Source: Deltaproteobacteria bacterium YD0425bin51 (GTDB lineage: Bacteria; Desulfobacterota; Desulfobacteria; Desulfobacterales; YD0425bin51). Taken from it: a stretch of 64,000 bases of DNA. The notes beneath the pieces were generated by a model. It did no database searches and was not told where the DNA came from. It saw only the letters and a program-made list of their open reading frames with translations. Shown here piece after piece: positions 1 through 64,000 of the stretch (within the stretch, counting starts at the first letter, position 1; each line of letters begins with the position of its first letter). The stretch covers positions 20,167 to 84,166 of the forward strand of contig PDZS01000013.1 in NCBI GenBank assembly GCA_002753225.1. The letters are read 5' to 3'. The position numbers and the translations under genes were made by a program.

Positions 1-879
1 ACATTAGAACGTTTTAAGGAAATTAAAAGTTTAGTAGATCTTAATTCATGGTTAGAAGAGTCTAATAATCATTGGAGAAGCGATTTAGGCTTTTTTATTA
101 GATTTTCTAGAGCAATGGGGCTTGATAAAATAGGTCATGGACATAACTCATTTATTAATTATGGCGCTCTTGACAATTTCATTCCTGCTGGATTTTTACA
201 AAATATGGAAATCCAAGAATTTTCTGAAAGCAAAATAAATGAGCATGTCGCATATTCATGGTATATGGACTATGAAGGAGGTAAGCACCCCTTTGATGGT
301 GAAACACGACCATACGCTTCGGGAAATGAAAGCCAAAAGTATTCATGGGCTAAAGCTCCCAGATATGATGGATTTCCTGCTGAAACTGGTCCTCTTGGCG
401 AAATGGTTATAAAAAAGCATCCTTTAATTACTGATATCATAAATTCTAAAGGGATAAGCGTTTTTGTAAGAGAATTGGCACGCTTAATAAGGACAGTAGA
501 GCTTATACCTTTAATGGATTCATTATTATTAGAAATTTTAGATAATGGAAGCTTTTATAATCCTTTAAACGAAATAATAGAAGGGAAAGGATGCGGACTT
601 ACTCATGCATCAAGAGGCGCTTTAGGTCATTGGGTAAAGATTAAAGAAGGTAAAATAGAAAGCTATCAGATAATTACTCCAACAGCATGGAATGCTTCTC
701 CTCGTGATTCTAATGGAATAAGAGGTCCAATTGAAGAGGCGCTTATTGGCACTCCTGTTCAAGATATTAATAATCCTATTGCGCTAGGCCATGTTGTAAG
801 GTCTTTTGATGTTTGTCTAGTATGTACAGTTCATTCAATTTATCGCGGAAAAATTGTGAGCAAAAGCATTATAGGGTGA
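1..879 (+). CDS. [NiFe]-hydrogenase large subunit, C-terminal ~290 aa (5' end outside window)
   Basis: Frame 1 is open from nt 1, with no stop before the Met at 115. The translation has PRYDG..ETGPLGE and GLTHASRGALGHWVKIKEGKIESYQIITPTAWNASPRD. It ends in the C-terminal metal-binding motif DVCLVCTVH, followed by a 14-aa tail (SIYRGKIVSKSIIG) of the kind removed by a maturation endopeptidase. Cys is used here, not a TGA codon, so this is NiFe rather than NiFeSe. Confidence 0.85.
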   Translation, partial: TLERFKEIKSLVDLNSWLEESNNHWRSDLGFFIRFSRAMGLDKIGHGHNSFINYGALDNFIPAGFLQNMEIQEFSESKINEHVAYSWYMDYEGGKHPFDGETRPYASGNESQKYSWAKAPRYDGFPAETGPLGEMVIKKHPLITDIINSKGISVFVRELARLIRTVELIPLMDSLLLEILDNGSFYNPLNEIIEGKGCGLTHASRGALGHWVKIKEGKIESYQIITPTAWNASPRDSNGIRGPIEEALIGTPVQDINNPIALGHVVRSFDVCLVCTVHSIYRGKIVSKSIIG

Positions 880-883
880 AATT

Positions 884-1750
884 ATGAAATCTATAATTAT
901 TTCTATTTTTTTAGTTATTATTATGATTTCTAGTAGTTATGCCATGCATGCAACAATAACAGAAGCAGAAGGTTATGCATGCATGGGAGAAGATAAATCA
1001 AGGAAGCAGACAGAACAAGCTGCAATGATCGATGCAAAGAGAAAAGCTGGAGAGTTTGCGCTGGCATACATAGAAAGTGAAACAAAAGTAAAGGATTTTA
1101 TACTTGAAAAAGATATTATTTCAGCATACACAAATTCGACTGTAAGAGTAATTCAAGAGATATCAAGCGCATGGTATAAAGACTCTTCAGTAGGAGAGTG
1201 CTATAAAGTAAAGATAAAAGCAGAGGTAACACCTAATGAAAAAGCAATAGAAAAGGTTACAAATTCTAGTGCAAATGATCCATCTGCTCCCCTTAATGTA
1301 AAAATATATACAGATAAAAAAGAATACAAAGATGGCGATAAAATTAAAATCTATATAAGAAGCAATAAGCCATTTTATATGAGACTAATTTATAAAGATG
1401 CTGCAAATAATATGATTCAATTGCTTCCAAATCCATATAGAACTGATAATTATTTCAATGGAGGGATTACATATGAGTTCCCTTCAGGCAATGATAAGTT
1501 TGAGCTTGAGGTTTCTAAACCTTTTGGAGAAGAGAATCTAATTGTTTATGCAAGCACTTCGCAGCTTGGAGATATAAGCCTTGAAACTTATGGAGATGTA
1601 TATCAGATAAAAACAAAAAAAGAACAAGTTGAAACAAAGACCAGAGGTGTTAAATTAACAGCGAAAAGTGTTAGTAAAAGCGGGAGTATTAGTTCAGAAA
1701 AAGGTGCAGAATTTTTTGAAGATAAAGCAATTATAAAGACCGGAAAGTAG
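884..1750 (+). CDS. Secreted protein with DUF4384-like C-terminal domain
   Basis: Hydrophobic N-terminal signal (MKSIIISIFLVIIMISSSYA). The C-terminal half (YTDKKEYKDGDKIKIYIRSNKPFYMRLIYKDAANNMIQLLPN) looks like the DUF4384 family, recalled from memory. The gene starts 5 nt after the hydrogenase stop. Its TAG stop lies inside the REP palindrome. Confidence 0.6.
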   Translation: MKSIIISIFLVIIMISSSYAMHATITEAEGYACMGEDKSRKQTEQAAMIDAKRKAGEFALAYIESETKVKDFILEKDIISAYTNSTVRVIQEISSAWYKDSSVGECYKVKIKAEVTPNEKAIEKVTNSSANDPSAPLNVKIYTDKKEYKDGDKIKIYIRSNKPFYMRLIYKDAANNMIQLLPNPYRTDNYFNGGITYEFPSGNDKFELEVSKPFGEENLIVYASTSQLGDISLETYGDVYQIKTKKEQVETKTRGVKLTAKSVSKSGSISSEKGAEFFEDKAIIKTGK

Positions 1751-1774
1751 AGACGCACGGCCGTGCGTCTCTAC
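1747..1774. repeat. REP-type 28-nt perfect palindrome, copy 1
   Basis: GTAGAGACGCACGGCCGTGCGTCTCTAC. The sequence equals its own reverse complement (14-bp stem potential). It overlaps the stop codon of the upstream ORF. Confidence 0.95.
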
Positions 1775-1791
1775 AATAATTGAGTGGTGTA

Positions 1792-2358
1792 ATGGAAAAA
1801 TTTCAAAATAAATATCGCATACCTTCGGCACGGGCAAAATGGTGCAATTATTCAGGAAAAGGTGCTTATTTCATTACCATTTGTACGGCAGGTACCGAAC
1901 ATTTATTTGGCGAAATAATAAACAATGAAATGGTTTTATCCAAAATGGGTATTATTATTCAGCAGGAATGGAACAAATCTTTTGAAATACGCGCCGAATT
2001 ATTTTGTGATATATTTGTCATCATGCCAAACCATATTCACGCCATTTTACGAATTTGCGTAGAGACGCACGGCTGTACGTCTCTACGCGGCTGTGTGTCT
2101 CTACCGATACGAGCACAAAACCATGGGATTGCATTTCGAGAACCAAAATCTATATCGTCGTTTATTGGAGGATTTAAATCAGCGGCAACAAAACGTATCA
2201 ACGAATTCCGTAATACCCCTAAAATACAGGTTTGGCAAACACGTTTCCACGACCACATTATCCGCGATGATGATGAATACCAATACATTAAAAAATATAT
2301 ATTAGAAAACCCAATGAATTGGGAACAGGATAAATTTTTTAAAAAGGACAACCAATGA
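1792..2358 (+). CDS. REP-associated tyrosine transposase (RAYT; IS200/IS605 TnpA-like Y1 HUH enzyme)
   Basis: N-terminal KYRIPSARAKWCNYSGKGAYFITICT, HUH motif in MPNHIHAIL, and C-terminal WQTRFHDHIIRDDDEYQYIKKYILENPMNW are typical of Y1_Tnp/RAYT proteins. I prefer the ATG at 1792 over the TTG at 1780 given in the track. Confidence 0.85.
   Translation: MEKFQNKYRIPSARAKWCNYSGKGAYFITICTAGTEHLFGEIINNEMVLSKMGIIIQQEWNKSFEIRAELFCDIFVIMPNHIHAILRICVETHGCTSLRGCVSLPIRAQNHGIAFREPKSISSFIGGFKSAATKRINEFRNTPKIQVWQTRFHDHIIRDDDEYQYIKKYILENPMNWEQDKFFKKDNQ
2059..2104. repeat. Degenerate REP copy plus extra right arm, inside the RAYT coding sequence
   Basis: GTAGAGACGCACGGCTGTACGTCTCTAC (2059-2086, two changes from the consensus) is followed by GCGGCTGTGTGTCTCTAC (2087-2104), a second right-arm-like half. 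In the RAYT frame it encodes VETHGCTSLRGCVSLP, directly after the HUH motif. Confidence 0.85.
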
Positions 2359-2441
2359 GCGGCATTGGTAAAAATAAAGGTAGAAAGTCGAAAAGCAAAA
2401 AACAGTTATTGAGGAAATAAGACCAAGATGCTATTTTTAAC

Positions 2442-2469
2442 GTAGAGACGCACGGCTGTGCGTCTCTAC
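2442..2469. repeat. REP palindrome, copy 3 (loop variant GGCTGTG)
   Basis: GTAGAGACGCACGGCTGTGCGTCTCTAC. It is preceded by TTTTAAC, the same 5' flank as the copy at 3401. Confidence 0.95.
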
Positions 2470-2622
2470 ACTCAAATGATTAACATGATTTTTCAATAGG
2501 CTATCCATGCCAATCAATCAGATATATGCGACATGCCCAAAAAAGTTAATTAGAAGTGAAGATGCAAAGCTAACGATAAATTATGAACTACTTGATAAAA
2601 ATTAAGGATAAAGGATATATAA

Positions 2623-2829
2623 ATGACTATAGTTGAAATAAAAAAAATGAGCACAGTTGAGCTTTTTCAAACAATGGAGGCTATATGGGATTCTCTTTTA
2701 CATAATGAAGTTGAAATTGAATCTCCAGAATGGCATCAAGATATTCTTGCAGAAAGAAAAAAAAAAATAGAAAAGGGTAAAGGAGAATTTATTTCAATTC
2801 AAACGCTAAAGGCGGCTCATGAAAATTAA
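2623..2829 (+). CDS. Putative addiction-module antitoxin component
   Basis: 68-aa protein (MSTVELFQTMEAIWDSL...SPEWHQDILAERKKKIEKGKGEFISIQTLK) resembling the 'putative addiction module component' antitoxins. It overlaps the next ORF by 11 nt. Confidence 0.65.
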   Translation: MTIVEIKKMSTVELFQTMEAIWDSLLHNEVEIESPEWHQDILAERKKKIEKGKGEFISIQTLKAAHEN

Positions 2830-3127
2830 AAATGTCTTTATTCTAAAAGACGCTGTAAACGACCTTAAGGATGGAGAATTTTTCTATGAACAAAATGAAG
2901 TTGGCGTTGGTAAATATTTTTGGGATAGTTTAATAGCAGATATAGAGTCTTTAGTTATCTATGCTGGGATTCATAATAAAAATTATAGTTTTTATCGAAT
3001 GTTTGCCAAACGATTTCCCTATGCTATTTACTATGAGATTAAAGATAAAATAGCTTATGTTATCGCTGTATTACCAATGCGGAGAGCTCCTATATGGATT
3101 AGAAGAAAATTGAAAGAAAGAAGCTAA
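2819..3127 (+). CDS. ParE/RelE-family type II toxin
   Basis: 102 aa. The pattern (..RFPYAIYYEIKDKIAYVIAVLPMRRAP) is typical of plasmid-stabilisation ParE/RelE toxins. It is translationally coupled to the upstream small ORF. Confidence 0.65.
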   Translation: MKIKNVFILKDAVNDLKDGEFFYEQNEVGVGKYFWDSLIADIESLVIYAGIHNKNYSFYRMFAKRFPYAIYYEIKDKIAYVIAVLPMRRAPIWIRRKLKERS

Positions 3128-3201
3128 CCATTTTTTTATGCGTGAAATATTAGTTTAAAAGCTGTGGCAGCATTTATAAACAATTTACTAATAACTTCGT
3201 C

Positions 3202-3229
3202 GTAGAGACGCACGGCCGTGCGTCTCTAC
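3202..3229. repeat. REP palindrome, copy 4
   Basis: Exact consensus 28-mer, followed by AGAGTGTT. Confidence 0.95.
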
Positions 3230-3400
3230 AGAGTGTTAGGCACAATGAAGTTATGGAGTGTATAGCTAACCTAAATCATTCGTAATCTCTGATAGATTGT
3301 AAATTTACCAATGTTTACGGTCATGATAGCTAAATTATAACTTCTTCTGAGATTACAACTCATATAGGCTTGCTATAATGCAATGAGTGGCAGTTTTAAC

Positions 3401-3428
3401 GTAGAGACGCACGGCCGTGCGTCTCTAC
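3401..3428. repeat. REP palindrome, copy 5
   Basis: Exact consensus 28-mer, preceded by TTTTAAC and followed by AGAGTGTT. This is the same 3' flank as copy 4, which lies 199 nt upstream. Confidence 0.95.
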
Positions 3429-3461
3429 AGAGTGTTTCAACATTGGATAACAGGATAATTT

Positions 3462-5294
3462 ATGCGTAAATTTTCTATTATTTTTTTATCTTTATTAGTT
3501 TATATTTTAGGGTTTTCACATTATGCCATATCAGCAGAAAAGGTTGCTTTAGTTATTGGCAACAGCAATTACAAAAATAAGGATTTATCTTTAAAAAATC
3601 CAGGAAATGATGCTGACGACATGACTAAAGTTTTAAAGTCCATTGGATTTGATGTTATTAAATTAAAAGATGGAACTTTGCAGCAAATGGAGGAAAGCGT
3701 TGATTCTTTTGCTTCAAAACTGAATGGAGCAAAGATAGGAATTTTTTATTATTCAGGTCATGGCGTGCAGGTTAAGGGGAGTAATTATCTTATCCCAATT
3801 GAAGCTAATTTGAAAAGTGAAAGCGATTCAAAATATAAATCGCTAGATGTTGGACTTGTTTTAGGAAGAATGGAAGACGCAGGTATTGGTGGGAATAAAG
3901 TAAACATAGTTATTTTAGATGCATGCAGGAATAATCCTTTTAAGGGTTTTAGGTCAATGTCAAGAGGACTAGCTTCTATGGATGCTCCAAAAGGAACAAT
4001 TATAGCATTTGCTACATCGCCGGCAAAAACTGCTGAAGACGGCAACGGGCGAAACGGAACTTATACCAAGCATCTTCTTCGCAATTTAGGCAATCCTAAA
4101 TTTCATGTAAATGAGGTTTTCAGACAAACAGGTTTAAGAGTGATGGAAGATACAAAAGAAGAGCAGACTCCATGGACATCTTCTACCCCTATTAAAGATA
4201 TATATCTGGCAAGCGGAAGCGTTGTGGTTGAAACGCCAAGTCAAGTTTCTACAACAATGGAGGCAATGCCTGATACAGGTTCTCTTATTGTAAAGACAGT
4301 TCCATTAAATGCTGATATTTATATAAATGGTACCAAAGTTGGAACAGATAATGTTCTTATAGAGAATCTGCCTGTTGGAAATATGCGGGTTATGGCTGTA
4401 AAAGACGGTTTTAAACAACTTGAAAAAGGTATTGTCATAAATAAAGGAAAAGAGACTAAGCTTACTCTGATTTTAGACAAAATTGAACCTGTAGCTACAA
4501 AAACGATTGATCGTGTGACCACAACAGCTGCTACAACAACCGTAGAACAGCAGACAATAACAGTTGCCTCATCCTCAAAGAGCATTAAAAACAGCATAGG
4601 TATGGAATTTGTGCAAATACCCGCAGGTTCATTTATGATGGGCAGTCCAGAAAGTGAACCTGGTCGAGATAGCGATGAAACTTTACATAAGGTGACATTG
4701 ACTAAAGGTTTTTATATGCAGATTACAGAAGTAACACAAGGACAATGGAAGGCAATAATGGGTAATAATCCATCTCACTTTAAGAATTGTGGAAATGAAT
4801 GTCCTGTAGAGAAAGTTTCTTGGCATGATGTTCAGAATTTTATCGAGAAATTAAATCAAAAAGAAGGAATTAGCAAATATAGGCTGCCTACAGAGGCAGA
4901 ATGGGAATACGCTTCAAGAGCAGGGAGCGAGAGTGCTTTCGCTAACGGCAGTATTACACAAACTGCTTGTGAACATGATCCAAATTTGGATAAAATGGGA
5001 TGGTATTGTGGAAACGCTGATAGTAAGACTCATTCTGTAGCCCAAAAAGAGTCAAATAATTGGGGATTATATGATATGCACGGCAATGTATGGGAGTGGT
5101 GTCAGGATTGGAAAGATTCTTATCCTTCTGGATATATTACTGATCCTACTGGCCCATCAAGAGGCGAGGACCGTGTGTACCGTGGCGGAAGCCGGGGCGA
5201 CTTTGCGAGGGGCTGCCGCTCTGCGTACCGGGAGAGTGGCACACCTGATGGCGGGTACGAATACGTTGGCTTTCGCCTCCTCAGGACCTTTTGA
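3462..5294 (+). CDS. Secreted caspase-like (peptidase C14) - PEGA - FGE/sulfatase-modifying-factor-domain protein
   Basis: Signal peptide, then a caspase fold with the His/Cys dyad (YYSGHGVQ ... ILDACRNNPF). A PEGA-like beta domain follows (GSLIVKTVPLNADIYINGTKVG...MRVMAVKDGF), then a Thr-rich linker. The C-terminus is an FGE-sulfatase domain (MEFVQIPAGSFMMGS..., WEWCQDW, RVYRGGS, GFRLLR). Confidence 0.85.
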   Translation: MRKFSIIFLSLLVYILGFSHYAISAEKVALVIGNSNYKNKDLSLKNPGNDADDMTKVLKSIGFDVIKLKDGTLQQMEESVDSFASKLNGAKIGIFYYSGHGVQVKGSNYLIPIEANLKSESDSKYKSLDVGLVLGRMEDAGIGGNKVNIVILDACRNNPFKGFRSMSRGLASMDAPKGTIIAFATSPAKTAEDGNGRNGTYTKHLLRNLGNPKFHVNEVFRQTGLRVMEDTKEEQTPWTSSTPIKDIYLASGSVVVETPSQVSTTMEAMPDTGSLIVKTVPLNADIYINGTKVGTDNVLIENLPVGNMRVMAVKDGFKQLEKGIVINKGKETKLTLILDKIEPVATKTIDRVTTTAATTTVEQQTITVASSSKSIKNSIGMEFVQIPAGSFMMGSPESEPGRDSDETLHKVTLTKGFYMQITEVTQGQWKAIMGNNPSHFKNCGNECPVEKVSWHDVQNFIEKLNQKEGISKYRLPTEAEWEYASRAGSESAFANGSITQTACEHDPNLDKMGWYCGNADSKTHSVAQKESNNWGLYDMHGNVWEWCQDWKDSYPSGYITDPTGPSRGEDRVYRGGSRGDFARGCRSAYRESGTPDGGYEYVGFRLLRTF

Positions 5295-5342
5295 GGTGGC
5301 TTGATGCTGGATGTTTACCTTTTATTGTTTTACATTTTTATA

Positions 5343-5449
5343 TTATCTGAACACGATTTATAGGATTAAAGGATGTACAGGATTCAACGCATTGACTTTA
5401 CATTTAAAATCGTGGCAATCCTTTAATCTTGAAAATCGTGTTCAGATAA
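5343..5449. repeat. 107-nt imperfect inverted-repeat element (MITE-like or structured leader)
   Basis: Left arm TTATCTGAACACGATTT (5343-5359) pairs with AAATCGTGTTCAGATAA (5433-5449). The inner arms GGATTAAAGGA and TCCTTTAATC also pair. The element lies just upstream of the OmpA-like start codon. Confidence 0.6.
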
Positions 5450-5460
5450 CAGTGGGAAGG

Positions 5461-5958
5461 ATGCAAATGTTAAATATAAATGCTATTATTATCAGCATAG
5501 CTTTTATAAGTTTAATAATTAATTCAGCGATAGCTGAAGAGATAGTTTTCCCAAAAACAGAGCAAGAAATTGTGCGAGCTTTAAGTTTAAAGAGAGGTCT
5601 TGGAAAAAGCGTTAAAATTAGACCTAAAGCCTGTGCTAAGGTTCAATTTGATTATAATTCCTATGAGATAAAGAAAGAATCTTATCCGCTTTTAGATGAA
5701 TTTGGCAAGGCTCTCAAAGGAGGGTTAGATGGAATTAATATTACAATTATTGGTCATACGGATGATAAAGGAGATGGGAAATATAATATGGATTTATCTC
5801 TTAAAAGAGCGAGTGCCGTTAAAAGATATTTAGTCGAAAAACAAGGAATATCATCTGAAAGATTAAAAATAAAAGGGAAGGGGGAGGAAGAACCTATTGC
5901 CCCAAATGATAATAAAGAAGGCTCTGCAAAAAATCGCCGAGTAGAGTTCGTAAGGTAG
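5461..5958 (+). CDS. OmpA-family (peptidoglycan-associating) protein
   Basis: The start is moved to ATG 5461, which gives a signal-like N-terminus (MQMLNINAIIISIAFISLIINSAIA). The C-terminal OmpA_C motifs are ITIIGHTDDKGDGKYNMDLSLKRASAVKRYL and NRRVEFV. The TAG stop lies in the REP palindrome. Confidence 0.8.
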   Translation: MQMLNINAIIISIAFISLIINSAIAEEIVFPKTEQEIVRALSLKRGLGKSVKIRPKACAKVQFDYNSYEIKKESYPLLDEFGKALKGGLDGINITIIGHTDDKGDGKYNMDLSLKRASAVKRYLVEKQGISSERLKIKGKGEEEPIAPNDNKEGSAKNRRVEFVR

Positions 5959-5982
5959 AGACGCACGGCCGTGCGTCTCTAC
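5955..5982. repeat. REP palindrome, copy 6
   Basis: Exact consensus 28-mer. Its nt 2-4 (TAG) form the stop codon of the OmpA-like gene. Confidence 0.95.
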
Positions 5983-6024
5983 AAACATTGATATCAATTA
6001 TTAATTGATATTTAAGGTGAAAAT

Positions 6025-6642
6025 ATGGAAGAAAGCCGTTTAGATAGAATTGAAAAAAATTTAGAATTATTTACGATAGAATTTAATAGGATGCACAAGC
6101 AAATTGCTAAAGAGATTTTAGATTTAAAAGAATCTCAAAAGAAAACAGATGAACAATTACAAAAGACAGATGAGCAATTACAAAAGACCATTAAAAAATT
6201 AGACAATATAGGAAAACAACTAGGAGATTTAGGTCTAGTACAAGGGGAAGTTGCCGAAGATTTATTTTATAGGAATGTGAAAAGTCTATTTAAAGAGGAG
6301 AAAATAACTTTTAAGAGTGTTGAAAGAAATCTAAAGAAGAAAGGTGTAGCTGAATACGATATCGTCGCAATAGATGGAGATAAGGTGTTAGTTATAGAGG
6401 TTAAAAATAAGCTAAATAAGAATATGGTTGATAATTTTATAAATAAAAAAATACCCATATTTAAAGATATATTTCCAAAGTATAGCAATTACAGGATATT
6501 AGGAGGAATGGGAGCATTAGTAATAAGAGATGAGATAGGAAGATATGCAGAAAAAGCAGGACTTTATGTTTTAACTCAGACAAGCGATGGGGGAGCTGCA
6601 TTATTAAATAAGAAGAATTTTAAAGCCAAAATATTTGGCTAA
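6025..6642 (+). CDS. Coiled-coil + PD-(D/E)XK-like nuclease-fold protein (DUF3782-like)
   Basis: The N-terminal coiled coil contains a tandem KTDEQLQ KTDEQLQ. The C-terminal part has a D...E.K pattern (EYDIVAIDGDKVLVIEVKNKL) reminiscent of restriction-endonuclease-fold proteins. This is a weak, motif-level call. Confidence 0.4.
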   Translation: MEESRLDRIEKNLELFTIEFNRMHKQIAKEILDLKESQKKTDEQLQKTDEQLQKTIKKLDNIGKQLGDLGLVQGEVAEDLFYRNVKSLFKEEKITFKSVERNLKKKGVAEYDIVAIDGDKVLVIEVKNKLNKNMVDNFINKKIPIFKDIFPKYSNYRILGGMGALVIRDEIGRYAEKAGLYVLTQTSDGGAALLNKKNFKAKIFG

Positions 6643-6646
6643 AGAG

Positions 6647-6674
6647 GTAGAGACGCAAAGCCGTGCGTCTCTAC
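6647..6674. repeat. REP palindrome, copy 7 (loop variant)
   Basis: GTAGAGACGCAAAGCCGTGCGTCTCTAC. The stems are intact and two central bases are changed. Confidence 0.9.
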
Positions 6675-6701
6675 AGGTCAGACAAGTATACTTTAAAAGA
6701 T

Positions 6702-7145
6702 ATGAAAAGAATTATCTGCATTGGCAACCGCTACATTCAAAGTGATTCTGCAGGTCCTTGTGTATATGATTATTTAAAAGAGCAAAACCTTTCACAAGAC
6801 ATAGAAGTTATTGATGGAGGATTACATGGGATAGATCTTCTTAGATTTATTGAGGGAGCTGAAAGAGTGGTTTTTGTCGATAGTATTTATGGATTTGGTA
6901 ACTCCAATAAAGTTGTTGTTATGGAAGCTAAAGATATTGTATCTGAATCTGTTAATAGATATGATCATTCGGCAGGACTTCTATATCTTCTTCAAATTTT
7001 ACCTCACATTTGTGAAGGAGATATTCCTTATATTTATTTGGTTGGAATCGAAGGTCTGCCAAATAATGATATAGTAAAAAAAGCTGCTTGTATAGCTGTT
7101 AAAATAGCCGATGGCGTTTGTGGAGATTTTTATCATGAAAAATAA
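6702..7145 (+). CDS. Hydrogenase maturation endopeptidase (HybD/HynC/HoxW family)
   Basis: [25 protein letters not shown]...[12 protein letters not shown]...VVFVDS...DHSAG fits the GN..xxDxG / vDa / H metal-ligand pattern of HycI-family proteases. The track start (GTG 6663) lies inside the REP copy, so I prefer ATG 6702. Confidence 0.8.
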
Positions 7146-9675
7146 AATAACTGATAAATTTATTGATGAGTTAGAGGAAGAAAACCTTTTGCTTAAAAAA
7201 GAAATAGAGGTTGCACGTAGAGCATCTGAGATTACTGCTAAGCTTGTAGTTGAGCAGCTTGAAAAGATGGAGGAGGTTCACAGGAGGCTTGAAGAAAAAG
7301 CAGCCATAGAACAAGAATTACGTGAAAGACTTGGTGAAGAACTTAAGCAATCTGAAAAAAGAGAACAGGATTTAGCTAAAGCTAGAATAGCGGCAGATGC
7401 TGCAAATCGTGCAAAAAGCACGTTTCTAGCCAATATGAGCCATGAATTGCGTACTCCCATGAACGCTATTATTGGTTACAGTGAAATGTTAACAGAGGAG
7501 GCTGAAGATTTAGGTCATGATGAGTTCGTCCCTGATTTAAAGAAGATAAATTCAGCAGGTAAACATTTGCTTGCGCTTATAAATGATATTTTAGATTTTT
7601 CCAAAATTGAAGCAGGCAAAATGGAGCTATACCTTGAAACATTTGATATTAATAAAATGATTCATGATGTTACAGTCACAATTCATCCTCTTATTGAAAA
7701 GAACACAAATACTCTTAAAGTTATTTGCCAAGATAACCTTGGTTCCATGAGAGCAGATTTAACAAAAGTTAGACAGGCTCTATTCAATTTGCTGAGCAAT
7801 GCTTCTAAATTTACAAAGCAAGGTGTTATTACACTTTCAGTTCAAATAAAATCAAATGGAGATGACAATAAATGGGTTGTATTCAGTGTTAAAGACACTG
7901 GTATTGGTATGACATTAGATCAGCAAAAAAAATTATTTCAGGCTTTTTCACAGGCAGATGCCTCAACTACTCGTCAATTTGGAGGAACAGGTCTAGGACT
8001 TGCCATAAGTAGACATGTTTGCCAGATGATGGGGGGTGATATTACAGTAGAGAGCGAAATTTCTAAAGGTTCAACCTTTTCCATAAAACTTCCTGCTGAA
8101 GTAATTACAGAAAAAATTGAGGAAATGGAAAAACTCCCAGAAAAGCTTATAGATATAACTGCTTCCCATGATTTAAAGACCATTCTAGTTATTGATGATG
8201 ATCCAAAGGCTAGAGATATGATAACTCGTATTTTAAGTAAGGAAAAACTTAAGGTTATTACTGCTTCAAGCGGTGATGAAGGGATAAAAATAGCTGAGGA
8301 ATCTCATCCTGACGTAATCATTTTAGATGTGCTCATGCCAGGGATTGACGGTTGGGCAGTTCTTGCTGCTTTAAAAGCAAATGTAAAAGTTTCTGATATT
8401 CCAGTTGTAATGCTTTCTGTTCTAGATGAAGAAAATATTGGTTTTGCACTAGGAGCTGCTGATTATTTGACAAAGCCTATAGACAGAGATCGCCTTTTTG
8501 CAGTTTTAAAGAAATTTTTCCCAAGCGGTATGCAAGGTTCTATTCTTATTGTAGAGGATGATAATGTAACTAGGAATATGCTTAAACGTATGCTTGAAAA
8601 AGAAGGATTATCTGTAAGTGAGGCACAAAATGGGAGAATAGGACTAGAAGTTGTAAAAAAAGTGCATCCTGCTTTAATTATGCTCGATTTAATGATGCCT
8701 GAAATGGATGGATTTCAGTTTGTAGAAGAGATTCGCAAAAATGAAGAATTCAGATCAATTCCTATTATAGTTGTTACTGCAAAAGATTTAACCCAGGAAG
8801 ATCGTCAAAGACTAGATGGATATGTTAAATTAATTGTTCAAAAAGGATCATACAATCGTCAGGATCTTTTAAGAGAACTTCGAAGTATTGTTTCAAACCA
8901 TACTCATGATAAAGCACCAGTACATTCTTTAAATAAAATTCTTGTTATTGATGATGATACTAAAATACATGATTTACTTAATAGAACTTTAACAAAAGAA
9001 GGATTTGAAGTATTAAATGCTTTAAATGGAGAAGAGGGTATAAGACTTGCTAAAGAAATAAGACCACTAGCTATAACATGTGATGTTTTAATGCCTGGTA
9101 TTGATGGATGGACAGTTCTTTCCCAATTAAAATCTGATCCTGATACTGCTGATATTCCGGTAATAATGTTATCTGTATTAGATGATAAAAAATATGGTTT
9201 TAGCCTTGGAGCTACAGAATATCTAAATAAGCCGGTTGATAGGGACCGCCTTATTTCAATACTAAAAAAATGTCGAAATGAGCTTGCAAATGGACCAGTT
9301 TTAATAGTTGAAGATGATTCTTCTACAAGGGAAATGTTAAGGAAATTAATATTAAAAGAAGGATGGGATGTAACTGAGGCAGAGAATGGAATAAAAGCAT
9401 TAGAACAGGTTTTATTAAAAATGCCGTCTATTATACTTCTTGATTTAATGATGCCAGAAATGGATGGGTTTACTTTTATAGAAGAATTTCGTAAAATAAA
9501 AGATTTTAATTCTGTTCCTATTGTTGTAATAACTGCTAAAGATTTAACTGAGGAAGATAGAATTCAACTTGATGGTTCTGTTAAGAGAATTATTCAAAAA
9601 GGAGAATATAGCAGCGAACATTTAGTTCAAGAAATTCGTAAATTAATTTTAGAGTGGAAGGAAAAAAATGGCTAA
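7135..9675 (+). CDS. Hybrid histidine kinase: coiled coil - HisKA - HATPase_c - four receiver domains
   Basis: H-box [19 protein letters not shown]; N/G boxes [24 protein letters not shown]; four REC domains (..[10 protein letters not shown].., ..[10 protein letters not shown].. twice each). The first ~90 aa are coiled coil only, and I see no sensor domain or TM segment. The start could be ATG 7135 or ATG 7111; both overlap the protease gene. Confidence 0.85.
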
Positions 9676-10036
9676 ATTACTTTTAGTAGAAGACAATGAG
9701 ATGAATCGTGATATGTTATCACGGAGACTGATGAGAAAAGGTTATACAGTTATTATAGCTGTAGATGGCGGGGAGGGAGTTTCATTAGCAAAATCAGAAT
9801 CTCCTGATTTGATACTTATGGATATGAGCCTTCCCGTTATAGATGGATGGACAGCTACAAGACAACTTAAAGCTGATTCTCAAACAAAATCAATTCCTAT
9901 TATTGCTCTTACCGCTCATGCCATGTCAGGGGATAGAGAAAAAGCATTAGAAGCAGGCTGCGATGATTATGATAGTAAACCTATAGAATTTCCAAGGCTA
10001 CTTGGTAAAATTGAATCATTTTTAAAAAAAGGATAA
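9668..10036 (+). CDS. Single-domain CheY-like response regulator
   Basis: [13 protein letters not shown]...[15 protein letters not shown]...[27 protein letters not shown]. It overlaps the kinase stop by 8 nt. Confidence 0.9.
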
Positions 10037-10040
10037 AAAT

Positions 10041-10601
10041 ATGCTTGCAGAAGAGATTAAAGAAATTTCAGAAGAAGATTATTTAGAATTTGAAAGAAAA
10101 GCTGAAAGTAGGCACGAATATCATAATGGAGAGATATTTTCAATGGCAGGAGCTTCTAGAAATCATAATTTGATACTTACTAATATTGCGGGAGAACTAA
10201 GGAATCAATTAAGAAGGCGCTGCAGAATATATGTAAATGATATGAAGGTTAGAATAGAAGAGACTAAGAGTTATGTTTATCCAGATATTATAATAACATG
10301 CGGAAAGGAAAATTTTTTTGATAAAACTACTGATGTGCTAGTTAGTGCTGAAAAGATGGTAATAATAGAGATTCTTTCTGATTCAACAGAGGCTTATGAC
10401 AGAGGTGCTAAATTTTATTATTACCGCAATCTTCCTTTTTTAAAAGCATATTTATTAGTTTCTCAAAGAGATAGAAGAATTGAACAATTTGATAAGATTG
10501 AAAATTCTAAATGGCGTTTTTCAGAATCTGATGATAATGAAATAACTATCGAAGCTCTTGAATGCAAGCTGAATTTAGATGATGTTTATGAAGATTTTTA
10601 A
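10041..10601 (+). CDS. Uma2-family (DUF820) putative endonuclease
   Basis: EYHNGEIFSMAGASRNHNLI...YPDIIITCG...IIEILSDST is the typical Uma2 pattern. Confidence 0.7.
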   Translation: MLAEEIKEISEEDYLEFERKAESRHEYHNGEIFSMAGASRNHNLILTNIAGELRNQLRRRCRIYVNDMKVRIEETKSYVYPDIIITCGKENFFDKTTDVLVSAEKMVIIEILSDSTEAYDRGAKFYYYRNLPFLKAYLLVSQRDRRIEQFDKIENSKWRFSESDDNEITIEALECKLNLDDVYEDF

Positions 10602-10622
10602 CAGGAAAGGTTAAAAAAAACA

Positions 10623-12188
10623 ATGGCAGAAGAAGAGATATCCCCTAAAAATAGGGCATTTATGCCTTATGTAAGACATGAACTCCGCACTCCTATTAAC
10701 GCAATAATCGGCTACAGCGAAATGCTTTTAGAGGATACTGCAGAGCGAGGCGAAGAAGCAGAAGGCTTGCGTGCTGATCTTGCAAATATCTGTAGTGCTG
10801 GAAAAGACCTTCTTACGCTTGTAAATGACACGACAAAAAAAGACTTTAATTTTGAAGTTTTTGGTTCAAATTTTAGGCATGCAATAAGAACTATGATAAA
10901 TACAATCATAGGCTATACTGAAATGCTTTTAGAAGATGTTGACAATACACAAAATGGATCATTTTTTGAAGATTTAATGAAAATTCAAAAAGCTGGACAA
11001 CAGATGTTCAAGCTAATAGAAGAATTTATTAAAATTGAAAAAATTGAAACAGGTAAAGAGTCTTTTGAGATGATGGAAGATGTTGTATCATCCATACGTC
11101 CGCTTGAAAATGAAGCTGAATATAAAGAGACTCAAAAAGGATATCTTTTAGTTGTTGATGATAATGAGATGAATCGGGATATTCTTTCCCGTAATTTACA
11201 GCGTCAGGGTTATACTGTAGAAATAGCAGAAAACGGACGGATGGCTTTGGAAATGATTTCAAATAAGTCCTTTGATCTAGTATTATTAGATTTGATGATG
11301 CCAGAGATTAATGGATATCAAGTGCTGCAGCAAATGAAAGAAACTAATAAATGGAAGAATATTCCAGTTATAATGCTTTCAGCTTTGGATGAGATAGATG
11401 GAGTTGTAAGGTGTTTAGAAATTGGAGCAGAAGACTATTTATCTAAACCTTTTAATTCAGCTTTGCTACATGTTCGAATTGAATCTTCTCTTGAAAAAAA
11501 GAGGCTAAGAGATAAGGAAGAAATCTATAGAAAGCAGATAGAAGAATCTAACCGTCATTTAGAAAGCCGTGTTCAGGATCAGGTTAAACAGCTAAGGGAA
11601 AGTTATGAAAGATTACAAAAAGCTTTAAACGGAACAGTTAATGCGTTATCTTCAGCAGTAGAAATAAGAGATCCATACACAGCAGGTCATCAACAGCGTG
11701 TAAGCCAACTTGCTTGCGCTATTGCTAAAGAAATGGGACTCCCTGAAAGTCAAATAGAAGGAATAAGGGTTGCAGGAATCCTTCATGATATAGGCAAAAT
11801 TTCAGTTCCTGCAGAAATTTTATGTAAGCCGGGTAAGATATCTGAAGCAGAATTTGGGGTAATTAAAAGTCATGCTGAAACAGGTTATGATATATTGAAA
11901 AACATAGAGTTTCCTTGGCCAATTGCGCAAATTGTTCGTCAGCATCAAGAAAGAGTTGATGGATTTGGATATCCATTAAAATTATCAGGAGAAAATATTT
12001 TACTTGAAGCAAAAATTATAGGGGTAGCTGATGTTGTTGAAGCTATGGCTACACATAGACCATACAGGGCGGCACTGGGTATTGACTTAGCATTAGATGA
12101 GATAACAAAGAAAAAAGGAATTGCTTTTGATGCTCAAGTTGTTGATGCGTGTTTAAGAATTTTTGCAAACAAAACCTTTAAGTTTTAA
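10623..12188 (+). CDS. Response regulator with two N-terminal DHp (HisKA-like) modules, REC and HD-GYP phosphodiesterase domain
   Basis: Two H-box-like segments ([22 protein letters not shown] and FRHAIRTMINTIIGYTEMLLED) with no ATPase domain after them. REC domain (LLVVDDNEMNRDIL...DLMMPEINGY). HD-GYP domain (HQQRVSQLA..., ILHDIGKISVP, HQERVDGFGYP). Confidence 0.8.
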   Translation: MAEEEISPKNRAFMPYVRHELRTPINAIIGYSEMLLEDTAERGEEAEGLRADLANICSAGKDLLTLVNDTTKKDFNFEVFGSNFRHAIRTMINTIIGYTEMLLEDVDNTQNGSFFEDLMKIQKAGQQMFKLIEEFIKIEKIETGKESFEMMEDVVSSIRPLENEAEYKETQKGYLLVVDDNEMNRDILSRNLQRQGYTVEIAENGRMALEMISNKSFDLVLLDLMMPEINGYQVLQQMKETNKWKNIPVIMLSALDEIDGVVRCLEIGAEDYLSKPFNSALLHVRIESSLEKKRLRDKEEIYRKQIEESNRHLESRVQDQVKQLRESYERLQKALNGTVNALSSAVEIRDPYTAGHQQRVSQLACAIAKEMGLPESQIEGIRVAGILHDIGKISVPAEILCKPGKISEAEFGVIKSHAETGYDILKNIEFPWPIAQIVRQHQERVDGFGYPLKLSGENILLEAKIIGVADVVEAMATHRPYRAALGIDLALDEITKKKGIAFDAQVVDACLRIFANKTFKF

Positions 12189-12203
12189 GGTAAATAATAT
12201 GAT

Positions 12204-12232
12204 TTGACATAAATTATCAAGTTAAGTATATT
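12204..12232 (+). promoter_or_regulatory. Candidate sigma70 promoter (TTGACA-17 nt-TATATT)
   Basis: TTGACA at 12204-12209, a 17-nt spacer, TATATT at 12227-12232. The first ATG of the downstream ORF is only 11 nt after the -10 box, so the mRNA would be near-leaderless or the true start lies further downstream. Confidence 0.35.
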
Positions 12233-12243
12233 AAACCCTTTTT

Positions 12244-12756
12244 ATGAAACTAAAAAAATTACTATCACAAAAAAAGTCTGAAATTATACAAAAATGGATC
12301 GACGGAATACTTGGCACATATCCGGCTGATACGTACCAGATATTTAAAAAATCAGGCGATCAATTTGCAAATCCTGTTGGAACAACACTTTCAAGAGAGA
12401 TAGCTGAACTTACATCTATAATATTAGAAGAAGAAATTGATTATAATTCTGTAAAAAAACATTTAGATACTGTTATAAGAATTAGAGCAATTCAAGCTTT
12501 TTCTCCATCTCAAGCAATAGGATTTATCCTTTTATTAAAAGAAATAATCAAGAATATTTTAAAAGCACAAGACATAAATTTAGATGAACTATTATTGCTG
12601 TACTCTCAAATAGATAAACTTTGCCTGATTGGATTTGATATTTATACAGAATGCAGGGAAAAGTTATTTGATATAAGAGTTTCTGAAATTAAAAATAAAA
12701 GTTTTGGGGCATTAAAACGCGCTGGTTTGGTTTCCGAGGTTTTGGAGGATGTTTAA
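12244..12756 (+). CDS. Small cytoplasmic protein, RsbRD-N-terminal-domain-like, upstream of dsrMKJOP
   Basis: 170 aa. (..IIQKWIDGILGTYPADTYQIFKKSGDQFANPVGTTLSREI...IRIRAIQAFSPSQAIGFILLLKEII) matches my recollection of RsbRD_N-type proteins found next to dsrMK in sulfate reducers. Not verified. Confidence 0.5.
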   Translation: MKLKKLLSQKKSEIIQKWIDGILGTYPADTYQIFKKSGDQFANPVGTTLSREIAELTSIILEEEIDYNSVKKHLDTVIRIRAIQAFSPSQAIGFILLLKEIIKNILKAQDINLDELLLLYSQIDKLCLIGFDIYTECREKLFDIRVSEIKNKSFGALKRAGLVSEVLEDV

Positions 12757-12820
12757 TCCAAGATCTTTAAATAACATAAACTTACTATAACTAACTTTAA
12801 ATTTTTAGAGGTGGGGGCCA

Positions 12821-13822
12821 ATGAATGTACATTACATGTTTTCTTTAATTGTTGTTATTGGACTTGTTTTGTTGGCCTATGTAGGAGTTGAAGTGCTAGG
12901 ACTTAAAGCCATTTTTGGAGTTGTTTTACCATATGCTGCCTTTCTTACATTTCTTATAGGGGTTGCATACAAGGTAATAGACTGGGCGAAATCTCCTGTG
13001 CCATTTCGAATTACTACAACTGGTGGTCAACAAAAATCCCTTCCATGGATAAAGTCCGCAAAAATTGATAATCCTGACTGTTCAGTCGGAGTTGTAGTTA
13101 GAATGCTTACTGAAATCCTATTCTTTAGATCCCTTTTTAGAAATACAAAAGCAGAACTGAAAGAGGGAAATAAATTTTCTTATGAATGGGAAAAGTGGCT
13201 ATGGATTTTTGCAATTCTTTTCCATTGGAGCTTTGCTGTAGTTCTTGTTAGACATTTTAGACTTTTTACTGAGCCTGTTCCATATTTACTTCAGCTCTTA
13301 GAAAATCTAGATGGCTTTTTCCAGATAGGAATACCAGTAGTTTTTCTTTCTGGATTACTTTTGCTGGCAGGTGTGACTTATTTGTTTTTAAGAAGAATTT
13401 TTATTCCACAAATAAAATATATATCACTTGCTGCTGATTATTTTCCTCTATTTTTAATCTTTGGAATTGCTTTTACAGGCATTTTAATGCGCTATTTTAC
13501 AAAAACTGATATTGTTGCAGTAAAGCAATTAACAATGGGGCTTGTAACACTTCATCCAACTGTTCCAGCTACAATAGGCTTTATCTTTTATGTTCATCTA
13601 TTTTTAGTATGCGTTCTTCTTGCCTATTTTCCTTTCAGTAAACTTATGCATTTGGGTGGGATTTTTTTAAGTCCAACAAGAAATTTGCCCGGAAATACTC
13701 GAGCAGTAAGACATATAAATCCTTGGAATTATCCTGTTAAAGTTCATACATATGATGAGTATGAAGAGGAATTCAGGGAAAAAATGATTGAGGCAGGGCT
13801 TCCTGTGGAAAAGGAGGAATAA
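12821..13822 (+). CDS. dsrM: DsrM, NarI-like membrane b-type cytochrome subunit
   Basis: Polytopic membrane protein of ~333 aa, first gene of a five-gene set with the canonical DsrMKJOP order and sizes. RBS GAGGTGGGGG precedes the ATG. Confidence 0.85.
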   Translation: MNVHYMFSLIVVIGLVLLAYVGVEVLGLKAIFGVVLPYAAFLTFLIGVAYKVIDWAKSPVPFRITTTGGQQKSLPWIKSAKIDNPDCSVGVVVRMLTEILFFRSLFRNTKAELKEGNKFSYEWEKWLWIFAILFHWSFAVVLVRHFRLFTEPVPYLLQLLENLDGFFQIGIPVVFLSGLLLLAGVTYLFLRRIFIPQIKYISLAADYFPLFLIFGIAFTGILMRYFTKTDIVAVKQLTMGLVTLHPTVPATIGFIFYVHLFLVCVLLAYFPFSKLMHLGGIFLSPTRNLPGNTRAVRHINPWNYPVKVHTYDEYEEEFREKMIEAGLPVEKEE

Positions 13823-13829
13823 TAAAGAG

Positions 13830-15458
13830 ATGGCAAAACCTAAAGAAGTATTATCTAATTTAAATTATACGCCTCCAGAAACTGCATGGATGGACACTCC
13901 TGTAAATATAAGGAAAGGAATGTACTGTTATGCAGCAAACCCTAAAAGTCTTGAGGCTTTAGACCTTCCATTTCCAAGATCATGGAATCCAATGGATGAA
14001 GATTGGAAGTTACCGGCAAATTGGAAGGAAATAATTCATAAAGGTTTTAAAGAGAGACTTGATAAATTCAGATCTATTAAAGTTTTTATGGATATCTGTG
14101 TAAGATGCGGAGCTTGTGCTGATAAATGTCATTTTTTCCTTGGTACTGGTGACCCTAAAAATATGCCTGTACTTCGGGCAGAACTTCTCCGTTCAATTTA
14201 CAGAAACGATTTTACACTTGCTGGTAAAATGTTAAAGAAAATAGCAGGCGCAAGAGAAATGACAGTAGGTGTCCTTAAAGAATGGTGGTACTACTTATTT
14301 CAATGTACAGAATGCAGAAGATGCTCGCTTTTCTGTCCTTATGGAATTGATACTGCTGAAATAACAATTATGGGTAGAGAGCTATTAAACTTATTAGGTT
14401 TAAACATTGACTGGATTGCAACGCCTGCATCAAACTGTTTTAGAATCGGAAATCATTTGGGTATTCAACCCCATGCTTACAAAGACATGATTGATTTCTT
14501 CTTGGATGATATAGAAGAGATAACAGGAATTAAACCTGAGGTCGATTTTAATAGAAAAGGAGCTGAAGTTTTATTTATAACACCTTCAGGAGATGTTTTT
14601 GCAGATCCAGGAACTTATACATGTATGGGATATATAATCCTTTTTCATTATCTCAAAAAGCTTGGATTAGATATAACATGGAGTACATACGCTTCTGAAG
14701 GAGGAAACTTTGGATTCTTTACTTCACATGAGATGATGAAAAGACTCAATTCCAAAATGTATGCTGAGGCAAAAAGACTCAAAGTAAAATGGATCCTTGG
14801 CGGAGAATGCGGTCATATGTGGCGGGTTATAAGCCAGTATATGGATACAATGAATGGTCCTGCTGACTTTCTGGAAACACCAGTCTCGCCAATCACTCGG
14901 ACCAGATTTGAGAATGCTAAATCAACAAAAATGGTTCATATAGCTGAATTTACAGCAGACTTGATAAGAAATGGTAAACTCAAATTAGATCCTAGTAGAA
15001 ATGATCATCTTAAAGTTACATTCCATGATTCGTGCAATGTATCAAGAGGAATGGGAATGTTTGATGAACCTAGGTATGTTTTAAAGAGTGTATGCAATAA
15101 TTTTTATGAAATGCCTGCAAATACTATTAGAGAGCAGACTTTCTGCTGTGGAAGCGGTTCTGGATTAAATGCAGGAGAAAATATGGATCAGAGAATGGCA
15201 GGAGGGCTACCTAGAGCAAACGCTGTAAAACACGTACATGACAAACACGGTGTTAATTTACTTGCTACAATTTGTGCAATAGACAGAGCTGCGCTACCAC
15301 CACTTATGGATTATTGGGTGCCAGGAGTTGGAGTTTCAGGTCTGCATGAATTGGTTGCAAATGCTTTAGTTTTACCCGGTGAAATAAAAAGAACAATGGA
15401 TCTTCGCAAGGAACCATTACCCGGAGTAGAAGAAGAGGAGGGTGATGATGCCGAATAA
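13830..15458 (+). CDS. dsrK: DsrK, HdrD-like Fe-S/CCG-domain subunit
   Basis: Ferredoxin-type clusters CVRCGACADKCH and CTECRRCSLFCPYGID, plus C-terminal CCG-type cysteines (FHDSCNVSRG..., TFCCGSGSG). I prefer the start at ATG 13830 (RBS AAGGAGG at 13811) over the track start at 13788, which overlaps dsrM. Confidence 0.9.
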   Translation: MAKPKEVLSNLNYTPPETAWMDTPVNIRKGMYCYAANPKSLEALDLPFPRSWNPMDEDWKLPANWKEIIHKGFKERLDKFRSIKVFMDICVRCGACADKCHFFLGTGDPKNMPVLRAELLRSIYRNDFTLAGKMLKKIAGAREMTVGVLKEWWYYLFQCTECRRCSLFCPYGIDTAEITIMGRELLNLLGLNIDWIATPASNCFRIGNHLGIQPHAYKDMIDFFLDDIEEITGIKPEVDFNRKGAEVLFITPSGDVFADPGTYTCMGYIILFHYLKKLGLDITWSTYASEGGNFGFFTSHEMMKRLNSKMYAEAKRLKVKWILGGECGHMWRVISQYMDTMNGPADFLETPVSPITRTRFENAKSTKMVHIAEFTADLIRNGKLKLDPSRNDHLKVTFHDSCNVSRGMGMFDEPRYVLKSVCNNFYEMPANTIREQTFCCGSGSGLNAGENMDQRMAGGLPRANAVKHVHDKHGVNLLATICAIDRAALPPLMDYWVPGVGVSGLHELVANALVLPGEIKRTMDLRKEPLPGVEEEEGDDAE

Positions 15459-15858
15459 CAATAATAAAATATATGATAAAAATAAGATCGTTATAGGTAT
15501 AGTCATTTTTTTGATTATATCTTTATTTCCTATTTGGTATAATCATTTTAAAAATGTGCCAGCGCCTGATCCACTTTTAACTGAAAAAGCAAAAATAGCA
15601 AAAGAATGCGTTTTGCCAAAAGTTTTAATGAAGACTGAGCATATGCAGCTTTTGAATAGTTGGCGAGATAGTGTGGTAAGGGATGGAAAGAGGTTATATA
15701 CCAATTCACAAGGTAAGGTTTTTGATATGAGCTTGTCAAATGGTTGTTTGGATTGTCATTCAAACAAGAAAGATTTTTGCGACAGGTGCCATAATTATGC
15801 CTCTGTACGACCATACTGCTTTGACTGTCACATTGATAATCCAAAGGAGAAGAAATAA
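15442..15858 (+). CDS. dsrJ: DsrJ, membrane-anchored triheme cytochrome c
   Basis: N-terminal TM helix and three CxxCH motifs (CLDCH, CDRCH, CFDCH) in 138 aa. Confidence 0.85.
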   Translation: MMMPNNNNKIYDKNKIVIGIVIFLIISLFPIWYNHFKNVPAPDPLLTEKAKIAKECVLPKVLMKTEHMQLLNSWRDSVVRDGKRLYTNSQGKVFDMSLSNGCLDCHSNKKDFCDRCHNYASVRPYCFDCHIDNPKEKK

Positions 15859-16658
15859 TGGAAGAAAGCAGAAGAAGCTTTTTAAAGATAGCAGGAATTG
15901 CAGCTTTTGGGCTTTCAGCAATTCCAGCTATAGATATTTTTGCAAGCGAGTCATCTAAAAAGGCTCCTGCTCCTGCGCCGGATTTTTCATTGACAGAAAA
16001 CTCAAAGGCGCTTAGTGCAAAAAGATGGGGAATGGTTATTGATACCAGAAAGTTTAAATCTGAAAAAGATTTGGAACATATAATGTCTGTATGCCATTCT
16101 ATTCATAATGTTCCAAATATGACAAATAAAAGGCATGAGATAAAGTGGATTTGGTCCGAAGAATATCCACATGCCTTTGTTGGTGATGAAAATGAATATT
16201 TAAGCGAAAAACTAGCACATACTCCTATTATAGTTCTTTGTAATCATTGTCAAAATCCACCATGTGTTAGAGCATGCCCAACGCAGGCAACTTTTAAGCG
16301 TCAATCAGACGGAATTGTTATGATGGATATGCACAGATGTATTGGCTGCAGATTTTGCATAGCAGCTTGTCCATATGGAGCTAGAAGCTTTAATTTCAGG
16401 GATCCACGACCATTTATTTCAAAAACCAATTTAGAATATCCAACTAGAATGAAAGGTGTTGTTGAAAAATGTACATTCTGTGTTGAACGTCTTGCAATTG
16501 GAAAAATACCAGCTTGTGTTGAAGCATCAAACGGCGCTATTATATTTGGCGATTTGGAAAACCCTGATTCAGAGATAAGAAAATTGTTAAAAAATAATTT
16601 TACGATTCGTCGTAAGCAACACTTAGGCACAGGTCCAAGTGTTTATTACATTGTGTGA
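15858..16658 (+). CDS. dsrO: DsrO, periplasmic ferredoxin-like 4Fe-4S subunit
   Basis: Tat-type signal (SRRSFLKIAG) and poly-ferredoxin motifs CNHCQNPPCVRACP, CIGCRFCIAACP, CTFCVERL. Confidence 0.85.
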   Translation: MEESRRSFLKIAGIAAFGLSAIPAIDIFASESSKKAPAPAPDFSLTENSKALSAKRWGMVIDTRKFKSEKDLEHIMSVCHSIHNVPNMTNKRHEIKWIWSEEYPHAFVGDENEYLSEKLAHTPIIVLCNHCQNPPCVRACPTQATFKRQSDGIVMMDMHRCIGCRFCIAACPYGARSFNFRDPRPFISKTNLEYPTRMKGVVEKCTFCVERLAIGKIPACVEASNGAIIFGDLENPDSEIRKLLKNNFTIRRKQHLGTGPSVYYIV

Positions 16659-16667
16659 GGTGACTCT

Positions 16668-17825
16668 ATGCTAGAACTTGCCATAAAAGGAAGTAAAAAA
16701 TACTATGCTTGGATAGTAGTCTTACTTGTCGTAATTACCATGGGTTTTGCTACATATCTTCTCCAACTAAGCTTTGGATTAGGTATTACAGGGCTCAGTA
16801 GAGATGTGTCATGGGGATTTTATATTGCTCAATTTACTTTTCTAGTTGGAGTTGCAGCATCGGCTGTCATGGTAGTTTTGCCTTATTATCTGCATCATTA
16901 TAAAGCATTTGGCAGAATTACTATTTTAGGTGAATTTTTAGCAGTACCATCAGTTATTATGTGTCTCCTGTTTATTATTGTAGACATGGGGCAGCCAATG
17001 CGAGCTTTAAATGTCATTTTGCATCCAACACCAAATTCTGTAATGTTTTGGGATATGATTGTTTTGAATGGCTATTTGTTATTAAACATTGTTATTGGAT
17101 GGAAAGTTTTAGAAGGTGAACGTAACGGTGTTGCTCCTCCTTCATGGGTAAAATTTTTAATTTATGTTTCTATTCCATGGGCAGTCAGTATCCATACAGT
17201 AACTGCTTTTTTATACAGTGGTTTGCCAGGAAGAGGATTCTGGCTTACTGCAATACTTGCTCCTAGATTTTTATCTTCAGCATTTGCAGCAGGACCTTCT
17301 TTCTTGATATTACTTGCGCTTCTTATAAGAAAAGTAACAAATTTTGATCCCGGTAAAGAACAAATTCAATCTTTAGCAAAAATTGTTACTTATGGAATTA
17401 TTATAAATGTGTTTTTCTTCCTATGCGAGGTATTTGTAGTATTTTATAGCCAGATTCCTGAACATATGGATCACTTTAAATATTTATTCTTTGGATTAAA
17501 GGGTCATGGGATTCTTGTTCCATGGATGTGGACATCATTTATTTTAATGATAGTTGCAATTATATTACTAGTTAACCCTGTTACTCGTAAGAATGAATTT
17601 GTGCTAGCTGTTGCCTGCATTGCAGTATTTATAGGAACATGGATAGATAAGGGACTAGGTCTTATTTCAGGAGGATTTATTCCATCTCCTCTTCATCATG
17701 TTAATGAATATATACCTACAGGTCAGGAACTTACTATAACTATTGGAATTTATGCTATTGGATTTTTGCTTATTACTGTTTTATATAAAATTGTAGTTTC
17801 AGTAAAAGAAGAAGTAAGAGCATAA
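16668..17825 (+). CDS. dsrP: DsrP, NrfD/PsrC-like integral membrane subunit
   Basis: 385-aa polytopic membrane protein following dsrO. Its size and position fit DsrP. Confidence 0.85.
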   Translation: MLELAIKGSKKYYAWIVVLLVVITMGFATYLLQLSFGLGITGLSRDVSWGFYIAQFTFLVGVAASAVMVVLPYYLHHYKAFGRITILGEFLAVPSVIMCLLFIIVDMGQPMRALNVILHPTPNSVMFWDMIVLNGYLLLNIVIGWKVLEGERNGVAPPSWVKFLIYVSIPWAVSIHTVTAFLYSGLPGRGFWLTAILAPRFLSSAFAAGPSFLILLALLIRKVTNFDPGKEQIQSLAKIVTYGIIINVFFFLCEVFVVFYSQIPEHMDHFKYLFFGLKGHGILVPWMWTSFILMIVAIILLVNPVTRKNEFVLAVACIAVFIGTWIDKGLGLISGGFIPSPLHHVNEYIPTGQELTITIGIYAIGFLLITVLYKIVVSVKEEVRA

Positions 17826-17846
17826 TAATTGTTTTTTTTCAAAGAT

Positions 17847-17895
17847 AAAAAGGCGCCCAATTTTACAGGTGCCTTTTTATCTTTATTTTTTTAAG
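17847..17895 (+). terminator. Rho-independent terminator after dsrP
   Basis: AAAAAGGCGCC (17847-17857) pairs with GGTGCCTTTTT (17868-17878), 11 bp including one G-U. A T-rich tract follows (TATCTTTATTTTTTT). Confidence 0.7.
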
Positions 17896-17900
17896 TTATT

Positions 17901-19943
17901 ATGACCCAAAAGCCATTTAGAATATCTGATGATCAGTATAAAAATATTTATGAAAATGCTGTAGAAGGTATACTCCATTCTAGCTTTCAAGGAATCATTC
18001 TTGCCTCAAATCCAACCATGTCACGAATGTTGGGATATAATTCAAAAGATGAATTTATAAAATTTATAAATGAAGAGTCTGGATCTTTTTTTGCAGAACA
18101 AACTTCTTATGATGAGTTTTTGATGCTTTTAAAATCCTATGATACAGTCTCAAATTTTGAGTGTAAATTTTTATGTAAAGATAGAAACATTATTTGGGTA
18201 TCAATTCATGCCCGAGTTTTAACAGATAATGATAATAAAATAATTGAAAGTTTTATTCAAGACATAACAGTTAGAAAAATGGTTGAAGAGGCTCTTCAAA
18301 CCGCTTATGAAGAAATGGAAAAAAGAGTTGAAGAGCGCACATTTGAGTTAAAAAATGCCAATAAAGCAAAAGGGGATTTTTTAGCTAATATGAGCCATGA
18401 AATCAGAACGCCAATGAATGGCATAATTGGAATGGTTGGACTCCTTTTAGATACTAATTTAACTCAAGAACAGATAGATTGCGCAAAAACTATTAAAAAT
18501 AGTGCAGATTCATTGCTTGATATTATAAATGATATTTTAGACTTTTCAAAAATAGATGCTGGAAAGTTTAAATTAGAAAATATAGAGTTTGATATACGTA
18601 AAATAGTTGAAGATGTTGCAGACCTTTTAGCTTTAAAAGCACATCAAAAAAATATTGAGTTTGCAACTGTTGTTCATCATGAAGTTCCATCATTTGTTAA
18701 AGGTGATCCAGGGCGCCTTAGACAGATACTTTTAAATCTTTCGGGTAACTCTGTCAAGTTTACTGATAAAGGTGATGTAGCTATTCGTGTAAATTTGGAA
18801 GCTGAAACTGAAAAAAATATTACAATAAAGTTTATGGTTATAGATACAGGTATTGGGATTCCGGAGCATAATCAAGAAGTCTTATTTAAATCGTTTTCTC
18901 AGGTAGACAACACAAGCACAAGAAAATATGGTGGAACAGGACTTGGTCTTGCTATTTCTAAACAGCTTACTGAACTTATGAATGGTAATATTGGACTCAC
19001 CAGTAAATCAGGAAAAGGCTCAACATTTTGGTTTACTGCTGTATTTGAAAAATCTGCTATTACCCAAACTATTTTGCCTGCTCTTCCTATAAATATTTCT
19101 GGGAAACGTATGATTATTATAGAAGACAATATATCAAACAGAGAAGCTTTTTGTACTTATTTATCATCATGGGGATGTCAAGTAAGTTTAGCATCTAATG
19201 GAAAAGAATTGTTAGATTTGTTATACAATGCTTCAACAAAAGGCGAACCATTTCATGCAGTTATTTTAGATCAGATGATTTCAGATATGACGCCTGAAAT
19301 GATAGGGCATGCAATAAAATCTAATCCATATCTTAAAGATATTGTTTTAATTCTTATAACTTCATTGGGATTACGCGGTGATGCGGCTCGTTTTAAAGAT
19401 ATTGGTTTTGCAGCATATTTAACAAAACCTGTTAAGAGATCCCAGTTATATGAGTGCATGCTAATGGTTTTTGGCGAAAATTATACTAAAAGTGAAGAAA
19501 AAGAATATAAAGAGGTTTTTGTAACAAAACATTCTATTGAAGAAGCAAAAAAAAGTAAAATTAGAATCTTACTTGCTGAAGATAATCCAGTAAATCAAAA
19601 ACTAGCCCTTCGATTACTTGCTAAATTAGGCTATAAAGCAGATGTTGTGGGAAATGGAAAAGAGGCTATAAAAGTTCTTACTGATAAATATTATGATATA
19701 GTTCTAATGGATATGCAGATGCCTGAAATGGATGGATATGAAGCTAGTAAGGTCATACGAGACACAAACTCAAGTGTTTGCAACCATAATATCATTATCA
19801 TAGCAATGACAGCTCATGCCATGAAAGGAGATCGTGAAAAATGTATTGAATCAGGAATGGATGACTATGTATCAAAACCAATTCAACCAGAAAAACTATC
19901 GCAAACCCTTGAAAAACAGCTCTCTCGAATTAATGTGAAATAA
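17901..19943 (+). CDS. PAS - HisKA - HATPase_c - (pseudo)REC - REC hybrid histidine kinase
   Basis: PAS-like N-terminus; H-box [14 protein letters not shown]; DTGIGIP and [10 protein letters not shown]. The C-terminal REC is canonical ([13 protein letters not shown]...[10 protein letters not shown]...[14 protein letters not shown]). The preceding REC-like domain has a non-canonical acidic pocket. Confidence 0.85.
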
Positions 19944-20031
19944 TAACCAGTTGTTTTTACCCACTATTTATACGCTAAATTTTTATTTTGATTTTTATCA
20001 ATATTTGATTTAATCTCTTATACAAGATTTT

Positions 20032-20102
20032 ATTCTGCCCGAAATAGCATATGGATTTGTCTTTCCCCCTCCAAATAATCCATGCATATATTCGGGCAGA
20101 AT
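20032..20102. terminator. Long hairpin between convergent genes (candidate bidirectional terminator)
   Basis: ATTCTGCCCGAA (20032-20043) pairs with TTCGGGCAGAAT (20091-20102). There is additional imperfect inner pairing (GCATATGGATT / AATCCATGCATAT). Confidence 0.5.
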
Positions 20103-20111
20103 TATTTGATG

Positions 20112-21104
20112 CTACCATTTGGCATAGTGATCTTCTACCCACCCTGGACATTCTTTAACTTTAATAATTTCTCCTGATTCTGTTTTGAGCTCACCTTCAA
20201 ATGTTCCCATTAATTGGGTAAATTTTGAAGCAAGGATTAAAGCGTTTACAAGTTCTCCCCTTTGCTGTTTAGGCTGGAAATAAAGATCAACTTTTTTATC
20301 GTTTGATGTTATATGCCAAGGTGTAAACATTTCATATTTTTTGAAAATAAAATTAACAGTGTCTATTTTGGTCATTTTATTGTTTAGCCAAAAAGCATTT
20401 TCTGTAAAGCTTGTTTCATTAACTCCGCAGGATAGATTTAATCCAAGAGTCTTGCCATCTGGTAATGTAGAAGCTATTGATGCCCAATTCCAGAAAGTTT
20501 CTCTTCTCATATATCCGCATGTCCAGTCCATAAGCCCCATATATTTAGGTGATGAAATATTAATTTGTTTGTCTTTAAAATGTATTTTACCTTCAACAGG
20601 TATAGGAGTTGTTTTTTGAGTATAAATCCATCCATTATACCCTGATTTTGTGCAAATTCTTAAAGGATTACTATTTTCTGGGCTTAATTTTGCTTCGAAT
20701 AAAATATCTTTACCTTTTGCATAAATACTATTATCTTTCATTTCAATAAAAAGTTCATCACATTTAAAGATACTAACAAATTTATCAGGATAAGGGTCTA
20801 TAAGTATGTCATCGCTGGGAAGTGATATTTTTTTAGTTTCAAGGAGAAGATTAGAATCCATATCATAAACATAAAAAAAGCCGTTAGTGATATATTTTAG
20901 ATCAACAACTGCAATTCCTACCATCATTTCAGAGCTAATGACACCGAAAAAATGAAACTGATTGGGTAAAAATTTTTTTAAAAAATTGGGAATAGCAAGT
21001 CCCATTGGAGTTTCTAACCTGTAATCCATATAGTTTATATGATCTATTACATGATCAAATACTCCATATTGCGCATAACCATTATTATCTACTAATGTAT
21101 TCAT
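20112..21104 (-). CDS. DUF2804-like protein
   Basis: 330 aa. WNWASIA...GLNLSCGVNETSFTENAFWLNNK matches my recollection of the DUF2804 family. Function unknown. Confidence 0.55.
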   Translation of the reverse strand: MNTLVDNNGYAQYGVFDHVIDHINYMDYRLETPMGLAIPNFLKKFLPNQFHFFGVISSEMMVGIAVVDLKYITNGFFYVYDMDSNLLLETKKISLPSDDILIDPYPDKFVSIFKCDELFIEMKDNSIYAKGKDILFEAKLSPENSNPLRICTKSGYNGWIYTQKTTPIPVEGKIHFKDKQINISSPKYMGLMDWTCGYMRRETFWNWASIASTLPDGKTLGLNLSCGVNETSFTENAFWLNNKMTKIDTVNFIFKKYEMFTPWHITSNDKKVDLYFQPKQQRGELVNALILASKFTQLMGTFEGELKTESGEIIKVKECPGWVEDHYAKW

Positions 21105-21120
21105 GAATTCTACTCCTTTT

Positions 21121-21633
21121 TTATATTTTAAGATACCAGCTTATTGCTTTGGTATAATGATCATTGGGATCTGAGGGACAAAATTCTGCACCTATATCTA
21201 ACGTCTCTATTCTTTTAACAATAACTTCTTTTTTTATAAGGGTTCGTTTCTTATCATCTAAATTAAATTCAACTAGCAGTTTATCTCCGAGATGAAATTT
21301 TCTATTAACATGAAGTTTAAACCTTAGCCCTGTACTAGATATATCTAAAACAATTATCCTTCCTTTTTCTTTTCCTTGATCAGTAGTATATTCACCATCA
21401 AGATGAGTTTCTTTAAGATATAATCCTGGAATATTTGTCGATTTTCTATAATTTTTTCTTCTCTCTAAAATAACGCTATAGCTATTTCCACATGGGCATT
21501 TGCATTTAACAGTAATGGTATTTTTAACGCCCATATAACCTGATACATCGGCAATCTTTATCTTTCCACATTTTTCGCATGTAAAAGTAGCTTTATTATC
21601 TTTAATGTATATCTTTTTAGGTCCATCACTCAT
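21121..21633 (-). CDS. PilZ-domain protein with N-terminal Cys-rich zinc-ribbon-like segment
   Basis: CEKCGK...CKCPCG at the N-terminus. c-di-GMP-binding PilZ motifs RRKNYR and DISSTGLRF. Confidence 0.75.
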   Translation of the reverse strand: MSDGPKKIYIKDNKATFTCEKCGKIKIADVSGYMGVKNTITVKCKCPCGNSYSVILERRKNYRKSTNIPGLYLKETHLDGEYTTDQGKEKGRIIVLDISSTGLRFKLHVNRKFHLGDKLLVEFNLDDKKRTLIKKEVIVKRIETLDIGAEFCPSDPNDHYTKAISWYLKI

Positions 21634-21643
21634 AAAACACTAC

Positions 21644-22264
21644 CTATTTAGCTTTAGAAATAGAATTGTAGATGTCTAATATAATTAATTTGGAGAGTTT
21701 TGACATGGCTTTACTCATGGACGAAGCTAGTGCTTGAGGATTTTTTTCATTAAAGATTTCTCGTGTACTGTATCGTTTTTGAAAGATGATACTTTTACTA
21801 ATATCTGGTTCATTTTCAGAACATAGAGTAATATTTAACCCAAGAACAGCTTCCCATCCAGAGGATTTATCATATTCAAAAAATTCATCAACAGAACCTT
21901 TTATAATATGAGTAGAAACTGCTCTATTGCTTAAGCTGAATGCTGCTTTAAAAATACCGCATTCTCTTAAGTCTCTTGCTAAAAAGTATGTCACTAAATC
22001 ACTAGGATTTGCCCGCCATTTGTGATAATTGTATATATCTCTTTTAAATCCATCTTCTCTATATACAATATTAGTTGTATTATATAAAGGTGAAACTTCA
22101 AACCTATCAACCTGTAAAATATAGGGTAGAGGAGATAAATCCTTAAAATTAGGAGGATCATATTCTAATGTATAATAGTCATTTTTTATACTTGGCTGTT
22201 TAAAGCTCAAGCAGCTTGCAAATAATAACAAAAATAAAATCAAAAATAATTTAAATAGTCTCAT
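21644..22264 (-). CDS. ABC-transport auxiliary lipoprotein (PqiC/DUF330-like)
   Basis: Lipobox LLFASC, ~200 aa, immediately downstream of and overlapping an MCE-domain gene. Confidence 0.6.
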   Translation of the reverse strand: MRLFKLFLILFLLLFASCLSFKQPSIKNDYYTLEYDPPNFKDLSPLPYILQVDRFEVSPLYNTTNIVYREDGFKRDIYNYHKWRANPSDLVTYFLARDLRECGIFKAAFSLSNRAVSTHIIKGSVDEFFEYDKSSGWEAVLGLNITLCSENEPDISKSIIFQKRYSTREIFNEKNPQALASSMSKAMSKLSKLIILDIYNSISKAK

Positions 22265-23268
22265 TTAACCTTTATATCCCGTTGTTTAGGTGGTTCTCCA
22301 AATAATAGCTGAGATGGCTGCTCAGAAGTTATCTCAATTAGCCTGTTTAAATGTTCAGTTGCACTTTCTATATTTTGCAATGTTACAAGAACATGCCTCT
22401 CAATATTAAAAAGTTTACTATCTGTATTATTTATAACTTTTGTCAAATTAGTAATCATTAAATTTGCATTCTTCATTGAATTATTTAATTCTAAAAAAAC
22501 TTCTGACAAAGTCTTCTTATTATCAGATACAATACCTTCAACTCGTTTTATAGTTTCATCTGCATTTGAAAGAGTATTTGACGCGTTATTTGCTAGTAAC
22601 CTATAAGAATCACTTGTTTTTCCTATTGAATCTATGAGATTATTCCATTTTTTAGGAGTCATAACATTATTTGCGTTAGATAATACATTTCTAAAATCAT
22701 TAGATATATCTTTAAAATGAAAATCTATTACAGCATTATTTATTGTATCAAGAGTTGCTTTCATTTTATTTGATATTCCTTCAAAATCTAGTGATATAAT
22801 ATGGTTATATACGTTATCCAAACCCTGCATAATCTTTTTCATATCAGAAGGTTTTGTAGGAATTACCGGGTATTTAGCTTCAAACTTTATTTTAGGAGAA
22901 TGCTCTATCTCTTCTTTACCCATCTGATCCAGCTCAATAAACATTATTCCTGTAATACCAATTGATTTGAGCTGAGCAACTAATATTTCTTCTTCTATTT
23001 TTAAATTGGGATTAACTTTCATTACAACTTCAATTAAATTTCCATCAGGTGCAACAGAAATTTTTTCAACTCTGCCAATGGCAACACCTCTATACTTTAC
23101 AGATGAATCCTTATCTAAACCTTGAACTGATTCATCAAAATAACTGACATAATTTTTTCCTTCTTCAAAATAATGAGACATACCAAGCCAAATAATTGCA
23201 ACACATGCCAATATAAGTCCTAGTAATAAAAATAAACCAACATTAAATTTTGTTTTGAGTGAAGCCAT
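22261..23268 (-). CDS. MlaD/MCE-domain substrate-binding protein
   Basis: N-terminal TM helix, then an MCE domain (YFDESVQGLDKDSSVKYRGVAIGRVEKISVAPDGNLIEVVMKV) and a long helical C-terminus. Confidence 0.8.
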   Translation of the reverse strand: MASLKTKFNVGLFLLLGLILACVAIIWLGMSHYFEEGKNYVSYFDESVQGLDKDSSVKYRGVAIGRVEKISVAPDGNLIEVVMKVNPNLKIEEEILVAQLKSIGITGIMFIELDQMGKEEIEHSPKIKFEAKYPVIPTKPSDMKKIMQGLDNVYNHIISLDFEGISNKMKATLDTINNAVIDFHFKDISNDFRNVLSNANNVMTPKKWNNLIDSIGKTSDSYRLLANNASNTLSNADETIKRVEGIVSDNKKTLSEVFLELNNSMKNANLMITNLTKVINNTDSKLFNIERHVLVTLQNIESATEHLNRLIEITSEQPSQLLFGEPPKQRDIKVK

Positions 23269-23274
23269 ATTTGT

Positions 23275-24027
23275 CTACGCCCTAGCCTCTCTATTAAAGA
23301 ATTGTCTTACAAATGGATTATCACTTTTATCTTTAAGAAATTTAGGATCCCCTTCTGCAATAATTCCTTTTTTGCGTTTATCTAACATAATAACTCTTTT
23401 GGCTAAAGTAAATATACTTTGCAGTTCATGTGTAACTATTACCATTGTTGTACCTATTCTTTGATTTATATATAAAATCAATTCATCAATTTCAGCAGAT
23501 ATTACAGGATCAAGACCTGCTGATGGCTCATCTAGAAATACGATTTCAGGGTTTAGGGCCAAAGCTCTTGCAAGTCCTGCTCTTTTTTTCATCCCTCCGC
23601 TAATTTCAGATGGATAATGATTTTCATAATTTTCAAGTCCTACCATGTAAAGCTTCATTTTTACAAGGTCATCAATTACATTTTTGGGTAAATTTGAGTA
23701 TTCCATAATAGGAAGAGCAACATTTTCCCCTACTGTCATTGAACCAAAAAGAGCTGAACCTTGAAATAATACGCCTATTTTTTTTAAAGTTTTTTGGAAT
23801 TCAGAATCAGAACATGCGGTAATATCAACATCATTTATGATAATACTTCCAGAGATAGGCTTATCTAAACCTATCATATGTCTAAGCAAAGTACTTTTAC
23901 CACATCCGCTAGTTCCAAGTACAATAAATATTTCGCCTTTAATTATATCGAAGCTAATGTTATTAAGTATAACATCATTATCATAACCAGCTATCAAATT
24001 TTTTATGCATATAATATTATTTTCCAT
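23275..24027 (-). CDS. MlaF-like ABC transporter ATPase
   Basis: Walker A GTSGCGKST, signature SGGMKKRAGLARAL, Walker B IVFLDEPSAGLD. The start is set at ATG 24027 (MENNIICIKNL), directly after the upstream stop. Confidence 0.85.
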   Translation of the reverse strand: MENNIICIKNLIAGYDNDVILNNISFDIIKGEIFIVLGTSGCGKSTLLRHMIGLDKPISGSIIINDVDITACSDSEFQKTLKKIGVLFQGSALFGSMTVGENVALPIMEYSNLPKNVIDDLVKMKLYMVGLENYENHYPSEISGGMKKRAGLARALALNPEIVFLDEPSAGLDPVISAEIDELILYINQRIGTTMVIVTHELQSIFTLAKRVIMLDKRKKGIIAEGDPKFLKDKSDNPFVRQFFNREARA

Positions 24028-24028
24028 T

Positions 24029-25189
24029 TTACCAATAGCTTCTAATAACTGCAAATATAGAGTCAAAAAGAATAATTAAGAATATACTTGTAACTACAGC
24101 AGAAGTAGCTGCATTACCAACTCCTGCTGCTCCTCCTTTGGTTTCAAACCCTCTTAAGCATCCGACCCAAGCTATAATAAATGCAAATACAGCGCTTTTT
24201 ATAAGTCCCCATATTACTTCAAAAAGTGATAAAGAATTTAATGTCTGGCTTATATATGATGTGGCGCTAAGATCTAACATTGTTACTCCAATGACAAGTC
24301 CTCCAGCTATTGCAAAAACGTCTGAAAAAAGAGTAAGAACAGGTACTACTATAACAGTTCCTAAAATTCTGGGAACTGCCAAAAACAATGTGGTGTCAAA
24401 TCCCATAATATATAACGCATCAATTTCTTCTGAAATTTTCATTGTGCCAATTTCTGCAGCAAATGCAGAGCCGGATCTTCCTGCAACAATAATAGCAGTC
24501 ATAATTGGACCAAGTTCTGACACCATTGCTAATGCAACAAGTGATGCTACATATATATTTGCACCAAATTGCTTAAGCTGAAGAGATGACATGAATGCCA
24601 TAATAAGCCCAAGTAAAAAACTTATTAGCCCAACTATAGGAATAGCTTCAACTCCTGTTTTTTCCATACATGTGATCATGTCATTATAGCGCAAAGACTT
24701 TGGACGAAAAAAAACATATATTAAAGAAAGTATAACCCCCCCAATAAAAGAGATAAAATATTTAACACTTAAAGCGTTTTCTAAAAGAGATTCTCCCATA
24801 CGAACAAATATATTGAAGGATCTGTATTTTTTTAAAGAAGGTTTTTTTTCTATTTTATTGAAATTAACAATGTTTAACACATCGTTTATATTATTAGAAA
24901 CATTAATGAATTTAAGATTTGCGATAGTATTTTTTAATTCAAAAAGAACAAGAGCGCCATAATCATCAAAATATGTGACCTCAGAAAAATTTATTGTTAG
25001 GGAAGGTATTTTTTTTGATTTTATTAAACGAGGAAGTTTTGCCAAAAGAGAAGGGGCAGTACTTATATCCATCCTACCTTTAAAAGATAGAATGATATTT
25101 TCAGGGTTATCATAATTAAATTTATAAGTTAGCGATTGCAATGAAGAACGCCTATAAGAAAAGTTTGAATTTGATCTATTACTAAACAA
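24029..25189 (-). CDS. STAS-domain::MlaE-like ABC permease
   Basis: N-terminal STAS-like region (NIILSFKGRMDISTAPSLL...) fused to an MlaE-type permease core (..GPIMTAIIVAGRSGSAFAAEIGTMKISEEIDAL..). The start is uncertain; TTG 25141 is an alternative. Confidence 0.8.
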   Translation of the reverse strand: MFSNRSNSNFSYRRSSLQSLTYKFNYDNPENIILSFKGRMDISTAPSLLAKLPRLIKSKKIPSLTINFSEVTYFDDYGALVLFELKNTIANLKFINVSNNINDVLNIVNFNKIEKKPSLKKYRSFNIFVRMGESLLENALSVKYFISFIGGVILSLIYVFFRPKSLRYNDMITCMEKTGVEAIPIVGLISFLLGLIMAFMSSLQLKQFGANIYVASLVALAMVSELGPIMTAIIVAGRSGSAFAAEIGTMKISEEIDALYIMGFDTTLFLAVPRILGTVIVVPVLTLFSDVFAIAGGLVIGVTMLDLSATSYISQTLNSLSLFEVIWGLIKSAVFAFIIAWVGCLRGFETKGGAAGVGNAATSAVVTSIFLIILFDSIFAVIRSYW

Positions 25190-25490
25190 TTTTCAAAGCA
25201 TCTTGGAGACTCATGTTTTTTATTACATGTTTTACAAGGGCTTTTCCGAAGGTACCCAACCTCAAAATCAAATTTGTTTTTAAAATTTAAATTTTTAAAT
25301 TCTCTCATGTTTTTTCACCAAAAAATTAGATTATAAGCTTTTATAACTTAGGTATCACACAGTTAATTTAAGGTAAAGTTAATTTTTACTTAGAATAAAA
25401 TATTTATTTATTGTTGACAGTTTTTTCATCTTATAGTTTACTTCCATATCTTTATAAAAGGATTTTCTTTAATTAAGGAGATATTAAAAC

Positions 25491-26150
25491 ATGGATAACA
25501 TTTTCAAATCATTTTCCAGACGAGCTTTAATTGTCATTTTGCTTTTTATGATATTACTTTGCATAAGCTTTAATGCAGGTTTTTTCTTTTCTTTAACACC
25601 TAATATTTTAATAGGTCTCTCTACAATCGCTTCTATTGTTTTTACTTTACTATTATGGATGTCTATGCGTTCCATTCTGTCAGGCTTAATAAAAAAACAA
25701 AAGCCTATTAAATCTAAGGCAATTGACAAAGAGGAAAGCCTTATAGATAAAGAAAAACAGGAAAATATTGAAAAAAGAATATTTTTGCATCTCTTGTCTA
25801 TATTACAAAGAGAAGGGAGACTCATTGACTTTTTAGCTGAAGATTTATCTATGTATGAAGATGAGCAGATTGGAGCTGCTGTAAGAGATGTACATGAGAA
25901 ATGTAAAAAAATAATTGATAAATATGTGCCATCACAGCCAATTCTAAATCAAGATGAAGGAGATGAAATAACAGTTGAAAAAGGTTTTGATGCAGAACAG
26001 ATAAAGCTCATTGGAAATGTAACAGGAGAACCTCCATTTAAAGGAGTACTCCGTCATAAAGGATGGAGAGCTAAAAAATTGAATTTACCAACTTTATCTA
26101 ATATAAAAGATTCAACTATAATTGCACCTGCTGAAGTTGAGATTTTATAA
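25491..26150 (+). CDS. DUF2760-like membrane-anchored protein
   Basis: Two N-terminal hydrophobic helices, then LSILQREGRLIDFLAEDLSMYEDEQIGAAVRDVHEKC...PFKGVLRHKGWRA, which matches my memory of DUF2760. RBS AAGGAG at 25474. Confidence 0.6.
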   Translation: MDNIFKSFSRRALIVILLFMILLCISFNAGFFFSLTPNILIGLSTIASIVFTLLLWMSMRSILSGLIKKQKPIKSKAIDKEESLIDKEKQENIEKRIFLHLLSILQREGRLIDFLAEDLSMYEDEQIGAAVRDVHEKCKKIIDKYVPSQPILNQDEGDEITVEKGFDAEQIKLIGNVTGEPPFKGVLRHKGWRAKKLNLPTLSNIKDSTIIAPAEVEIL

Positions 26151-26174
26151 CCGCAAAATAAGGAGTAAATAAAA

Positions 26175-27968
26175 GTGTCTGAACCTTTATATATAATTGG
26201 AATTGATTTAGGTACAACAAATACAGTTGTTGCATATACTGAAGCAAAAATAGAAAAAGGCAAATCTCAAGAAATAAAAATTTTTGAAGTTCCTCAGATT
26301 ACTTACTCTGGAACAATTGAAGAAAAAGAAGTTCTTCCGTCTTTTATTTTAGTTCAGGGTGGACATGGAATACAAACAGATGCTTTGAAACTTCCATGGA
26401 AAGATGAATCTGATATAGCTGTAGGTGAATTTGCAAAAGAGCGAGGGGCTGAACTTCCAAACCATGTTATTTCTTCTTCTAAATCGTGGTTATGTAACCA
26501 AATGGTAGATAGAAATAAACCAATTCTTCCATGGGGCAGCAAAGATACAGGAAGTAAAAAGTCTCCTGTAGAATCTTCATCATCAATTTTGGAACATATT
26601 AAAGAGGCATGGAATTATAAAATTGCAAAAGATGATGATAATTTAAAGATTGAAAATCAGGAAATTTATTTAACTGTTCCTGCTTCATTTGATGCAGTTG
26701 CTAGAGATTTGACAATAAAAGCATCCAAGATGGCTGGACTTTCAAATGTTACGCTTTTAGAGGAGCCTCAAGCAGCTTTTTATTCATGGATTTATAATTT
26801 AAAAGATAAATGGCGGGATAAAATTAAAAAAGGGGATATTATTCTTGTTTGCGATATTGGAGGAGGTACAACTGATTTCAGCCTTATAAAAGTTTCAGAG
26901 GAAGATGGTGAATTACTTTTAGAACGCGTAGCTGTAGGAAATCACCTTTTAGTTGGCGGAGATAATATGGATATGGCTCTTGCATATTCGGTATCTTCTA
27001 AGCTATCTGAAAAAAAAATCAAGTTAGACCCATCACAGATGAGAGCTCTGTGGCATAGTTGCAGAAATGCAAAAGAAAAAGTTCTTGCTGGTAATGATAG
27101 TAAAGAACATCAGGTTGCAATTTTAGGAAGAGGGAGTAAACTCATAGGTGGAACAATAAAAGCTACTCTTAGTAAATCTTTAGTTGAAAAAGTTATTATA
27201 GAGGGTTTTTTTCCAAAATGTGAAAAATCAGCAGTGCCTTCTTCTGGAAATAAGCTTGGTTTAAAAGAGTTTGGACTCCAATATGAATCAGATCCTTCTG
27301 TAACTAAACATCTTGCAAAATTTTTAAGTTCAAAAGGTGATTTTGAAGCTCCAACTGCAATTCTTTATAATGGCGGTGTAATGAAGTCCCAAGCTATAAG
27401 AGAGCGCATAAAAGATATTATTGCTTCATGGAGAGGCGATGATAAAATGCGTATGCTTGAATCATCAGATTTGGATTTGGCAGTAGCTTTGGGAGCTGCA
27501 TATTATGGACTGGCAAGAAGAGGACAAGGAGTCAGAATTCGTGGAGGACTTAATAAATCGTATTATATAGGAGTAGCTGCTTCTCTTCCTGCTGTACCAG
27601 GAATGCCGATACCCCTTAAAGCTATTTGTGTTGGGACTTTTGGAATGGAGGAAGGAACACAAGAATCGCTAAAAAATCAAGAATTTACTCTTATAGTTGG
27701 AGAACCTGTAAAATTTGATTTTTTAGGTTCATCTGTAAGGTTTAATGATAATGTTGGTAGTGTCATAGAAGACTGGGAAACTGATATAGAAAAAATCACA
27801 ACTATTGAAGTGACTTTAGAAGGAGAATATGGAACTTTTGTTCCAGTAACAATTGAAGTAAAAGTAACTGAAATTGGGACATTGGAGTTGTTCTGCGTTT
27901 CTAGGGAAAATGACAAAAGATGGAAACTAGAATTTAATGTAAGGGAGAAAGAATCAATTGAATCATAA
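26175..27968 (+). CDS. Atypical Hsp70-family ATPase (597 aa)
   Basis: Actin/Hsp70 NBD motifs IGIDLGTTNTVVA, LLEEPQAAF, VCDIGGGTTDFSLI and GGDNMD. The C-terminal ~200 aa do not look like a canonical DnaK substrate-binding domain/lid. GTG start with RBS AGGAG. Confidence 0.85.
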   Translation: MSEPLYIIGIDLGTTNTVVAYTEAKIEKGKSQEIKIFEVPQITYSGTIEEKEVLPSFILVQGGHGIQTDALKLPWKDESDIAVGEFAKERGAELPNHVISSSKSWLCNQMVDRNKPILPWGSKDTGSKKSPVESSSSILEHIKEAWNYKIAKDDDNLKIENQEIYLTVPASFDAVARDLTIKASKMAGLSNVTLLEEPQAAFYSWIYNLKDKWRDKIKKGDIILVCDIGGGTTDFSLIKVSEEDGELLLERVAVGNHLLVGGDNMDMALAYSVSSKLSEKKIKLDPSQMRALWHSCRNAKEKVLAGNDSKEHQVAILGRGSKLIGGTIKATLSKSLVEKVIIEGFFPKCEKSAVPSSGNKLGLKEFGLQYESDPSVTKHLAKFLSSKGDFEAPTAILYNGGVMKSQAIRERIKDIIASWRGDDKMRMLESSDLDLAVALGAAYYGLARRGQGVRIRGGLNKSYYIGVAASLPAVPGMPIPLKAICVGTFGMEEGTQESLKNQEFTLIVGEPVKFDFLGSSVRFNDNVGSVIEDWETDIEKITTIEVTLEGEYGTFVPVTIEVKVTEIGTLELFCVSRENDKRWKLEFNVREKESIES

Positions 27969-30747
27969 TAAGAGATTTATTATTGGAATTGATCTAGGCA
28001 CAACTAATTGCGCTGTATCGTATGTTGATCTTAATTTAGAACCCAAAAAGCAAAACATCAAATTATTTAAAGTTCCTCAATTAACAGGTCATGGCGAAGT
28101 AACGCGTCAGCCCATCCTTCCTTCTTTTTTATATATTCCTGGGCAATATGATATATCTAAAGAAGCAATTGTCCTTCCCTGGAAGACTAATGAAAATAAT
28201 TTTGTCGGCATTTTTGCAAGGGATCATGGTATAAAAGTTCCAGCACGGCTTGTATCATCAGCAAAAAGCTGGCTTTGTCATCCTAATGTCGATAGAAAAG
28301 CAAAAATTTTACCTTGGGGCGCAAACCCTGAAGTATCAAAGATATCTCCTGTTTTAGCAAGTGCTGCATATCTTAAACATATTAAAGATGCCTGGAATTT
28401 TGCTAGAGGAGATAACGAAGACCAATATTTAGAAAATCAAATAATTATCATAACAGTGCCTGCTTCATTTGACGAAATTGCAAGAGATTTGACTATGGAA
28501 GCAGCAAATATCTCAGGTTTAAATAATGTAACACTTTTGGAAGAGCCTCTTGCCGCATTTTATAGCTGGCTGATTAGCCATGAAGATGAATGGAGTGATT
28601 TTGTAAAACCAAATGAGCTGATACTTGTATGTGATGTTGGCGGCGGCACAACAGACTTTACATTAATTACGTTAAGAGATGTTGATGGAAACCCCCGTTT
28701 TGAAAGAATAGCAGTAGGAGATCATCTTATTCTTGGCGGAGATAACATTGATTTAGCTTTGGCAAGACAAATAGAATCACGTTTTACAAATAAAAAGCTT
28801 TCCTTAACAGTTGACAGGTGGAAATCACTTTGTCATCAATGCCGTCAAGCCAAAGAAATGATTTTAGGTAATGAAGTTGATTCTAAAAAAATAACTTTGA
28901 TGGGGGAAGGGGGGAAATTAATTGCTGGAACTATTTCTGCAACTCTTGATTCAAAGACAGTTGAACAGATTGTCTTAGAAGGATTTTTTCCCCTTGTTTC
29001 TGAAGAATCCTCAAAGAAAAAAACTGCCCAAAAAGGTATTACTGAATTTGGACTTCCCTTTGAACACGAACCAGCTATAACAAAACATATGGGAAGATTT
29101 TTAGAAAATCATAAAGACGATGTTTATAAAATATTAAAAAGAGAAAATTGTTGTCCAGACCTAATTCTTTTTAACGGCGGTTCATTAAAGCCTAGAATTA
29201 TTCAGGAAAGAATGAGAGAGGCTATACGTCACTGGTTTAAAGAACAAGACAATAGCTTACCCAAAATATTAGACAATCCTGATCCTGATCTTGCTGTAGC
29301 ACTTGGAGCATCTTACTATGGTCTCGTCAAAATAGGCCATGGAGTGAGAGTAGGAAGCGGAAGCGCAAGAGCCTATTATTTAGGTGTATCAAAAGGAACC
29401 GAAGTTAATGAAAAAGTTGCTCTTTGCTTAGTTGAGCGGGGACTAGAAGAGGGGAGTGATATTGAACTTAAGGATAAAAAGTTTGAAGTCCTTGCTAATC
29501 AACCAGTAAGCTTTGATGCTTACAGCTCAAGTTTCCGGGCAAATGATAAAACTGGAGACTTAATAAATATTGATGATTCTTTAACACCCCTGCCTCCTAT
29601 TCAAACTGTTGTTTATTATGGCAAAAAAGGGATGAAAACGACTATACCTGTTCAAATTGGAGCAACTTATACAGAAGTTGGCACACTTTCCCTTTGGTGC
29701 AAGTCTTTGATGACTAATCACAAATGGCAGTTTCAATTTCAGCTTAGAGATAACTTGACTCCAACAAATGTTTCTAATGAAGCAATTTTTGAAGAATCAA
29801 TAATTGAAGATGCATGCAGAAAAATTCAATTAGTCTTCTCAGACCCAAAAATTGATTCATTAGATAATTTAGTTAAAGAAATAACTACCACAATTGGATC
29901 AAACAGAGATAAGTGGCCCCTTGGTTTAATAAGAATTATGGCAGATACATTGCTCACACTTATAGAAAATAGATCTAAAAGTCCAGAATCTGAAAGCAGA
30001 TGGTTAAATTTGACAGGTTTTTGTATGCGCCCTGGTTTTGGAGAAGCATTTGATGAAAAACGGATAAAAGAAATATGGAAAATATATAGAGAAGGTGCTT
30101 TACATTCAAATAACGCTCAAAACCGCTCCGAATGGTGGATTATGTGGCGAAGAATTGCAGGAGGTTTGCCTCATGGTCAACAAAGGCAATTTATTCAAGA
30201 TGTTACAAATATTCTTTATCCAAAAAAAGATGTAAAATGCCGTGTTTCGGATCAGGAGCGAATAGAAATTTGGATGGCTATTTCTAATATGGAAAGATTA
30301 TCAGTGAAAGATAAAGTTAAATGGGGAAAACTTCTTCTTTCAGAAATACAACCCAAAAAATGCAAACCACAGACACTATGGTCAATTTCTAGAATAGGAG
30401 CAAGAGAACTATTATATGGACCAATTGATAGAGTTATACCGCAAGAAGTTGCATCAGAATGGATACAAATTTTACTTTCTCAAACTTGGCACAACCCAAA
30501 GCAGTTAATTGGAACAATAGTTCATATGGCTCGTAAAACAGGAGATCGAACTCGAGATATAGATTCCACAGTTATTTCTAAAATAATAGATTGGATGTTA
30601 AAATATGATTTATCCCAAGATTATAAAAAATATTTAACAGACGTAATTCCACTAGCAAAACAAGAAGAAAGCGCAATTTTTGGAGAATCATTGCCGGCAG
30701 GAATTATATTTCATGAAGAAAATGTGGATAAAGATGAGGATTTGTAA
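27958..30747 (+). CDS. Atypical Hsp70-family ATPase with ~330-aa Trp-rich helical C-terminal extension (929 aa)
   Basis: IGIDLGTTNCAVS, LLEEPLAAF, VCDVGGGTTDFTLI, GGDNID. TTG start overlapping the upstream gene by 11 nt. The C-terminal region (..RWLNLTGFCMRPGFGE...EWWIMWRRIAGGL..) is not assignable by eye. Confidence 0.85.
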   Translation: MNHNKRFIIGIDLGTTNCAVSYVDLNLEPKKQNIKLFKVPQLTGHGEVTRQPILPSFLYIPGQYDISKEAIVLPWKTNENNFVGIFARDHGIKVPARLVSSAKSWLCHPNVDRKAKILPWGANPEVSKISPVLASAAYLKHIKDAWNFARGDNEDQYLENQIIIITVPASFDEIARDLTMEAANISGLNNVTLLEEPLAAFYSWLISHEDEWSDFVKPNELILVCDVGGGTTDFTLITLRDVDGNPRFERIAVGDHLILGGDNIDLALARQIESRFTNKKLSLTVDRWKSLCHQCRQAKEMILGNEVDSKKITLMGEGGKLIAGTISATLDSKTVEQIVLEGFFPLVSEESSKKKTAQKGITEFGLPFEHEPAITKHMGRFLENHKDDVYKILKRENCCPDLILFNGGSLKPRIIQERMREAIRHWFKEQDNSLPKILDNPDPDLAVALGASYYGLVKIGHGVRVGSGSARAYYLGVSKGTEVNEKVALCLVERGLEEGSDIELKDKKFEVLANQPVSFDAYSSSFRANDKTGDLINIDDSLTPLPPIQTVVYYGKKGMKTTIPVQIGATYTEVGTLSLWCKSLMTNHKWQFQFQLRDNLTPTNVSNEAIFEESIIEDACRKIQLVFSDPKIDSLDNLVKEITTTIGSNRDKWPLGLIRIMADTLLTLIENRSKSPESESRWLNLTGFCMRPGFGEAFDEKRIKEIWKIYREGALHSNNAQNRSEWWIMWRRIAGGLPHGQQRQFIQDVTNILYPKKDVKCRVSDQERIEIWMAISNMERLSVKDKVKWGKLLLSEIQPKKCKPQTLWSISRIGARELLYGPIDRVIPQEVASEWIQILLSQTWHNPKQLIGTIVHMARKTGDRTRDIDSTVISKIIDWMLKYDLSQDYKKYLTDVIPLAKQEESAIFGESLPAGIIFHEENVDKDEDL

Positions 30748-30867
30748 CTTTTATTGCTCATTTAATGAAATCCTGTAATAAAAGTTGCAAGTTTTTTTTA
30801 TGTTTTTTATTATAATTAACAAAATTTTTGATATAAAATAAATATGTTATAAATATTTTAAAGATAT

Positions 30868-30884
30868 TGGTATGTGATTTGCAT
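30868..30884 (+). promoter_or_regulatory. Candidate sigma54 (-24/-12) promoter
   Basis: TGGTATGTGATTTGCAT. GG at 30869-30870 and GC at 30881-30882 have the consensus spacing of TGGCAC-N5-TTGCW. The site is ~77 nt upstream of the ATG at 30961. Confidence 0.45.
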
Positions 30885-30960
30885 AAAATTAAAAGCAAAC
30901 ACTGGCACCTTAAAATAAGGTAAAATAAAAAAATAATTAAAAATTTAGGAGGTTTTTAAA

Positions 30961-31440
30961 ATGAAAAGATTAGCACGTTTAATTTTGGCAGTAGCTTTTA
31001 TCATGGTTCCCATATCTGCATTAGCATTAGAGTCAATAGCTGATAAAGATATGGCTAATGTAAGCGGCCAAGCAGGAGTAAGCATTGGAATTGAAGAAGC
31101 AATTGATATTAATTTGAAAGTTTCAAGTCTTTCTTATGGGGACAGCGACTTAGGTATGGCAATGCAGATGACAGATGTAACAGCTGATGGTATGCATATT
31201 AACATTGGTGCAACAACAAAAGACATGGTTCTTGAAATTAAAAATGTTAATGGCGAAACAGTAATAGGGATCGGGCTTCCAGTAACCACAATAGTTGTAG
31301 AAAATATTCCTTCTATTAAAATGGGTTTAGAGACAAAGGCTGGCGGAGCAACAACTACAACTAATTTAGGAACTTTAAATGTAGGAACAACAACTCTTAA
31401 AGTTAACAGCGGCAAAGTTAACATGAAAGTCTTAAAATAG
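30961..31440 (+). CDS. Small secreted protein of unknown function
   Basis: Signal peptide (MKRLARLILAVAFIMVPISALA), then the motif DKDMANVSGQAGVSIG and a Thr/Gly/Val-rich beta-type C-terminus. Good RBS (AGGAGG). Confidence 0.5.
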   Translation: MKRLARLILAVAFIMVPISALALESIADKDMANVSGQAGVSIGIEEAIDINLKVSSLSYGDSDLGMAMQMTDVTADGMHINIGATTKDMVLEIKNVNGETVIGIGLPVTTIVVENIPSIKMGLETKAGGATTTTNLGTLNVGTTTLKVNSGKVNMKVLK

Positions 31441-31461
31441 TTAATGGTTAATAGTTAAAGC

Positions 31462-31495
31462 AAAAGAAGAGGTAACGCAAATTACCTCTTCTTTT
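31462..31495. terminator. Bidirectional rho-independent terminator
   Basis: AAAAGAAGAGGTAA / TTACCTCTTCTTTT hairpin flanked by an A-run and a T-run, between convergent genes. Confidence 0.65.
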
Positions 31496-32395
31496 TTATT
31501 TTTTAGCTGTAATCACAGCAATTACCTCATTGCCTGCTCCTAAATAGTCAATGCTATCAAAGCTAAACATTTTGGCCATAGCAATTCCCCTGCCGTGATT
31601 ATCAAATGCTCTGTCAGGACTTAGTTCAAGATATGAGTTCCAATCAAATCCTTTTCCCTGATCTTTTATTAATATCTTAATTTCATTGTCAATTCTATCA
31701 AAATTTACTGTTACTTTTTTAGAAATATTTTCAGGTAAGCAAAGACGCCTTTCAACTTCATCATTCCATTGATTCTGTTCGTTTAATTGACTTTTTTCAT
31801 CATATGTTATACCTAAATTTCCATGTTCAACAGCATTGACTAAAAGCTCCCATAATCCTGTCGCAGCTTTACTTGGTTCAGGGCAAACATTAGCTAAAAG
31901 TGTAGCGAGATTATAACCTTCTTTTAAAGTTCTAAATTCAAATATTCCTTTTGTCATTAAAGTAAAAGCATCTACAGTTTTTTTTGCTTTTTCACTTAAA
32001 GATTTATAGCGATTGTAATCAGATATTGCTGTTTTAACAACTGCTCGCAAGGTCTCTTTTTCATATGGCTTTGTAAGGTAATAATAAGCTCCTGCTTGAA
32101 GTCCTTCTAAAATATCTGTTTTTTCAGATTTTGATGTTTGAAATATAACAGGAATTGTCTTTAGCATCTCATTGGACTTCATGTTTTTTAATACTTCCAT
32201 ACCACCCATTCTTGGCATTATCCGATCAAGAAGAACTGCATCATAAATGTCTGGAGATTTTTCAAGAAGCGTCATCGCCTGTACGCCGTCTTTAGCCATT
32301 ATTATCCGATAGTTTTCATCTTTTAACTGTTCAGCTATAACTTTAATATTTATAGGTTCATCATCAACTACAAGAAGAGTAGCTTGTTGTGCCAT
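31496..32395 (-). CDS. Response regulator (REC) fused to an RsbW/HATPase-like ATP-binding domain
   Basis: REC domain (LLVVDDEPINIKV...LDRIMPRMGG...). C-terminal part has LLVNAVEHGNLGI, DQGKGFD, HGRGIAMAK. Confidence 0.7.
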   Translation of the reverse strand: MAQQATLLVVDDEPINIKVIAEQLKDENYRIIMAKDGVQAMTLLEKSPDIYDAVLLDRIMPRMGGMEVLKNMKSNEMLKTIPVIFQTSKSEKTDILEGLQAGAYYYLTKPYEKETLRAVVKTAISDYNRYKSLSEKAKKTVDAFTLMTKGIFEFRTLKEGYNLATLLANVCPEPSKAATGLWELLVNAVEHGNLGITYDEKSQLNEQNQWNDEVERRLCLPENISKKVTVNFDRIDNEIKILIKDQGKGFDWNSYLELSPDRAFDNHGRGIAMAKMFSFDSIDYLGAGNEVIAVITAKK

Positions 32396-32428
32396 GAGTT
32401 GTTTTGCTCCTTATTAAAAATAATTAAA

Positions 32429-34027
32429 TCATATTTTGCCTTCTGTTAATTTATCTAAATAGAATTTACTTATAGGATCTACATTAGTAAACTCATGATT
32501 TAGGTTTTCATTTTTAGCTGCCATTTCTTTACGAAGATTTTCTGCTAGTTTTTTACCTAATTCAACACCAAATTGATCAAAAGGATTTATGTCCCATATA
32601 AAAGCTTCATAAACAGTTTTAGCTTCATAAAAAGAAAGGAGTCGTCCTATATTTTCAGGTGATAAGTCTTCAAGTAGAATTGTTGAAGATGGTCTGTTTC
32701 CGGGAAAATATTTAGCCATATCTTTATCTTCTTTACCTATTGCTAAAGCCATAGGCTGAGCTATTAAATTTGCCCATAATTCTTGATGATTTGTAACTCC
32801 TTTAGACTTATTGTTATATTGATTATATTGAGGTTTAATAACTCCTATAAAATCAATCGGAAAGGCCCTACCTTGATGTGCAAGTTGAAAGAATGAGTGC
32901 TGGGCATTTGTACCAGGTTCTCCAAATATAATCACTCCAGTATCTTCAAAAACCTTTTCTCCTTTTTTTGTTACATATTTGCCGTTACTCTCCATATATA
33001 ACTGTTGGATATGAGGAGCAAGTTTAGACAAAGGTTGAGCATATGGAATAATTCCTTGTGCTGAATATTTTAAAAAATTGTTATTCCAAATACTGATAAG
33101 AGCAGAAATCATTGGAAGATTATTTTGTACTGGAGCTTTCCTTGTATGTATATCCATTTCTTCAGCCCCTTTTAAAAATCTTTCAAATTTATCATATCCT
33201 ATATACAAACTCAAAGGAACTCCTCCAACAGCAGAAGTTACAGAATATCTTCCTCCTATAAAATCAAACATATGGAATGCAGCGATTACTGGATTTGAAG
33301 GATCATCCCCTGGACTTCCTTTGGAAGTTACAGTAATAACATGACGTGCTGGATCTATCCCTTTTTCTTTCATAAAAGCATAAGCCTGTTTTTCATTGGC
33401 AGTTGTTTCAGCAGTTGTATAGCTTTTTGAAATAATTATCCAAAGTGTAGTTTCTGTTTTTATTTCTCTTACAATTTCACCAAAGTTATTTATATCAACA
33501 TTAGATAAAAAATGAAGTTTAATATTTTTATCTGCAAAAAAGGCCAGAGCATATTTTACAAATTCAGCTCCAAGATATGACCCTCCGATTCCTATTACGA
33601 CGACATCTGTAAAGGGTTTACCGTTTGCTGCTCTAATTTCACCCATGTGGACTTTATTTGTAAATTTTTGAGTTGCTTCTCTTACTTTTGCAATGTCTGG
33701 CATTATGTCTTTTCCATCTACATAAATGGGTTCATCTGAAAAACTTCTGCATGCTGTATGGAGAACAGCTCTCTTTTCTGTATTATTGATTTTTTTGCCT
33801 GACATCATATCATTAAATTGGTCTTGTATTTTTCTTTCTATTGAAAGCTCAAACAAGAGTTCCATTGCTTTTTCATCTACACGCTGCCTTGAGTAATCAT
33901 AAAAAATACTCCCACCTTTTTGTGAAAAATTTTTGAGGCGATCTTGTGATATAAGAAGATTCTTTAAAGATTTTTCAGGATTATTCATTACATGAGCATA
34001 TTCTTTTAATTTATTCCATACCGCCAT
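32429..34027 (-). CDS. pgi: Glucose-6-phosphate isomerase
   Basis: 532 aa with PGI signatures: DYSRQRV, IGIGGSYLGAEF, ISKSYTTAETT, GGRYSVTSAVG, ESNGK, FGEPGTNAQHSFFQL. Confidence 0.9.
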   Translation of the reverse strand: MAVWNKLKEYAHVMNNPEKSLKNLLISQDRLKNFSQKGGSIFYDYSRQRVDEKAMELLFELSIERKIQDQFNDMMSGKKINNTEKRAVLHTACRSFSDEPIYVDGKDIMPDIAKVREATQKFTNKVHMGEIRAANGKPFTDVVVIGIGGSYLGAEFVKYALAFFADKNIKLHFLSNVDINNFGEIVREIKTETTLWIIISKSYTTAETTANEKQAYAFMKEKGIDPARHVITVTSKGSPGDDPSNPVIAAFHMFDFIGGRYSVTSAVGGVPLSLYIGYDKFERFLKGAEEMDIHTRKAPVQNNLPMISALISIWNNNFLKYSAQGIIPYAQPLSKLAPHIQQLYMESNGKYVTKKGEKVFEDTGVIIFGEPGTNAQHSFFQLAHQGRAFPIDFIGVIKPQYNQYNNKSKGVTNHQELWANLIAQPMALAIGKEDKDMAKYFPGNRPSSTILLEDLSPENIGRLLSFYEAKTVYEAFIWDINPFDQFGVELGKKLAENLRKEMAAKNENLNHEFTNVDPISKFYLDKLTEGKI

Positions 34028-34140
34028 ATCATTTATCTCCTTAATGTTTTAAATTAAATTTTAACTTGATTTATTGAACTATTATAGTATATCCAAATAT
34101 CTTCTATATCAATAAAAAATCTTATGGAGGTATCATTAAA

Positions 34141-35781
34141 TTGAAATTCCTATTTATATGTATAACTATTCTGTATATTGGAATATTAGAAGCTTACTGC
34201 TCAGATATTGAACTTCCGCCTGTAATTGAAGGAAATAAGCAATTATCATCAATTCAGAAAATATTTATTAAGAAATTTCTATTAGTTGGGAATACAGTAT
34301 TTTCAGATAAACAACTAAGGCCTTTAATCCAATCATATGAAAACCGATTTATATCTCACGAAGAACTTCAAGATGTAAAAAATATTTTAACTCAATATTA
34401 TATTCAGCAAGGTTATATAAATTCAGGAGTGGTGATACCTGATCAAGAAGTAAAATATGATAAAATCAGACTAGAAATTACCGAAGGCAAAATAGATAGG
34501 ATTTATGTGAATGGGTTAAAATTACTACGTCCTAATTATGTTATAAATCGGATAAAATTATCTACAGATGATGGTAAATTACCATTAAATGTAAATAGAT
34601 TACAAGAACGTTTGCAGATAATAAAACAGGATCCTTTAATAAAGAATGTTAATGCAGAACTTAAGCGGGGTCTAAATCGTGGATTTGCTGATCTTTATGT
34701 CCAAGTAATTGAAAATAAACCTTATTCACTTCAAGTAAAATTCAATAATTACACTTCACCAGGAGTTTCTGCTAATACTGGAGTATTAGAAGCTAAACTT
34801 TTAAATGTTTCAGGATGGGGAGATTCTATTTCAACAGAACTTACAAAGACCAAAGGACTCGAGAGTTATTCCGGCGAATATATATTACCTTTTAACAGAT
34901 GGGGAACAACTTTACTTTTAGGTTTTGATAAAACTGTATCAGACATAGTTTCTAAGCCATTTAACGAGTTAGACATATATGGAATTTCTAGAAATTATTA
35001 TGGTTATGTAAGGCATCCTTTTTACAAAACTTTATCTACTGAATTTGCAATGGGTTTAAAGCTTGAAAAAAGATATAGTAAAACACATTTATTCAATAAA
35101 CCCTTTTCATTTTCTCCTGGTGTTGAAGATGGCGAAAGTAAAGTATCTGTTTTGAGATTCTGGCAAGAATGGGTTGATAGGAGCATGTCACAGGTAATTG
35201 CATTTCGTTCAACTTTTTCCTTTGGCTTGAATATATTAGACTCAACTCATCATATTAATGAGGCTTTAAATGGACCAGATGGGGAATTTATTGCTTGGTT
35301 ATCACAGTTTCAATGGGTCAGAATGCTTCCTAAATTAAACAGCCAGCTTCTGCTTAGTTTAAGCGGTCAGCTGTCCATTGATAAACTTTTACCTTTGGAA
35401 AAGTTTGCTATTGGAGGTTCCTCTACAGTTCGAGGATATCGTGAAAACTTTGTAACAGCAGACAATGGTTTCCTTGGTTCTCTGGAATGGCGAGTGCCAA
35501 TAACCCAGTGGATTATTCCTAATATAAGAAAAAATTCTGATAAATTTGATATCAAACTTGCAACATTCTTTGATTATGGGACAACTTGGAATACCATGAC
35601 AACTATTCGTCCAATTCCTGATAGCCTATGCAGCATAGGATTGGGACTTAGGTGCTTATTATTTAAAAAAGTTGAAGCAGATATAAATTGGGGTTATGGC
35701 TTAAGAGATATTGAAATTCCAACAGACAGTGATCTTCAGGATAAAGGGATACATTTTCAGATTAAAACAATGTTATTCTAA
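34141..35781 (+). CDS. ShlB/FhaC/HecB-family (TpsB, Omp85 superfamily) outer-membrane transporter
   Basis: Signal peptide, POTRA region (FLLVGNTVFSDKQLRPLI...YYIQQGYINSGVVIPDQEV..IRLEITEGKIDRIYVNG) and a C-terminal beta-barrel (..FAIGGSSTVRGY..). TTG start with RBS GGAGG. Confidence 0.8.
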   Translation: MKFLFICITILYIGILEAYCSDIELPPVIEGNKQLSSIQKIFIKKFLLVGNTVFSDKQLRPLIQSYENRFISHEELQDVKNILTQYYIQQGYINSGVVIPDQEVKYDKIRLEITEGKIDRIYVNGLKLLRPNYVINRIKLSTDDGKLPLNVNRLQERLQIIKQDPLIKNVNAELKRGLNRGFADLYVQVIENKPYSLQVKFNNYTSPGVSANTGVLEAKLLNVSGWGDSISTELTKTKGLESYSGEYILPFNRWGTTLLLGFDKTVSDIVSKPFNELDIYGISRNYYGYVRHPFYKTLSTEFAMGLKLEKRYSKTHLFNKPFSFSPGVEDGESKVSVLRFWQEWVDRSMSQVIAFRSTFSFGLNILDSTHHINEALNGPDGEFIAWLSQFQWVRMLPKLNSQLLLSLSGQLSIDKLLPLEKFAIGGSSTVRGYRENFVTADNGFLGSLEWRVPITQWIIPNIRKNSDKFDIKLATFFDYGTTWNTMTTIRPIPDSLCSIGLGLRCLLFKKVEADINWGYGLRDIEIPTDSDLQDKGIHFQIKTMLF

Positions 35782-35787
35782 CATATT

Positions 35788-35822
35788 CCACGATATTTAG
35801 CAGAATATTTTAAATATCGTGG
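35788..35822. other. Perfect 12-bp hairpin 1 in TpsB/mini-protein intergenic region
   Basis: CCACGATATTTA (35788-35799) and TAAATATCGTGG (35811-35822), with an 11-nt loop. Confidence 0.8.
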
Positions 35823-35826
35823 CAAA

Positions 35827-35880
35827 ATGGATTCTCGTTTTAGGTAGAATGAAGTCATTCCCTCGAAAACGAGAATCCAT
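35827..35880. other. Perfect 15-bp hairpin 2 with nested inner stem
   Basis: ATGGATTCTCGTTTT (35827-35841) and AAAACGAGAATCCAT (35866-35880). The loop contains GAATGA..TCATTC. Confidence 0.8.
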
Positions 35881-35911
35881 GGGAAATGGTATGAATATTG
35901 CTATGTGTCTC

Positions 35912-35954
35912 ATAATAGTTTGGTTGTTATTGAGGATAACAACCAAACTATTAT
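35912..35954. other. Perfect 19-bp hairpin 3, 31 nt upstream of the mini-protein start codon
   Basis: ATAATAGTTTGGTTGTTAT (35912-35930), loop TGAGG, ATAACAACCAAACTATTAT (35936-35954). Confidence 0.85.
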
Positions 35955-35985
35955 ATCAACCATAAAAATATAGGAGAAAAGATAA

Positions 35986-36207
35986 ATGAAAGTAAAATCA
36001 AATGTAAAATCAGGTTATGATATTCCAGCAGGTCCAATTTGGAACAATGGCGATGCACAGGGTAAATGTCCTAAAACATGCGCTCCATTTGGCGGATGGA
36101 ATGGAAATTGGTTGACCACTATTCCTGGTAGGATGTCTGTATGCGGATGCAATGTTAATCCAAATATTGTAGGATGTAAACCTGGTCCAGGGGCAATTTT
36201 AAGTTAA
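35986..36207 (+). CDS. 73-aa Cys-containing mini-protein with MVL (mannan-binding lectin)-like domain and short N-terminal MKVK..K.G motif
   Basis: RBS AGGAG at 35972. AGPIWNNGDAQGKCPKTCAPFGGWNGNWLTTIPGRMSVCGC resembles the bacterial 'mannan-binding protein/MVL' repeat (GPIW...KCP...W.GQW.T..PG.MSVC), recalled from memory. There is no Sec-type hydrophobic signal. Five Cys. Confidence 0.6.
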   Translation: MKVKSNVKSGYDIPAGPIWNNGDAQGKCPKTCAPFGGWNGNWLTTIPGRMSVCGCNVNPNIVGCKPGPGAILS

Positions 36208-36221
36208 GAATACTATTTACC

Positions 36222-36250
36222 ATGTGCCAACTTTAGAAAAGTTGGCACAT
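36222..36250. other. Perfect 13-bp hairpin just after the mini-protein gene
   Basis: ATGTGCCAACTTT - AGA - AAAGTTGGCACAT. No T-run follows, so it is not a canonical intrinsic terminator. It may be an mRNA processing or stabilising hairpin. Confidence 0.75.
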
Positions 36251-36265
36251 AAGGAAAAAATAATT

Positions 36266-36481
36266 ATGATAAAAACAAAAACTAGCTTAAAAGCAGGCAA
36301 AATTACTATATATGGCTCATCTTCATGTGGATGGTGCCAAAAACAGAAGAATTATTTAAACTCTAAAGGAATAGCCTATACTTTTATTGATTGCTCTACT
36401 AATTCATGCCCTGACTTCGTAAAAGCATTTCCAACTATAGATAATAACGGAATAATATCAGAAGGTTATCAAGAATTATAA
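36266..36481 (+). CDS. Glutaredoxin/NrdH-like thiol-disulfide oxidoreductase with 11-aa N-terminal extension
   Basis: I prefer ATG 36266 (MIKTKTSLKAGKITIYGSSSCGWCQKQKNYLNSKGIAYTFIDC...), because the track's upstream start lies within the hairpin. It has a CGWC active site in a Grx-like beta-alpha-beta context. The stop abuts the ABC gene start (TAAATG). Confidence 0.7.
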   Translation: MIKTKTSLKAGKITIYGSSSCGWCQKQKNYLNSKGIAYTFIDCSTNSCPDFVKAFPTIDNNGIISEGYQEL

Positions 36482-38629
36482 ATGCAGTTTTCTGAACTCT
36501 ATAATTATTCATGGCCTCCTTCAATGCTTGCTGAATCTATTGAAATTTTAGCTAAAAAGGCAAAATATATCTCAAAGCCTGTAGATATACCTCTGCAGTT
36601 TAAAAATATAGAAGCTACAGATAAGGAGACTTTAACTATTTGGATAAGAAAAATAGCTGAACATGTTGGAATAGAAGCTGAACCTGTTGAATTTTTATAT
36701 TCTGATATAGATGATATGTTGTATAAAGCAGCTCCAGCTTTGATTTATTTACCATTACAAGATGAGCAAAGATTTCTAATCTTTTTTAAAGGGGATAAAA
36801 ATAGACTTAAAATTATAACTCCTGAAAATAAAGTAAAGAGTATACCTACAGATTTTGTTTGCGATATTATAACTTATGAAATTGAAGCCCCTTTTCTTGA
36901 ATCTGCAGATAACTTACTCTTAAATGTCGGTGTACCTAAAGAAAGGTTGCATAAAAGCAAAAAATCAATTTTCAAAGAACAACTTGGTTCAAAAAGAATT
37001 CATAACTGCTGGATTTTGAGGCTTTCACCTGGTGGCAGCTTATGGACACAGATAGTTGGAGCAAAAATACCCAAAAATATATTTACAATTATAATGATGA
37101 ATATTATTGGACAAATATTGATGCTGCTTAGCTGGTTTATTATAGGTAAAGGAGCATTCAAAGGCAACTTTGATCCTATGTGGCTTTATGCTTTGACTTT
37201 GCTAATGTTTACTGCTATACCTTTTCAGCTTATTACTACTTGGGCAGGCTCTTTAATGTCAATTAGCGCTGGAGAAATTTTTAAAAAGCGCCTCCTTTTT
37301 GGTATTCTTAAATTAGAACCTGAAGAAATAAAAAATCAAGGTGCAGGACAATTTTTAGGAAGAGTTATGGAGTCTGAATCAGTAGAATCTTTGGCTCTAA
37401 CCGGAGGAATTGTTGCTATAATTTCTATTATTGACTTATTTACAGCAGTAACTGTAATCAAAATGGGTATTGGAGGATGGCTACATACATTTATACTTTT
37501 TGGATGGATAATAATTTCAATATTTTTATATATTCAATATTTTAGAAAAATAAATGATTGGATGAACCTATATCAAGAAATGACAAATGATATGGTAGAG
37601 CGTATGGTAGGACACCGAACAAGGCTTGCTCAGGAAGATGAAAAAGATTGGCACAATGAAGAAGATAAAATTTTATCTAAATATTTCCAATTATCAGAAG
37701 ATTTAGATAAAGTGAATATAAAAATTCATGGAATTGTTTCTCATGGATGGGGAATTGTAGGTTTTTTAGGAATAGCTTATTTAATAATTATTATTCCTCC
37801 TGCATCAAAGTCTTTAATGGCTGTAAGTATAGGAGGAATAATGCTTGCTTCGCAAGCTTTGACTAGTATAGTTGGAACAATGTCGAGTATTGTTAACATT
37901 ACAATTGCATGGAAACAGGTAGGGCCACTTTTTACTGCTGCAAATCGTAAAAAATATAAACCGTCTTCCTTTGTTATTTCAAACAATGATTTAAAAAAGA
38001 AAATAGATGAAGATGATGAGCCTGTTTTAGCTGCTTATGATATTAATTTCAATTATGGAAACTATGGTCGTTCAATAATAACTAATTGTAGTTTAAAGAT
38101 ATCAAAAGGAGATAGACTTTTACTTGAAGGACCATCAGGAGGAGGAAAGTCAACTTTATCTGCTCTTATTGCTGGTTTGAAGGAGCCTGTATCTGGTATT
38201 TTGCTTATGGGAGGTTTGGACAAACAGACAATGGGGATAGATGAATGGAGGAAAAGAATAGTTATTGCTCCTCAATTTCATGAAAATCATGTTTTAATGG
38301 AAACATTTGCATTTAATTTACTTATGGGAAGACGCTGGCCCCCCTCAAATGAGGATTTAGAGCATGCAGAAGAAATATGTCAGGAGCTAGGACTTGGAGA
38401 ACTTTTGCATAGAATGCCTGCTGGAATTCAACAGATGGTTGGAGAAAGTGGCTGGAGATTATCTCATGGTGAAAGGAGCCGTCTTTATATTGCTAGAGCG
38501 CTTCTTCAGGAAGCAGAGATAATTATTTTAGATGAGAGTTTTGCAGCTCTTGATCCTGAAAATCTTTATAGAGCAATGAATTGCGTTTTAAAGCGTGCTT
38601 CTACTCTACTAGTTATTGCGCATCCATAA
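36482..38629 (+). CDS. ABC exporter (N-terminal ~190-aa cytoplasmic domain - 6-TM permease - ATPase), no peptidase active site seen
   Basis: Walker A GPSGGGKST, signature LSHGERSRL, Walker B IIILDESFAALD. In the N-terminal domain (SWPPSMLAESIEILAKKAKYI...) I find no Q/C/H C39 triad. The architecture resembles the non-peptidase partner of two-subunit bacteriocin (NHLP-type) exporters. Confidence 0.85.
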   Translation: MQFSELYNYSWPPSMLAESIEILAKKAKYISKPVDIPLQFKNIEATDKETLTIWIRKIAEHVGIEAEPVEFLYSDIDDMLYKAAPALIYLPLQDEQRFLIFFKGDKNRLKIITPENKVKSIPTDFVCDIITYEIEAPFLESADNLLLNVGVPKERLHKSKKSIFKEQLGSKRIHNCWILRLSPGGSLWTQIVGAKIPKNIFTIIMMNIIGQILMLLSWFIIGKGAFKGNFDPMWLYALTLLMFTAIPFQLITTWAGSLMSISAGEIFKKRLLFGILKLEPEEIKNQGAGQFLGRVMESESVESLALTGGIVAIISIIDLFTAVTVIKMGIGGWLHTFILFGWIIISIFLYIQYFRKINDWMNLYQEMTNDMVERMVGHRTRLAQEDEKDWHNEEDKILSKYFQLSEDLDKVNIKIHGIVSHGWGIVGFLGIAYLIIIIPPASKSLMAVSIGGIMLASQALTSIVGTMSSIVNITIAWKQVGPLFTAANRKKYKPSSFVISNNDLKKKIDEDDEPVLAAYDINFNYGNYGRSIITNCSLKISKGDRLLLEGPSGGGKSTLSALIAGLKEPVSGILLMGGLDKQTMGIDEWRKRIVIAPQFHENHVLMETFAFNLLMGRRWPPSNEDLEHAEEICQELGLGELLHRMPAGIQQMVGESGWRLSHGERSRLYIARALLQEAEIIILDESFAALDPENLYRAMNCVLKRASTLLVIAHP

Positions 38630-38660
38630 ACATTAAACAAATAAGTAAAGGTTATTTATT

Positions 38661-38894
38661 ATGAATGTATTACCACTTAACTTAATTCTTTCATCTCCTT
38701 TTGAATTACAAGTTGTATATTTTGTATTAAGCTTTATCATTGCACTAATAGGAATAAATCGAAAAATGGGATTTTGGGGTTATCTTTTTTGCTCAATACT
38801 TTTTTCACCTCTAATTGGATTGATGGTAGTTATGGTATCAGCAAAGAATGTATCAGCAAAGAAAGAGGATAATAAAATTAAAAAGCAGGAATGA
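38661..38894 (+). CDS. Small 2-TM membrane protein
   Basis: 77 aa with two hydrophobic helices and a Lys-rich tail. It sits tightly between the ABC and SPFH genes. Confidence 0.4.
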   Translation: MNVLPLNLILSSPFELQVVYFVLSFIIALIGINRKMGFWGYLFCSILFSPLIGLMVVMVSAKNVSAKKEDNKIKKQE

Positions 38895-38897
38895 TAT

Positions 38898-39851
38898 ATG
38901 GCAGATGAATATGTAAAACGTATAGTACCATCATTTAAAAAAATAGAAGATTTTTGGCATAAGTTCGTAAGTACAGGTTTGGTCCCGACCATTATATTTT
39001 TAGTTATTTTTTTAATTTTATTTACAATTTTAGTAAAAAGTATTTTTTATACTATAGCTCCTGGACAAGCAGCTGTGAGATGGAGTCGTTTTCATGGAGG
39101 TACTCAAATAGATTACGTTTATCCAGAAGGTTGGAATTACATAACACCCTGGGATAAAATGTATATATATAACATAAGAATACAAGAAATTTCCCATGAG
39201 ATGAGCGTTTTGAGCAAAAACGGACTTAAAGTGGATCTTAATTTATCCATTAGATTTGCACCTAAATATAAATTGTTAGGACTTTTGCACCAGAAAATTG
39301 GGCCAGATTATGCAAATACAGTAATTATACCTGAAGTTGAAGCAGTATTACGTGAAATTATTGGCACTATGGAGGCAGAAAATATTTATACAACAGGAAG
39401 AGCATTAATAGTTGAAGCAATAAATAAAGCTATTGAGCAGGTTGCTCAGCGGTATATAGATATAGATAAGGTTTTAATAAAAAGTATTCAGCTTCCAGAT
39501 AGCGTTGAACAGGCAATTCGTTATAAAATAGAGCAGAAACATTTAATTGAAGCCACTGAATTTATTGTTGAGAAGGAAAAAAAGGAAGCAGATCGTAAAC
39601 GTGTCGAAGCAGCAGGTCTTAGAGATTACAATAAAATAGTTGAAGATTCGCTTTCAAAAAAAATAATGGACTGGAAAGCAATTCAAGCAACTATGGAGCT
39701 AGCTAAATCTAATAATTCAAAGGTTATTTTAGTAGGGGCAGGAGAAAGAGGGCTCCCAATTTTTGGTGGAATTCAAGTAGATGACTTGACTAAAGAAAGC
39801 TCAAAAGATAATGATAAAGATAATAATAAAAAAGAGATTATTAAAAAGTAG
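38898..39851 (+). CDS. SPFH/Band-7 (prohibitin/HflC-like) membrane protein
   Basis: N-terminal TM helix, then IAPGQAAVRWSRFHGGT...VLSKNGLKVDLNLSIRF...IIPEVEAVLREIIG and a coiled-coil C-terminus. Confidence 0.8.
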   Translation: MADEYVKRIVPSFKKIEDFWHKFVSTGLVPTIIFLVIFLILFTILVKSIFYTIAPGQAAVRWSRFHGGTQIDYVYPEGWNYITPWDKMYIYNIRIQEISHEMSVLSKNGLKVDLNLSIRFAPKYKLLGLLHQKIGPDYANTVIIPEVEAVLREIIGTMEAENIYTTGRALIVEAINKAIEQVAQRYIDIDKVLIKSIQLPDSVEQAIRYKIEQKHLIEATEFIVEKEKKEADRKRVEAAGLRDYNKIVEDSLSKKIMDWKAIQATMELAKSNNSKVILVGAGERGLPIFGGIQVDDLTKESSKDNDKDNNKKEIIKK

Positions 39852-42555
39852 TCTTATATTTTTGATAATTCTTACACTTATAGTTGGCTGTAGATCTAAA
39901 ATAGATGTATCTGAAAAAAGAGCAAAAAGAGCTTTTGAATCAAAAGGGGATATAGTTGTTGCTATAGTTGATTCATCAGTTACACCAACTATGTTTGTTG
40001 AAGGGGTTAAACTAGCTATTGAAGACATAAATTCTTCTGGAGGAGTTTTAGGAAGAAAAATCAAACCCTTGTTCTATGATGACGAGGGAAAATTTGAAAC
40101 AGGACAAAAGATTGCGCATAAGATAGCTGGAAAAGATGATGTTATTGCAGTTATTGGGCACCGTTTTTCTGAGGTTGCAGTCCCTGTATCAATTACATAT
40201 GAAAAGAATGGAATTCTGTTCATTTCGACTGGAGCAACAGATCAGGATTTGATAAGAGACACTGCTGTTTTTACAGTAAGGAATATATCTTCAGATGAAG
40301 ATTTTGGCCGTGAATCAGCAGCTTTTGCCAAACGTAAAAATTTTAAGAAGATTGCAATTTTGTTTGATAGCGAGTCTTCAGGGAAAAGGATTGCAGATCT
40401 TTTTCATGAGCAGGCAGATCGTATTGGAATTAAAATTGTTGCTGAAAAAGCCTATTCTAAATATCAGGATGACTTTAGGTATTTGATTTCAGATTTAACA
40501 AAACAAGCAAAATTTGATGCGATATTTTTAGGAGGAATGCTTCCATCTGCGGCTATTATGATTAAACAGCTCAGAAACTTAGGAGTTGATGTTCCGATTA
40601 TAGGAACAGAGAGGATGGATGCTCCAGAACTTTTAAATATTGCAGGCAAAGCTGCAAATGATACAATTGTTACAACTGTATTTGATCCTAGACTTTCTGA
40701 AAAAAATACTATCTATTTTACAAGCACATTCAAAGAAAAAAATGGTGTTGAACCTGATGCATGGGCAGCACAAGGTTATGATGCAATATCTCTTTTGGCG
40801 TTTGCCATTGACAAAAGCGGATCAACTGTTCCTATAGCATTAAGCTCTACATTAAAGCTTTTAAAAAAATGGAAAAGTGTTTCAGGTTCTTATTCTTTTA
40901 ATCAAAATGGCTCAATTAGCGGTAAAAATATTTTTTTTAAAATCATAAAAAATAGTAATTTTGCAGTATTAGAGCGAGAATTAAGGCAAAATATTAATCC
41001 TTTTGAAGTTATAAAAGATATAACTATAAGGATACCGATTGAAGGTGCAGTTGAAACAGTAGACCCAACTTTTGTACAAGATATGATTTCTATTGACTTG
41101 TCAGAACAATTATTTTTAGGCCTTACTGATTTTAATCCCAAAAACTATGAAGCTTATCCTGAACTTGCTACAAAATGGACAGTAAGCGAAGATGGAAGAA
41201 CATATCGTTTTGAAATGCGTAAGGATGTTTTATGGACTGATGGTACTCCTGTAACTGCCCATGATATAGTGTGGGCAATACAAAGAAATATAAAACCTGA
41301 GACTAATTGTCCTTCTGTATCAATGTTATATATTTTAAAAAATGCCAAAGCAATAAATAAAAAAGAAATGACTGAAATTTCTCAACTTGGTGTAAAAGCT
41401 GATGGAGATTATGCAGTGGAATTCAGCCTTGAAAATCCAGCTTCTTATTTTCCAGCTATGGCTGGATTATGGGTATATAGACCTTTACCAAGAAAAATAA
41501 TTGAAAAATATCAACAAGATTGGACTGATCCTAAAAATATAGTAACAAATGGTTCTTATCGCTTAGCATCACTGGAAAAGGAGATGCTGGTAATTTTAAG
41601 GAAAAATGAATTATATTATGATGCAAATCAAGTTAAGATTCCTGAAGTTCGCTATTATGTTATACCAGACGGTAGCATTGGTTTGTCAATGTATAAAAAT
41701 GACCAATTAGATATAATGGGTGGAAACTATTTGACTATTCCTCCTTCTGAAATTTCCAATCTAAATGCAAATCCTGCATTAGCAAGTGAGCTTTATCAAG
41801 TACCTCAGTTCTGCACTTATGCTTATGGCTTTAACACAAAACTTCCGCCCATGGATAATCCGTTAGTAAGAAAAGCAATATCTGCTGCAATTGATCGATC
41901 TCTGCTGTGCGAAGTTTTATATAGAGGGAATCAGGAGCCTGCTACAACTTTTACTCGTCCTCCTATTTTTGGATCAGTTGATCCAAGAGATGGTATAGGA
42001 ATACACTTTGATTTAAAACTTGCTAAAAAATGGCTTACTGAAGCTGGTTTTCCAGATGGAAAAGGATTTCCAGAAATAAAATTACTTTATAACAGTTCTC
42101 CAAAACATGAAATGGTAGCAAAAGCTATCCAAACATTATTAGATTATTCCTTAAATATTAAAGTCAATATCGTTCCTAAAGAATGGTCAGAATATACAGA
42201 AGGTATGAAACAACCAAACACTAATTATCATATGTTTAGATTTGGATGGTGTAACGATTATCCAGATGCTAATAATTCTTTAAATGAACTTTTTAACCCT
42301 AAAAGTTCAAATAATAATATTGGATGGGAGAATAAAGAATTTACAGATCTCATGGAAAGGGCTCAAAAAGAGACTATTCCAGAAGACAGGAAAAAAACAT
42401 ACAAGAGGGCAGAACAGATTCTTTGTGAAGAAGTCTGCGCAATGATGCCCTTATTTTTTGAAGTTCATAATTTTTTGGTTAAATCAAGAGTCAAAGGCTG
42501 GTATAACTTGGCTTTAGGAGGGCAACATATTCGTGACTGGTATTTTGAAGAATAA
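39811..42555 (+). CDS. Lipoprotein fusing a type-1 periplasmic binding domain (LivJ/ANF-receptor-like) to a family-5 (OppA/DppA-like) solute-binding domain
   Basis: Lipobox LIVGC. The N-terminal half (VVAIVDSS...INSSGGVLGRKIKPLFYDDEG...AVIGHRFSEVA) is LIVBP-like. The C-terminal half (..DLSEQLFLGLTDFNPKN..PELATKWTVSEDGRTYRFEMRKDVLWTDGTPVTAHD..) is SBP_bac_5-like. Confidence 0.8.
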   Translation: MIKIIIKKRLLKSSLIFLIILTLIVGCRSKIDVSEKRAKRAFESKGDIVVAIVDSSVTPTMFVEGVKLAIEDINSSGGVLGRKIKPLFYDDEGKFETGQKIAHKIAGKDDVIAVIGHRFSEVAVPVSITYEKNGILFISTGATDQDLIRDTAVFTVRNISSDEDFGRESAAFAKRKNFKKIAILFDSESSGKRIADLFHEQADRIGIKIVAEKAYSKYQDDFRYLISDLTKQAKFDAIFLGGMLPSAAIMIKQLRNLGVDVPIIGTERMDAPELLNIAGKAANDTIVTTVFDPRLSEKNTIYFTSTFKEKNGVEPDAWAAQGYDAISLLAFAIDKSGSTVPIALSSTLKLLKKWKSVSGSYSFNQNGSISGKNIFFKIIKNSNFAVLERELRQNINPFEVIKDITIRIPIEGAVETVDPTFVQDMISIDLSEQLFLGLTDFNPKNYEAYPELATKWTVSEDGRTYRFEMRKDVLWTDGTPVTAHDIVWAIQRNIKPETNCPSVSMLYILKNAKAINKKEMTEISQLGVKADGDYAVEFSLENPASYFPAMAGLWVYRPLPRKIIEKYQQDWTDPKNIVTNGSYRLASLEKEMLVILRKNELYYDANQVKIPEVRYYVIPDGSIGLSMYKNDQLDIMGGNYLTIPPSEISNLNANPALASELYQVPQFCTYAYGFNTKLPPMDNPLVRKAISAAIDRSLLCEVLYRGNQEPATTFTRPPIFGSVDPRDGIGIHFDLKLAKKWLTEAGFPDGKGFPEIKLLYNSSPKHEMVAKAIQTLLDYSLNIKVNIVPKEWSEYTEGMKQPNTNYHMFRFGWCNDYPDANNSLNELFNPKSSNNNIGWENKEFTDLMERAQKETIPEDRKKTYKRAEQILCEEVCAMMPLFFEVHNFLVKSRVKGWYNLALGGQHIRDWYFEE

Positions 42556-44761
42556 AAAAATTTATGTAACTATTGCGTTAATTATTTTAGCATTATTAGG
42601 TTTAGTAATATATTTTTCATTTATTATAAAAAAAGATTATTACATTGCTGTTGCAGGTCCTATGAGTGGACAGCGTAAATATGATGGTGAAGCAATGTTA
42701 AAAGGGATTAATCTGTGTCTTGATGAGATAAACAAAAAGGGTGGAATTAATGGAAGAAAGATACTTGCTCGTATTTTTGATGATAAAGGACAAACAAGAA
42801 TAGCAATGAATATTGCTTCTCAAATTTCAGAAGATAAAGATATCTTACTAACTCTTGGGCACTTTGACAGCTCAACTTCATATTCTGCTGGAAGTATTTA
42901 TCGTAAAACAGGTGTACCTGCAATCACTGCATCTGCAACTGCTGTTGAAGTAACTCGCGAAAATGATTTTTATTTCAGGGTCATCACAAACAATGCTTTT
43001 GAAGGAAGCTTTATTGCTAATTACTTGAAAACATTAGGTAAACAATCAGCAACCATCATTTATAATAAAGATACCTATGGGACATCTCTTGTGGAAAGTT
43101 TTGAAAAAACGGCAAAAACAATTGGTATTGCTGTCAAAAAAAAATGGGGTTTTGACTCAGAAAGTGAAACAATAAATGAGGATATGTCTAAAATTATCAC
43201 TGAACTTAGAGCAATAAGTGATCCTGGTATGCTATTTTTGGCAGTTCATGGGAATGAAGCCCCTAAAATTATCAAATCATTAAAATTTTCAGGTGCTGAT
43301 TTTTCAATTTTTGGACCTGATAGTTTTGCAACTGTTTCATTTATTAGTGGATTCAAAGAATTTCCCGAGGAACAGACAAAACCAGGATACTATACAGATG
43401 GAATTTATTGTGCTTCTCCATTTATGGCAGAAATTGCAAATGAAAAAGCACAGAAATTTAGAAAATTATATATGCATAAATACTTAGAGGAGCCATTATG
43501 GACATCAGCCTGTTATTATGATGCAGCTCTTGTTGCAGTTGAAGCAATTAAATCTTCAGACATTGGAAATAGTGATCAAATTCGAAAATCGAGAAGAGAA
43601 ATCAGAAGTTCTCTTGCAAATATGTATAGGCAAGAAGATGCTTTAATAGGAGTCACTGGGCCAATATACTTTGATAAAAATGGAGATGTAAACCGTCCAA
43701 TGGCAGTAGGAAAATACAAAAAACAAATATTTATGCCAGCATACTTACAGTATCAATTAATTCCAGATCCTCCAGATAGTGAGGCAACCTTAAAAAAAGT
43801 TCTGAAAGGTGATATTTTTGTTATTGAAGGCAAAAATATGCATAAATACAAAGTAGTCTATACAGGTATTGATGTTAACGAGATTTTTAACCTGGATATT
43901 AAAAAATCTACTTACAGCATGGATTTTTATATTTGGTTCAGATTTGAAGGAGAATTGGATGATAAAGATATCAATTTTGTAAATGCGGCAAGTCCTATTG
44001 ATATAGGTAAACCTATTTTTGAAGAACAGAAAGATGGCATTACTTTGCGTGCATATCGTGTTAAAGGGAATTTTAAAGGTAATTTTGACTTTAGCTCATA
44101 TCCTTTTGACAAGCATAATTTAGAGATAAAATTTCATCATAAAAAAGATACTCGTGAACAGTTAATATATGTTGTTGATATTTTGGCACTTCCTGATTCA
44201 GTTTTAAAAGCAAAACATCATGAGATAGATTTTAAAAGCTCTATTGAGTGGAAAATTATAGATAAATTTTATTATCAAGATATTAAAACAGATAATTCAA
44301 CTCGTGGTAAGTTAGATTCTTTAAATGAACAGAATAAATATTCTTATTCCATGTTTAATCTTTCAATTTTAATAAAAAAGACTGGAATAGGTGAATTCTT
44401 AAGAAATATAATCCCTATGATTGTATTAATTTTGATTTTATATATTATCTATTTTATACCTAATGAAAAATGGTGGGTGCACTTAGTTATAATACTTACA
44501 GTACTTATCACAAACATATTCTACCATGTAAAACTATTAAATTATTTACCCATTAATTACACGAGTTGCATGGAATATTTATTTTTTTCTTTATATTTAC
44601 TTATAATTATGAAATTGCTGTTACTCTCAATTATATTTATTCATTTCAAAAAAAATAATATAAAAAGATTAAACTTAATTCAAAATGTAGGAAAAATATT
44701 GTTTCTGCCAGTTGCTTTTGGAATGATTTTAATAACCCTGTATTTAACAGGTCGCTTTTAG
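42533..44761 (+). CDS. Type-1 periplasmic binding domain fused to a pentameric ligand-gated ion channel (Cys-loop-superfamily-like) module
   Basis: N-terminal TM/signal anchor, then a LIVBP-like domain (IAVAGPMSGQRKYDGEAMLKGINLCLDEINKKGGINGRKILARIFDD..). A beta-sandwich ECD-like region follows (VVYTGIDVNEIFNLDIKKSTYSMDFYIWFRF ... FDFSSYPFDKHNLEIKF). It ends in four TM helices with pLGIC-like landmarks (NIIPMIVLILILYIIYFIP; LPINYTSCMEYLFF). Confidence 0.7.
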   Translation: MTGILKNKKIYVTIALIILALLGLVIYFSFIIKKDYYIAVAGPMSGQRKYDGEAMLKGINLCLDEINKKGGINGRKILARIFDDKGQTRIAMNIASQISEDKDILLTLGHFDSSTSYSAGSIYRKTGVPAITASATAVEVTRENDFYFRVITNNAFEGSFIANYLKTLGKQSATIIYNKDTYGTSLVESFEKTAKTIGIAVKKKWGFDSESETINEDMSKIITELRAISDPGMLFLAVHGNEAPKIIKSLKFSGADFSIFGPDSFATVSFISGFKEFPEEQTKPGYYTDGIYCASPFMAEIANEKAQKFRKLYMHKYLEEPLWTSACYYDAALVAVEAIKSSDIGNSDQIRKSRREIRSSLANMYRQEDALIGVTGPIYFDKNGDVNRPMAVGKYKKQIFMPAYLQYQLIPDPPDSEATLKKVLKGDIFVIEGKNMHKYKVVYTGIDVNEIFNLDIKKSTYSMDFYIWFRFEGELDDKDINFVNAASPIDIGKPIFEEQKDGITLRAYRVKGNFKGNFDFSSYPFDKHNLEIKFHHKKDTREQLIYVVDILALPDSVLKAKHHEIDFKSSIEWKIIDKFYYQDIKTDNSTRGKLDSLNEQNKYSYSMFNLSILIKKTGIGEFLRNIIPMIVLILILYIIYFIPNEKWWVHLVIILTVLITNIFYHVKLLNYLPINYTSCMEYLFFSLYLLIIMKLLLLSIIFIHFKKNNIKRLNLIQNVGKILFLPVAFGMILITLYLTGRF

Positions 44762-44805
44762 CTATATCAACTATCAACTATTAATTATTAAAAAAGGAGA
44801 AAAAG

Positions 44806-45327
44806 ATGGAACAAGAAAAAACAAACGAGGAAGTAAAAGTTGAAACCCAGGAACTAAAAGAAGTGTCTCAAGAACAAATTGATAAACTTATCAGAAATAA
44901 TGTTTTGGTTTCAATGGGATTTGGGCTAATTCCCATCCCACTTGTTGATTTTGCTGCTATTACAGGTGTTCAGCTTAACATGATAAGAATACTTGCAAAA
45001 ATGTACGAAGTTCCATTTTCTAAAGACAAAGGTAAACATATTATCGCATCACTTATTGGTGGTACTATTCCTGCATCTTTTGGTGGAATTTTAACGAGTT
45101 TAGTCAAAGTTGTACCAATTATTGGACAAACAACAGGCGCATTGGTTATGCCAGTACTTGCAGGTGGAACAACTTATGCGATAGGTAAAGTTATGGTACA
45201 ACATTTTGCATCTGGTGGGACATTCCTAAATTTTAATCCTGAACAAGTAAAAGAATATTATGCTGATATGCTTTCAAAAGGTAAAGAAGTTGCTAGTAAA
45301 ATCAAATCTGGTGCTATGACACAATAA
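44806..45327 (+). CDS. DUF697 (YcjF-like) membrane-associated protein
   Basis: GLIPIPLVDFAAITGVQLNMIRILAKMYEVPFSK...GTTYAIGKVMVQHF is the typical DUF697 pattern. Confidence 0.65.
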   Translation: MEQEKTNEEVKVETQELKEVSQEQIDKLIRNNVLVSMGFGLIPIPLVDFAAITGVQLNMIRILAKMYEVPFSKDKGKHIIASLIGGTIPASFGGILTSLVKVVPIIGQTTGALVMPVLAGGTTYAIGKVMVQHFASGGTFLNFNPEQVKEYYADMLSKGKEVASKIKSGAMTQ

Positions 45328-45337
45328 GGAGAATCCT

Positions 45338-46834
45338 ATGAAAAAATTTGCATTGAAACTATTTTGTATTTTTATAATTATTACTTTTATGGGTTGTGCG
45401 ACCGGCGTTGATCCTAAAAACGACAAACAGCTCAATGCTTTGTTTCAGGCTCTTGTCAAAAATAAGAAAGAGCTTGCCAAAAAGAAGGCAGAACAAGACA
45501 AAATGTTAGAAAAAGGGTTAACATTTGAAAAGAAAGACTCAGGAATTGAATTTAGCGCAGATCTATATAATGCACCAATCCCTGATATCTTTAAGAAAAT
45601 AATGGAAGCATCTCATGAATCATATATTTTAGAAGATGATGCTGTCCTTACAGGAAAGGTTACTACACGTTTTCAAAAGCTTAGCTTTATTAATGCTTTA
45701 AATATGATAATCTCACCTATTGATTTAGTGGCTGTAAAGGAAAAAGATTTTGTTAAGGTTAGCCTTAAATATAAAGGTGAAGTTGCTGGAGCAGCTGCAA
45801 CTGCAGCAGGAGCTGCAGGTCCAGCAGGAGCTATGCCAGTTGGTCCTCCAGGTGTTTATGCAGAATTGGCTTTTAATAATTTAGATGTTGCTTCTGTTCA
45901 AACATTGCTTGAAACACTTTATCCTGCAACTTCTCCTACACCAAGACCTATTGAATATGGGGTCATACCTGCATCAAATACAGTTTATATTCATGGCGAT
46001 AAAAGCAATGTTGTAAGAACCATCCAAATATTAAGACAAGCAGATCGCAAGGTTAAACATGTTGTTATTGAAGTTTTGGTAGTTGAATATAAAACAGGGG
46101 ATTTAATGGATCTGCAGAGTAAAATCACAAATATGAAGACTGGTTATTTAAAAGATATTAATCTTGGTTTTAACGCAATAGGTTTTACACAACCAGGAAG
46201 GAATATTGGAGAAGATAAAATCAGAAACTTCACTGAGTTTACAGCGCTTGTTAATTTTTTAATTGAAGATAACAAAGCAAGACTTATTTCCAGACCTTAT
46301 ATAGCTACAAGAAGCGGTAAAAAAGCTCAAATTGAAATTGCTACAGAAGGTTATCTTGAGATCGCAACAGCTCAGGGTGGTAGTCAAGCTCAATCTGTTA
46401 AATCTGGTGTTATTTTGAATATTTTACCTATAGTGTTGGATACAGGCAAGTTAAACATGGAAATCCAAGTTGAAGATTCTCAATTTTCAAAGATACCTGA
46501 AAATACGAAAATGCAGCTTTCAGTAAACAAAAACTCAGCTCAAACATTTATGCAGGTTGATGATGGTCAGACAATAATCATAGGTGGTTTGGTATTGAAT
46601 CGTGGAGAATGGGGAAATTCTGGATTTCCATTCTTGAGAAAGATACCAATTATAAATCTTCTTGCTGCAAACCAAAAAAGTTCAATTACAGAAAAGGAAG
46701 TTGCAATATATATAACTCCTCATGTTTGGGAGCCTGACATTGTATCTCCTCTTATAGATCCTGATGCTCTTACAGATAAAGGTTCTAAGAAAGGTATCAG
46801 TGATATTGGCTCTTTTATTAATAAATTAAAATAG
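45338..46834 (+). CDS. Secretin-family outer-membrane channel lipoprotein
   Basis: Lipobox FMGC. There is an Ala/Gly/Pro-rich linker (GAAATAAGAAGPAGAMPVGPPG). The C-terminal secretin domain reads ARLISRPYIATRSGKKAQIEI...GVILNILPIV...DDGQTIIIGGL...GFPFLRKIPIINLL...EVAIYITPHV. Confidence 0.8.
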   Translation: MKKFALKLFCIFIIITFMGCATGVDPKNDKQLNALFQALVKNKKELAKKKAEQDKMLEKGLTFEKKDSGIEFSADLYNAPIPDIFKKIMEASHESYILEDDAVLTGKVTTRFQKLSFINALNMIISPIDLVAVKEKDFVKVSLKYKGEVAGAAATAAGAAGPAGAMPVGPPGVYAELAFNNLDVASVQTLLETLYPATSPTPRPIEYGVIPASNTVYIHGDKSNVVRTIQILRQADRKVKHVVIEVLVVEYKTGDLMDLQSKITNMKTGYLKDINLGFNAIGFTQPGRNIGEDKIRNFTEFTALVNFLIEDNKARLISRPYIATRSGKKAQIEIATEGYLEIATAQGGSQAQSVKSGVILNILPIVLDTGKLNMEIQVEDSQFSKIPENTKMQLSVNKNSAQTFMQVDDGQTIIIGGLVLNRGEWGNSGFPFLRKIPIINLLAANQKSSITEKEVAIYITPHVWEPDIVSPLIDPDALTDKGSKKGISDIGSFINKLK

Positions 46835-46856
46835 ATAATTTTATAGGGAGGTTAGT

Positions 46857-47393
46857 TTGGCAAGTCCATTTGTTCGAACAATGCGTTCGTTTCATGCGGA
46901 TAGCTATTATGCATCATTCATAGGGATTCTGATAAGTATGTTTTTTATGACTCTATGGTTTATATGGTTCTTTACAGCCAATGTGTCAATTTACAAAAAA
47001 AGCACTTATGCTGTACTTACCTCCCAAGAAGGAATTAAAACTGATTTTCCATCTAGTCCTTTTGGTATTGTAAATACAATGGAAGAAAAGAGGGGGAAAG
47101 TTGTTATATCTGAATTTCCGATTGACGCTAAAGATATAATTAAAAGAGGACAAAACGCTAGTTTTATAGTTGAAGATGCTGTAACTCATAAAAGGAGAAA
47201 AGTACCTGCTATTGTAACAAAGCTAGCTAGTCAATTCCCACAAAAAAAAATAGCAGTAGAGTTAATAGCTTTTATGGATAAAAAAATATTCAAAGAAATT
47301 AAAGCTGGTACTACAGGTCAAGTTAATATTGAAGTTAATAGAGAAACTCCAGCAAAAATGGTAATGAGAATGTCAGGATTATTTATTAATTAA
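46857..47393 (+). CDS. 178-aa mini HlyD/membrane-fusion-like protein (TM anchor + beta-barrel-like end, no coiled-coil hairpin)
   Basis: The N-terminus (FVRTMRSFHADSYYASFIGILISMFFMTLWFIWFF) resembles the cytoplasmic tail/TM anchor of bacteriocin-exporter MFPs. The C-terminus (GTTGQVNIEVNRETPAKMVMRMSGLF) resembles the terminal beta strands of HlyD-family proteins. It is less than half the usual length. TTG start with RBS GGGAGG. Confidence 0.45.
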   Translation: MASPFVRTMRSFHADSYYASFIGILISMFFMTLWFIWFFTANVSIYKKSTYAVLTSQEGIKTDFPSSPFGIVNTMEEKRGKVVISEFPIDAKDIIKRGQNASFIVEDAVTHKRRKVPAIVTKLASQFPQKKIAVELIAFMDKKIFKEIKAGTTGQVNIEVNRETPAKMVMRMSGLFIN

Positions 47394-47490
47394 TTAAAAT
47401 ATGGCCGACAAATTGCATATTTTATTTTAGAGTCTGAGCTCAAAGTTTAGACAATCTTTTTAACATAAAACAAAAAGGAGAATAAATACA

Positions 47491-47550
47491 ATGAAAGTTA
47501 AAACAAAAGTTAAAGCAGGCGGTTTTAATTCAATGATTCAAGGCATGTAA
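47491..47550 (+). CDS. 19-codon micro-ORF MKVKTKVKAGGFNSMIQGM (candidate Gly-Gly-type precursor or leader peptide)
   Basis: Not in the ORF track because it is below the length cutoff. AAGGAG at 47475-47480 lies 10 nt before the ATG. The ORF sits 78 nt upstream of a C39-peptidase ABC exporter. Its N-terminus repeats the MKVK..K.G motif of the ORFs at 35986 and 36266. A strong hairpin plus T-run follows. Confidence 0.5.
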   Translation: MKVKTKVKAGGFNSMIQGM

Positions 47551-47570
47551 AAAAACAAAAGAAGTAGCTT

Positions 47571-47619
47571 TACCCGTGATATTTAATAACTCTGCAAAAT
47601 ATCACGGGTAATTTTTTTT
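47571..47619 (+). terminator. Rho-independent terminator/attenuator between micro-ORF and C39-ABC gene
   Basis: TACCCGTGATAT (47571-47582) pairs with ATATCACGGGTA (47599-47610), followed by ATTTTTTTT (47611-47619). The ABC start codon is at 47628. Confidence 0.65.
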
Positions 47620-47627
47620 AAACTGTT

Positions 47628-50351
47628 ATGTTATTTGATACTATTCCAAAAAGAAAATTTTTAGTACCTGAAGTTATTCAGACATCTGCAATGGATTGTG
47701 GTCCTGCCACATTAAAAGCTATGCTTGAGGGATTTGACATTTCTGCAAGTTATGGACGCCTTAGAGAAGCTTGCCAAACAGATGTTGATGGAACCAGCAT
47801 TGATAGTATTGAAGATGTTGCTGTTCAATTAGGACTTGAAGCCCAGCAGACCATGCTCCCTCTTGATAATTTGCTTTTGCCGGTAAGTGCAGCATTACCA
47901 GCTATTGTAGTAACTCGTCTTCCAAATGGATTTACACATTTTGTTATTGTCTGGTCTGTTCACGGTTCTTTTGTTCAAATCATGGATCCTGGCACAGGAA
48001 GGCGTTGGTTGACTAAAAAGAACTTTTTAAAAGATGTTTATATTCACAGACAGACTGTTTCTGTTGAAGATTGGCATAATTGGGCAAAGTCAGATGGATT
48101 TTTAAAGCCTCTATGTGTAAGAATGGAAAATCTGAAAATAGGAGGCTTCATTATTGATGAACTGATTGAAACAGCAAAAAATGGAGAAAGATGGCAAACA
48201 CTTGCAGCATTAGATGCTTCAGTAAGAATGGTTGATTCAATCGTAAATTCAGGTGGATTTAGGAAAGGCTCTGAAGCCTCAAAAGCTTTGCAGCAAATAT
48301 TTACAAATGAAATAACTATGCAGCATGATCAGGAAAGCATGGTTCCTATAAATTACTGGTCCATAGAACCATCACCAAATGAAAATGAAAGCGATCAGGT
48401 AATTTTAAAAGGTGCTGTAACTATAACCGTTAGCGGCAAAAGAGAAGTTAAAGATTCAAAAGAAATATCTAATGAGGAACAGATAAAACCCTTATCTCCT
48501 GAATTAGTTGCAGCATTAGAAGAGGAGTCTGTTAAACCTGAAAAGGAACTTATAAAAGCTTTTTTAGAGGATGGATGGCTTGTCATTGTCATGCTTATTT
48601 CTGGGCTTGCTTTAGCTACATTTGCAGTAACTGTTGAAGCTATTTTATTTAGAGGTTTATTAGAAATTACATCAAACTTCCAATTAATTGGACAAAAAGT
48701 TTCTGCAATGGGATTACTTATAGCTTTTTTATGTGCTGTTGTTGCTCTTTCTTTGCCTATGGAATCAATAAAATACCGCATTGGAAGGCGGATTGAAACC
48801 CGCCTTAGGATAGCTTTTTTAGAAAAGATCCCCCGCCTTGGAGATAAGTATTTTCATAGCCGTCTTACATCAGATATGACTCATAGGGCCTATGAACTAC
48901 GTCAATTAAGAATGTACCCCAATTTAGCAGTTATGTTTATACGAGTATGTTTTGAAATTTTAATTACAACTATTTGTATTATTTGGATCACACCATCAAG
49001 CGCTCATATTGCTATTATTGCAACTCTTGTTGTAATTGGTGTTTCTTTGATGGCACAGCCTCTACTGAACGAGCAAAGCCTTCGTCTTCAAACATTAATT
49101 GGAGCAATAAGCAGATTTTATCTAGACTCATTACTAGGAATAGTGCCAATTAGAACTCACAGGGCAGAATTATCTGTTAGAAGGGAACATGAAGGTTTAA
49201 TGGTAGAATGGGCAAGAGCAGGTATTTCTCTATACAAAGCTGATTTATTAATTATTGGAATAGAAGCTTTAGTGGGTGCTTTTTTTACAGTATGGATTCT
49301 ATACCATTTTGTGTCAAATTACAGTGATCCAAAAGGCATATTATTATTAATGTACTGGACAATGAAATTACCTCAACTTGGAAAGGTTTTGGCCTCTCTT
49401 GCCCAGCAATATCCAATGATGCGCAATATGCTACTTAGACTTTTAGAGCCTTTAACTTCAAGTGAAGAAAGTGCAATGTATAAAGAAGATAAAGATGACG
49501 AACCTTATGATTACACTCAAATTATTTCAGAAGAAGGTATATCTCTATATCTTCAAGATGTTAATGTGCAAGCCGGCGGACAGACTATTTTAAAAGAAAT
49601 AAATTTAACAATTAATTCAAATGAGCATGTAGCTATTGTTGGTCCATCTGGTGCTGGAAAATCAAGCTTTGTTGGATTATTTCTTGGTTGGCATAGACCT
49701 AATGAAGGTAAAATATTTATTGATGGAAAACGGTTGAATGGTTCCATGTTAAATAAAATTCGTAGTCAAACATCGTGGGTAGATCCAGAAGTTCAACTTT
49801 GGAATAAGACTCTTATAGAAAATCTACGTTATGGCTCTCAAGATATTGAAACATCAAATTTAAGTCAAGTTATAGAGCTTGCTGATTTATTAAATATGTT
49901 GGAAAAATTCCCAAATGGACTTCAAACTGTTCTAGGAGAAGGTGGGGGATTAGTTTCAGGAGGAGAAGGTCAAAGAGTTAGGCTTGGAAGAGCAATGCTT
50001 AGAGATAAAATAAGACTTGTCATAATGGATGAACCATTTCGTGGTCTTGATCGGTCAACTCGAAGAGAGCTTTTAAAAAAAGCTAGAGCCTTCTGGAAAA
50101 AATCAACATTGATTTTTATTTCCCACGATGTAAGTGAAACTCTTTTATTTGACAGAGTATTAGTAATAGAAAATGGACAAATAGTTGAAGATAATACGCC
50201 AAAAATTTTATCAGAAAAAAAAGATTCTCGTTATAGTATGCTTTTAAAAGCTGATGAAGCTGTTAGAAATACTTTATGGGCCAGCGCTGAATGGAGAAGA
50301 TTATGGCTCAAAGATGGAAAACTCGATGAAAATGAAAATAATAATGATTAA
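47628..50351 (+). CDS. Peptidase-C39-containing ABC exporter (PCAT), 907 aa
   Basis: C39 domain with an intact triad context (VIQTSAMDCGPATLKAML ... FTHFVIVW ... IMDPGTG). Then a ~170-aa extra region, a 6-TM permease and an ATPase (GPSGAGKSS, VSGGEGQRVRL, LVIMDEPFRGLD). Confidence 0.9.
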   Translation: MLFDTIPKRKFLVPEVIQTSAMDCGPATLKAMLEGFDISASYGRLREACQTDVDGTSIDSIEDVAVQLGLEAQQTMLPLDNLLLPVSAALPAIVVTRLPNGFTHFVIVWSVHGSFVQIMDPGTGRRWLTKKNFLKDVYIHRQTVSVEDWHNWAKSDGFLKPLCVRMENLKIGGFIIDELIETAKNGERWQTLAALDASVRMVDSIVNSGGFRKGSEASKALQQIFTNEITMQHDQESMVPINYWSIEPSPNENESDQVILKGAVTITVSGKREVKDSKEISNEEQIKPLSPELVAALEEESVKPEKELIKAFLEDGWLVIVMLISGLALATFAVTVEAILFRGLLEITSNFQLIGQKVSAMGLLIAFLCAVVALSLPMESIKYRIGRRIETRLRIAFLEKIPRLGDKYFHSRLTSDMTHRAYELRQLRMYPNLAVMFIRVCFEILITTICIIWITPSSAHIAIIATLVVIGVSLMAQPLLNEQSLRLQTLIGAISRFYLDSLLGIVPIRTHRAELSVRREHEGLMVEWARAGISLYKADLLIIGIEALVGAFFTVWILYHFVSNYSDPKGILLLMYWTMKLPQLGKVLASLAQQYPMMRNMLLRLLEPLTSSEESAMYKEDKDDEPYDYTQIISEEGISLYLQDVNVQAGGQTILKEINLTINSNEHVAIVGPSGAGKSSFVGLFLGWHRPNEGKIFIDGKRLNGSMLNKIRSQTSWVDPEVQLWNKTLIENLRYGSQDIETSNLSQVIELADLLNMLEKFPNGLQTVLGEGGGLVSGGEGQRVRLGRAMLRDKIRLVIMDEPFRGLDRSTRRELLKKARAFWKKSTLIFISHDVSETLLFDRVLVIENGQIVEDNTPKILSEKKDSRYSMLLKADEAVRNTLWASAEWRRLWLKDGKLDENENNND

Positions 50352-52462
50352 AACAATTTTAGGTAGTCACTAATTGAGTCAATAACTTCATTTAGTCCTG
50401 ATTCAAGTTTATTTACAAGTTCTTTCAGATTTTCGTCAAATTCTTTTATTCCGTTTCTTAGGATATTTTCGATTTGGGCTGAAATAGTGCTTATTTTTGT
50501 AGCACCAATCATTCCTGCATTACCTTTTAACGTGTGAGCTATTCTTTTAGCTTCTTCAATTTTGCCATCATTTATAAATATTCGTAAACGATTTACAGAA
50601 TTATTATTTGATGACTGAAATAGCTCAAGAAGTCTTTTATATAGGCTAAAATCATATAGTGTTTTTTGTAAACCTGCTTTAATATCAAATGATAGTGACT
50701 GATAGTTTTTAGGTAAAATATTTTCGGGATCTAATTTTTTAATTTGTAAATTAGAATTTTTAATTTGAGTTGGTTTTATCCATTTAGATAAAACATCAAA
50801 TAATAGCTTTACATCAATTGGTTTAGTCAGATAATCATTCATACCTGCTTCTATACATTTTTCTCTATCACCTTTTAAAGCATATGCTGTCATTGCAATA
50901 ATCGGTATTTTTTTAAATCGCTCCTCTTTTCTTATTTTTTGTGTTGCCTCGAATCCATCGATTTCAGGCATCTGTACATCCATAAGTACAACATCGTATG
51001 GTGTATCTTCTTTAGATTTTAAAAGCATATTAATAGCCTCTTGTCCAGAAACAGCTTCAAAAATTTTTGCACCCATATTATTTATAATTTCTCTAGCTAC
51101 AAAACGATTAAATGAATTATCTTCAACAAGTAGAATTTTAGCTCCAGGGAAACCCATGTTTAAATTTATTTCATCATTTTTTTGCTTTTCAATTTCTTTT
51201 TTAGAATCTCCTAATCCAAATTTTACTGTAAATGTAAAAATACTCCCTTTGCTAAGTTCACTTTTTATAGTAATATTTCCAGACATCATTTCGACTAATC
51301 TTTTTGAAATTGCAAGACCAAGTCCTGTACCACCATATTTTCTAGTCGTGCTGCTATCCACCTGTGTAAAAGTATCAAATAAAATCGGGATTTTTTCTTC
51401 AGGAATTCCTATTCCAGTATCGTGAATTTCAAATTTTATGCTTATAGAATCCTCTTTTTTTTCTATTTGATGCATATATATAGAAACTATTCCTTTTTCA
51501 GTAAATTTGATTGCGTTTGATATTAGATTCATGAGAATTTGTTTTAGCCTAAATGGGTCGCCTTTTAATATTCCAATGTTTTTATCAATTGGATTAAGTA
51601 TTAAATTAATTCCTTTTCCGCTAGCATTAACTGAAAGTATAGAAACTATTTCTGCTAATAATGAATTAATATTAAAATCAATGTATTCAAGTTCAAGACG
51701 GCCTGCGTCAATTTTTGAAAAATCTAAAATATTGTTTATAATTTCAAGTAGTGCATTTGAAGAAGATTTTATCTTAGTGAAATAGTCAAGCTGTTTTACG
51801 TTAAGGCTTGTTTTTAAAATTAATTCAGTTAGACCTATAATTGTGTTCATTGGTGTTCGAAGTTCATGACTGATATTTGCAAAAAATTCACTTTTTGCTT
51901 TATTTGCTTTTTCTAATTCGAGTGTTCTATCCTTAACTTTTTGTTCTAAATTTTGATTATTTTGTTCAAGAAGTTTTTCCATCTTTTTTCGTTTTTCAAT
52001 CTCATTTTGCGCCTGCACATATAGATTTTCCATCATTTCTTTTTGAGTATTTATTTGTTTATCCAAAAAATAAGCATTTAGAGCTTTATTTATAGTTAAT
52101 TGAAGATTAGACTCATCCCAAGGTTTAGCTATATATCCGTGAAGATTAGCATTATTTACAACATTGCCAACAGCCTGAGCTGTAGCTTGACCAGTTAAAA
52201 ATATTTTTAATGACTTTGGATAGTTTGAGTGAATCTTAATCAAGAGTTCGTCACCTTTCATTCCAGGCATAATCTGATCGGATATGATGATTGGAACTTC
52301 AATTTTGTCACGTGATAATTCTTCAATAACTTCAAGAGCTTCTTCAGCGCTTTCAGCAATTTCAATGTTATACGCATTACCGAGATAATAGATTAATTGA
52401 TCTCTTAAGCTGGAAAGAATAGATAATTCATCATCTACACATAAAATAACAGGTTTATTCAT
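50348..52462 (-). CDS. Hybrid histidine kinase: REC - coiled coil - HisKA - HATPase_c - REC - HPt
   Basis: N-terminal REC (ILCVDDELSIL...SDQIMPGMKG). H-box [14 protein letters not shown]; [17 protein letters not shown]. Second REC (LLVEDNSFNR...MDVQMPEIDGF). C-terminal HPt (AHTLKGNAGMIGA). Its stop overlaps the PCAT stop within TTAA. Confidence 0.85.
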   Translation of the reverse strand: MNKPVILCVDDELSILSSLRDQLIYYLGNAYNIEIAESAEEALEVIEELSRDKIEVPIIISDQIMPGMKGDELLIKIHSNYPKSLKIFLTGQATAQAVGNVVNNANLHGYIAKPWDESNLQLTINKALNAYFLDKQINTQKEMMENLYVQAQNEIEKRKKMEKLLEQNNQNLEQKVKDRTLELEKANKAKSEFFANISHELRTPMNTIIGLTELILKTSLNVKQLDYFTKIKSSSNALLEIINNILDFSKIDAGRLELEYIDFNINSLLAEIVSILSVNASGKGINLILNPIDKNIGILKGDPFRLKQILMNLISNAIKFTEKGIVSIYMHQIEKKEDSISIKFEIHDTGIGIPEEKIPILFDTFTQVDSSTTRKYGGTGLGLAISKRLVEMMSGNITIKSELSKGSIFTFTVKFGLGDSKKEIEKQKNDEINLNMGFPGAKILLVEDNSFNRFVAREIINNMGAKIFEAVSGQEAINMLLKSKEDTPYDVVLMDVQMPEIDGFEATQKIRKEERFKKIPIIAMTAYALKGDREKCIEAGMNDYLTKPIDVKLLFDVLSKWIKPTQIKNSNLQIKKLDPENILPKNYQSLSFDIKAGLQKTLYDFSLYKRLLELFQSSNNNSVNRLRIFINDGKIEEAKRIAHTLKGNAGMIGATKISTISAQIENILRNGIKEFDENLKELVNKLESGLNEVIDSISDYLKLF

Positions 52463-52647
52463 TTTTGGATTTTTCCCTAAATCAATAGAAGAATAATTTA
52501 AAATATGATCTATGAATAAAGAATATAACTACTACATAAAAAAAACAAGAATTTTTACTTTATGATAATATTGCAAATTTCATATAGATATGTTGAAAGC
52601 AAAATAATAATTTGTTAAAAATAAAAAATAAAGATTATGGAGGAAAA

Positions 52648-53622
52648 ATGCAAGAAAAGGAACTGCAAAAAATTTTAATTGTTGATGATGTAACAGAAAA
52701 TATTAAGATTCTTATAGAACTGCTAAAAAATGATTATGTAACTTTTTTTGCTAAAAATGGTAAAACAGCTTTAGAAATTGCTAAAACTAAGAAGCCTGAT
52801 CTGATCCTTCTAGATATAATAATGCCAGAAATGGATGGTTATGAAGTCTGCCAAAAGCTTAAATCTAACGAAACCACTCATGATATTCCAGTGATATTCA
52901 TTTCTGCAATGAATGAAGTAGGGGATGAAACTAAAGGACTTGAAATTGGAGCTGTGGATTATATAATAAAGCCTATAAGTCCTCCGATAGTAAAAGCAAG
53001 GGTCAAAAATCATCTTAAACTGCGTTCAGCTATGCAGGAATTGAAACGACTTTACAGCATGGCACTTGATTCTAATCCTATGACAGGATTGCCCGGCAAC
53101 AACAGCATTGCAAGAAGAATTGAGAAAGCTCTAAATGAAATGGAAAATTTAGGAGTGATATATTCTGATTTGGATAACTTCAAGGCATTCAATGATAAAT
53201 ATGGTTTTGCACTAGGCGATAAAGTCATTTTGTTTACTGCGAAAGTGTTAGAAAAAGCCATATCCTCAGCAAATATTTCAGATCCTTTTATAGGTCATAT
53301 TGGAGGCGATGATTTTGTTGTGATTGTTCCTTCTGACAAAATCGAGACAGTTTCAAGTGAAATAGCACGAATCTTTGATGAGGGTGTTATCCAGTTTTAT
53401 ACACCTGAAGATGCTTGTTCCAAATACATATGTTCTATTAATAGACAGGGGGAAAAGGAGACCTTTCCTCTAATGTCAATTAGTATGGCAGGAGTAGATT
53501 TGTCCCATAACTATTATAAACAATATATTCAAGTAAATGACGCCTTAGCTATGATTAAAAAAAAATCTAAAGCTGTACCAGGAAGCAGTTTTATAATGGA
53601 TCGAAGGGTAGGGAATAATTAG
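52648..53622 (+). CDS. Response regulator REC - GGDEF-like domain (GGDDF variant)
   Basis: The start is set at ATG 52648 (RBS GGAGG). REC domain (ILIVDDVTENIKIL...LDIIMPEMDGY). Cyclase-like domain with SDLDNFKAFNDKYGFALGD and HIGGDDFVVIV. Confidence 0.8.
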   Translation: MQEKELQKILIVDDVTENIKILIELLKNDYVTFFAKNGKTALEIAKTKKPDLILLDIIMPEMDGYEVCQKLKSNETTHDIPVIFISAMNEVGDETKGLEIGAVDYIIKPISPPIVKARVKNHLKLRSAMQELKRLYSMALDSNPMTGLPGNNSIARRIEKALNEMENLGVIYSDLDNFKAFNDKYGFALGDKVILFTAKVLEKAISSANISDPFIGHIGGDDFVVIVPSDKIETVSSEIARIFDEGVIQFYTPEDACSKYICSINRQGEKETFPLMSISMAGVDLSHNYYKQYIQVNDALAMIKKKSKAVPGSSFIMDRRVGNN

Positions 53623-53682
53623 TGGCTATTTTCAGCAACCTATGATTTTTTTTCAAAAGGGGGCTATAATTTGAAGGAGATT

Positions 53683-54063
53683 ATGATGGTTGATGGCATG
53701 TTTTTTATTGCTTTTTCCCAAGATTTATTTGATAAGGATTTTTTTTTGAATAAGTGTGGACATAATTTTCACATCGCTGTAAAAATCATAGACAACTTTT
53801 TAGGTGAGTATCCAAAATCTTTGCTTTCAATCCGAAATGCATTAGAAAAAAAAGATGCAGATGAATTAAAGATATCAGCTCACAGTTTTAAGGGAATGAT
53901 TAGCTATTTCTCTTCATATCTTGCTGCACAAGCATTAATACTTCAAAATATTGGAATTTCTGGTGATCTGTCTAAAGCTTTCCATGTATTTAATGAAATG
54001 GAAAAAAATGTTGAACAACTTATTAAAAATTTAAAAGCTTTTGTTGAAGAATTAGGAATATAA
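53683..54063 (+). CDS. Stand-alone HPt phosphotransfer protein
   Basis: ISAHSFKGMISYF (HxxKG) within a ~125-aa helical protein. RBS AAGGAG at 53674. The stop is 2 nt before the next start. Confidence 0.7.
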   Translation: MMVDGMFFIAFSQDLFDKDFFLNKCGHNFHIAVKIIDNFLGEYPKSLLSIRNALEKKDADELKISAHSFKGMISYFSSYLAAQALILQNIGISGDLSKAFHVFNEMEKNVEQLIKNLKAFVEELGI

Positions 54064-54065
54064 AT

Positions 54066-56639
54066 ATGTTAAAGCGTTTGAAATCATTGTTTAAAAAATC
54101 TGAAAATAAACATTCTGTAAAACCGGAAATAATGAATATTTTTAGAAAAAAATATGCTAATTTCAAGGTTTTACTTGAATCAAATTCTGAACTTCTAAAA
54201 ATAATTAGCGATATTGAGGAAAAATTAAGCGGAGAGCATATATTCAGCATGTCTTACATTCAATCTAATTCAGCTCGCGCTATTTTTCATACAGCAAAAA
54301 TGCTCAAAAGTTTTGAAGATTTGTCAGACCGTAAATATCCTGTCTTTATGGAGCTTTTGGACAGTATTCAGACAAATATAAAAAAGATATTGGAATATAA
54401 GTCAGCTAAAATATCAGAATACGTTTTATCGTATCCCCACTTAAATAAAGATTCTCTAGATTTTGTCGGAGGTAAAAATGCAAATCTTGGAGAAGTAAAA
54501 AACAATGTAAATCTTCCTATTCCTAAGGGTTTTGCAATAACAACTACAGCATTTGAGGAATTTATCAAAGCAAACGATTTGATGGATGAAATTCAGAAAC
54601 AAAGAATGGAACTTATTCCAAATGACTTAGAATCAGCAGCCAGCGTAAGTGAGAATATCCAAAAAATTTTTATGGCAGGACATCTTCCTAAGTCAATAGA
54701 AGAGCCTATTTTAAATGCTTATGAACAATATATAGACAAAGATAAAAAAATAAAGGTTGCAATGCGCAGCAGTGCTATTTTGGAAGATGGCGAATATTCT
54801 TTTGCAGGCCAATATTTAAGCGTTTTAAATGTCCCTTATGATAAAATTATTGAAGAATATAAAAGAGTTTTATGCAGTTTATTTAGTCCAAGAGCAATGC
54901 TTTATAGACTGCACATTGGTATTCCATTCGAAGAAGCAGCTATGAGCGTTGCTTGTCTGGAAATGGTTGATGCTAAATCCAGCGGAGTTATGTATAGCAG
55001 ACATCCTTTTAATCTTTTGGAAAACAATGTTATAATAAATGCTGTTTGGGGTGTTGGAACATATGTTGTTGATGGAGTTGTAACTCCAGATACATATATT
55101 TTATCAAAAGATCTGCCTCCTGTTCTTCTAGATGTAAAAATTTCAAAAAAGTCAAAGCAAGCAAAAACAGATTATAACGGATATATTGCAGAAGAACAGG
55201 TTGAATTAGAAAAGCAAAATATTCCTTGTCTTACAGAGCAGGAAGCAATTAAACTTGCTGAATATGCAATAATACTAGAAAAACATTTTCAATCTCATCA
55301 AGATATTGAATGGGCAATAGATCAAAATGGGAATATTAATATATTGCAGACTAGACCTCTTAAAATTTCTGTTGAAAAAAGCAAGTTATTATCAATCAAA
55401 CATTTAGAAGGATATAAAACACTTCTAAACGGTGGAAGCATTGCATGTCCTGGAGTCGGTTTTGGACCAGCATATCATGTTCACTCAGAAAAAGATCTTC
55501 TTGCCTTTCCTGACGGAGCCATTCTTATTGCTGCACACTCCTCACCTCAATATGTTATTGCAATGCAAAAAGCTCAAGCTATAGTAACTAATGCTGGAAG
55601 TGTTACAGGGCATATGGCGTCTTTAGCTAGAGAATTTAATGTTCCGTCTTTACTTAATACTGGGTCTGCAACAACAGTAATTAAACAAGGGGAAATGATA
55701 ACAGTGGATGCTTATTCAGGCCGTGTTTATTTGGGAAAAGTGCCTGAGCTTCTTGAAATGAGAATACAAAAAGGCTCATTTATGAAAAATAAGCCAATAT
55801 ATCAAATTCTTAAAAAAATAAGCCAATATATTATTCCATTAAATTTAGTTGATCCTAAATCTCCTAAGTTTTCTCCATCAAATTGCAAAACTGTTCATGA
55901 TATAATGCGCTTTTTCCATGAACTCTCTTATATGGAGGTTTTCCAAATCAGTGATTTTAGCACTGATTATGGTAAAGTTTCAGTAAAGCTTAATATTCCA
56001 CTTCCTATAGATTTATATATTATTGACTTAGGAGGAGGGCTTAATATAAGTGATAGAAAATCTAAAGTAAAGCCTGAACATATTTCTTCAAATCCTTTTA
56101 AAGCACTAATGACTGGAATGTTGAATAAAAAATTGAAGCCGTTTGAGCCTAGACCAATAAATATAGGGGGATTTTTCTCTGTAATGAGTCAGCAGATGCT
56201 GTCTCCTCCAAATTTAGCAGTTGAAAGATTTGGAGACAAAAGTTACGCTATTGTTTCAGATAAATATCTTAATTTCAGTTCCCGTGTTGGTTATCATTAT
56301 AGTGTTTTAGATAGTTATTGTGGTCAAACAGCAACTAAAAATTATATTAATTTTCAGTTCAAAGGAGGAGCAGCAGATGAGCTTCGTAGAAACAGGCGAG
56401 TCAGACTTATCGAAAAGATCTTAGAAGTTTTAGGTTTTTTAGTTGAAACACAAGGAGATAGAGTTACAGCTCGTTTTGCTAAACAAGAACCTGATACAAT
56501 TTCTGAGAAATTAGATTACTTAGGAAGATTACTCATTTTTACAAGACAGCTAGATATGCTTATGCACAGTGAAAACAGCGTAACTCAGCTTTCTCAATGT
56601 TTTCTGGATGAGCATTATGACTTAAGCAATTTAAAATAA
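54066..56639 (+). CDS. PEP-synthase/PPDK-like phosphotransferase (ATP-grasp PPDK_N + swivelling phospho-His domain) with unassigned N- and C-terminal regions
   Basis: GGKNANLGE, MRSSAILEDGEYSFAGQY and DIEWAIDQNGNINILQTRP (nucleotide-binding domain). TNAGSVTGHMASLAREFNVPS (mobile His domain). The last ~300 aa do not resemble the PEP/pyruvate TIM barrel by eye. Confidence 0.75.
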   Translation: MLKRLKSLFKKSENKHSVKPEIMNIFRKKYANFKVLLESNSELLKIISDIEEKLSGEHIFSMSYIQSNSARAIFHTAKMLKSFEDLSDRKYPVFMELLDSIQTNIKKILEYKSAKISEYVLSYPHLNKDSLDFVGGKNANLGEVKNNVNLPIPKGFAITTTAFEEFIKANDLMDEIQKQRMELIPNDLESAASVSENIQKIFMAGHLPKSIEEPILNAYEQYIDKDKKIKVAMRSSAILEDGEYSFAGQYLSVLNVPYDKIIEEYKRVLCSLFSPRAMLYRLHIGIPFEEAAMSVACLEMVDAKSSGVMYSRHPFNLLENNVIINAVWGVGTYVVDGVVTPDTYILSKDLPPVLLDVKISKKSKQAKTDYNGYIAEEQVELEKQNIPCLTEQEAIKLAEYAIILEKHFQSHQDIEWAIDQNGNINILQTRPLKISVEKSKLLSIKHLEGYKTLLNGGSIACPGVGFGPAYHVHSEKDLLAFPDGAILIAAHSSPQYVIAMQKAQAIVTNAGSVTGHMASLAREFNVPSLLNTGSATTVIKQGEMITVDAYSGRVYLGKVPELLEMRIQKGSFMKNKPIYQILKKISQYIIPLNLVDPKSPKFSPSNCKTVHDIMRFFHELSYMEVFQISDFSTDYGKVSVKLNIPLPIDLYIIDLGGGLNISDRKSKVKPEHISSNPFKALMTGMLNKKLKPFEPRPINIGGFFSVMSQQMLSPPNLAVERFGDKSYAIVSDKYLNFSSRVGYHYSVLDSYCGQTATKNYINFQFKGGAADELRRNRRVRLIEKILEVLGFLVETQGDRVTARFAKQEPDTISEKLDYLGRLLIFTRQLDMLMHSENSVTQLSQCFLDEHYDLSNLK

Positions 56640-56709
56640 TTTTGGTTCTTCAATCTTTTTTGTGAAAAGTAGTTTAAAATGATAAATTTACTAAAACCTA
56701 ACCCCCCAA

Positions 56710-56749
56710 CCCCCTTCCCTCGAGGGAAGGGGGAGCGCATTATTTTTTT
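56710..56749 (+). terminator. GC-rich perfect 12-bp palindrome followed by T-run (candidate terminator)
   Basis: CCCCCTTCCCTC|GAGGGAAGGGGG (56710-56733), then GAGCGCATTATTTTTTT. It is strikingly GC-rich for this genome. Confidence 0.5.
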
Positions 56750-56787
56750 GATGCACTTGCCCTGTAACGTCATTATAATAGGATTGA

Positions 56788-56931
56788 CAGGTCACAGTAT
56801 ATAAAGAGGATATAGACAGATTCAAGCTTGCTGGCATGAATGATTTTGTTTTAAAGCCAATAAATCAGAAACAGCTTTCAGAAGTTATTGAAAAAACGCT
56901 TGGTTTTAAAATTTCAGAGAACCACATGTAA
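56788..56931 (+). pseudogene. 3' remnant of a receiver-domain gene
   Basis: The open frame after a TGA at 56785 reads QVTVYKEDIDRFKLAGMNDFVLKPINQKQLSEVIEKTLGFKISENHM*, the alpha4-beta5-alpha5 end of a REC domain. I see no upstream REC sequence, start codon or RBS. Confidence 0.5.
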
Positions 56932-57030
56932 ATGAAGCAAGTTAGCCTGTAGTAATATACAGGTAATAAAAATAATGCTAAAATAAAGATCGAAAAAATA
57001 ATAGGTTTTTCTATTTTAGGCCATTTTTTA

Positions 57031-58578
57031 TTATTCATGGACAAGAATTTCACTTATTTTACAAAGAAGAGCAGAACGGTAAATAGGTTTTTGGATAATT
57101 TCATACTGGCTGTCTATACCTATACTTTTAGGTAAAACATCTTTGCTGTATCCTGTTAAAAAAAGGACAGGAATATCTGGTTTGATAGTTTTTATTCGTT
57201 CAAAAACTTTATGTCCGCTTAGTTTTGGCATTACAACATCAAGCAAAGCAAGCTTTATCTCCTTCTGATATTTTTCAAAAAGTTTAATTGCTTCTTCTCC
57301 ATCTTGAGCTGAAATAATTCTATAACCCGCATTTTCAAGAATACTGACTGTCAATTTTCTAACTTCTTCCTCATCTTCAGCAATCAAGATCATTTCACCA
57401 AGTCCTGCACAGGGTTTTGTTTTTGTTTCCTCGTTATCTTCGGAAATAGTTTTATTTTCTGCAGAAGGAAGATATATTTTGAATAAGGTTCCATATCCTT
57501 CTTCGCTGTATAGATGAATCAATCCATCATGAGATTTGACAATACCATAAACTGCTGCAAGTCCAAGTCCAGTTCCTTTCCCAACTTCTTTTGTTGTGAA
57601 AAAAGGCTCAAAAACATGGTCTTGAATTTCTCGTGGAATACCGCATCCGTTATCATATACTGTCATAAGTACGTAATTTCCGGCTTTTGCCCATGGATGT
57701 TCTTGGCAATAATCAGAAAATAAGGAAATATTTTCAGTTATAATTCTAATGCACCCTCCGTCTGGCATTGCGTCTCTAGAATTTAAGCACATATTTATCA
57801 AAATCTGCTCAATCTGTCCTGGATCTGCTAAAATTGAATAGAGATTTGATCCTGGATGACATTCTAAGGTGATATTCTCTCCAATCATCCTGCTTATCAT
57901 TGTCATTACATTGCCAATAAGTTCATTCAGGTTTATAAGTTTAGGTTGCATGGCTTGCTTTCTACTAAAAAGGAGGAGTTGACGTATAAGATCTGTTGCT
58001 CGCCGTGACGCTTTTTTAATACTATTTGCATATTTAATAAAATTGCTTTTGGGGATAGCTTCATCTAAAATCATTTCAGTATAACCTATAATTACCTGAA
58101 GTAAATTATTGAAGTCATGTGCCACGCCTCCGGCTAACTGTCCAACTGCTTCCATCTTTTGAGCTTGGCGCAGTTGAATTTCAAGTTTTATTTTATCTTT
58201 TCTAATTTCAGCTTCACGAAGTTCTCTTTGAATTGCTGGAATAAGACGTGATAGATTATCTTTCATAAGATAGTCATGAGCACCAGCTCTCATAATTGAA
58301 ACAGCAGTTTCTTCACCTATTGCTCCAGATACTACAATAAAGGGAATATCACGGCCTGTAGTTTTAAGTATCTGCAATGCAGCAGGGGCATCAAACTGAG
58401 GCATAGAATAATCAGATAAAATGATATCCCATTCTTTTTCTAAAGCATCATTCATCTCTTCACTGGTTTGAACCTGCTTAAAGATAGGAGCAAATCCTGA
58501 TTTCTTAAGCAAACGAATTATTAATTCTGCATCGCTATCAGAATCTTCAATAAGTAATACACGAAGTGAAGAAGCCAT
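57031..58578 (-). CDS. REC - HisKA - HATPase_c - REC hybrid histidine kinase
   Basis: N-terminal REC (VLLIEDSDSDAELI...SDYSMPQFD). H-box GGVAHDFNNLLQVIIGYTEM; DNGCGIP, GTGLGLAAV. C-terminal REC (ILIAEDEEEVR...LDVVMPKLSG). Confidence 0.85.
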   Translation of the reverse strand: MASSLRVLLIEDSDSDAELIIRLLKKSGFAPIFKQVQTSEEMNDALEKEWDIILSDYSMPQFDAPAALQILKTTGRDIPFIVVSGAIGEETAVSIMRAGAHDYLMKDNLSRLIPAIQRELREAEIRKDKIKLEIQLRQAQKMEAVGQLAGGVAHDFNNLLQVIIGYTEMILDEAIPKSNFIKYANSIKKASRRATDLIRQLLLFSRKQAMQPKLINLNELIGNVMTMISRMIGENITLECHPGSNLYSILADPGQIEQILINMCLNSRDAMPDGGCIRIITENISLFSDYCQEHPWAKAGNYVLMTVYDNGCGIPREIQDHVFEPFFTTKEVGKGTGLGLAAVYGIVKSHDGLIHLYSEEGYGTLFKIYLPSAENKTISEDNEETKTKPCAGLGEMILIAEDEEEVRKLTVSILENAGYRIISAQDGEEAIKLFEKYQKEIKLALLDVVMPKLSGHKVFERIKTIKPDIPVLFLTGYSKDVLPKSIGIDSQYEIIQKPIYRSALLCKISEILVHE

Positions 58579-58595
58579 AATTATTTATCTCCTCT

Positions 58596-59024
58596 TTAAA
58601 TTTTGGGTGGAGGTTCGTTTAAAATCAGCCAATACATTCCCAATGCTCGAATTGCCTCTGAAAATTGCTTAAAGTCAACTGGTTTGCGGATATAACTATT
58701 AACTCCATTGTCATAACAGGCTGCAATATCTTGTTCTTCATTAGATGAAGTAAGTACAACAATAGGTATCCTTTTTGTGCGGCAATCAGAACGGATACGC
58801 CTCAAAACTTCTATGCCGTCTATTTTAGGAAGTTTCAAATCAAGTAGGATGAGTATGGGTAATGTTTTAGATTCTTTGCAAGTATTAAAAAGATAATCAA
58901 TAGCTTCCTGACCGTCTTCAGCTATAATTAATTCATTACCTATTCGGTTTTTCTCAAATGCCCGTTTTGTAAGATCAATATCGCTTGGATTATCTTCGAC
59001 CAGAAAAATAGTTTTTGAATTCAT
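58596..59024 (-). CDS. Single-domain response regulator
   Basis: IFLVEDNPSDIDLT...LLDLKLPKIDG...VVLTSSNEEQDI...NSYIRKPV. Confidence 0.9.
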   Translation of the reverse strand: MNSKTIFLVEDNPSDIDLTKRAFEKNRIGNELIIAEDGQEAIDYLFNTCKESKTLPILILLDLKLPKIDGIEVLRRIRSDCRTKRIPIVVLTSSNEEQDIAACYDNGVNSYIRKPVDFKQFSEAIRALGMYWLILNEPPPKI

Positions 59025-59039
59025 TTTTTTCTCCTAAAT

Positions 59040-61091
59040 TTATAGGGTAAAATAAAAAGTTGCACCTTGATTAACAGCCCCTTCAGCCCAAATTCGTCCT
59101 CCGTGTCTATGAATAATTCGTTGAACAATTGTAAGACCAATACCTGTTCCAGGAAAATCTTTGGTTTTATGAAGTCTCTGAAATGCGCCAAAAAGCTTTC
59201 CAACATAAGCCATATCAAAACCAACCCCATTATCTTTAATATAAAATATCTGTTTGCCAATATCCTCAGGTCTGATTTGATGATCATCAGATTTAAGTTT
59301 TCCGAATTCGATTTTAGATATCTGTTTTTTGCTTGAAAACTTAATTGCATTATCTATAAGATTTATCAAAACAATAGAGATCATACCTTCATCTGCTTTG
59401 GTTTTTAAATCAGGATGAATGATAAATTCAATCTCACTATTTAAGTTTTTTTCCTTTAGTGTATAAGAAGTTTTATAAACTAGTTCAGAAAGATTAATCA
59501 AATTTGTCTGCATCTCAGTTCGGGTAAGGCGTGACAATTTAAGCAAATCATCAATGAGTTGACCCATGCGCTGGGCCTCTACTCTTATTCTGTAAATATA
59601 TTTGTGTCCCTGTTCATCAAGATTACTCCCGTAATCTTCCATAAGTGCCATGCTCCATCCGTCAATACTGCGTAAGGGTGCACGTAGGTCATGTGAAACC
59701 GAATAAGAAAACGATTCTAGTTCCTTGTTTGTCAATTCCAATAGAGCAGTACGTTCTTTAACCCTATTTTCTAGTTCTGTGTTTAGTTGGCGTATTTGTT
59801 CTTCCGCTATCTTACGATCGGTAATGTCTATAGCGTATAATGCTACTTCTATGACATTTCCAAAAGCGTCAAAAACAGGATATAATACAACATCAACCCA
59901 TGAACTTCCACGTTGACTTTCAACACGTTTCGGATTCCCTGAACATAAAACGCTTTCAATCCATTCTTTGCGTTGTTTTCTACCTTCTTCAGGAAATAGC
60001 TCTAAAATATTTTTACCTAATAGTTCATCTTTGGGCAGATTAAAAGTAGCAGCAAAAGTCTTGTTTAATTCTATTATATTAAACTGCCGATCAATGACAT
60101 TAATATTTGCAGTTGTTGCATTTATAATGGCACTTAATCTTTCCCTTTGCTCAAGCAGCTTATCCTCTGCCAACCTTCTTTCCTGAATTTCAATCTCAAG
60201 GCTTTTTGTCCGAAATGCAACCTGCTTTCTTAGAGAAAATGACCATAAAAGGAGAATTAAACCGATAAATATAAAAGTTATAATTATTCCAAGAAAATAT
60301 TTCAAAATGTATTTCAAAGAAATATCTCTCTGTTCAGGCAAGCCAAACCATTTTTCGTAAATCGTTCTGTACTCTCCTGTCTGATTAAGGATAAACAGAC
60401 CTTCTGTGAAACGAGATAAAAGCAGATAATTCCCTTTTTTAACTACATAACAGTTTTTTAAAGGTTCAAGTGATGGTCCTACTGTTTTTATATTTGACAG
60501 ATTAAGTTCCTTGACCCAGTATAAGCCTGGAAGCTGTGCAACTAGTGCATAATCACCCTTTCCAGATGCAAGCATAAGCAGAGCATCTGACGGTTTTTCA
60601 GTAAGCAAAAGTCTTTCAGTTAAATGATTTCTTACAGCATAATCATGCATTATTTCACCCCGCATTATTATTATTTCCTTATTACGGAGCTCTTCTATGG
60701 AATTGACAGATGGAGAATTTTTGCGTGCAAAAATTGCATCACTTATAATGCTGAAAGGTATTGAAAAATCAAACAATTTGGCACGATCTTCAGAATAAAA
60801 CATTCCAAGTATAACATCTATTTTACGATCTTCAAGAGCTTTACGTGCTTCAGCCCAAGGGGTAAGTATTATTTTGATATCTATTTTCATGGTTTTTGCA
60901 ATAGCTTGAGTCAGTTCTACGCTAAAGCCTGCTGGCTCCCCTTTTTTATCTAAAAAGCTGAATGGAGGGTAATCAAATTCTCCGCCAACAATGATATATT
61001 TTTTTTCAAAATCTGCTGCAATAGAATATGATATTATGTTGAGTATACAAAATATTGGAATCACCAATATCATGAATTTTAACTGTTTCAT
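59040..61091 (-). CDS. Sensor histidine kinase: periplasmic family-3 solute-binding (PBPb) domain - TM - PAS - HisKA - HATPase_c
   Basis: Signal peptide, then a PBPb-like domain (YIIVGGEFDYPPFSFLDKKGEPAGFSVEL...), a TM helix and a PAS domain. H-box SHDLRAPLRSIDGW; DNGVGFD, GTGIGLTIVQRI. Confidence 0.85.
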   Translation of the reverse strand: MKQLKFMILVIPIFCILNIISYSIAADFEKKYIIVGGEFDYPPFSFLDKKGEPAGFSVELTQAIAKTMKIDIKIILTPWAEARKALEDRKIDVILGMFYSEDRAKLFDFSIPFSIISDAIFARKNSPSVNSIEELRNKEIIIMRGEIMHDYAVRNHLTERLLLTEKPSDALLMLASGKGDYALVAQLPGLYWVKELNLSNIKTVGPSLEPLKNCYVVKKGNYLLLSRFTEGLFILNQTGEYRTIYEKWFGLPEQRDISLKYILKYFLGIIITFIFIGLILLLWSFSLRKQVAFRTKSLEIEIQERRLAEDKLLEQRERLSAIINATTANINVIDRQFNIIELNKTFAATFNLPKDELLGKNILELFPEEGRKQRKEWIESVLCSGNPKRVESQRGSSWVDVVLYPVFDAFGNVIEVALYAIDITDRKIAEEQIRQLNTELENRVKERTALLELTNKELESFSYSVSHDLRAPLRSIDGWSMALMEDYGSNLDEQGHKYIYRIRVEAQRMGQLIDDLLKLSRLTRTEMQTNLINLSELVYKTSYTLKEKNLNSEIEFIIHPDLKTKADEGMISIVLINLIDNAIKFSSKKQISKIEFGKLKSDDHQIRPEDIGKQIFYIKDNGVGFDMAYVGKLFGAFQRLHKTKDFPGTGIGLTIVQRIIHRHGGRIWAEGAVNQGATFYFTL

Positions 61092-61099
61092 TTCTTTGC

Positions 61100-63409
61100 C
61101 TATAAAGTAAAATAAAAAGTTGCACCCTGATTAACAAACCCTTCAGCCCAAATCTGTCCACCATGCCTGTTAATGATGCGTTTAACAATTGTAAGACCAA
61201 TACCTGTTCCAGGGAATTCCTTGGTTTTATGAAGTCTTTGAAATGCTCCAAAAAGCTTTTCAACATAAGCCATGTCAAAACCAGCTCCGTTATCTTTAAC
61301 ATAAAATATCTGTTTATTTGAATTTTCTGGTTTAATATCCTGACTTTCTATTTTCAGTTTCCCAAACTCAATTCGAGTTTGGGTTTTTTTTCCTGTAAAC
61401 TTAAAAGCATTTCCTAAAAGATTGCTTAAAACAATTGAAATCATCCCTTCATCAGCTTTGGCAGTCAAGTTGGGTTCAATGACGAACTCAGCTTCACGAT
61501 TAGGTTCTGATTCATGTATTTTATCAGCATTTATCTGAGCAAGTTTTGAGAGATTAATCAAATTTATATTCATTTCAGCTCTTGTCAAGCGTGATAATTT
61601 CAAAAGATCATCTATCAGTTGTCCCATACGCTGAGTTTCTGATCTGATTCTGTTAAGATATACGTATGCTGTTTCATTAAGTCTGCTGCCATAATCCTCA
61701 ATAAGTGCCATACTCCATCCATCTATTCCTCTCAAAGGTGCGCGAAGATCGTGTGAGACTGAATAAGAAAAGGATTCGAGTTCTTTGTTGGCTAATTCAA
61801 GCTGAGCAGTTCGCTTTTTAACACGATCTTCCAGTTCGGAGTTTAGTCTAATAATTTCCTTTTCTGATTTTTTTCGCTCTGTAATGTCCATAATAATACT
61901 TATAATTAAATCTGGAGCTACCTTTTCACTTGATATGCTTATCTGCAGTTTTTTCCCGCTTAGAATTGAGCTGTATGGTCCTTCATAATTTTGGATTTTG
62001 TAATCAGATATGGCGTTAAGCAAATTTTTCCTTACAGGTCCTTCAGGAATTTTATCAATAAGGTTAAGACCAAAATATTTTTCTCTCTGAACTTCAAATA
62101 TGTCAGAGAAATATTTGTTGCAGTCTATTACTACGCTTTGATTATTCAAAAGAAGGAGACCAATTGGTGCGCGTTCAAATACAAACCGAAATTTCTCCTC
62201 ACTTTTTTTAAGCTCATGCGTTCGAAGAAGAACCTGTTGTTCAAGATCTTTAGTCCAATTTTGAATTTTGTCTACCATGCTGTTGAAGACAGAAGCAAGA
62301 AGTTTTATTTCGTATTGTGTGCTTTCAGAGGCTCTGGCTGTAAGGTTTCCTGATTCTATTTGCCTTGCTACATTGACAAGTTCATGCAAGGGTTTGGATA
62401 TCTTGCGGGCAAGAAAAACACAGGCTACAATACCTATAATTAACAAGGATAACCATATAACAATTTGGCGAATAAGAAAATTTATAGCTGGTTTGAGAGC
62501 CACATTTCTATCCATCTGAATAACAAGAGCCCATGCAATCCCTTGTGATATTTTTAAATGGCGATGGAAAGATAGTACTGATCGACCATGCTGATCTTGT
62601 CCATCATAAGGACCTTCTATACCTGATATTCCAAGTTTAATTGGTGGAGATGAGCTGATGTCAGAAATAACATCATGTTTAAAATTATAATCAGAGCTTT
62701 TCTGGGGAATCTGAATGAGAACAATTCCATGATCGCAGGCTATTATACATTCCCAGTTTAATGAGATAAGTTTTGTGATAGATAATAGTAATGGCTGTAA
62801 GGCTCTGCTGATATCTGTTTCAGCAATGAGAAGAGCTGAAATTTTGTTTGAAATCTCTATTTGTAAAATAATACGGAGCTGAATTTTTTTATCATGAGCT
62901 GTTCTTATATCTATTGTTTCTTGATAACCTGGAATGATAAGCTTTGATAAAAGTTCAGGGCTTATAAATATGTCTGAAGCGCTGCGGGCATTATTAAAGT
63001 TACCTGCTGCAGCTAAGATTGACGAGTCATTGGCATCCACAATTGCTATTGAATCAAACTCTATATTACTCGCTATAAATGTTTCAATTTCAAGGTTTAT
63101 TGACTGGATGAATTGAGGTTCTCTTTTTTCAATTGCTTGGGTAAGGAATGTAGAATGGGATAATGAGTTTAAAATTTTGCGGCGTTCATTAAACCATGAA
63201 GTTATATATTTGCTTAAAAGATCAGAGGATAGTTCCATTTCGTTAAGAACATTGTTTCTATAACGGGAAAAGCTTCCTTTAATTGTTGTTCCAGGTATAC
63301 CAACAATTTCAATTGTAATCATGAAGCTTAGAAAAAGGAAAATGAGAGCGCTAAATCCAATAATAATGCTCTGCTTAAAACTTAAGTTTGTAGTTCTAAT
63401 AATTTTCAT
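61100..63409 (-). CDS. Sensor histidine kinase: periplasmic (Cache-like?) domain - TM - HAMP - PAS - HisKA - HATPase_c
   Basis: Two TM helices bracket a ~270-aa periplasmic region. HAMP-like segment (ISKPLHELVNVARQIESGNL), PAS, H-box SHDLRAPLRGIDGW, DNGAGFD, GTGIGLTIVKRI. The 3' ~730 nt align at nucleotide level with the downstream kinase gene. Confidence 0.8.
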   Translation of the reverse strand: MKIIRTTNLSFKQSIIIGFSALIFLFLSFMITIEIVGIPGTTIKGSFSRYRNNVLNEMELSSDLLSKYITSWFNERRKILNSLSHSTFLTQAIEKREPQFIQSINLEIETFIASNIEFDSIAIVDANDSSILAAAGNFNNARSASDIFISPELLSKLIIPGYQETIDIRTAHDKKIQLRIILQIEISNKISALLIAETDISRALQPLLLSITKLISLNWECIIACDHGIVLIQIPQKSSDYNFKHDVISDISSSPPIKLGISGIEGPYDGQDQHGRSVLSFHRHLKISQGIAWALVIQMDRNVALKPAINFLIRQIVIWLSLLIIGIVACVFLARKISKPLHELVNVARQIESGNLTARASESTQYEIKLLASVFNSMVDKIQNWTKDLEQQVLLRTHELKKSEEKFRFVFERAPIGLLLLNNQSVVIDCNKYFSDIFEVQREKYFGLNLIDKIPEGPVRKNLLNAISDYKIQNYEGPYSSILSGKKLQISISSEKVAPDLIISIIMDITERKKSEKEIIRLNSELEDRVKKRTAQLELANKELESFSYSVSHDLRAPLRGIDGWSMALIEDYGSRLNETAYVYLNRIRSETQRMGQLIDDLLKLSRLTRAEMNINLINLSKLAQINADKIHESEPNREAEFVIEPNLTAKADEGMISIVLSNLLGNAFKFTGKKTQTRIEFGKLKIESQDIKPENSNKQIFYVKDNGAGFDMAYVEKLFGAFQRLHKTKEFPGTGIGLTIVKRIINRHGGQIWAEGFVNQGATFYFTL

Positions 63410-64000
63410 CTTCCCCCATTCTTTGTTTGATAAAGTTTTTCAGAGGAATAGTCAAAAGTATCAATCTGCCAATATTTAGCATCTCTAATGATTGCAGGTA
63501 ACAAAGTAAAATAGACTTTTGAACATATTTTTTTCCAATCAGCACTAGCAGGCAAGGTTCCAATTTTTTTTAAAAATTGGAACTGCTGATACTGTATACC
63601 CTGCTCATTAGTAAAATTGAGTGGAAGCATTGGGAAGGAAGGATTATCTATGGTTTCTTTGCGTAACAAGGAGATCCATTTTTCATTTGCTTCGATTGAA
63701 GACTTGCCTAAGAATATGAGTCCTGCCTTTCGATCCCAAATAAGCGCTGTTTTAATATTTTGTTCATTCAATCTAGCCCATTTAGTTGCACGAAAATGAG
63801 CAGCTAAGATTGCTTTCTGTATATTTGGATTACGAGTAGTGAAATCTAAATCCATTGCAATGTAGGAATAGCCGTCTGATAGAGATAGCACAGAAGTGCC
63901 TGGAATAGTAAGGATAGTTGATGCTGTAGGCTCCCAAGAAATGATGATATCTACTATATTGTTTCGTAAAGCTTGCTCCATTTCATCCGGCTGCATAGGG
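63406..64000 (-). CDS. Solute-binding-protein-like (NMT1/SsuA/TauA-type) protein, C-terminal part (5' end outside window)
   Basis: The frame stays open to the window edge. The sequence (..IIISWEPTASTIL...) loosely resembles ABC nitrate/sulfonate-type periplasmic components. Its stop overlaps the kinase start (ATGA). Weak call. Confidence 0.45.
   Translation of the reverse strand, partial: PMQPDEMEQALRNNIVDIIISWEPTASTILTIPGTSVLSLSDGYSYIAMDLDFTTRNPNIQKAILAAHFRATKWARLNEQNIKTALIWDRKAGLIFLGKSSIEANEKWISLLRKETIDNPSFPMLPLNFTNEQGIQYQQFQFLKKIGTLPASADWKKICSKVYFTLLPAIIRDAKYWQIDTFDYSSEKLYQTKNGGR

Follow-up and report, generated by a model that had tools for sequence, protein, structure and literature searches.

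The pairing of a REP with a RAYT gene, the presence of a REP copy inside that gene and the clustering of REPs near tnpA_REP are already described (PMC6006769, PMC8266576, PMC3733652), and the locus presented here is an ordinary example of this type of element. Its closest counterparts are the REPtrons of TnpA_REP subclass 2.4 (Bertels group 4 RAYTs), which are scattered over many phyla (Quentin, Siguier, Chandler & Fichant 2018, PMC6006769). Their enzymes of about 190 aa carry NH[IFV]H, WQ and YIxNNP-like motifs, long "double-foot" REPs (5' GTAG, 3' CTAC) flank the gene, and a REP placed in frame inside tnpA, between the HuH and Tyr motifs, was described; our locus is alike in each of these respects. 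In contrast, the REPtron here comes from a Desulfobacterales MAG, its Tyr motif has E instead of N as fourth residue, and the REPs are interleaved with seven cargo genes in a hydrogenase operon rather than merely flanking tnpA.

Concentration of REPs near tnpA_REP also characterises the REPtrons Ma and Mb of Marinomonas sp. MWYL1, where it was read as recent arrival followed by local multiplication (Corneloup et al. 2021, PMC8266576). However, their RAYTs belong to groups 2 and 3 and their REPs are of other types, biochemical activity was demonstrated there whereas our locus is known from sequence alone, and the available text of that paper does not describe operon disruption. The GTAG-tagged REP superfamily offers a further parallel: GTAG-footed palindromes lie downstream of co-directional ORFs and supply TAG stops from their termini, and occasional intragenic copies keep the frame (Di Nocera, De Gregorio & Rocco 2013, PMC3733652). 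The palindrome studied here differs: it is perfect, its stem has 12-14 bp and each foot carries GTAG. A word search of the main text of PMC3733652 found no mention of Desulfobacterota. In marine picocyanobacteria TnpA_REP likewise co-localises with an expanding set of neighbour genes, the prochlorosin genes; on the basis of genome structure it was suggested to play a causal part, and the authors later saw no strong evidence for or against this (Laurenceau et al., bioRxiv 10.1101/2020.03.09.984088). There a single gene family that diversifies makes up the cargo, in contrast to the mosaic of unrelated genes found here.

Genes and REPs of the 5.8-kb block

The window, that is, the whole stretch of 64,000 nt that was analysed, opens inside the large-subunit gene of a [NiFe]-hydrogenase: the ORF is open from base 1 and runs off the left end, and the full gene encodes 496 aa in the source contig. 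The sequence-only reading had reported a REP-dotted accessory block between this gene and its maturation protease gene, and this observation is partly confirmed, with the corrections given below. The features are listed in window coordinates; palindromes and hairpins carry no strand.

1..879, plus strand: [NiFe]-hydrogenase large subunit, 3' part (Pfam NiFeSe_Hases E 1.8e-57)
884..1750, plus strand: DUF4384 protein with hydrophobic N-terminus, putative lipoprotein (Pfam DUF4384 E 9.5e-26)
1747..1774: REP, perfect 28-nt, providing the DUF4384 gene with its TAG stop
1792..2358, plus strand: RAYT / TnpA_REP, 188 aa (NCBIfam REP_Tyr_transpos, Pfam Y1_Tnp)
2059..2104: REP within the RAYT ORF (2059-2086, 2 mismatches; extra half arm 2087-2104)
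2442..2469: REP, 1 mismatch, 84 nt past the RAYT stop; left flank TTTTAAC
2623..2829, plus strand: antitoxin-like gene (Unstab_antitox, Pfam E 2.5e-11)
2819..3127, plus strand: ParE/RelE-type toxin-like gene (Pfam ParE_toxin E 4.8e-5, 24.3 bits, cut-off 23), overlapping the antitoxin gene by 11 nt
3202..3229: REP, perfect; right flank AGAGTGTT
3401..3428: REP, perfect, carrying the two shared flanks (TTTTAAC-REP-AGAGTGTT); the caspase gene starts 33 nt downstream
3462..5294, plus strand: caspase (Peptidase_C14) - PEGA - FGE-sulfatase protein with hydrophobic N-terminus (Pfam E 6e-37, 2e-11, 5.4e-43)
5343..5449: 107-nt hairpin with 42-nt arms in the caspase-OmpA spacer
5467..5958, plus strand: OmpA-like peptidoglycan-binding protein, 163 aa (NCBI record call; Pfam OmpA E 3.2e-25)
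5955..5982: REP, perfect; supplies the TAG stop of the OmpA-like gene
6025..6642, plus strand: PD-(D/E)xK (NERD/YraN/Hjc-like) nuclease-fold protein, weak profile matches (Pfam NERD E 4.8e-4, Hjc E 7.6e-3; NCBIfam YraN E 3.7e-4; DUF8196 weak)
6647..6674: REP with 2 mismatches, both in the loop region; at the right junction, 27 nt before the start codon of the protease gene
6702..7145, plus strand: [NiFe]-hydrogenase maturation endopeptidase (HycI/HybD-type), 147 aa (Pfam HycI, TIGR00072)
7135..9675, plus strand: hybrid histidine kinase with four receiver domains (Pfam), overlapping the protease gene

Profile matches thus bear out the gene content proposed earlier: DUF4384, RAYT, an Unstab_antitox/ParE pair, caspase-PEGA-FGE, OmpA-like and NERD/PD-(D/E)xK-like. 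The C-terminus of the DUF4384 protein (...KTGK) is the native one, and the N-terminus of the nuclease-fold protein is repeat-rich, by eye possibly a coiled coil.

The RAYT carries the motifs NHIH, WQ and YILENP (subclass 2.4-like), and its profile scores lie below the cut-offs (REP_Tyr_transpos E 8.9e-18, 64.6 bits against 80; Y1_Tnp 21.6 bits against 23). Its homologues number 5747, the closest at 68% identity. The copy inside the gene, a usual feature of subclass 2.4, keeps the reading frame, falls between the HuH motif and the Tyr motif, encodes VETHGCTSLRGCVSL and gives an RNA fold of -32.1 kcal/mol; the palindrome lies within the RAYT ORF in 19 of 23 homologous loci, by inspection at the same position, and VETHGRASL is encoded in 42 of the closest 120 RAYT homologues. 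Because of the motifs, the length of 188 aa, the REP_Tyr_transpos match, the internal palindrome and VETHGRASL in the homologues, the putative transposase and its hairpin match TnpA_REP subclass 2.4 with "double-foot" REPs (PMC6006769).

The 28-nt palindrome, GTAGAGACGCACGGCCGTGCGTCTCTAC, has 7 copies in the window at up to 3 mismatches (0.00 expected), all of them in 1747-6674, 6 intergenic and 1 in frame within the RAYT gene. As stated earlier, the remaining ~57 kb of the window and the left junction (879/884) have none at this threshold. The same 28-mer does recur at the junctions, although only four copies (1747, 3202, 3401 and 5955) are the perfect palindrome that had been claimed. The count of six junctions in seven has to be lowered: a REP is present at 5 of 8, or 5 of 7 if the TA pair is taken as one gene, the copy at 2059-2086 is intragenic, and the toxin|caspase junction holds two. 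The junctions without a REP are LSU|DUF4384, antitoxin|toxin and caspase|OmpA.

The survey was extended to 81.6 kb of one contig from the MAG of an uncultured sulfate-reducing bacterium (GCA_015228685.1, contig JADGCY010000013.1; Desulfobacterales). An eighth, perfect copy was found ~1.66 kb left of the window edge (coordinate -1655), between the FMN-oxidoreductase and hydrogenase small-subunit genes, and since it sits upstream of the small-subunit gene the REP cluster is not coextensive with the block. No REP was detected in the other ~73 kb, including 8.2 kb upstream and 9.4 kb downstream. Under uniform placement, 8 REPs within 8.3 kb of 81.6 kb have a probability of ~9e-7 (range formula).

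The hydrogenase operon and its relatives

The claim that the large subunit stops at 879 with a C-terminal tail is borne out by DVCLVCTVH followed by 14 aa. The protease gene starting at 6702 also stands, with both profiles above their cut-offs (Pfam HycI 31.7 bits against 23; TIGR00072 57.8 bits against 47.45), and its product is 42-52% identical to the large-subunit-adjacent proteases of several closer relatives. In relatives (L120, L121, L123, L127, L184 and others) the kinase is likewise found downstream of the hydrogenase, as a conserved partner. The earlier likening to hynBAC-type operons does not fit: the small subunit has no obvious Tat (twin-arginine) signal (N-terminus, by inspection) and the operon runs on into sensor-kinase genes. 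The hydrogenase does not resemble a periplasmic enzyme of the Hyn type. A Uma2 accessory gene (10041-10601) lies within the same signalling operon with no REP beside it.

Comparison with 84 related hydrogenase loci (808 kb in total) agreed with the expectation that the protease gene normally adjoins the large-subunit gene. The protease was detectable by tblastn in 30 of the 84 loci, of which 28 have its start 0-185 nt past the end of the large-subunit alignment; in the two exceptions the distance is 585 nt and 2161 nt, with a REC-PAS gene intervening in the longer one. In L120 and L123 the large subunit is directly followed by protease and kinase, in L121 the kinase is preceded by short unassigned ORFs, one of them matching the protease, and in L122 the protease was not detected. 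In none of the 84 loci was a block gene found between the large-subunit and protease genes, nor any full REP; the sole matches were a weak caspase-domain one upstream of the large subunit (L166) and one half-site (L150). Because 28 of 30 proteases are adjacent and these loci have no block gene or full REP, the comparison supports the block as a lineage-specific insertion into the order small subunit - large subunit - protease - kinase, as judged against hydrogenases of which the nearest are only 52-62% identical.

One would argue that the DUF4384, caspase and OmpA genes are old accessories of the hydrogenase or sensor and that REPs merely decorate an ancient operon. The DUF4384 gene indeed starts 4 nt past the large-subunit stop, with a ribosome-binding-like GGGTGA in the end of the large-subunit gene, which looks like translational coupling, and composition is uniform across the block. 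However, the 84 loci lend no support to such an ancestral order, and DUF4384 homologues occur in unrelated contexts without hydrogenases. Homologues of the DUF4384 protein number 1637, at 55-64% identity. The ancestral reading is largely refuted by synteny, and we regard it as very improbable.

An assembly artefact, in which a chimeric contig was joined via the 28-mers and the hydrogenase and protease/kinase genes are not truly separated, could be suspected from the MAG source and from eight copies of a 28-nt repeat within 8 kb. Yet the left junction is free of any repeat, composition is uniform, the operon halves on either side are in the correct order and orientation, and two contig records hold the same genes with the same neighbours. 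Additionally, usual assemblers finish with k-mers longer than 28 nt. An artefact is thus hardly credible.

In a k-mer profile, a check proposed earlier, the block did not stand out as foreign: it has a tetranucleotide distance of 0.0144, where the mean is 0.0123 (sd 0.0019), and is exceeded in deviation by 11 of the 59 windows of the profile. An old or intragenomic origin fits these values as well as a recent one.

Proposed origin of the insert and possible effects of the REPs

The explanation that we favour, and hold to be probable, is that a mosaic insert entered the original operon, that REPs colonised the insert locally and that the protease and kinase are reached by read-through. The original order would have been small subunit - large subunit - maturation protease - histidine kinase, now split by 5.8 kb of accessory DNA. 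The mosaic would combine a cell-envelope pair or trio that co-occurs elsewhere (DUF4384, caspase-domain and perhaps OmpA-like) with selfish or mobile items, namely the TA pair, the small PD-(D/E)xK nuclease gene and a REPtron, presumably a subclass 2.4 TnpA_REP/RAYT gene with its cognate 28-nt "double-foot" REP (GTAG...CTAC). Acting on single-stranded DNA hairpins, the RAYT may have multiplied the REP locally, until nearly all usable intergenic spacers from about -3.4 to +4.3 kb of its gene were filled, one of them ahead of the hydrogenase genes.

Local REP proliferation around the RAYT, as proposed earlier, is in keeping with 8 copies in 8.3 kb, whereas the further idea that REPs drove or marked gene accretion is unsupported. 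The left junction lacks a REP, the eighth copy is located upstream of the hydrogenase genes and outside the block, genes of the DUF4384 and caspase types adjoin one another elsewhere with no REPs present, the Uma2 gene stands in the operon without a REP, and the block composition is not foreign. The neighbourhoods in question are L207 and L209, where DUF4384 homologues adjoin caspase and/or WD40 proteins (a caspase domain is recorded only in L209) and no REPs were found; in L207 a different TA pair separates the DUF4384 homologue from its neighbour. The REPs are best read as colonisers of the insert rather than its proven builder. Their spread is not obligatorily local either, since in other genomes 96 of 119 blocks bearing the 28-mer have no RAYT in the block.

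The TA pair is the only segment with a hint of a REP-linked insertion signature. Segment 2470-3201 is bracketed by TTTTAAC-REP and REP-AGAGTGTT, the halves of the intact 43-nt unit at 3401, and the probability that both top flank matches reach 7 nt is ~0.0002 (random-position null). This would suit cassette capture, in which the RAYT excises REP-bounded segments and reinserts them at resident REPs, as in an integron with REP replacing attC. The block genes are all co-oriented, and most are followed by one REP. In other genomes, too, copies of this REP stand on either side of small accessory genes, for example an MNT/HepT TA pair and an HTH-pentapeptide gene (L114), a YhcG/DUF1016 nuclease by a RAYT (L014) and DUF2442 (L034). 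TnpA_REP enzymes also cleave and join REP DNA in vitro, according to the available text of PMC8266576. Integron arrays are similar in their co-oriented, tightly packed, unrelated genes, including a TA pair, mostly followed by a hairpin-forming repeat, and in a recombinase working on folded single-stranded DNA. In contrast, our locus has no IntI tyrosine recombinase, attI or attC, its enzyme is an HUH Y1 transposase, its repeats are identical and 28 nt long where integron repeats are variable and 57-141 nt, and its cassette mobility is only hypothetical. To our knowledge, a RAYT was never shown to transpose passenger genes. Moreover, no REP marks the large subunit|DUF4384 or caspase|OmpA junctions, one REP lies upstream of hydrogenase genes that are not cargo, the flanks share just 7-8 nt with no longer homology, and the 119 REP-bearing blocks of other genomes contained no block-gene homologue within a segment bounded by REPs, although an OmpA-like match in L012 ends ~60 nt before a REP. 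Recombination between REPs, or unrelated DNA inserting into a hairpin, would give the same picture. Cassette capture is thus rather unlikely.

For colonising REPs, the effect on transcripts can be considered from their folds. The RNA hairpins range from -19.5 kcal/mol (at 6647) to -24.4 kcal/mol, the one at 1747 reaching -22.2 kcal/mol with 12 bp and a GGCC loop; they have no U tract and were not detected as intrinsic terminators. In E. coli, REP/BIME elements such as that of malEFG form stable stem-loops between cistrons that protect the upstream mRNA, and a REP within ~15 nt of a stop codon reportedly lowers translation of the gene before it. Both the REP sequence and the RAYT group are different here. 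With ~-22 kcal/mol, no U tract and a position at or on stops, our REP stem-loops would most likely be 3'-end stabilisers or elements that influence processing or dampen translation rather than full terminators, and read-through could then still extend into the protease and kinase genes, which have the same orientation. The 107-nt hairpin of the caspase-OmpA spacer is not a REP copy and is unique in the window; the RNA around it (5295-5465) folds at -53.5 kcal/mol with a z of -6.

Gene order around the accessory block

As the sequence-only reading had claimed, the large subunit of the [NiFe] hydrogenase ends at 879 with a C-terminal tail and the maturation-protease gene starts only at 6702; both open reading frames and profile matches bear this out. 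The C-terminus of the large subunit reads DVCLVCTVH, followed by a 14-residue tail (SIYRGKIVSKSIIG), and the tails of the relatives examined (the related hydrogenase loci L120 and L123) are 12-13 aa long. The protease shows the features of a HybD/HycI maturation endopeptidase, namely profile scores above the cut-offs and a partner large subunit with an extension after Cys-x-x-Cys-x-x-His. Every gene of the block between them (880-6701) lies on the plus strand:

1-879, plus strand: [NiFe]-hydrogenase large subunit, 3' part (stop 877-879; frame 1 open from base 1; Pfam NiFeSe_Hases, E 1.8e-57)
884-1750, plus strand: DUF4384 protein, starting 4 nt past the large-subunit stop
1792-2358, plus strand: RAYT (TnpA_REP), a putative REP-associated HUH Y1 transposase of 188 aa
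2623-3127, plus strand: Unstab_antitox/ParE-like toxin-antitoxin (TA) pair
3462-5294, plus strand: caspase-PEGA-FGE protein
5343-5449: 107-nt hairpin unrelated to the REP, filling the caspase/OmpA spacer (42-nt arms, 83% complementary, 23-nt loop)
5467-5958, plus strand: OmpA-like protein
6025-6642, plus strand: NERD/PD-(D/E)xK-like protein
6702-7145, plus strand: HycI/HybD-type maturation protease (Pfam HycI, 31.7 bits, cut-off 23; TIGR00072, 57.8 bits, cut-off 47.45)
7135-9675: hybrid histidine kinase with four receiver domains, overlapping the protease gene

Further downstream follow a receiver gene, a Uma2 gene, a HisKA-REC-HD-GYP gene and genes with DsrMKJOP-like domains, which together point to a sulfate reducer as the host; the G+C content of the source is about 34%. 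The Uma2 gene (10041-10601) encodes a putative restriction endonuclease and is the PADLOC candidate PDC-S03. It is squeezed in between the receiver and HisKA-REC-HD-GYP genes with spacers of 4 and 21 nt, and possibly represents a second insertion of an accessory gene into this signalling operon.

The expectation that the protease gene normally follows the large-subunit gene directly was examined in 84 loci (808 kb), comprising four contigs (L120-L123) and 80 loci from a metagenome scan with a 25-sequence alignment. A protease homologue was detectable in 30 of these loci, and in 28 of the 30 it starts 0-185 nt past the end of the large-subunit alignment, in agreement with the expectation. The two exceptions are L169, at 585 nt, and L174, at 2161 nt, where a REC-PAS gene intervenes. 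L120 and L123 show the order small subunit, large subunit, protease and HisKA/HATPase/REC kinase, the genes overlapping or abutting, and L121 has short unassigned ORFs ahead of the kinase; one of these ORFs matches the protease. The protease was not detectable in L122. Some relatives of the kinase-linked hydrogenase (L122 and L129) have the kinase directly after the large subunit and no detectable protease.

The 84 loci hold no RAYT, no full REP and no homologue of the DUF4384, TA-pair, OmpA, NERD or Uma2 genes; the sole matches are a weak caspase-domain one upstream of a large-subunit gene (L166) and one half-site (L150). Since the relatives do not have the gene order of the block, the block is derived, and an ancestral or functional arrangement, under which they should share that order, is very improbable. 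Judged by gene order, the block is thus shown to be an insertion relative to conserved synteny, in comparison with distant relatives, the nearest homologues of the large-subunit fragment being at most 62% identical.

The compositional comparison proposed earlier did not mark the block as distinct by GC or tetranucleotides. In tetranucleotides it stands at a distance of 0.0144 from the rest of the window, the mean of 59 sliding windows being 0.0123 (sd 0.0019) with 11 of them more deviant, and its GC is also inside the range of the window; GC3 is slightly raised only in the RAYT (0.33) and the caspase gene (0.28). It is hardly credible that the block is an assembly chimera. The block lacks three marks of a classical genomic island: a shift in composition, an integrase among the genes and a repeat at the left boundary. 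An integron consists of an intI tyrosine recombinase, attI and attC-bounded cassettes, whereas the genes from -8 kb to +20 kb (negative coordinates lie left of the window) encode no integrase domain and the repeats are identical 28-mers instead of attC. PADLOC returned generic domain matches only, so that a known defence system was set aside too, and an Rfam search of 1-12000 gave no credible match.

The DUF4384 protein (about 286 aa) belongs to a very widespread and well-conserved family: its homologues (n=1637) are 55-64% identical and are found across Nitrospirota and Desulfobacterota. In two of the three other contexts examined (L207, L209 and L210) they adjoin caspase and/or WD40 proteins, and REPs are absent there; L207 has a different TA pair between the DUF4384 homologue and its caspase/WD40 neighbour. 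Because this association occurs elsewhere without REPs, the DUF4384-caspase(-OmpA) set looks like a pre-existing module, and it looks as though the RAYT and the TA pair were placed into it later. An ancestral adjacency of DUF4384 with the MCP gene found upstream of the hydrogenase was also considered, as an MCP precedes DUF4384 in L207; it was dismissed, the two MCPs being only 28% identical, in the signalling domain.

REP copies and the class of the RAYT

The REP of this locus is the 28-nt palindrome GTAGAGACGCACGGCCGTGCGTCTCTAC, which has seven matches in the window at up to three mismatches, against 0.00 expected from shuffles:

1747, 3202, 3401 and 5955: REP, perfect
2442: REP, one mismatch
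2059 and 6647: REP, two mismatches

The same search found no REP in the roughly 57 kb of the window outside the block, as had been reported, and the junction of the large-subunit and DUF4384 genes is indeed free of it. The claim that six of seven junctions carry a perfect palindrome held only in part: five of eight junctions have a REP, one of them two, and only four window copies are perfect. The three junctions without one are large subunit/DUF4384 (4 nt apart), antitoxin/toxin (overlapping) and caspase/OmpA, where the unrelated 107-nt hairpin stands instead. This hairpin is unique in the window, the RNA of 5295-5465 folds at -53.5 kcal/mol (z -6), and it is possibly a MITE or a regulatory structure.

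By an exact protein match the window was placed on contig JADGCY010000013.1 (123,565 bp) of GCA_015228685.1, which NCBI labels as a Desulfobacterales MAG. An eighth, perfect REP lies outside the window at -1655 (6554-6581 of L205, a stretch of the source contig), in the spacer that separates an FMN-oxidoreductase gene from the hydrogenase small-subunit gene. Our survey covered 81.6 kb of the source contig in all (11,958-93,575), and its other 73 kb contain no REP, not even a half arm with one mismatch. Eight REPs thus fall inside 8.3 kb centred on the RAYT, for which we calculate a probability of ~9e-7 under uniform placement. The cluster is real, is not coextensive with the block and also brackets the hydrogenase structural genes. 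In Marinomonas REPtrons, a concentration of REPs near tnpA_REP has been read as a sign of recent arrival and of later multiplication nearby (Corneloup et al. 2021, PMC8266576).

Seven of the eight REPs are extragenic, six of them in the window, and all seven lie 3' of a plus-strand gene, three overlapping or abutting the stop codon. The TAG stops of the DUF4384 and OmpA genes are inside the REP (G-TAG-AG), and that of the FMN-oxidoreductase gene shares its G with the REP at -1655; the DUF4384 C-terminus (...KTGK) is the native end, matching the homologues. The REPs here show features of the GTAG type, namely a repeated palindrome of 20-40 nt with a GTAG foot that is mostly extragenic and downstream of ORFs. 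Di Nocera et al. (2013, PMC3733652) describe GTAG REPs as lying downstream of ORFs of the same direction and as often supplying the TAG stop. As RNA, each REP folds into a stem of 12 bp capped by a GGCC loop, with energies from -19.5 to -24.4 kcal/mol (z from -3.9 to -6.7), and has no U tract after it. The REPs were therefore rejected as intrinsic terminators, and a terminator scan does not call them.

REPINs, which Bertels and Rainey reportedly described in 2011, are said to be replicating units of two inverted REPs around a short spacer that form one long hairpin. Only REPs 3202 and 3401 are close together here (171-nt spacer), and their palindromes can pair with each other; their asymmetric flanks are in direct orientation and, by inspection of the fold, the spacer lacks extended self-complementarity. 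The other copies are singletons.

The RAYT gene itself is flanked by the REPs at 1747-1774 (17 nt before the ATG) and 2442-2469 (84 nt past the stop). The internal REP at 2059-2086 is in frame, is followed by an extra half arm and sits past the HuH motif (PNHIHAIL) and ahead of the Tyr motif, keeping the ORF open. The protein matches NCBIfam REP_Tyr_transpos (NF047646) with a highly significant E of 8.9e-18 and with 64.6 bits, below the curated cut-off of 80, and in two stretches, because the REP-encoded insert divides it; its score against Pfam PF01797 is 21.6 bits, below the cut-off of 23. Matches to TAL effectors in a PDB search were set aside as a short low-scoring stretch matching repeats. 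According to Quentin et al. (2018, PMC6006769), proteins of subclass 2.4 (group 4 of Bertels) carry the motifs NH[IFV]H, WQ and YIxNNP and are about 194 aa long. Their REPs are of the "double-foot" kind, with GT[AG]G at the 5' foot and C[TC]AC at the 3' foot, and REPs within tnpA_REP between HuH and Y leave the frame unbroken; the subclass occurs in Cyanobacteria, in Bacteroidetes and in various further phyla. In our RAYT the HuH motif NHIH fits this pattern and is conserved in at least 20 homologues, the WQ motif is VWQTRFHDHII, and the Tyr motif KYILENP keeps the Tyr, I, N and P of YIxNNP, with E rather than N at the fourth position. By these features of sequence the RAYT and REP fit subclass 2.4 on every one tested.

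The possible part of the REPs in building the block

REP 3401 has TTTTAAC on its left and AGAGTGTT on its right. REP 2442, left of the TA pair, shares the left flank only, and REP 3202, right of the TA pair, the right flank only. Other REP pairs share at most 4 nt of flank, and the probability that both top matches reach 7 nt is ~0.0002 under a random-position null; homology longer than 7-8 nt was not found in the REP flanks. As the flanks are halved between 2442 and 3202, the TA segment lies inside a split 43-nt REP unit of which the REP is duplicated. Such a unit would be the trace expected of an insertion at a REP, or of recombination between REPs.

The split unit is evidence for a limited role of the REPs at the TA pair. 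The broader suggestion that REPs drove gene accretion was not supported: the left and caspase/OmpA junctions have no REP, one REP lies beyond the block upstream of the small-subunit gene, the Uma2 gene sits in the same signalling operon with no REP there, and the DUF4384/caspase neighbours elsewhere lack them. It is unlikely that cassette capture by the RAYT built the block.

In the mechanism judged most likely, the RAYT would have multiplied the REP locally on single-stranded DNA. In RNA the REPs may act as stabilising or processing hairpins and as dampers of translation, not as full terminators, and the protease gene would still be reached by read-through; no distinct promoter-like site was found upstream of it in 6643-6701. 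At this locus accessory and selfish DNA has displaced a maturation-protease gene by 5.8 kb from the gene of its hydrogenase substrate, a clean example from nature. A domesticated-type transposase (RAYT) and its hairpins are also locally concentrated here in a Desulfobacterales MAG, a group not named in the REP literature cited here. It could be used to ask how REPs partition operon expression and whether RAYTs ever move passenger genes. The element class, the internal REP, the REP-supplied stop codons and the clustering near tnpA_REP are already published, so that the locus adds a case, not a principle.

The same REP and RAYT in other genomes

We scanned one genome per species for the 28-mer with 4 degenerate positions. 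At least 119 blocks of 8 kb (L001-L119) contain the identical 28-mer, and their species belong to a dozen or more phylum-level groups; among the matches listed, the hosts are Bacteroidota, Spirochaetota, Chloroflexota, Desulfobacterota, Parabeggiatoa, Moduliflexus, Fibrobacterota, Planctomycetota, Calditrichota, Patescibacteria, Armatimonadota, Clostridia and others. RAYT homologues, 34-60% identical to that of the window, are present in 23 of the 119 blocks listed. Among these matches the palindrome is within the RAYT ORF in 19 of the 23 homologous loci, by inspection at the same place, and usually encodes VETHGRASL(Q) with variable low-complexity sequence on either side. VETHGRASL is also found in 42 of the best 120 RAYT homologues, which were collected by protein similarity alone. 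We do not regard the RAYT-internal REP and the identity of the 28-mer across phyla as a new phenomenon, the internal REP being a described hallmark of subclass 2.4 (PMC6006769).

Repeats that carry the REP bracket small accessory genes in Bacteroidota genomes: an MNT/HepT TA pair and an HTH-pentapeptide gene within ~220-nt direct repeats (L114:600-3130), a YhcG/DUF1016 nuclease adjoining the RAYT (L014:4572-6715) and a DUF2442 gene (L034:12-2545). These cases are anecdotal, and a shared preference for permissive spacers could explain them. It is improbable that the subclass-2.4 RAYT and its double-foot REP form a gene-capture system, in which REP-bounded segments would enter at REPs already present, through single-strand strand transfer. 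If it were true, TA pairs, small nuclease genes and envelope-protein genes would be gathered into co-oriented cassette arrays inside operons, the system would be an HUH-transposase analogue of the integron, and its footprints would be the split 43-nt unit around the TA pair of this locus, together with the TA and nuclease genes that REPs bracket in unrelated Bacteroidota genomes (L114 and L014). Cassette capture is the only thread that could raise the importance of the locus.

The REP is often at the exact centre of a longer palindrome (L015:220, L029:4291, L034:2518, L063:4824, L068:4197, L090:2455, L109:3190 and L115:3193; for example AAAAAAATTCCACCCC-REP-GGGGTGGAATTTTTT), and it looks as if in those genomes it had entered the loop of a hairpin or terminator that was already there. 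Tandem arrays of the REP occur as well, with a 57-nt period beside a RAYT (L008:5272-5600) and with units of ~309 nt (L075:6600-7830). A CRISPR-like reading of the former was rejected, and both arrays are BIME-like, because the "spacers" are themselves repeated. In Moduliflexus (L025:296-1114) an FGE-sulfatase-domain gene homologous to the caspase-FGE protein of the window has a REP at 772 within the match span; its FGE alignment exceeds the query stretch by about 50 residues, and this excess suggests that here too an intragenic REP is in frame.

Follow-up and report, generated by a model that had tools for sequence, protein, structure and literature searches.

The 64-kb stretch of DNA from a Desulfobacterales MAG that was analysed here (the window) carries a RAYT gene surrounded by REP palindromes, one of which lies inside the RAYT gene itself (Table 1). 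The REP-bearing block is situated between the C-terminus of a NiFe hydrogenase large subunit (115–879) and a HycI-type maturation protease (6663–7145). It comprises genes for a DUF4384 protein, the RAYT, an antitoxin/ParE-like toxin pair (2623–3127), a caspase–PEGA–FGE fusion (3462–5294) and an OmpA family protein, together with a NERD-like ORF. Across 884–6674 a REP follows nearly each gene, and the region looks like an island inserted into the hydrogenase operon. At two of the sites the TAG of the GTAG head doubles as the stop codon of a gene, namely the DUF4384 ORF (884–1750) and the OmpA family ORF (5311–5958), and a third copy begins just past ORF 6025–6642; hence the REPs abut or truncate gene 3' ends.

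A search of the window for the 28-mer GTAGAGACGCACGGCCGTGCGTCTCTAC, allowing up to three mismatches and using shuffled sequence as control, returned seven sites where the shuffles led us to expect none. Six are extragenic and one is internal to the RAYT gene. All seven fall within 1747–6674, at most 5 kb from the RAYT gene, and the remaining 57 kb of the 64-kb window hold no further copies. Two of the extragenic copies flank the RAYT gene and the other four are within 4.3 kb of it; a RAYT gene with REPs on both sides is the classical REPtron arrangement. The copies at 3202 and 3401 have a common 3' flank, AGAGTGTT, and those at 2442 and 3401 a common 5' flank, TTTTAAC; in some cases the repeated unit may exceed the palindrome, or duplication may have carried flanking sequence along with a copy. 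The base following all six extragenic copies is A, and no conserved target sequence is evident beside the seven window copies beyond the pyrimidine and purine flank bases described below.

Table 1. Features of the RAYT gene, its internal REP and the surrounding REP copies (window coordinates).
Feature	Position	Strand	Description and basis
RAYT / TnpAREP gene	1792..2358	+	188 aa, Y1 HUH transposase of subclass 2.4 type; ORF, profiles, AlphaFold2 model
HUH motif codons H81-I82-H83	2032..2040	+	sequence; H81 and H83 invariant in alignment
Internal REP	2058..2087	.	30-nt palindrome C-GTAG...CTAC-G; core 2059–2086, GGCT loop, one C.A mismatch
Tandem duplicate of 2070–2087 (loop + right arm)	2088..2105	+	in frame, 18 nt; Tandem Repeats Finder
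Catalytic tyrosine codon Y169 (YILENP)	2296..2298	+	aligns with Y115 of 4ER8; invariant in alignment
Upstream flanking REP	1747..1774	.	perfect; 17 nt before RAYT start; TAG = stop of ORF 884–1750
Downstream flanking REP	2442..2469	.	84 nt past RAYT stop; GGCT loop variant as in internal copy
Extragenic REP, perfect	3202..3229	.	28-mer search
Extragenic REP, perfect	3401..3428	.	28-mer search
REP, perfect	5955..5982	.	TAG = stop of ORF 5311–5958
REP, two changes near loop	6647..6674	.	5 nt beyond ORF 6025–6642

In the RAYT gene product, which matches the database protein P0001, 'transposase [Desulfobacterales bacterium]', at 100% identity, the HUH motif is followed first by WQTRFHDH and then by the tyrosine in YILENP. 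H81, H83 and Y169 are invariant in an alignment of 41 homologues, from which the invariance calls and a family profile were derived. Against the PDB this profile has a sole match, the E. coli TnpAREP structure 4ER8 (E=1.2e-6), and the profile alignment pairs Y169 with Y115 of that enzyme. The curated family models are narrowly missed: NCBIfam REP_Tyr_transpos, which aligns in two stretches, reaches 64.6 of the 80 bits required, and Pfam Y1_Tnp 21.7 of 23. The scores fall short because the inserted loop splits the domain; several homologues do have a precomputed PF01797 match. The AlphaFold2 model (mean pLDDT 81) finds ISDra2 TnpA, IS608 TnpA and 4ER8 as its top Foldseek matches, each with E about 1e-6. 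As in other RAYTs, then, an HUH motif and a single catalytic tyrosine are housed in a Y1 fold, and the gene is flanked by GT[AG]G-headed palindromes that are also present elsewhere. Its features are those of subclass 2.4: the motifs NHIH, VWQTRF and YILENP (with one deviation, E for N) in a protein of 188 aa, a variable insertion between beta3 (HUH) and alphaC, and a 'double foot' REP with an in-frame REP inside the gene (2059–2086).

Within the gene, positions 2059–2086 read GTAGAGACGCACGGCTGTACGTCTCTAC, with GCGGCTGTGTGTCTCTAC directly after. A preliminary description of this DNA had reported a REP hairpin at 2059–2104, in frame in ORF 1792–2358, GC-rich and set between the HUH motif and the catalytic C-terminal region, and these points are borne out. 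The sequence is as reported and in frame, the GC content of 2059–2104 is 0.59 as against 0.35 in the remainder of the gene, the segment starts six residues past H83 of the motif PNHIHAI, and Y169 is present downstream. The encoded peptide is V90-ETHGCTSLRGCVSL-P105, residues 90–105. The 28-nt core is a copy of the consensus palindrome with two changes, a loop of GGCT where the consensus has GGCC and a G-to-A change in the stem that creates a C.A mismatch, and it is the most diverged among the seven window copies. Including the flanking C and G, the palindrome measures 30 nt, and the complete insert 48 nt, or 16 codons. The half copy that had been described as an extra right arm is indeed extra sequence; more exactly, it is an in-frame 18-nt tandem duplicate of the loop plus the right arm, in which 15 of the 18 bases are identical (Tandem Repeats Finder: period 18, 1.9 copies, 88% matches). 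Folded as RNA, the segment 2040–2125 is predicted to pair its left arm and loop over 18 bp, four of them G.U, with the distal, duplicated arm (−32.3 kcal/mol, z = −3.8); for the DNA, the proximal 28-nt hairpin is the favoured form (−17.6 kcal/mol).

In the AlphaFold2 model, residues 90–105 fall within a coil (89–120) between the strand that carries the HUH motif (81–88) and the following helix (121–140). The pLDDT is below 50 for residues 93–107 and 109–115, and the neighbouring elements are well predicted. Homologues have anything from about 10 to over 100 residues in this loop, and the alignment shows the segment to be an insertion relative to hairpin-free relatives (P0037 versus P0004; P0083 versus P0112). 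Structure prediction and homologue alignment had both been proposed as checks in the preliminary description, and the two results, a low-confidence coil and an insertion, favour the first of the readings it offered, that of a REP inserted in a tolerated loop.

The in-gene palindrome is a family-wide trait of this RAYT subclass and is not peculiar to the window gene. Among the best 120 homologues (54–68% identity; from Brocadia, Saprospiraceae, Calditrichia and others), about 103 have V[EG]THGRASL or a close variant in the same loop, and many have two to six tandem or partial copies. In 80 loci from many phyla that came from a genome scan, an intact GT[AG]G...C[TC]AC palindrome is present inside the gene at 48, located 250–430 nt from its start and with a perfect outer stem in 43 of these 48; about 15 more of the 80 loci have degenerate internal palindromes and the remainder have none. 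Where the gene is hairpin-free, GC-rich REP-type palindromes flank it in 11 of 13 examples examined. The subclass is scattered over phyla, with a tree at odds with taxonomy. Independent insertions are also found at other sites of the RAYT protein, in the N-terminal beta-hairpin (P0080, P0095, P0105) and in the loop before WQ (P0039, P0041, P0084, P0085, L144, L187). At two of the loci with secondary sites, L144 and L031, no clean insertion boundary is definable because the sequences are too diverged.

The object that is conserved in the loop is the nucleic acid, because the peptide varies while the DNA stays palindromic. Loop peptides include VETHGRASL, VETDGRPSL, VETLHATSL and CRDARPCVST, and the changes among them are compensatory at the DNA level (H/A to D/P, T/S to P/A, or entirely different stems). 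Judging from codons, a perfect palindrome is obtained whenever VETDGRPSL, VEPHGRAAL or VGPHGRADL is translated back into DNA, and other clades have other stems (VETLHATSL, VETGHAPSL, VETPRRGVST, VGANGRSPL). Even the reading frame differs: 42 internal palindromes are read in frame a (VETHG..), six in frame c (CRDARPCVST) and none in frame b, which contains TAG. A stretch compatible with a perfect 28-nt palindrome was found in 128 of 270 relatives, as against 9 of 270 shuffled sequences. All 28 nt are common to thirteen loci whose proteins are 40–97% identical (mean 54%), with only 33% identity at fourfold-degenerate third positions outside the hairpin and a gene GC content that runs from 0.35 to 0.60. 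The constraint thus acts at the DNA level and not at the peptide level. Homologues with the same peptide encoded by non-palindromic DNA, which the preliminary description had named as the observation that would speak against it, did not turn up; the opposite was seen, namely differing peptides that are all encoded by palindromic DNA.

Outside the window, the exact 28-mer is present on at least 120 metagenome contigs. Of 132 exact metagenome copies sampled, the RAYT loop accounts for 14 and other parts of RAYT genes for 2 to 3; about 20 are in frame within long ORFs unrelated to RAYTs, and most of the others are on contigs without a RAYT. The dispersed copies are sparse, usually one per metagenome contig of 1–14 kb. 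The unrelated ORFs (L095, L114, L130, L136, L142, L177, L093 and others) extend for 200–700 codons on either side of the 28-mer, which they read as VETHGRASL or CRDARPCVST, and the L136 ORF has two copies. In-gene, in-frame survival is therefore a general property of this REP. Across 151 copies from all retrieved loci, a pyrimidine (T or C) precedes GTAG in 78% and a purine (A or G) follows CTAC in 84%, suggesting that the natural, and presumably mobile, unit is a 30-nt palindrome of exactly 10 codons, a length that would by itself preserve the reading frame.

Several further observations concern the form of the repeats. In seven RAYT ORFs (L004, L011, L022, L047, L051, L055, L059) the perfect palindrome extends well past the 28-nt REP, giving stems of 20–26 bp and up to 52 nt in total with the frame still open; examples are L011 (GTTGATCCGCAC-REP-GTGCGGATCAAC) and the 46-nt palindrome of L004. 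Such extended stems could have arisen from quasipalindrome template switching, or from selection for longer stems. Downstream of the hairpin-free RAYT gene of L031, positions 10559–10863 contain six AGACGCACGGCCG[T/G]GCGTCT cores at 57-nt spacing, an array that resembles a BIME-like REP array. At L078, L075, L013 and L023, two or three REP subtypes are present at one locus; they have a common foot, GTAGAGACG...CGTCTCTAC, and differ in their upper stems, with internal and flanking copies of different subtypes. The shared foot and differing upper stems suggest that the RAYT may read the foot and that the upper stem would be free to vary.

The preliminary description had regarded the arrangement as not explicitly explained before, and here it has to be corrected. 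Quentin, Siguier, Chandler and Fichant (2018, BMC Genomics 19:475; PMC6006769) reported that REPs are inserted in frame in subclass 2.4 tnpAREP genes and considered these insertions to be tolerated in a variable, peripheral region; in their model this region lies away from the DNA-binding and catalytic sites, with the REP between HuH and Y. Their subclass 2.4, which corresponds to RAYT Group 4 of Bertels et al. 2017, has the motifs NH[IFV]H, WQ and YIxNNP, a mean length of 194 aa and no C-terminal extension, and is hosted by Cyanobacteria, Bacteroidetes and various other phyla. Its 'double foot' REPs begin with 5' GT[AG]G and end with 3' C[TC]AC, and Table S1 of the same paper gives the exact 28-mer found here for a subclass 2.4 REPtron. 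REP insertions in frame within other genes were described by Di Nocera et al. 2013 (PMC3733652), who also speculated that REP hairpins may lower RAYT expression. In the literature we met with no proposal or test of a function for the internal REP copy, and a main-text literature search with the strings VETHGRASL, RDARPCVST and GTAGAGACGCACGG gave no paper that mentions them. The window gene is thus a fresh instance, from a Desulfobacterales MAG, of a published subclass 2.4 trait.

We interpret the internal REP as, most likely, a tolerated selfish insertion. The segment is a copy of the RAYT's cognate REP, a double-foot palindrome (GTAG-stem-loop-stem-CTAC) of about 30 nt or 10 codons, that was placed in frame, presumably by the RAYT, in the hypervariable loop that links the HUH strand to the next helix. 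Ten or so added residues would be tolerated and translated there because the loop is a disordered peripheral surface region. Once present, the hairpin would promote replication slippage, which may account for the in-frame 18-nt duplication in the window; afterwards it would decay or be deleted, and fresh copies would arrive. The RAYT gene appears to be a preferred target, as REPs accumulate beside and inside the gene of the mobilising enzyme, and only in-frame insertions in loops would survive selection. Taken together, an in-frame REP insertion that is tolerated in a permissive loop of its own RAYT gene and is reshaped there by slippage, decay and loss is the probable explanation, although we hold it with measured confidence.

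Close relatives differ in the state of the insert, which documents its turnover. A 7-aa duplication of an arm distinguishes P0027 from P0031 (98% core identity), and P0017 and P0025 (97% core identity) differ in decay and copy number; P0039 is missing the right arm, P0013 keeps a remnant only, and P0037 and P0083 are without the insert that is present in relatives 77–86% identical to them. Passive turnover is also in keeping with the independent insertions at two other sites of the gene, with the in-frame copies in unrelated ORFs, with the frame-preserving 30-nt unit and with the mismatched, most diverged state of the window's internal copy. Against this reading, the hairpin is far better conserved than a neutral, simply inherited insert would be. 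Perfect copies make up 43 of 48 internal and 31 of 48 nearby external palindromes, a comparison limited by the method of copy detection. Of the 55 genes that bear a hairpin and could be assessed on both flanks, 28 lack any GC-rich hairpin up to 500 nt away from the gene, and with a stricter sequence match 35 of 60 are without a copy of the same core anywhere in the retrieved locus. Hairpin type and reading frame track RAYT clades. The 28-nt identity, the tracking of clades and the perfection of internal copies fit selection and continual replacement, from a REP pool that the specificity of the RAYT would keep uniform, equally.

Three further patterns were considered and set aside. A complementary distribution of internal and flanking hairpins, in which every gene would require one or the other, is not supported by the counts (27 genes with both, 28 with internal only, 9 with flanking only and 5 with neither; p = 0.38). 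The frame bias towards frame a is not decisive as a sign of a single ancient insertion, because unrelated host genes also favour this frame, roughly 2:1 by eye, and because loop indels can flip the frame (L003). Finally, 'solo' internal hairpins, with no external copy within 10 kb, are uninformative as a sign of selection in place, because dispersed copies are so sparse.

Selection of the internal REP as a self-contained cis element, whether as a binding site for dosage control or as a heritable master copy, would explain the 28-nt identity despite saturated synonymous sites, the clade-tracking type and the invariant foot GTAGAGAC; we nevertheless consider it doubtful. In the first of these forms the hairpin would be kept since the RAYT binds the extruded or single-stranded DNA, or the mRNA, of its own gene, or since an mRNA stem throttles transcription, translation or stability, so that enzyme dosage would be self-limiting and the control would travel with the gene. 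Such autoregulation draws on the conservation of nucleotides instead of peptide, with the foot GTAGAGAC...GTCTCTAC kept across clades, on the strong enrichment of GC-rich hairpins in the loop (present in most genes, as against 0.089 per kb in distant flanks), on the stable predicted RNA fold of the window segment and on the speculation by Di Nocera et al. (PMC3733652) cited above. Yet among relatives with 77–97% core identity the hairpin is in some cases missing and in others halved or degraded, and this turnover argues against an obligatory role; several intact genes lack the hairpin entirely, and the window copy itself has a stem mismatch. The same element moreover occupies in-frame positions in unrelated genes, in which it could have no such role, and internal and flanking copies show no significant complementary distribution. 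Neither a known RNA family nor a terminator was found: Rfam gives no relevant match at E <= 1 in window 1–8000, and the internal hairpin has no terminator-like site and no terminator-like T tract after it on the coding strand. On this evidence a cis autoregulatory site is unlikely.

The second form corresponds to the last option of the preliminary description, an origin of the REP family from the internal copy. Here the internal REP would be a seed or 'germline' copy, co-inherited and co-transferred with the enzyme, that re-founds the REP population after horizontal transfer or loss, and lineage-level selection would enrich RAYT genes that carry a REP. The scatter of the subclass over phyla, in a tree that does not follow taxonomy, is consistent with such a role, as are the tracking of RAYT clades by internal type, the frequent exact match between internal and nearby external types (L007, L014, L016, L019, L021, L023, L056, L077), the many loci with an internal copy and no external one within about 10 kb, and the confinement of the window REPs to the neighbourhood of the RAYT gene. 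However, cutting out a 28–30-nt internal copy would leave that chromosome with a destroyed or altered gene, and absence within 10 kb says little given that there is usually one dispersed copy per 1–14 kb contig. Flanking REPs are present even in hairpin-free members, so an internal copy is dispensable; at L078, L075 and L013 the internal type is not that of the flanking copies; and the internal copy of the window, being the most diverged of the seven, is not a master sequence. We therefore regard a founding role as quite unlikely. Protein-level constraint or coincidence, in which VETHG..SL is a functional motif and its palindromic coding incidental, can be dismissed as extremely improbable, for although the peptide recurs in many homologues, peptides are wholly different between clades and frames while compensatory DNA changes keep the palindrome, palindrome-compatible relatives far outnumber shuffles, and the loop is predicted to be disordered; peptide-level conservation was rejected on these grounds.

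The locus offers a clean and well-documented case of a published curiosity, a mobile repeat inside the gene of the enzyme that moves it. Its loop has proved to be permissive within a Y1 HUH enzyme, and the nesting of repeat in gene opens a direct route to studying how REPs come to be inserted, in which a likely unit of 30 nt, its pyrimidine and purine flanks and the survival of the frame can all be traced. The internal copies could be used to test whether RAYTs prefer to act in cis and whether self-regulation occurs. If the internal copy should prove to be selected, REP–RAYT pairs would be physically fused replicator units and not loosely linked partners.

Among known systems, the window RAYT is closest to the published members of subclass 2.4, from which nothing essential sets it apart. 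It has their NHIH, WQ and YIxxNP motifs, their length of about 190 aa without a C-terminal extension and their hypervariable stretch inserted after the HUH strand and ahead of the next helix, and it has the same GTAG/CTAC feet, the identical 28-mer, and REPs that flank the gene plus one in frame between HuH and Y. The differences are small: the Desulfobacterales MAG lies outside the set of Quentin et al., the internal copy is slightly decayed and bears the 18-nt tandem duplication, and YILENP stands in place of YIxNNP. The E. coli TnpAREP (4ER8) with its REP/BIME or REPIN system likewise combines a Y1 HUH fold and catalytic tyrosine with GTAG-headed palindromes that flank a single-copy domesticated transposase. 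Classical REPs, however, have one foot, are asymmetric, are often paired as REPINs or BIMEs and are absent inside the RAYT gene, whereas the window system has a fully symmetric palindrome and an enzyme whose long variable loop hosts a REP. The Rickettsia RPEs and the GTAG/CGTC REPs of Di Nocera et al. (2013) are also short in-frame palindromes, translated as extra loop residues and often found as dimers or partial copies; in contrast to both, the host gene here is that of the element's own mobilising enzyme, and occupancy of one particular loop is the rule in this subclass and not sporadic. The TnpA proteins of the IS200/IS605 family (IS608, ISDra2) have the same fold and chemistry and recognise single-stranded DNA hairpins, but there the hairpins form the transposon ends, beyond the gene, and the whole element is mobilised together, whereas the hairpin described here is a dispersed repeat that is also found inside the ORF.

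Follow-up and report, generated by a model that had tools for sequence, protein, structure and literature searches.

A leader-tagged mini-protein locus with an asymmetric C39 exporter pair and a lipoprotein secretin: a possible export route across both membranes

We analysed a 64-kb stretch of DNA (the window) from an uncultured relative of sulfate reducers and found 13 co-directional genes on the + strand, spanning 16 kb from 34141 to 50351, which probably encode a dedicated export system for ribosomal peptides and mini-proteins. The exporter would cleave a short N-terminal tag from its cargo, and the secretin would serve as the way out through the outer membrane, above all for folded mini-proteins. 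The original prediction counted 14 ORFs here; our recount gives 13, which is also the number in its own list. Profile searches against Pfam and NCBIfam recovered the domains predicted across the locus genes. Every sequence compared below is of MAG or metagenome origin. The locus comprises:

34141-35781, + strand: TpsB/Omp85-type outer-membrane transporter, 546 aa, with a signal peptide (Pfam ShlB 1.6e-24, POTRA_2 2.4e-15)
35788-35822, 35827-35880 and 35912-35954, + strand: three strong hairpins within the 204-nt gap that precedes the MVL-like gene
35986-36207, + strand: MVL-lectin-like mini-protein, 73 aa, 5 Cys (Pfam MVL 1.9e-14)
36266-36481, + strand: glutaredoxin (Grx)-like CGWC protein, 71 aa (Pfam Glutaredoxin 2.7e-7)
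36482-38629, + strand: second ABC half-transporter, 715 aa, with C39-like, transmembrane and NBD parts (Pfam ABC_tran)
38661-38894, + strand: ORF for a small membrane protein, 77 aa, two transmembrane segments (2-TM)
38898-39851, + strand: SPFH/Band_7 membrane protein, 317 aa (Pfam Band_7 2e-24)
39811-42555, + strand: PBP1-SBP5 lipoprotein, 914 aa (Pfam Peripla_BP_6 4.3e-41, OppA-like SBP_bac_5 2.5e-80)
42533-44761, + strand: PBP1-pLGIC fusion, 742 aa (Pfam Peripla_BP_6 6.2e-37)
44806-45327, + strand: DUF697 membrane protein, 173 aa (Pfam DUF697 3.5e-12), immediately upstream of the secretin
45338-46834, + strand: lipoprotein secretin, 498 aa (Pfam Secretin 7.1e-31)
46857-47393, + strand: mini-MFP, an HlyD-family adaptor, 178 aa (relatives and HMM matches)
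47432-47452, + strand: terminator-like hairpin 3' of the mini-MFP gene (consensus scan; 9-bp stem, then a T-run)
47491-47550, + strand: micro-ORF, 19 codons, MKVKTKVKAG followed by GFNSMIQGM, with GGAG 10 nt upstream of the ATG
47570-47611, + strand: 15-bp hairpin with a T8 run between the micro-ORF and the C39-ABC gene
47628-50351, + strand: C39-peptidase ABC exporter, 907 aa (Pfam Peptidase_C39 3e-20, ABC_membrane, ABC_tran)

In gene order, the intergenic gaps are 204, 58, 0, 31, 3, -41, -23, 44, 10, 22, 97, and 77 nt. The long non-coding stretches are 35782-35985 and 47394-47627, the latter containing the micro-ORF, and both carry the strong hairpins that had been noticed in the two larger gaps. 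The folds at 35788-35954 have z values of -8.75 and -6.05 against shuffles and the fold at 47570-47611 (-21 kcal/mol) has a z of -4.64, with none of 200 shuffles equally stable in either region; the latter is a predicted intrinsic terminator or attenuator. The hairpin arm sequences have no second copy elsewhere in the 64-kb window.

The N-terminal tag and its small cargo

The products of the micro-ORF, the MVL-like gene and the Grx-like gene have in common a 10-residue N-terminal tag, MK(V/I)KTx(V/I)K(A/S)G, in which the codons differ while the peptide stays conserved. Motif scans and exporter loci bear out the idea that the small ORFs share a leader tied to the pair of C39-ABC and second ABC; the motif was thought to end in Gly-Gly, but its conserved end is [AS]-G and the second Gly is variable. 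The motif K.K.{2,4}K[AS]G. has three matches when all 64 kb are translated in six frames. All three are N-terminal, in small ORFs of this locus, which is more than chance. A strict regular expression found 12 matches in ~133 kb of module loci, 36 in 20 of the 80 exporter loci (638 kb), and 7 in 1.2 Mb of control secretin loci. The precursors adjoining the exporter clade have cores of 4-25 residues, which begin right behind [AS]G, and multi-core precursors repeat ..LKVKTxVKAG... By sequence and comparison, this previously uncatalogued 10-residue export tag is a hallmark of precursors next to one widespread exporter clade.

The 19-codon ORF, whose coordinates we set to 47491-47550, keeps the leader ascribed to it and loses the supposed Gly-Gly cleavage motif; it is a putative precursor peptide carrying the clade leader, of which an identical copy occurs in locus L138. 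Its homologues adjoining family secretins have, among others, the cores NLMNQMLQG, SLMNELLDKKASE, TIMDSLLKKELAG, TAMDDLIKKFSKKKG, and SIDQMIQDAMKKATN; in the sister MAG, no micro-ORF lies between the mini-MFP and C39-ABC genes. The MVL-like protein, which has no Sec signal, starts with the leader MKVKSNVKSG (35986-36015) behind an AGGAG ribosome-binding site 9 nt upstream, giving a predicted mature form of 63 aa, and its ortholog in L011/L012 starts with MKAKTGTTAG. For the Grx-like CGWC protein, the domain assignment stands and the earlier start does not: translation most likely begins at the internal ATG 36266 (the NCBI call, 71 aa), which exposes the leader MIKTKTSLKAG. Leader-bearing orthologs occur in L002 (MFRIKTQIRSG, 48% identity) and L116 (..AKTGLRAG). 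Cargo of at least 40 aa is carried by 11 of the 21 tagged ORFs in secretin-linked loci versus 5 of 32 elsewhere, the ORFs being non-independent.

The ABC pair and its shortened adaptor

The 907-aa exporter has Cys, His, and Asp intact, a canonical NBD, and an extra ~170-aa segment between the peptidase and transmembrane domains. The MDCGP, THFV, and MDP motifs are invariant among its orthologs, and its C39 domain recurs at 62-71% identity in at least 548 metagenome stretches; against TIGR03796 it scores 189 bits (NCBIfam cutoff, 853 bits). Its 715-aa partner had been described as an ABC exporter without a peptidase, but it actually begins with a degenerate C39-like domain (~residues 1-190) from which the catalytic Cys is missing. 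The AF2 model of residues 1-199 (pLDDT 86) has as its top Foldseek matches in the PDB the peptidase domains of PCAT1, ComA, and LahT, and the C39-like domain 3b79. The NBD of this partner has the non-canonical signature LSHGERS and ends at the H-loop; the LSHGE signature and the truncation are kept in 14 of 14 second-ABC orthologs, and the score against TIGR03797 is 115 bits (NCBIfam cutoff, 709 bits). The proposed two-subunit pair of peptidase and non-peptidase exporters is upheld, and its asymmetry is conserved in orthologs. The exporter clade is made up of MFP, C39-ABC, and CLD-ABC, in a gene order that recurs.

The adaptor, predicted as a 178-aa HlyD-like stub, shares homology with both termini of ~390-aa HlyD-family adaptors. 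These longer relatives, classed as HlyD, EmrA, or NHLM_micro_HlyD in NCBIfam, align to it only over residues 1-55 and 282-384, so that the N-terminal transmembrane helix and the C-terminal β-barrel are kept and the lipoyl domain and TolC-docking α-hairpin are absent. The 372 relatives of the mini-MFP are mostly 150-200 aa long, and MFPs come in two forms, one of ~390 aa that has a coiled coil and one of 120-260 aa that lacks it. The mini-MFP HMM matches both ends of the 393-aa coiled-coil MFP in L095, where the full-length MFP is accompanied by an adjacent OEP/TolC gene and the same leader. All four exporter loci that also carry a family secretin have a mini-MFP; in a Chloroflexota locus, a mini-MFP occurs without any outer-membrane gene. 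The 80 wider exporter-clade loci, 13 of them long mini-MFP loci, all lack a secretin within 10 kb; since mini-MFPs are common without a nearby secretin, the mini-MFP does not require the family secretin.

The secretin, the accessory genes and their neighbourhood

The secretin is composed of a lipobox, a long helix, two periplasmic N-domains parted by an Ala/Gly/Pro linker, and the secretin core. It falls far under the cutoff of all NCBIfam secretin equivalogs, and its AF2 model, of moderate confidence (pLDDT 62.5), matches InvG, PilQ, and GspD in Foldseek at E ~1e-16. Its family is small and rare, with 23 clusters of ~480-aa proteins at 35-47% identity that share a GC lipobox and a KARLISRP motif. 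The family is a private one, and T2SS, T4P, or T3SS genes are absent both from the window locus and from the immediate surroundings of the secretin in every related locus. A pseudopilin (T2SSG) gene lies 6 kb from the secretin in L004, the single nearby exception. Secretins as a rule depend on a piston or filament; the locus encodes neither. A tag-bearing micro-ORF lies 3' of the family secretin in seven of nine loci (the window, L002, L004, L005, L008, L011, and L092); the P0020/L013 branch of the family has none, and L004, L005, L007, and L008 have no exporter within 10 kb. DUF697 also precedes the family secretin in L002, L005, L006, L008-10, and L092/93, adjoins the mini-MFP and C39-ABC in L106, and is sometimes fused to a receiver domain.

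The TpsB, with its POTRA_2 and ShlB domains, had been called an orphan; the window holds no ORF of at least 1000 aa and therefore no TpsA partner. L005 has a TpsB ortholog (46% identity) 2.5 kb 5' of its DUF697-secretin pair, and the TpsB gene is co-located in only two loci; it may participate in export. The 77-aa 2-TM protein has no family match and has an ortholog (52% identity) at the same position before SPFH in L002/L003. The SPFH protein has an ortholog in L002 (56%), and the exporter has Band_7 as a neighbour at L094 (Chloroflexota) and at 2 of 13 mini-MFP loci. The PBP1-SBP5 lipoprotein, with the lipobox LIVGC, has orthologs in L002 (55%) and L103. As predicted, the 742-aa fusion resembles a ligand-gated channel: its pLGIC half has no Pfam match, and its last 332 aa align with ELIC (6e-7) and with an ELIC/GABA-A chimera (1.6e-9) over both the extracellular and transmembrane domains, with orthologs in L002 (44%), L103, and L160. 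Three loci encode both PBP1 proteins: the window, L002, and L103. Speculatively, the two could be receptors for the exported peptide.

A search of metagenome loci for gene-neighbourhood conservation revealed a conserved functional neighbourhood. L002, an unrelated metagenome contig, contains 10 orthologs (32-57% identity) arranged in another order, and subsets recur in at least five further loci, such as L011/12 (secretin, micro-ORF, HAD-like and MVL cargo, and the exporter trio) and L092/93 (mini-MFP, C39-ABC, secretin, two DUF697 genes, and six tagged ORFs). Because ten genes recur shuffled in L002 and subsets recur elsewhere, the cluster is, by synteny, not a chance juxtaposition.

Export model and alternatives

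In the proposed mechanism, the two ABC half-transporters would form an asymmetric heterodimer whose C39-like and C39 domains bind the tag. The C39 domain would cut after [AS]-G to yield GFNSMIQGM, the 63-aa lectin-like protein, and a 60-aa thiol-disulfide oxidoreductase, and ATP hydrolysis would drive the cargo across the inner membrane. Because the adaptor lacks the TolC-docking α-hairpin, the cargo would probably be freed into the periplasm, where the co-exported Grx-like protein could assist the folding of Cys-rich cargo. We infer that the cargo then exits by way of the private lipoprotein secretin, with DUF697 as an inner-membrane or regulatory partner; most exporters of the wider clade have no secretin within 10 kb. 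SPFH, 2-TM, PBP1-SBP5, and PBP1-pLGIC make up a conserved accessory cassette, which may scaffold the exporter or sense the peptide.

The exporter and its tagged cargo could be real while the secretin is not the conduit. The ABC pair and mini-MFP would deliver to the periplasm only, short peptides would leave via porins, and secretin-DUF697 would form a machine of its own, dependent for assembly, gating, or regulation on the adjacent tagged micro-peptide, which would act as a pilot, plug, or regulatory peptide. The secretin's tightest link is indeed to the micro-ORF and not to the exporter, most exporter-clade loci lack a nearby secretin, some micro-ORF cores have just four residues (AVKK, AMRK), odd for secreted products, and the occasional receiver fusion of DUF697 suggests regulation. 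We nevertheless hold this reading unlikely: folded or Cys-rich cargo of 50-125 aa, unable to use porins, is enriched exactly in secretin-linked loci, the secretin, exporter trio, and cargo genes are kept together in four loci with shuffled gene order, and no other client (pilins, ATPase, or phage genes) is encoded near family secretin loci. A continuous T1SS-like tunnel, in which a hexameric mini-MFP ring docks on the N-domain rings of the secretin in place of TolC and unfolded cargo crosses both membranes in one step, seems to us quite improbable. The mini-MFP gene directly follows that of the secretin in the window, 22 nt apart, and is elsewhere beside the exporter, loss of the docking hairpin coincides with the secretin in four loci while the full-length-MFP locus has an OEP gene, and the modelled N-domains and long helix could reach the inner-membrane complex. 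However, mini-MFPs are common without a nearby secretin, even in a Chloroflexota MAG at a locus without an outer-membrane component, the secretin lumen is far wider than an unfolded chain requires, and a tagged, co-exported oxidoreductase with Cys-rich cargo better fits a folding stop in the periplasm.

That a bacteriocin-type ABC exporter, an orphan T2SS/T4P-type secretin, an orphan TpsB, nutrient-binding proteins, and an ion channel were brought together by chance or in a genomic island is very improbable and is largely refuted already by synteny. The terminator-like hairpins do divide the locus into several transcription units, the co-occurrence of TpsB is limited to two loci, and the PBP/pLGIC cassette is in only three or four, but L002 keeps its ten orthologs together despite rearrangement, a leader unique to these genes in the window is common to cargo genes at both ends of the locus, leader-bearing micro-ORFs lie specifically 3' of the secretin family, and the genes on either side of the locus have unrelated housekeeping or signalling functions.

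We found no prior description of a system such as the favoured exporter-secretin route, and the gene combination suggests a new way for peptides and mini-proteins to cross both membranes. Canonical C39 substrates have Gly at position -2, from which the cut proposed here, after Ala/Ser-Gly, departs.

Layout of the locus and its conservation

The locus lies on the plus strand of the window (GC content ~32%), with the following features:

34141-50351, plus strand: the locus under study, 13 co-directional genes
36266, plus strand: ATG start of the Grx-like gene, as in the NCBI annotation
36482-38629, plus strand: gene of the 715-aa second ABC exporter (CLD-ABC)
47491-47550, plus strand: leader-bearing micro-ORF of 19 codons
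47628-50351, plus strand: gene of the 907-aa peptidase-containing exporter (C39-ABC)
50348-52462, minus strand: gene of a hybrid histidine kinase beyond the locus

The co-directional arrangement of the original prediction stood, while its count of 14 ORFs was reduced to 13 genes, the number that its own list contains, with intergenic spacings in order of 204, 58, 0, 31, 3, -41, -23, 44, 10, 22, 97, and 77 nt. The predicted domain contents were upheld by Pfam and NCBIfam profile searches of the locus ORFs, which recovered a TpsB (POTRA_2 and ShlB), a one-repeat MVL, a Grx-like CGWC protein, an ABC exporter, Band_7, a Peripla_BP_6 and SBP_bac_5 lipoprotein, a Peripla_BP_6 protein, DUF697, Secretin, and a Peptidase_C39-ABC. 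The strong hairpins reported in the two long non-coding stretches are also present, and one of them, directly 3' of the micro-ORF, has a T8 run after its 15-bp stem; dispersed repeats were ruled out, as the hairpin sequences are unique within the window. In L097, the closest relative (sister MAG GCA_015228675.1, mini-MFP 60% identical), the C39-ABC gene begins 8 nt after the mini-MFP gene with neither micro-ORF nor hairpins in between; hence, the insertion of the micro-ORF at this position is lineage-specific.

Both flanks are unrelated to the locus, with an Hsp70-like trio, DUF6160, a response regulator, and PGI upstream and a hybrid kinase, an RR-GGDEF protein, an Hpt protein, and PEP synthase downstream. 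Within the upstream trio at 25491-30747, apparently unrelated, DUF2760 is accompanied by two Hsp70-like proteins, one of 597 aa and one of 929 aa that also contains DUF3731. The hybrid histidine kinase (REC-HisKA-HATPase-REC-Hpt) is convergent with the C39-ABC gene, their ends overlapping by 4 nt, and the RR-GGDEF and Hpt genes come next. A role as a local regulator is possible, although the kinase is not conserved in the related loci.

We found that the gene neighbourhood, whose conservation the original prediction had proposed to check, is maintained in other contigs and MAGs (L-numbers). Orthologs of ten window genes lie together in L002, an unrelated metagenome contig, in a different order and interrupted by genes of a PAS kinase and a sigma-54 regulator, and subsets occur in further loci.

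Gene content of loci related to the window (percentages are amino acid identities with the window proteins)
L002: CLD-ABC 50%, Grx 48%, DUF697 57%, secretin 44%, 2-TM protein 52%, SPFH 56%, PBP1-SBP5 55%, PBP1-pLGIC 44%, mini-MFP 32%, C39-ABC 50%
L004: apparently lone secretin, with a tagged micro-ORF directly after it
L005: TpsB (46%), DUF697 (68%), secretin, micro-ORF
L008-L010: DUF697, secretin, micro-ORF
L011/L012: secretin, micro-ORF, tagged HAD-like, tagged MVL; on the other strand C39-ABC, mini-MFP, CLD-ABC
L092/L093: mini-MFP and C39-ABC adjoining secretin, two DUF697 genes, and six tagged small ORFs

In L005 (6847-9100), a DNA methyltransferase and a GIY-YIG nuclease, resembling a restriction-modification pair, lie between the TpsB ortholog and the DUF697-secretin genes.

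The accessory cassette of a 2-TM protein, SPFH, PBP1-SBP5, and PBP1-pLGIC is situated inside the module in the window and L002 and occurs again in L103; the pLGIC, a pentameric ligand-gated ion channel, is also found in L160, and distant lineages again have Band_7 next to the exporter. The channel assignment of the 742-aa protein proved right, as its C-terminal half matches ELIC across the extracellular and transmembrane domains: the C-terminal 332 aa give a phmmer E-value of 6e-7 to ELIC over residues 70-326 and of 1.6e-9 to an ELIC/GABA-A chimera, and Pfam Neur_chan_LBD stays below cutoff (16.5 vs 26 bits). Peptide sensing by these fusions is plausible because an OppA-like domain is present, and we regard it as rather unlikely. 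The TpsB, with POTRA_2 domains and a ShlB/FhaC barrel, lacks a TpsA partner as predicted, since no ORF of at least 1000 aa exists in the 64-kb window and no TPS domain occurs among the annotated genes of the contig segment; it co-occurs in only two loci.

The exporter trio and its putative leader-bearing cargo

The 907-aa protein is a peptidase-containing ABC transporter (PCAT), with Pfam matches to Peptidase_C39 (3e-20), ABC_membrane (1.9e-7), and ABC_tran (2.3e-22); its C39 domain contains the catalytic Cys, His, and Asp, followed by a type I transmembrane domain and a canonical NBD with the Walker A, VSGGEGQR, Walker B DE, and H-loop. The motifs MDCGP, THFV, and MDP are invariant among the orthologs, with MDCGP and VSGGEGQR in 15/15. 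An extra segment of ~170 residues (~150-320), part of which is conserved (LSPELAAALEE), separates the C39 domain from the first TM helix; we know of no such segment in canonical PCATs.

The second exporter had been described as lacking a peptidase. The catalytic Cys is indeed absent, replaced by W-P-x-S, while the domain itself is not: the N-terminal 199 residues of the 715-aa protein adopt a C39 fold (AF2, pLDDT 86), and the top Foldseek matches are the PCAT1 PEP (7n87, E 2e-4), ComA (3k8u), LahT (6mpz), and a C39-like domain (3b79). The identity of this C39-like domain (CLD) was settled by structure prediction and Foldseek because the hhalign comparison with the C39 profile is weak (E 0.0019), albeit colinear, and a PDB sequence search was negative. 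In 14/14 orthologs, LSHGE(R/Q)S takes the place of the LSGGQ signature in the CLD-ABC, and the NBD of this subunit stops at the H-loop (IAHP-stop); one ATP site of the presumed CLD-ABC/C39-ABC heterodimer would therefore be degenerate. Such conserved asymmetry between the two subunits is what would be expected of an obligate heterodimer.

The 178-aa stub called HlyD-like in the original prediction is an adaptor of this family (mini-MFP), its N-terminal TM helix and C-terminal β-barrel being homologous to those of full-length HlyD adaptors. Pfam HlyD gives no match and a word-indexed homolog search returned only the protein itself; however, an exhaustive search of a representative library of 1.84 billion proteins yielded 372 relatives, most of 150-200 aa. 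In the ~390-aa relatives, classified by NCBIfam as HlyD, EmrA, or NHLM_micro_HlyD, the match is confined to residues 1-55 and 282-384, and the mini-MFP HMM also matches the 393-aa MFP of L095; hence, the mini-MFP is a HlyD-type adaptor without ~225 residues, corresponding to the lipoyl domain and the α-helical hairpin that contacts the outer-membrane factor.

A metagenome scan with the C39 domain gave at least 548 confirmed relatives with 62-71% identity. The order MFP, C39-ABC, CLD-ABC recurs in the 80 loci of this wider exporter clade that were examined, where the adaptor is mini in 31 and full-length in 23. Pentapeptide-repeat proteins are recurrent beside the mini-MFP exporter loci, alongside Band_7 (L094:18737-19723 and four further ORFs), and a gene for a LanM-type lanthipeptide synthetase (DUF4135 and LANC_like) is present in one of these loci with a pentapeptide-repeat gene.

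Three ORFs of the window share an N-terminal tag: MKVKSNVKSG in the MVL-like protein, MIKTKTSLKAG in the Grx-like protein, and MKVKTKVKAG in the micro-ORF. The leader regex matches only these three in a six-frame translation of all 64 kb. The strict regex finds 36 ORFs in 20 of the 80 wider-clade loci, and the control of 1.2 Mb of ordinary secretin neighbourhoods contains seven matches. The leader of L138 is identical to that of the window micro-ORF, and the same leader occurs in L095, where the exporter has a coiled-coil adaptor of 393 aa and an OEP/TolC gene lies alongside. It is kept at the peptide level with codons varying synonymously, which excludes a nucleotide-level element. A type IV prepilin-like signal (Gly, hydrophobic stretch, Glu5) was also rejected, since the cores lack the necessary length and hydrophobicity as well as a conserved Glu5, and neither prepilin peptidase nor pilus ATPase is present. 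From the leader counts in exporter loci, the codon variation, and the occurrence in L095, we assign the tag to the exporter clade, with cores that would start directly after [AS]G, and regard the window micro-ORF as in all probability a genuine member of the tagged-precursor family. A Gly-Gly leader end, as originally proposed, was not borne out: among the related leaders near C39-ABC genes, the conserved end, at which cleavage is predicted, is [AS]-G followed by a variable residue.

In the precursors, MKVKTNVKAG is followed by cores such as IIAI, NIVWGS, VPPDPC (four copies), GKPKGLAMN (three copies), and YQWIKASFD, and in multi-core precursors GLKVKTxVKAG recurs between the cores. In five exporter loci from soil and sediment metagenomes (L107, L119, L152, L164, and L173), a GLKV(K/R)TxVKAG unit alternates with NHN(E/Q)T-motif cores, for example, MTIRTNVKAG-MLASNHNETLVHKG-LKVRTSVKAG-MLASNHNETLVR, which looks like a distinct peptide family with several putative processing sites. 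Among the larger cargo, the MVL-like protein has one MVL repeat (PF12151, 53.8 bits vs a cutoff of 25) at residues 21-55 and a predicted lectin role; the Grx-like protein, with its CGWC motif, matches Pfam Glutaredoxin in the N-terminal half only (31.1 vs 22.9 bits) and falls below cutoff for all NCBIfam Grx models. Eight leader-bearing small proteins match no Pfam or NCBIfam family, and the leader strings were not found in the searchable literature, most subscription papers and figure-only sequences being outside its reach. The tag appears to mark a large family of very short precursors with 4-25-residue cores, some of them multi-core, which occurs in soil and sediment metagenomes and has no curated model. 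With the tag, candidate signals or antimicrobials could be mined easily, and it may be of use as a compact secretion tag in biotechnology.

In L095, a 611-aa protein without a Pfam domain (14036-15871, minus strand) adjoins the exporter and a tagged 29-aa precursor, MKIKTNIRAG followed by LVRVGGGRRGGGPVKPVLA, and a homolog in L172 (224-1612) lies between the MFP and C39-ABC genes; this protein may be a peptide-modifying enzyme.

The secretin family and the proposed export route

The locus secretin (Pfam Secretin, 7.1e-31) contains two β-α-β-β-α N-domains and a core in its AF2 model, for which Foldseek returns InvG, PilQ, and GspD with E ~1e-16. It scores below every NCBIfam secretin equivalog cutoff (GspD, 86 vs 351 bits; PilQ, 96 vs 284; SctC, 87 vs 238; MshL, 67 vs 250), and no T2SS, T4P, T3SS, Tad, or phage genes lie beside the family secretin in nine loci, the sole nearby exception being a pseudopilin gene 6 kb away in L004. 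With such scores and neighbours, the secretin stands apart from an ordinary T2SS or T4P, an origin that would have spoken against the original prediction, so that this check turned out in the prediction's favour; it is a true secretin by fold, belonging to none of the known machines. The family comprises 23 clusters (E ≤1e-10 among 5.8 billion proteins) of ~480 aa with 35-47% identity and a conserved lipobox and KARLISRP motif. Its constant neighbours are DUF697 and the leader-bearing micro-ORF, missing only from the most divergent branch (P0020 of L007, and L013 from Ca. Parabeggiatoa). In a scan of genome contigs with the secretin alignment, generic secretins predominated via [DN]G[QE]TI[IV][IV]GG and the taxonomic range was poorly sampled; the only family members there were L013 and L014 (Methylomirabilota).

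In L002 (7089-7886) and L092 (17459-18295), one of the two secretin-adjacent DUF697 paralogs has an N-terminal response-regulator receiver domain, which hints at phosphorylation-controlled gating or assembly. In L007 (301-3247), P0020 is located between two gidB (16S rRNA methyltransferase) fragments, as if inserted in the gene, and a 1441-aa TPS-domain protein is encoded 2 kb away on the other strand.

A functional link between the secretin and the exporter is suggested by their gene neighbourhoods: the secretin and a tagged micro-ORF are adjacent in 7/9 loci, and four loci retain the secretin, the exporter trio, and cargo together despite rearrangement. All four have the hairpin-less adaptor, whereas the OEP-linked locus has a full-length one. 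Secretin-linked loci are also enriched in cargo of at least 40 aa, including MVL-like, Grx-like, HAD-like, and Cys-rich proteins (11/21 vs 5/32 elsewhere; Fisher p = 0.006, with ORFs that are not independent). We favour a two-step route, in which the exporter would deliver cargo into the periplasm, the co-exported CxxC protein would aid its folding, and the cargo would then exit through the secretin. For the window micro-ORF, the C39 peptidase would cut MKVKTKVKAGGFNSMIQGM either after KAG, releasing GFNSMIQGM, or after KAGG, releasing FNSMIQGM.

Two alternatives to periplasmic delivery followed by secretin exit are to be weighed. The secretin could be served by the micro-peptide without carrying the cargo. 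Alternatively, the components could form a one-step tunnel across both membranes. Several findings speak against a strict requirement for the secretin: no secretin occurs within 10 kb in any of the 80 wider-clade loci, the neighbours of 13 long mini-MFP loci include pentapeptide-repeat and Band_7 proteins and no Secretin, OEP, or ShlB, and in a Chloroflexota MAG the locus has Band_7 beside the mini-MFP and ABC pair and is devoid of outer-membrane genes. Since these mini-MFP loci are without a secretin, the mini-MFP predates the secretin or is independent of it.

The whole account is drawn from the sequences of uncultured organisms. A two-membrane pathway without a pilus or pseudopilus, in which leader-cleaved peptides and folded mini-proteins would pass from the asymmetric C39/CLD heterodimer and hairpin-less adaptor to the lipoprotein secretin and DUF697, coupled to peptide sensing by the OppA-like protein and the PBP-gated channel, is offered tentatively, as possible rather than probable. 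To our knowledge, secretins have so far been tied to pilus-like or injectisome machines and filamentous phage, and diderm ABC peptide exporters to TolC. If true, conserved genetic coupling between ABC exporter and secretin would add a new way across the outer membrane and raise the testable question of how a secretin opens for a client without a piston, and the OppA-like and pLGIC fusions suggest a candidate bacterial route from peptide to ion channel.

Comparison with known systems

The NHLP/Nif11 export cassette consists of a HlyD-like protein (TIGR03794), an ABC transporter with a peptidase (TIGR03796), and one without (TIGR03797) (Haft et al. 2010, PMC2887384). Both three-gene cassettes thus contain an adaptor, a C39-ABC, and a second ABC without an active peptidase, and both adjoin several precursors with leaders that terminate in small residues. 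However, the locus fails the NHLP equivalog cutoffs (189 vs 853 bits for TIGR03796, 115 vs 709 for TIGR03797, and no match for the adaptor), its tag has ~10 residues (MKVKTNVKAG) instead of the ~60-80 of an NHLP or Nif11 domain, and, unlike the NHLP/Nif11 cassette, it has a hairpin-less adaptor with a secretin and DUF697 attached.

Type I secretion of microcin V and the class II microcins takes small unmodified peptides or proteins out of a diderm by means of a PCAT, which also removes their N-terminal leader. Microcin V utilizes the homodimeric PCAT CvaB, the full-length MFP CvaA, TolC, and a canonical double-glycine leader of 15-20 residues, whereas in the locus the transporter would be a heterodimer in which one peptidase domain is dead, the adaptor is a mini-MFP, and a secretin stands in place of an OEP. 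In working, the inner-membrane trio would resemble both the NHLP/Nif11 cassette and microcin type I secretion. In RTX type I secretion, the CLD of HlyB, a C39 fold without the catalytic Cys, is thought to bind substrate and not to cut it, and the CLD-ABC of the locus likewise has an N-terminal C39 fold without this Cys; HlyB, however, has the CLD on both subunits and a C-terminal substrate signal, in contrast to the CLD and active C39 subunits and the N-terminal signal of the locus.

The locus TpsB has POTRA_2 and the ShlB barrel in common with FhaC/ShlB but no TPS-domain partner in the 64-kb window. The channel is homologous to ELIC/GLIC relatives in the extracellular and four-helix transmembrane domains and also carries an N-terminal PBP1, as in the PBP-pLGIC fusions noted in prokaryotic surveys; it differs from them in its position inside a peptide-export locus, adjoining a PBP1-OppA-like lipoprotein.

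With GspD (T2SS), PilQ (T4P), InvG (T3SS), and phage pIV, the locus secretin has the Secretin core and N-domain architecture in common; it differs in being a lipoprotein with only two N-domains, in a private family of ~23 clusters, and no pilin, GspE/PilB, T3SS, or phage genes adjoin it. No prior description of a secretin combined with a PCAT or with DUF697 was found in the searchable literature, which leaves most subscription papers outside its reach. Phage pIV is a precedent for a secretin working with a non-pilus inner-membrane ATPase.
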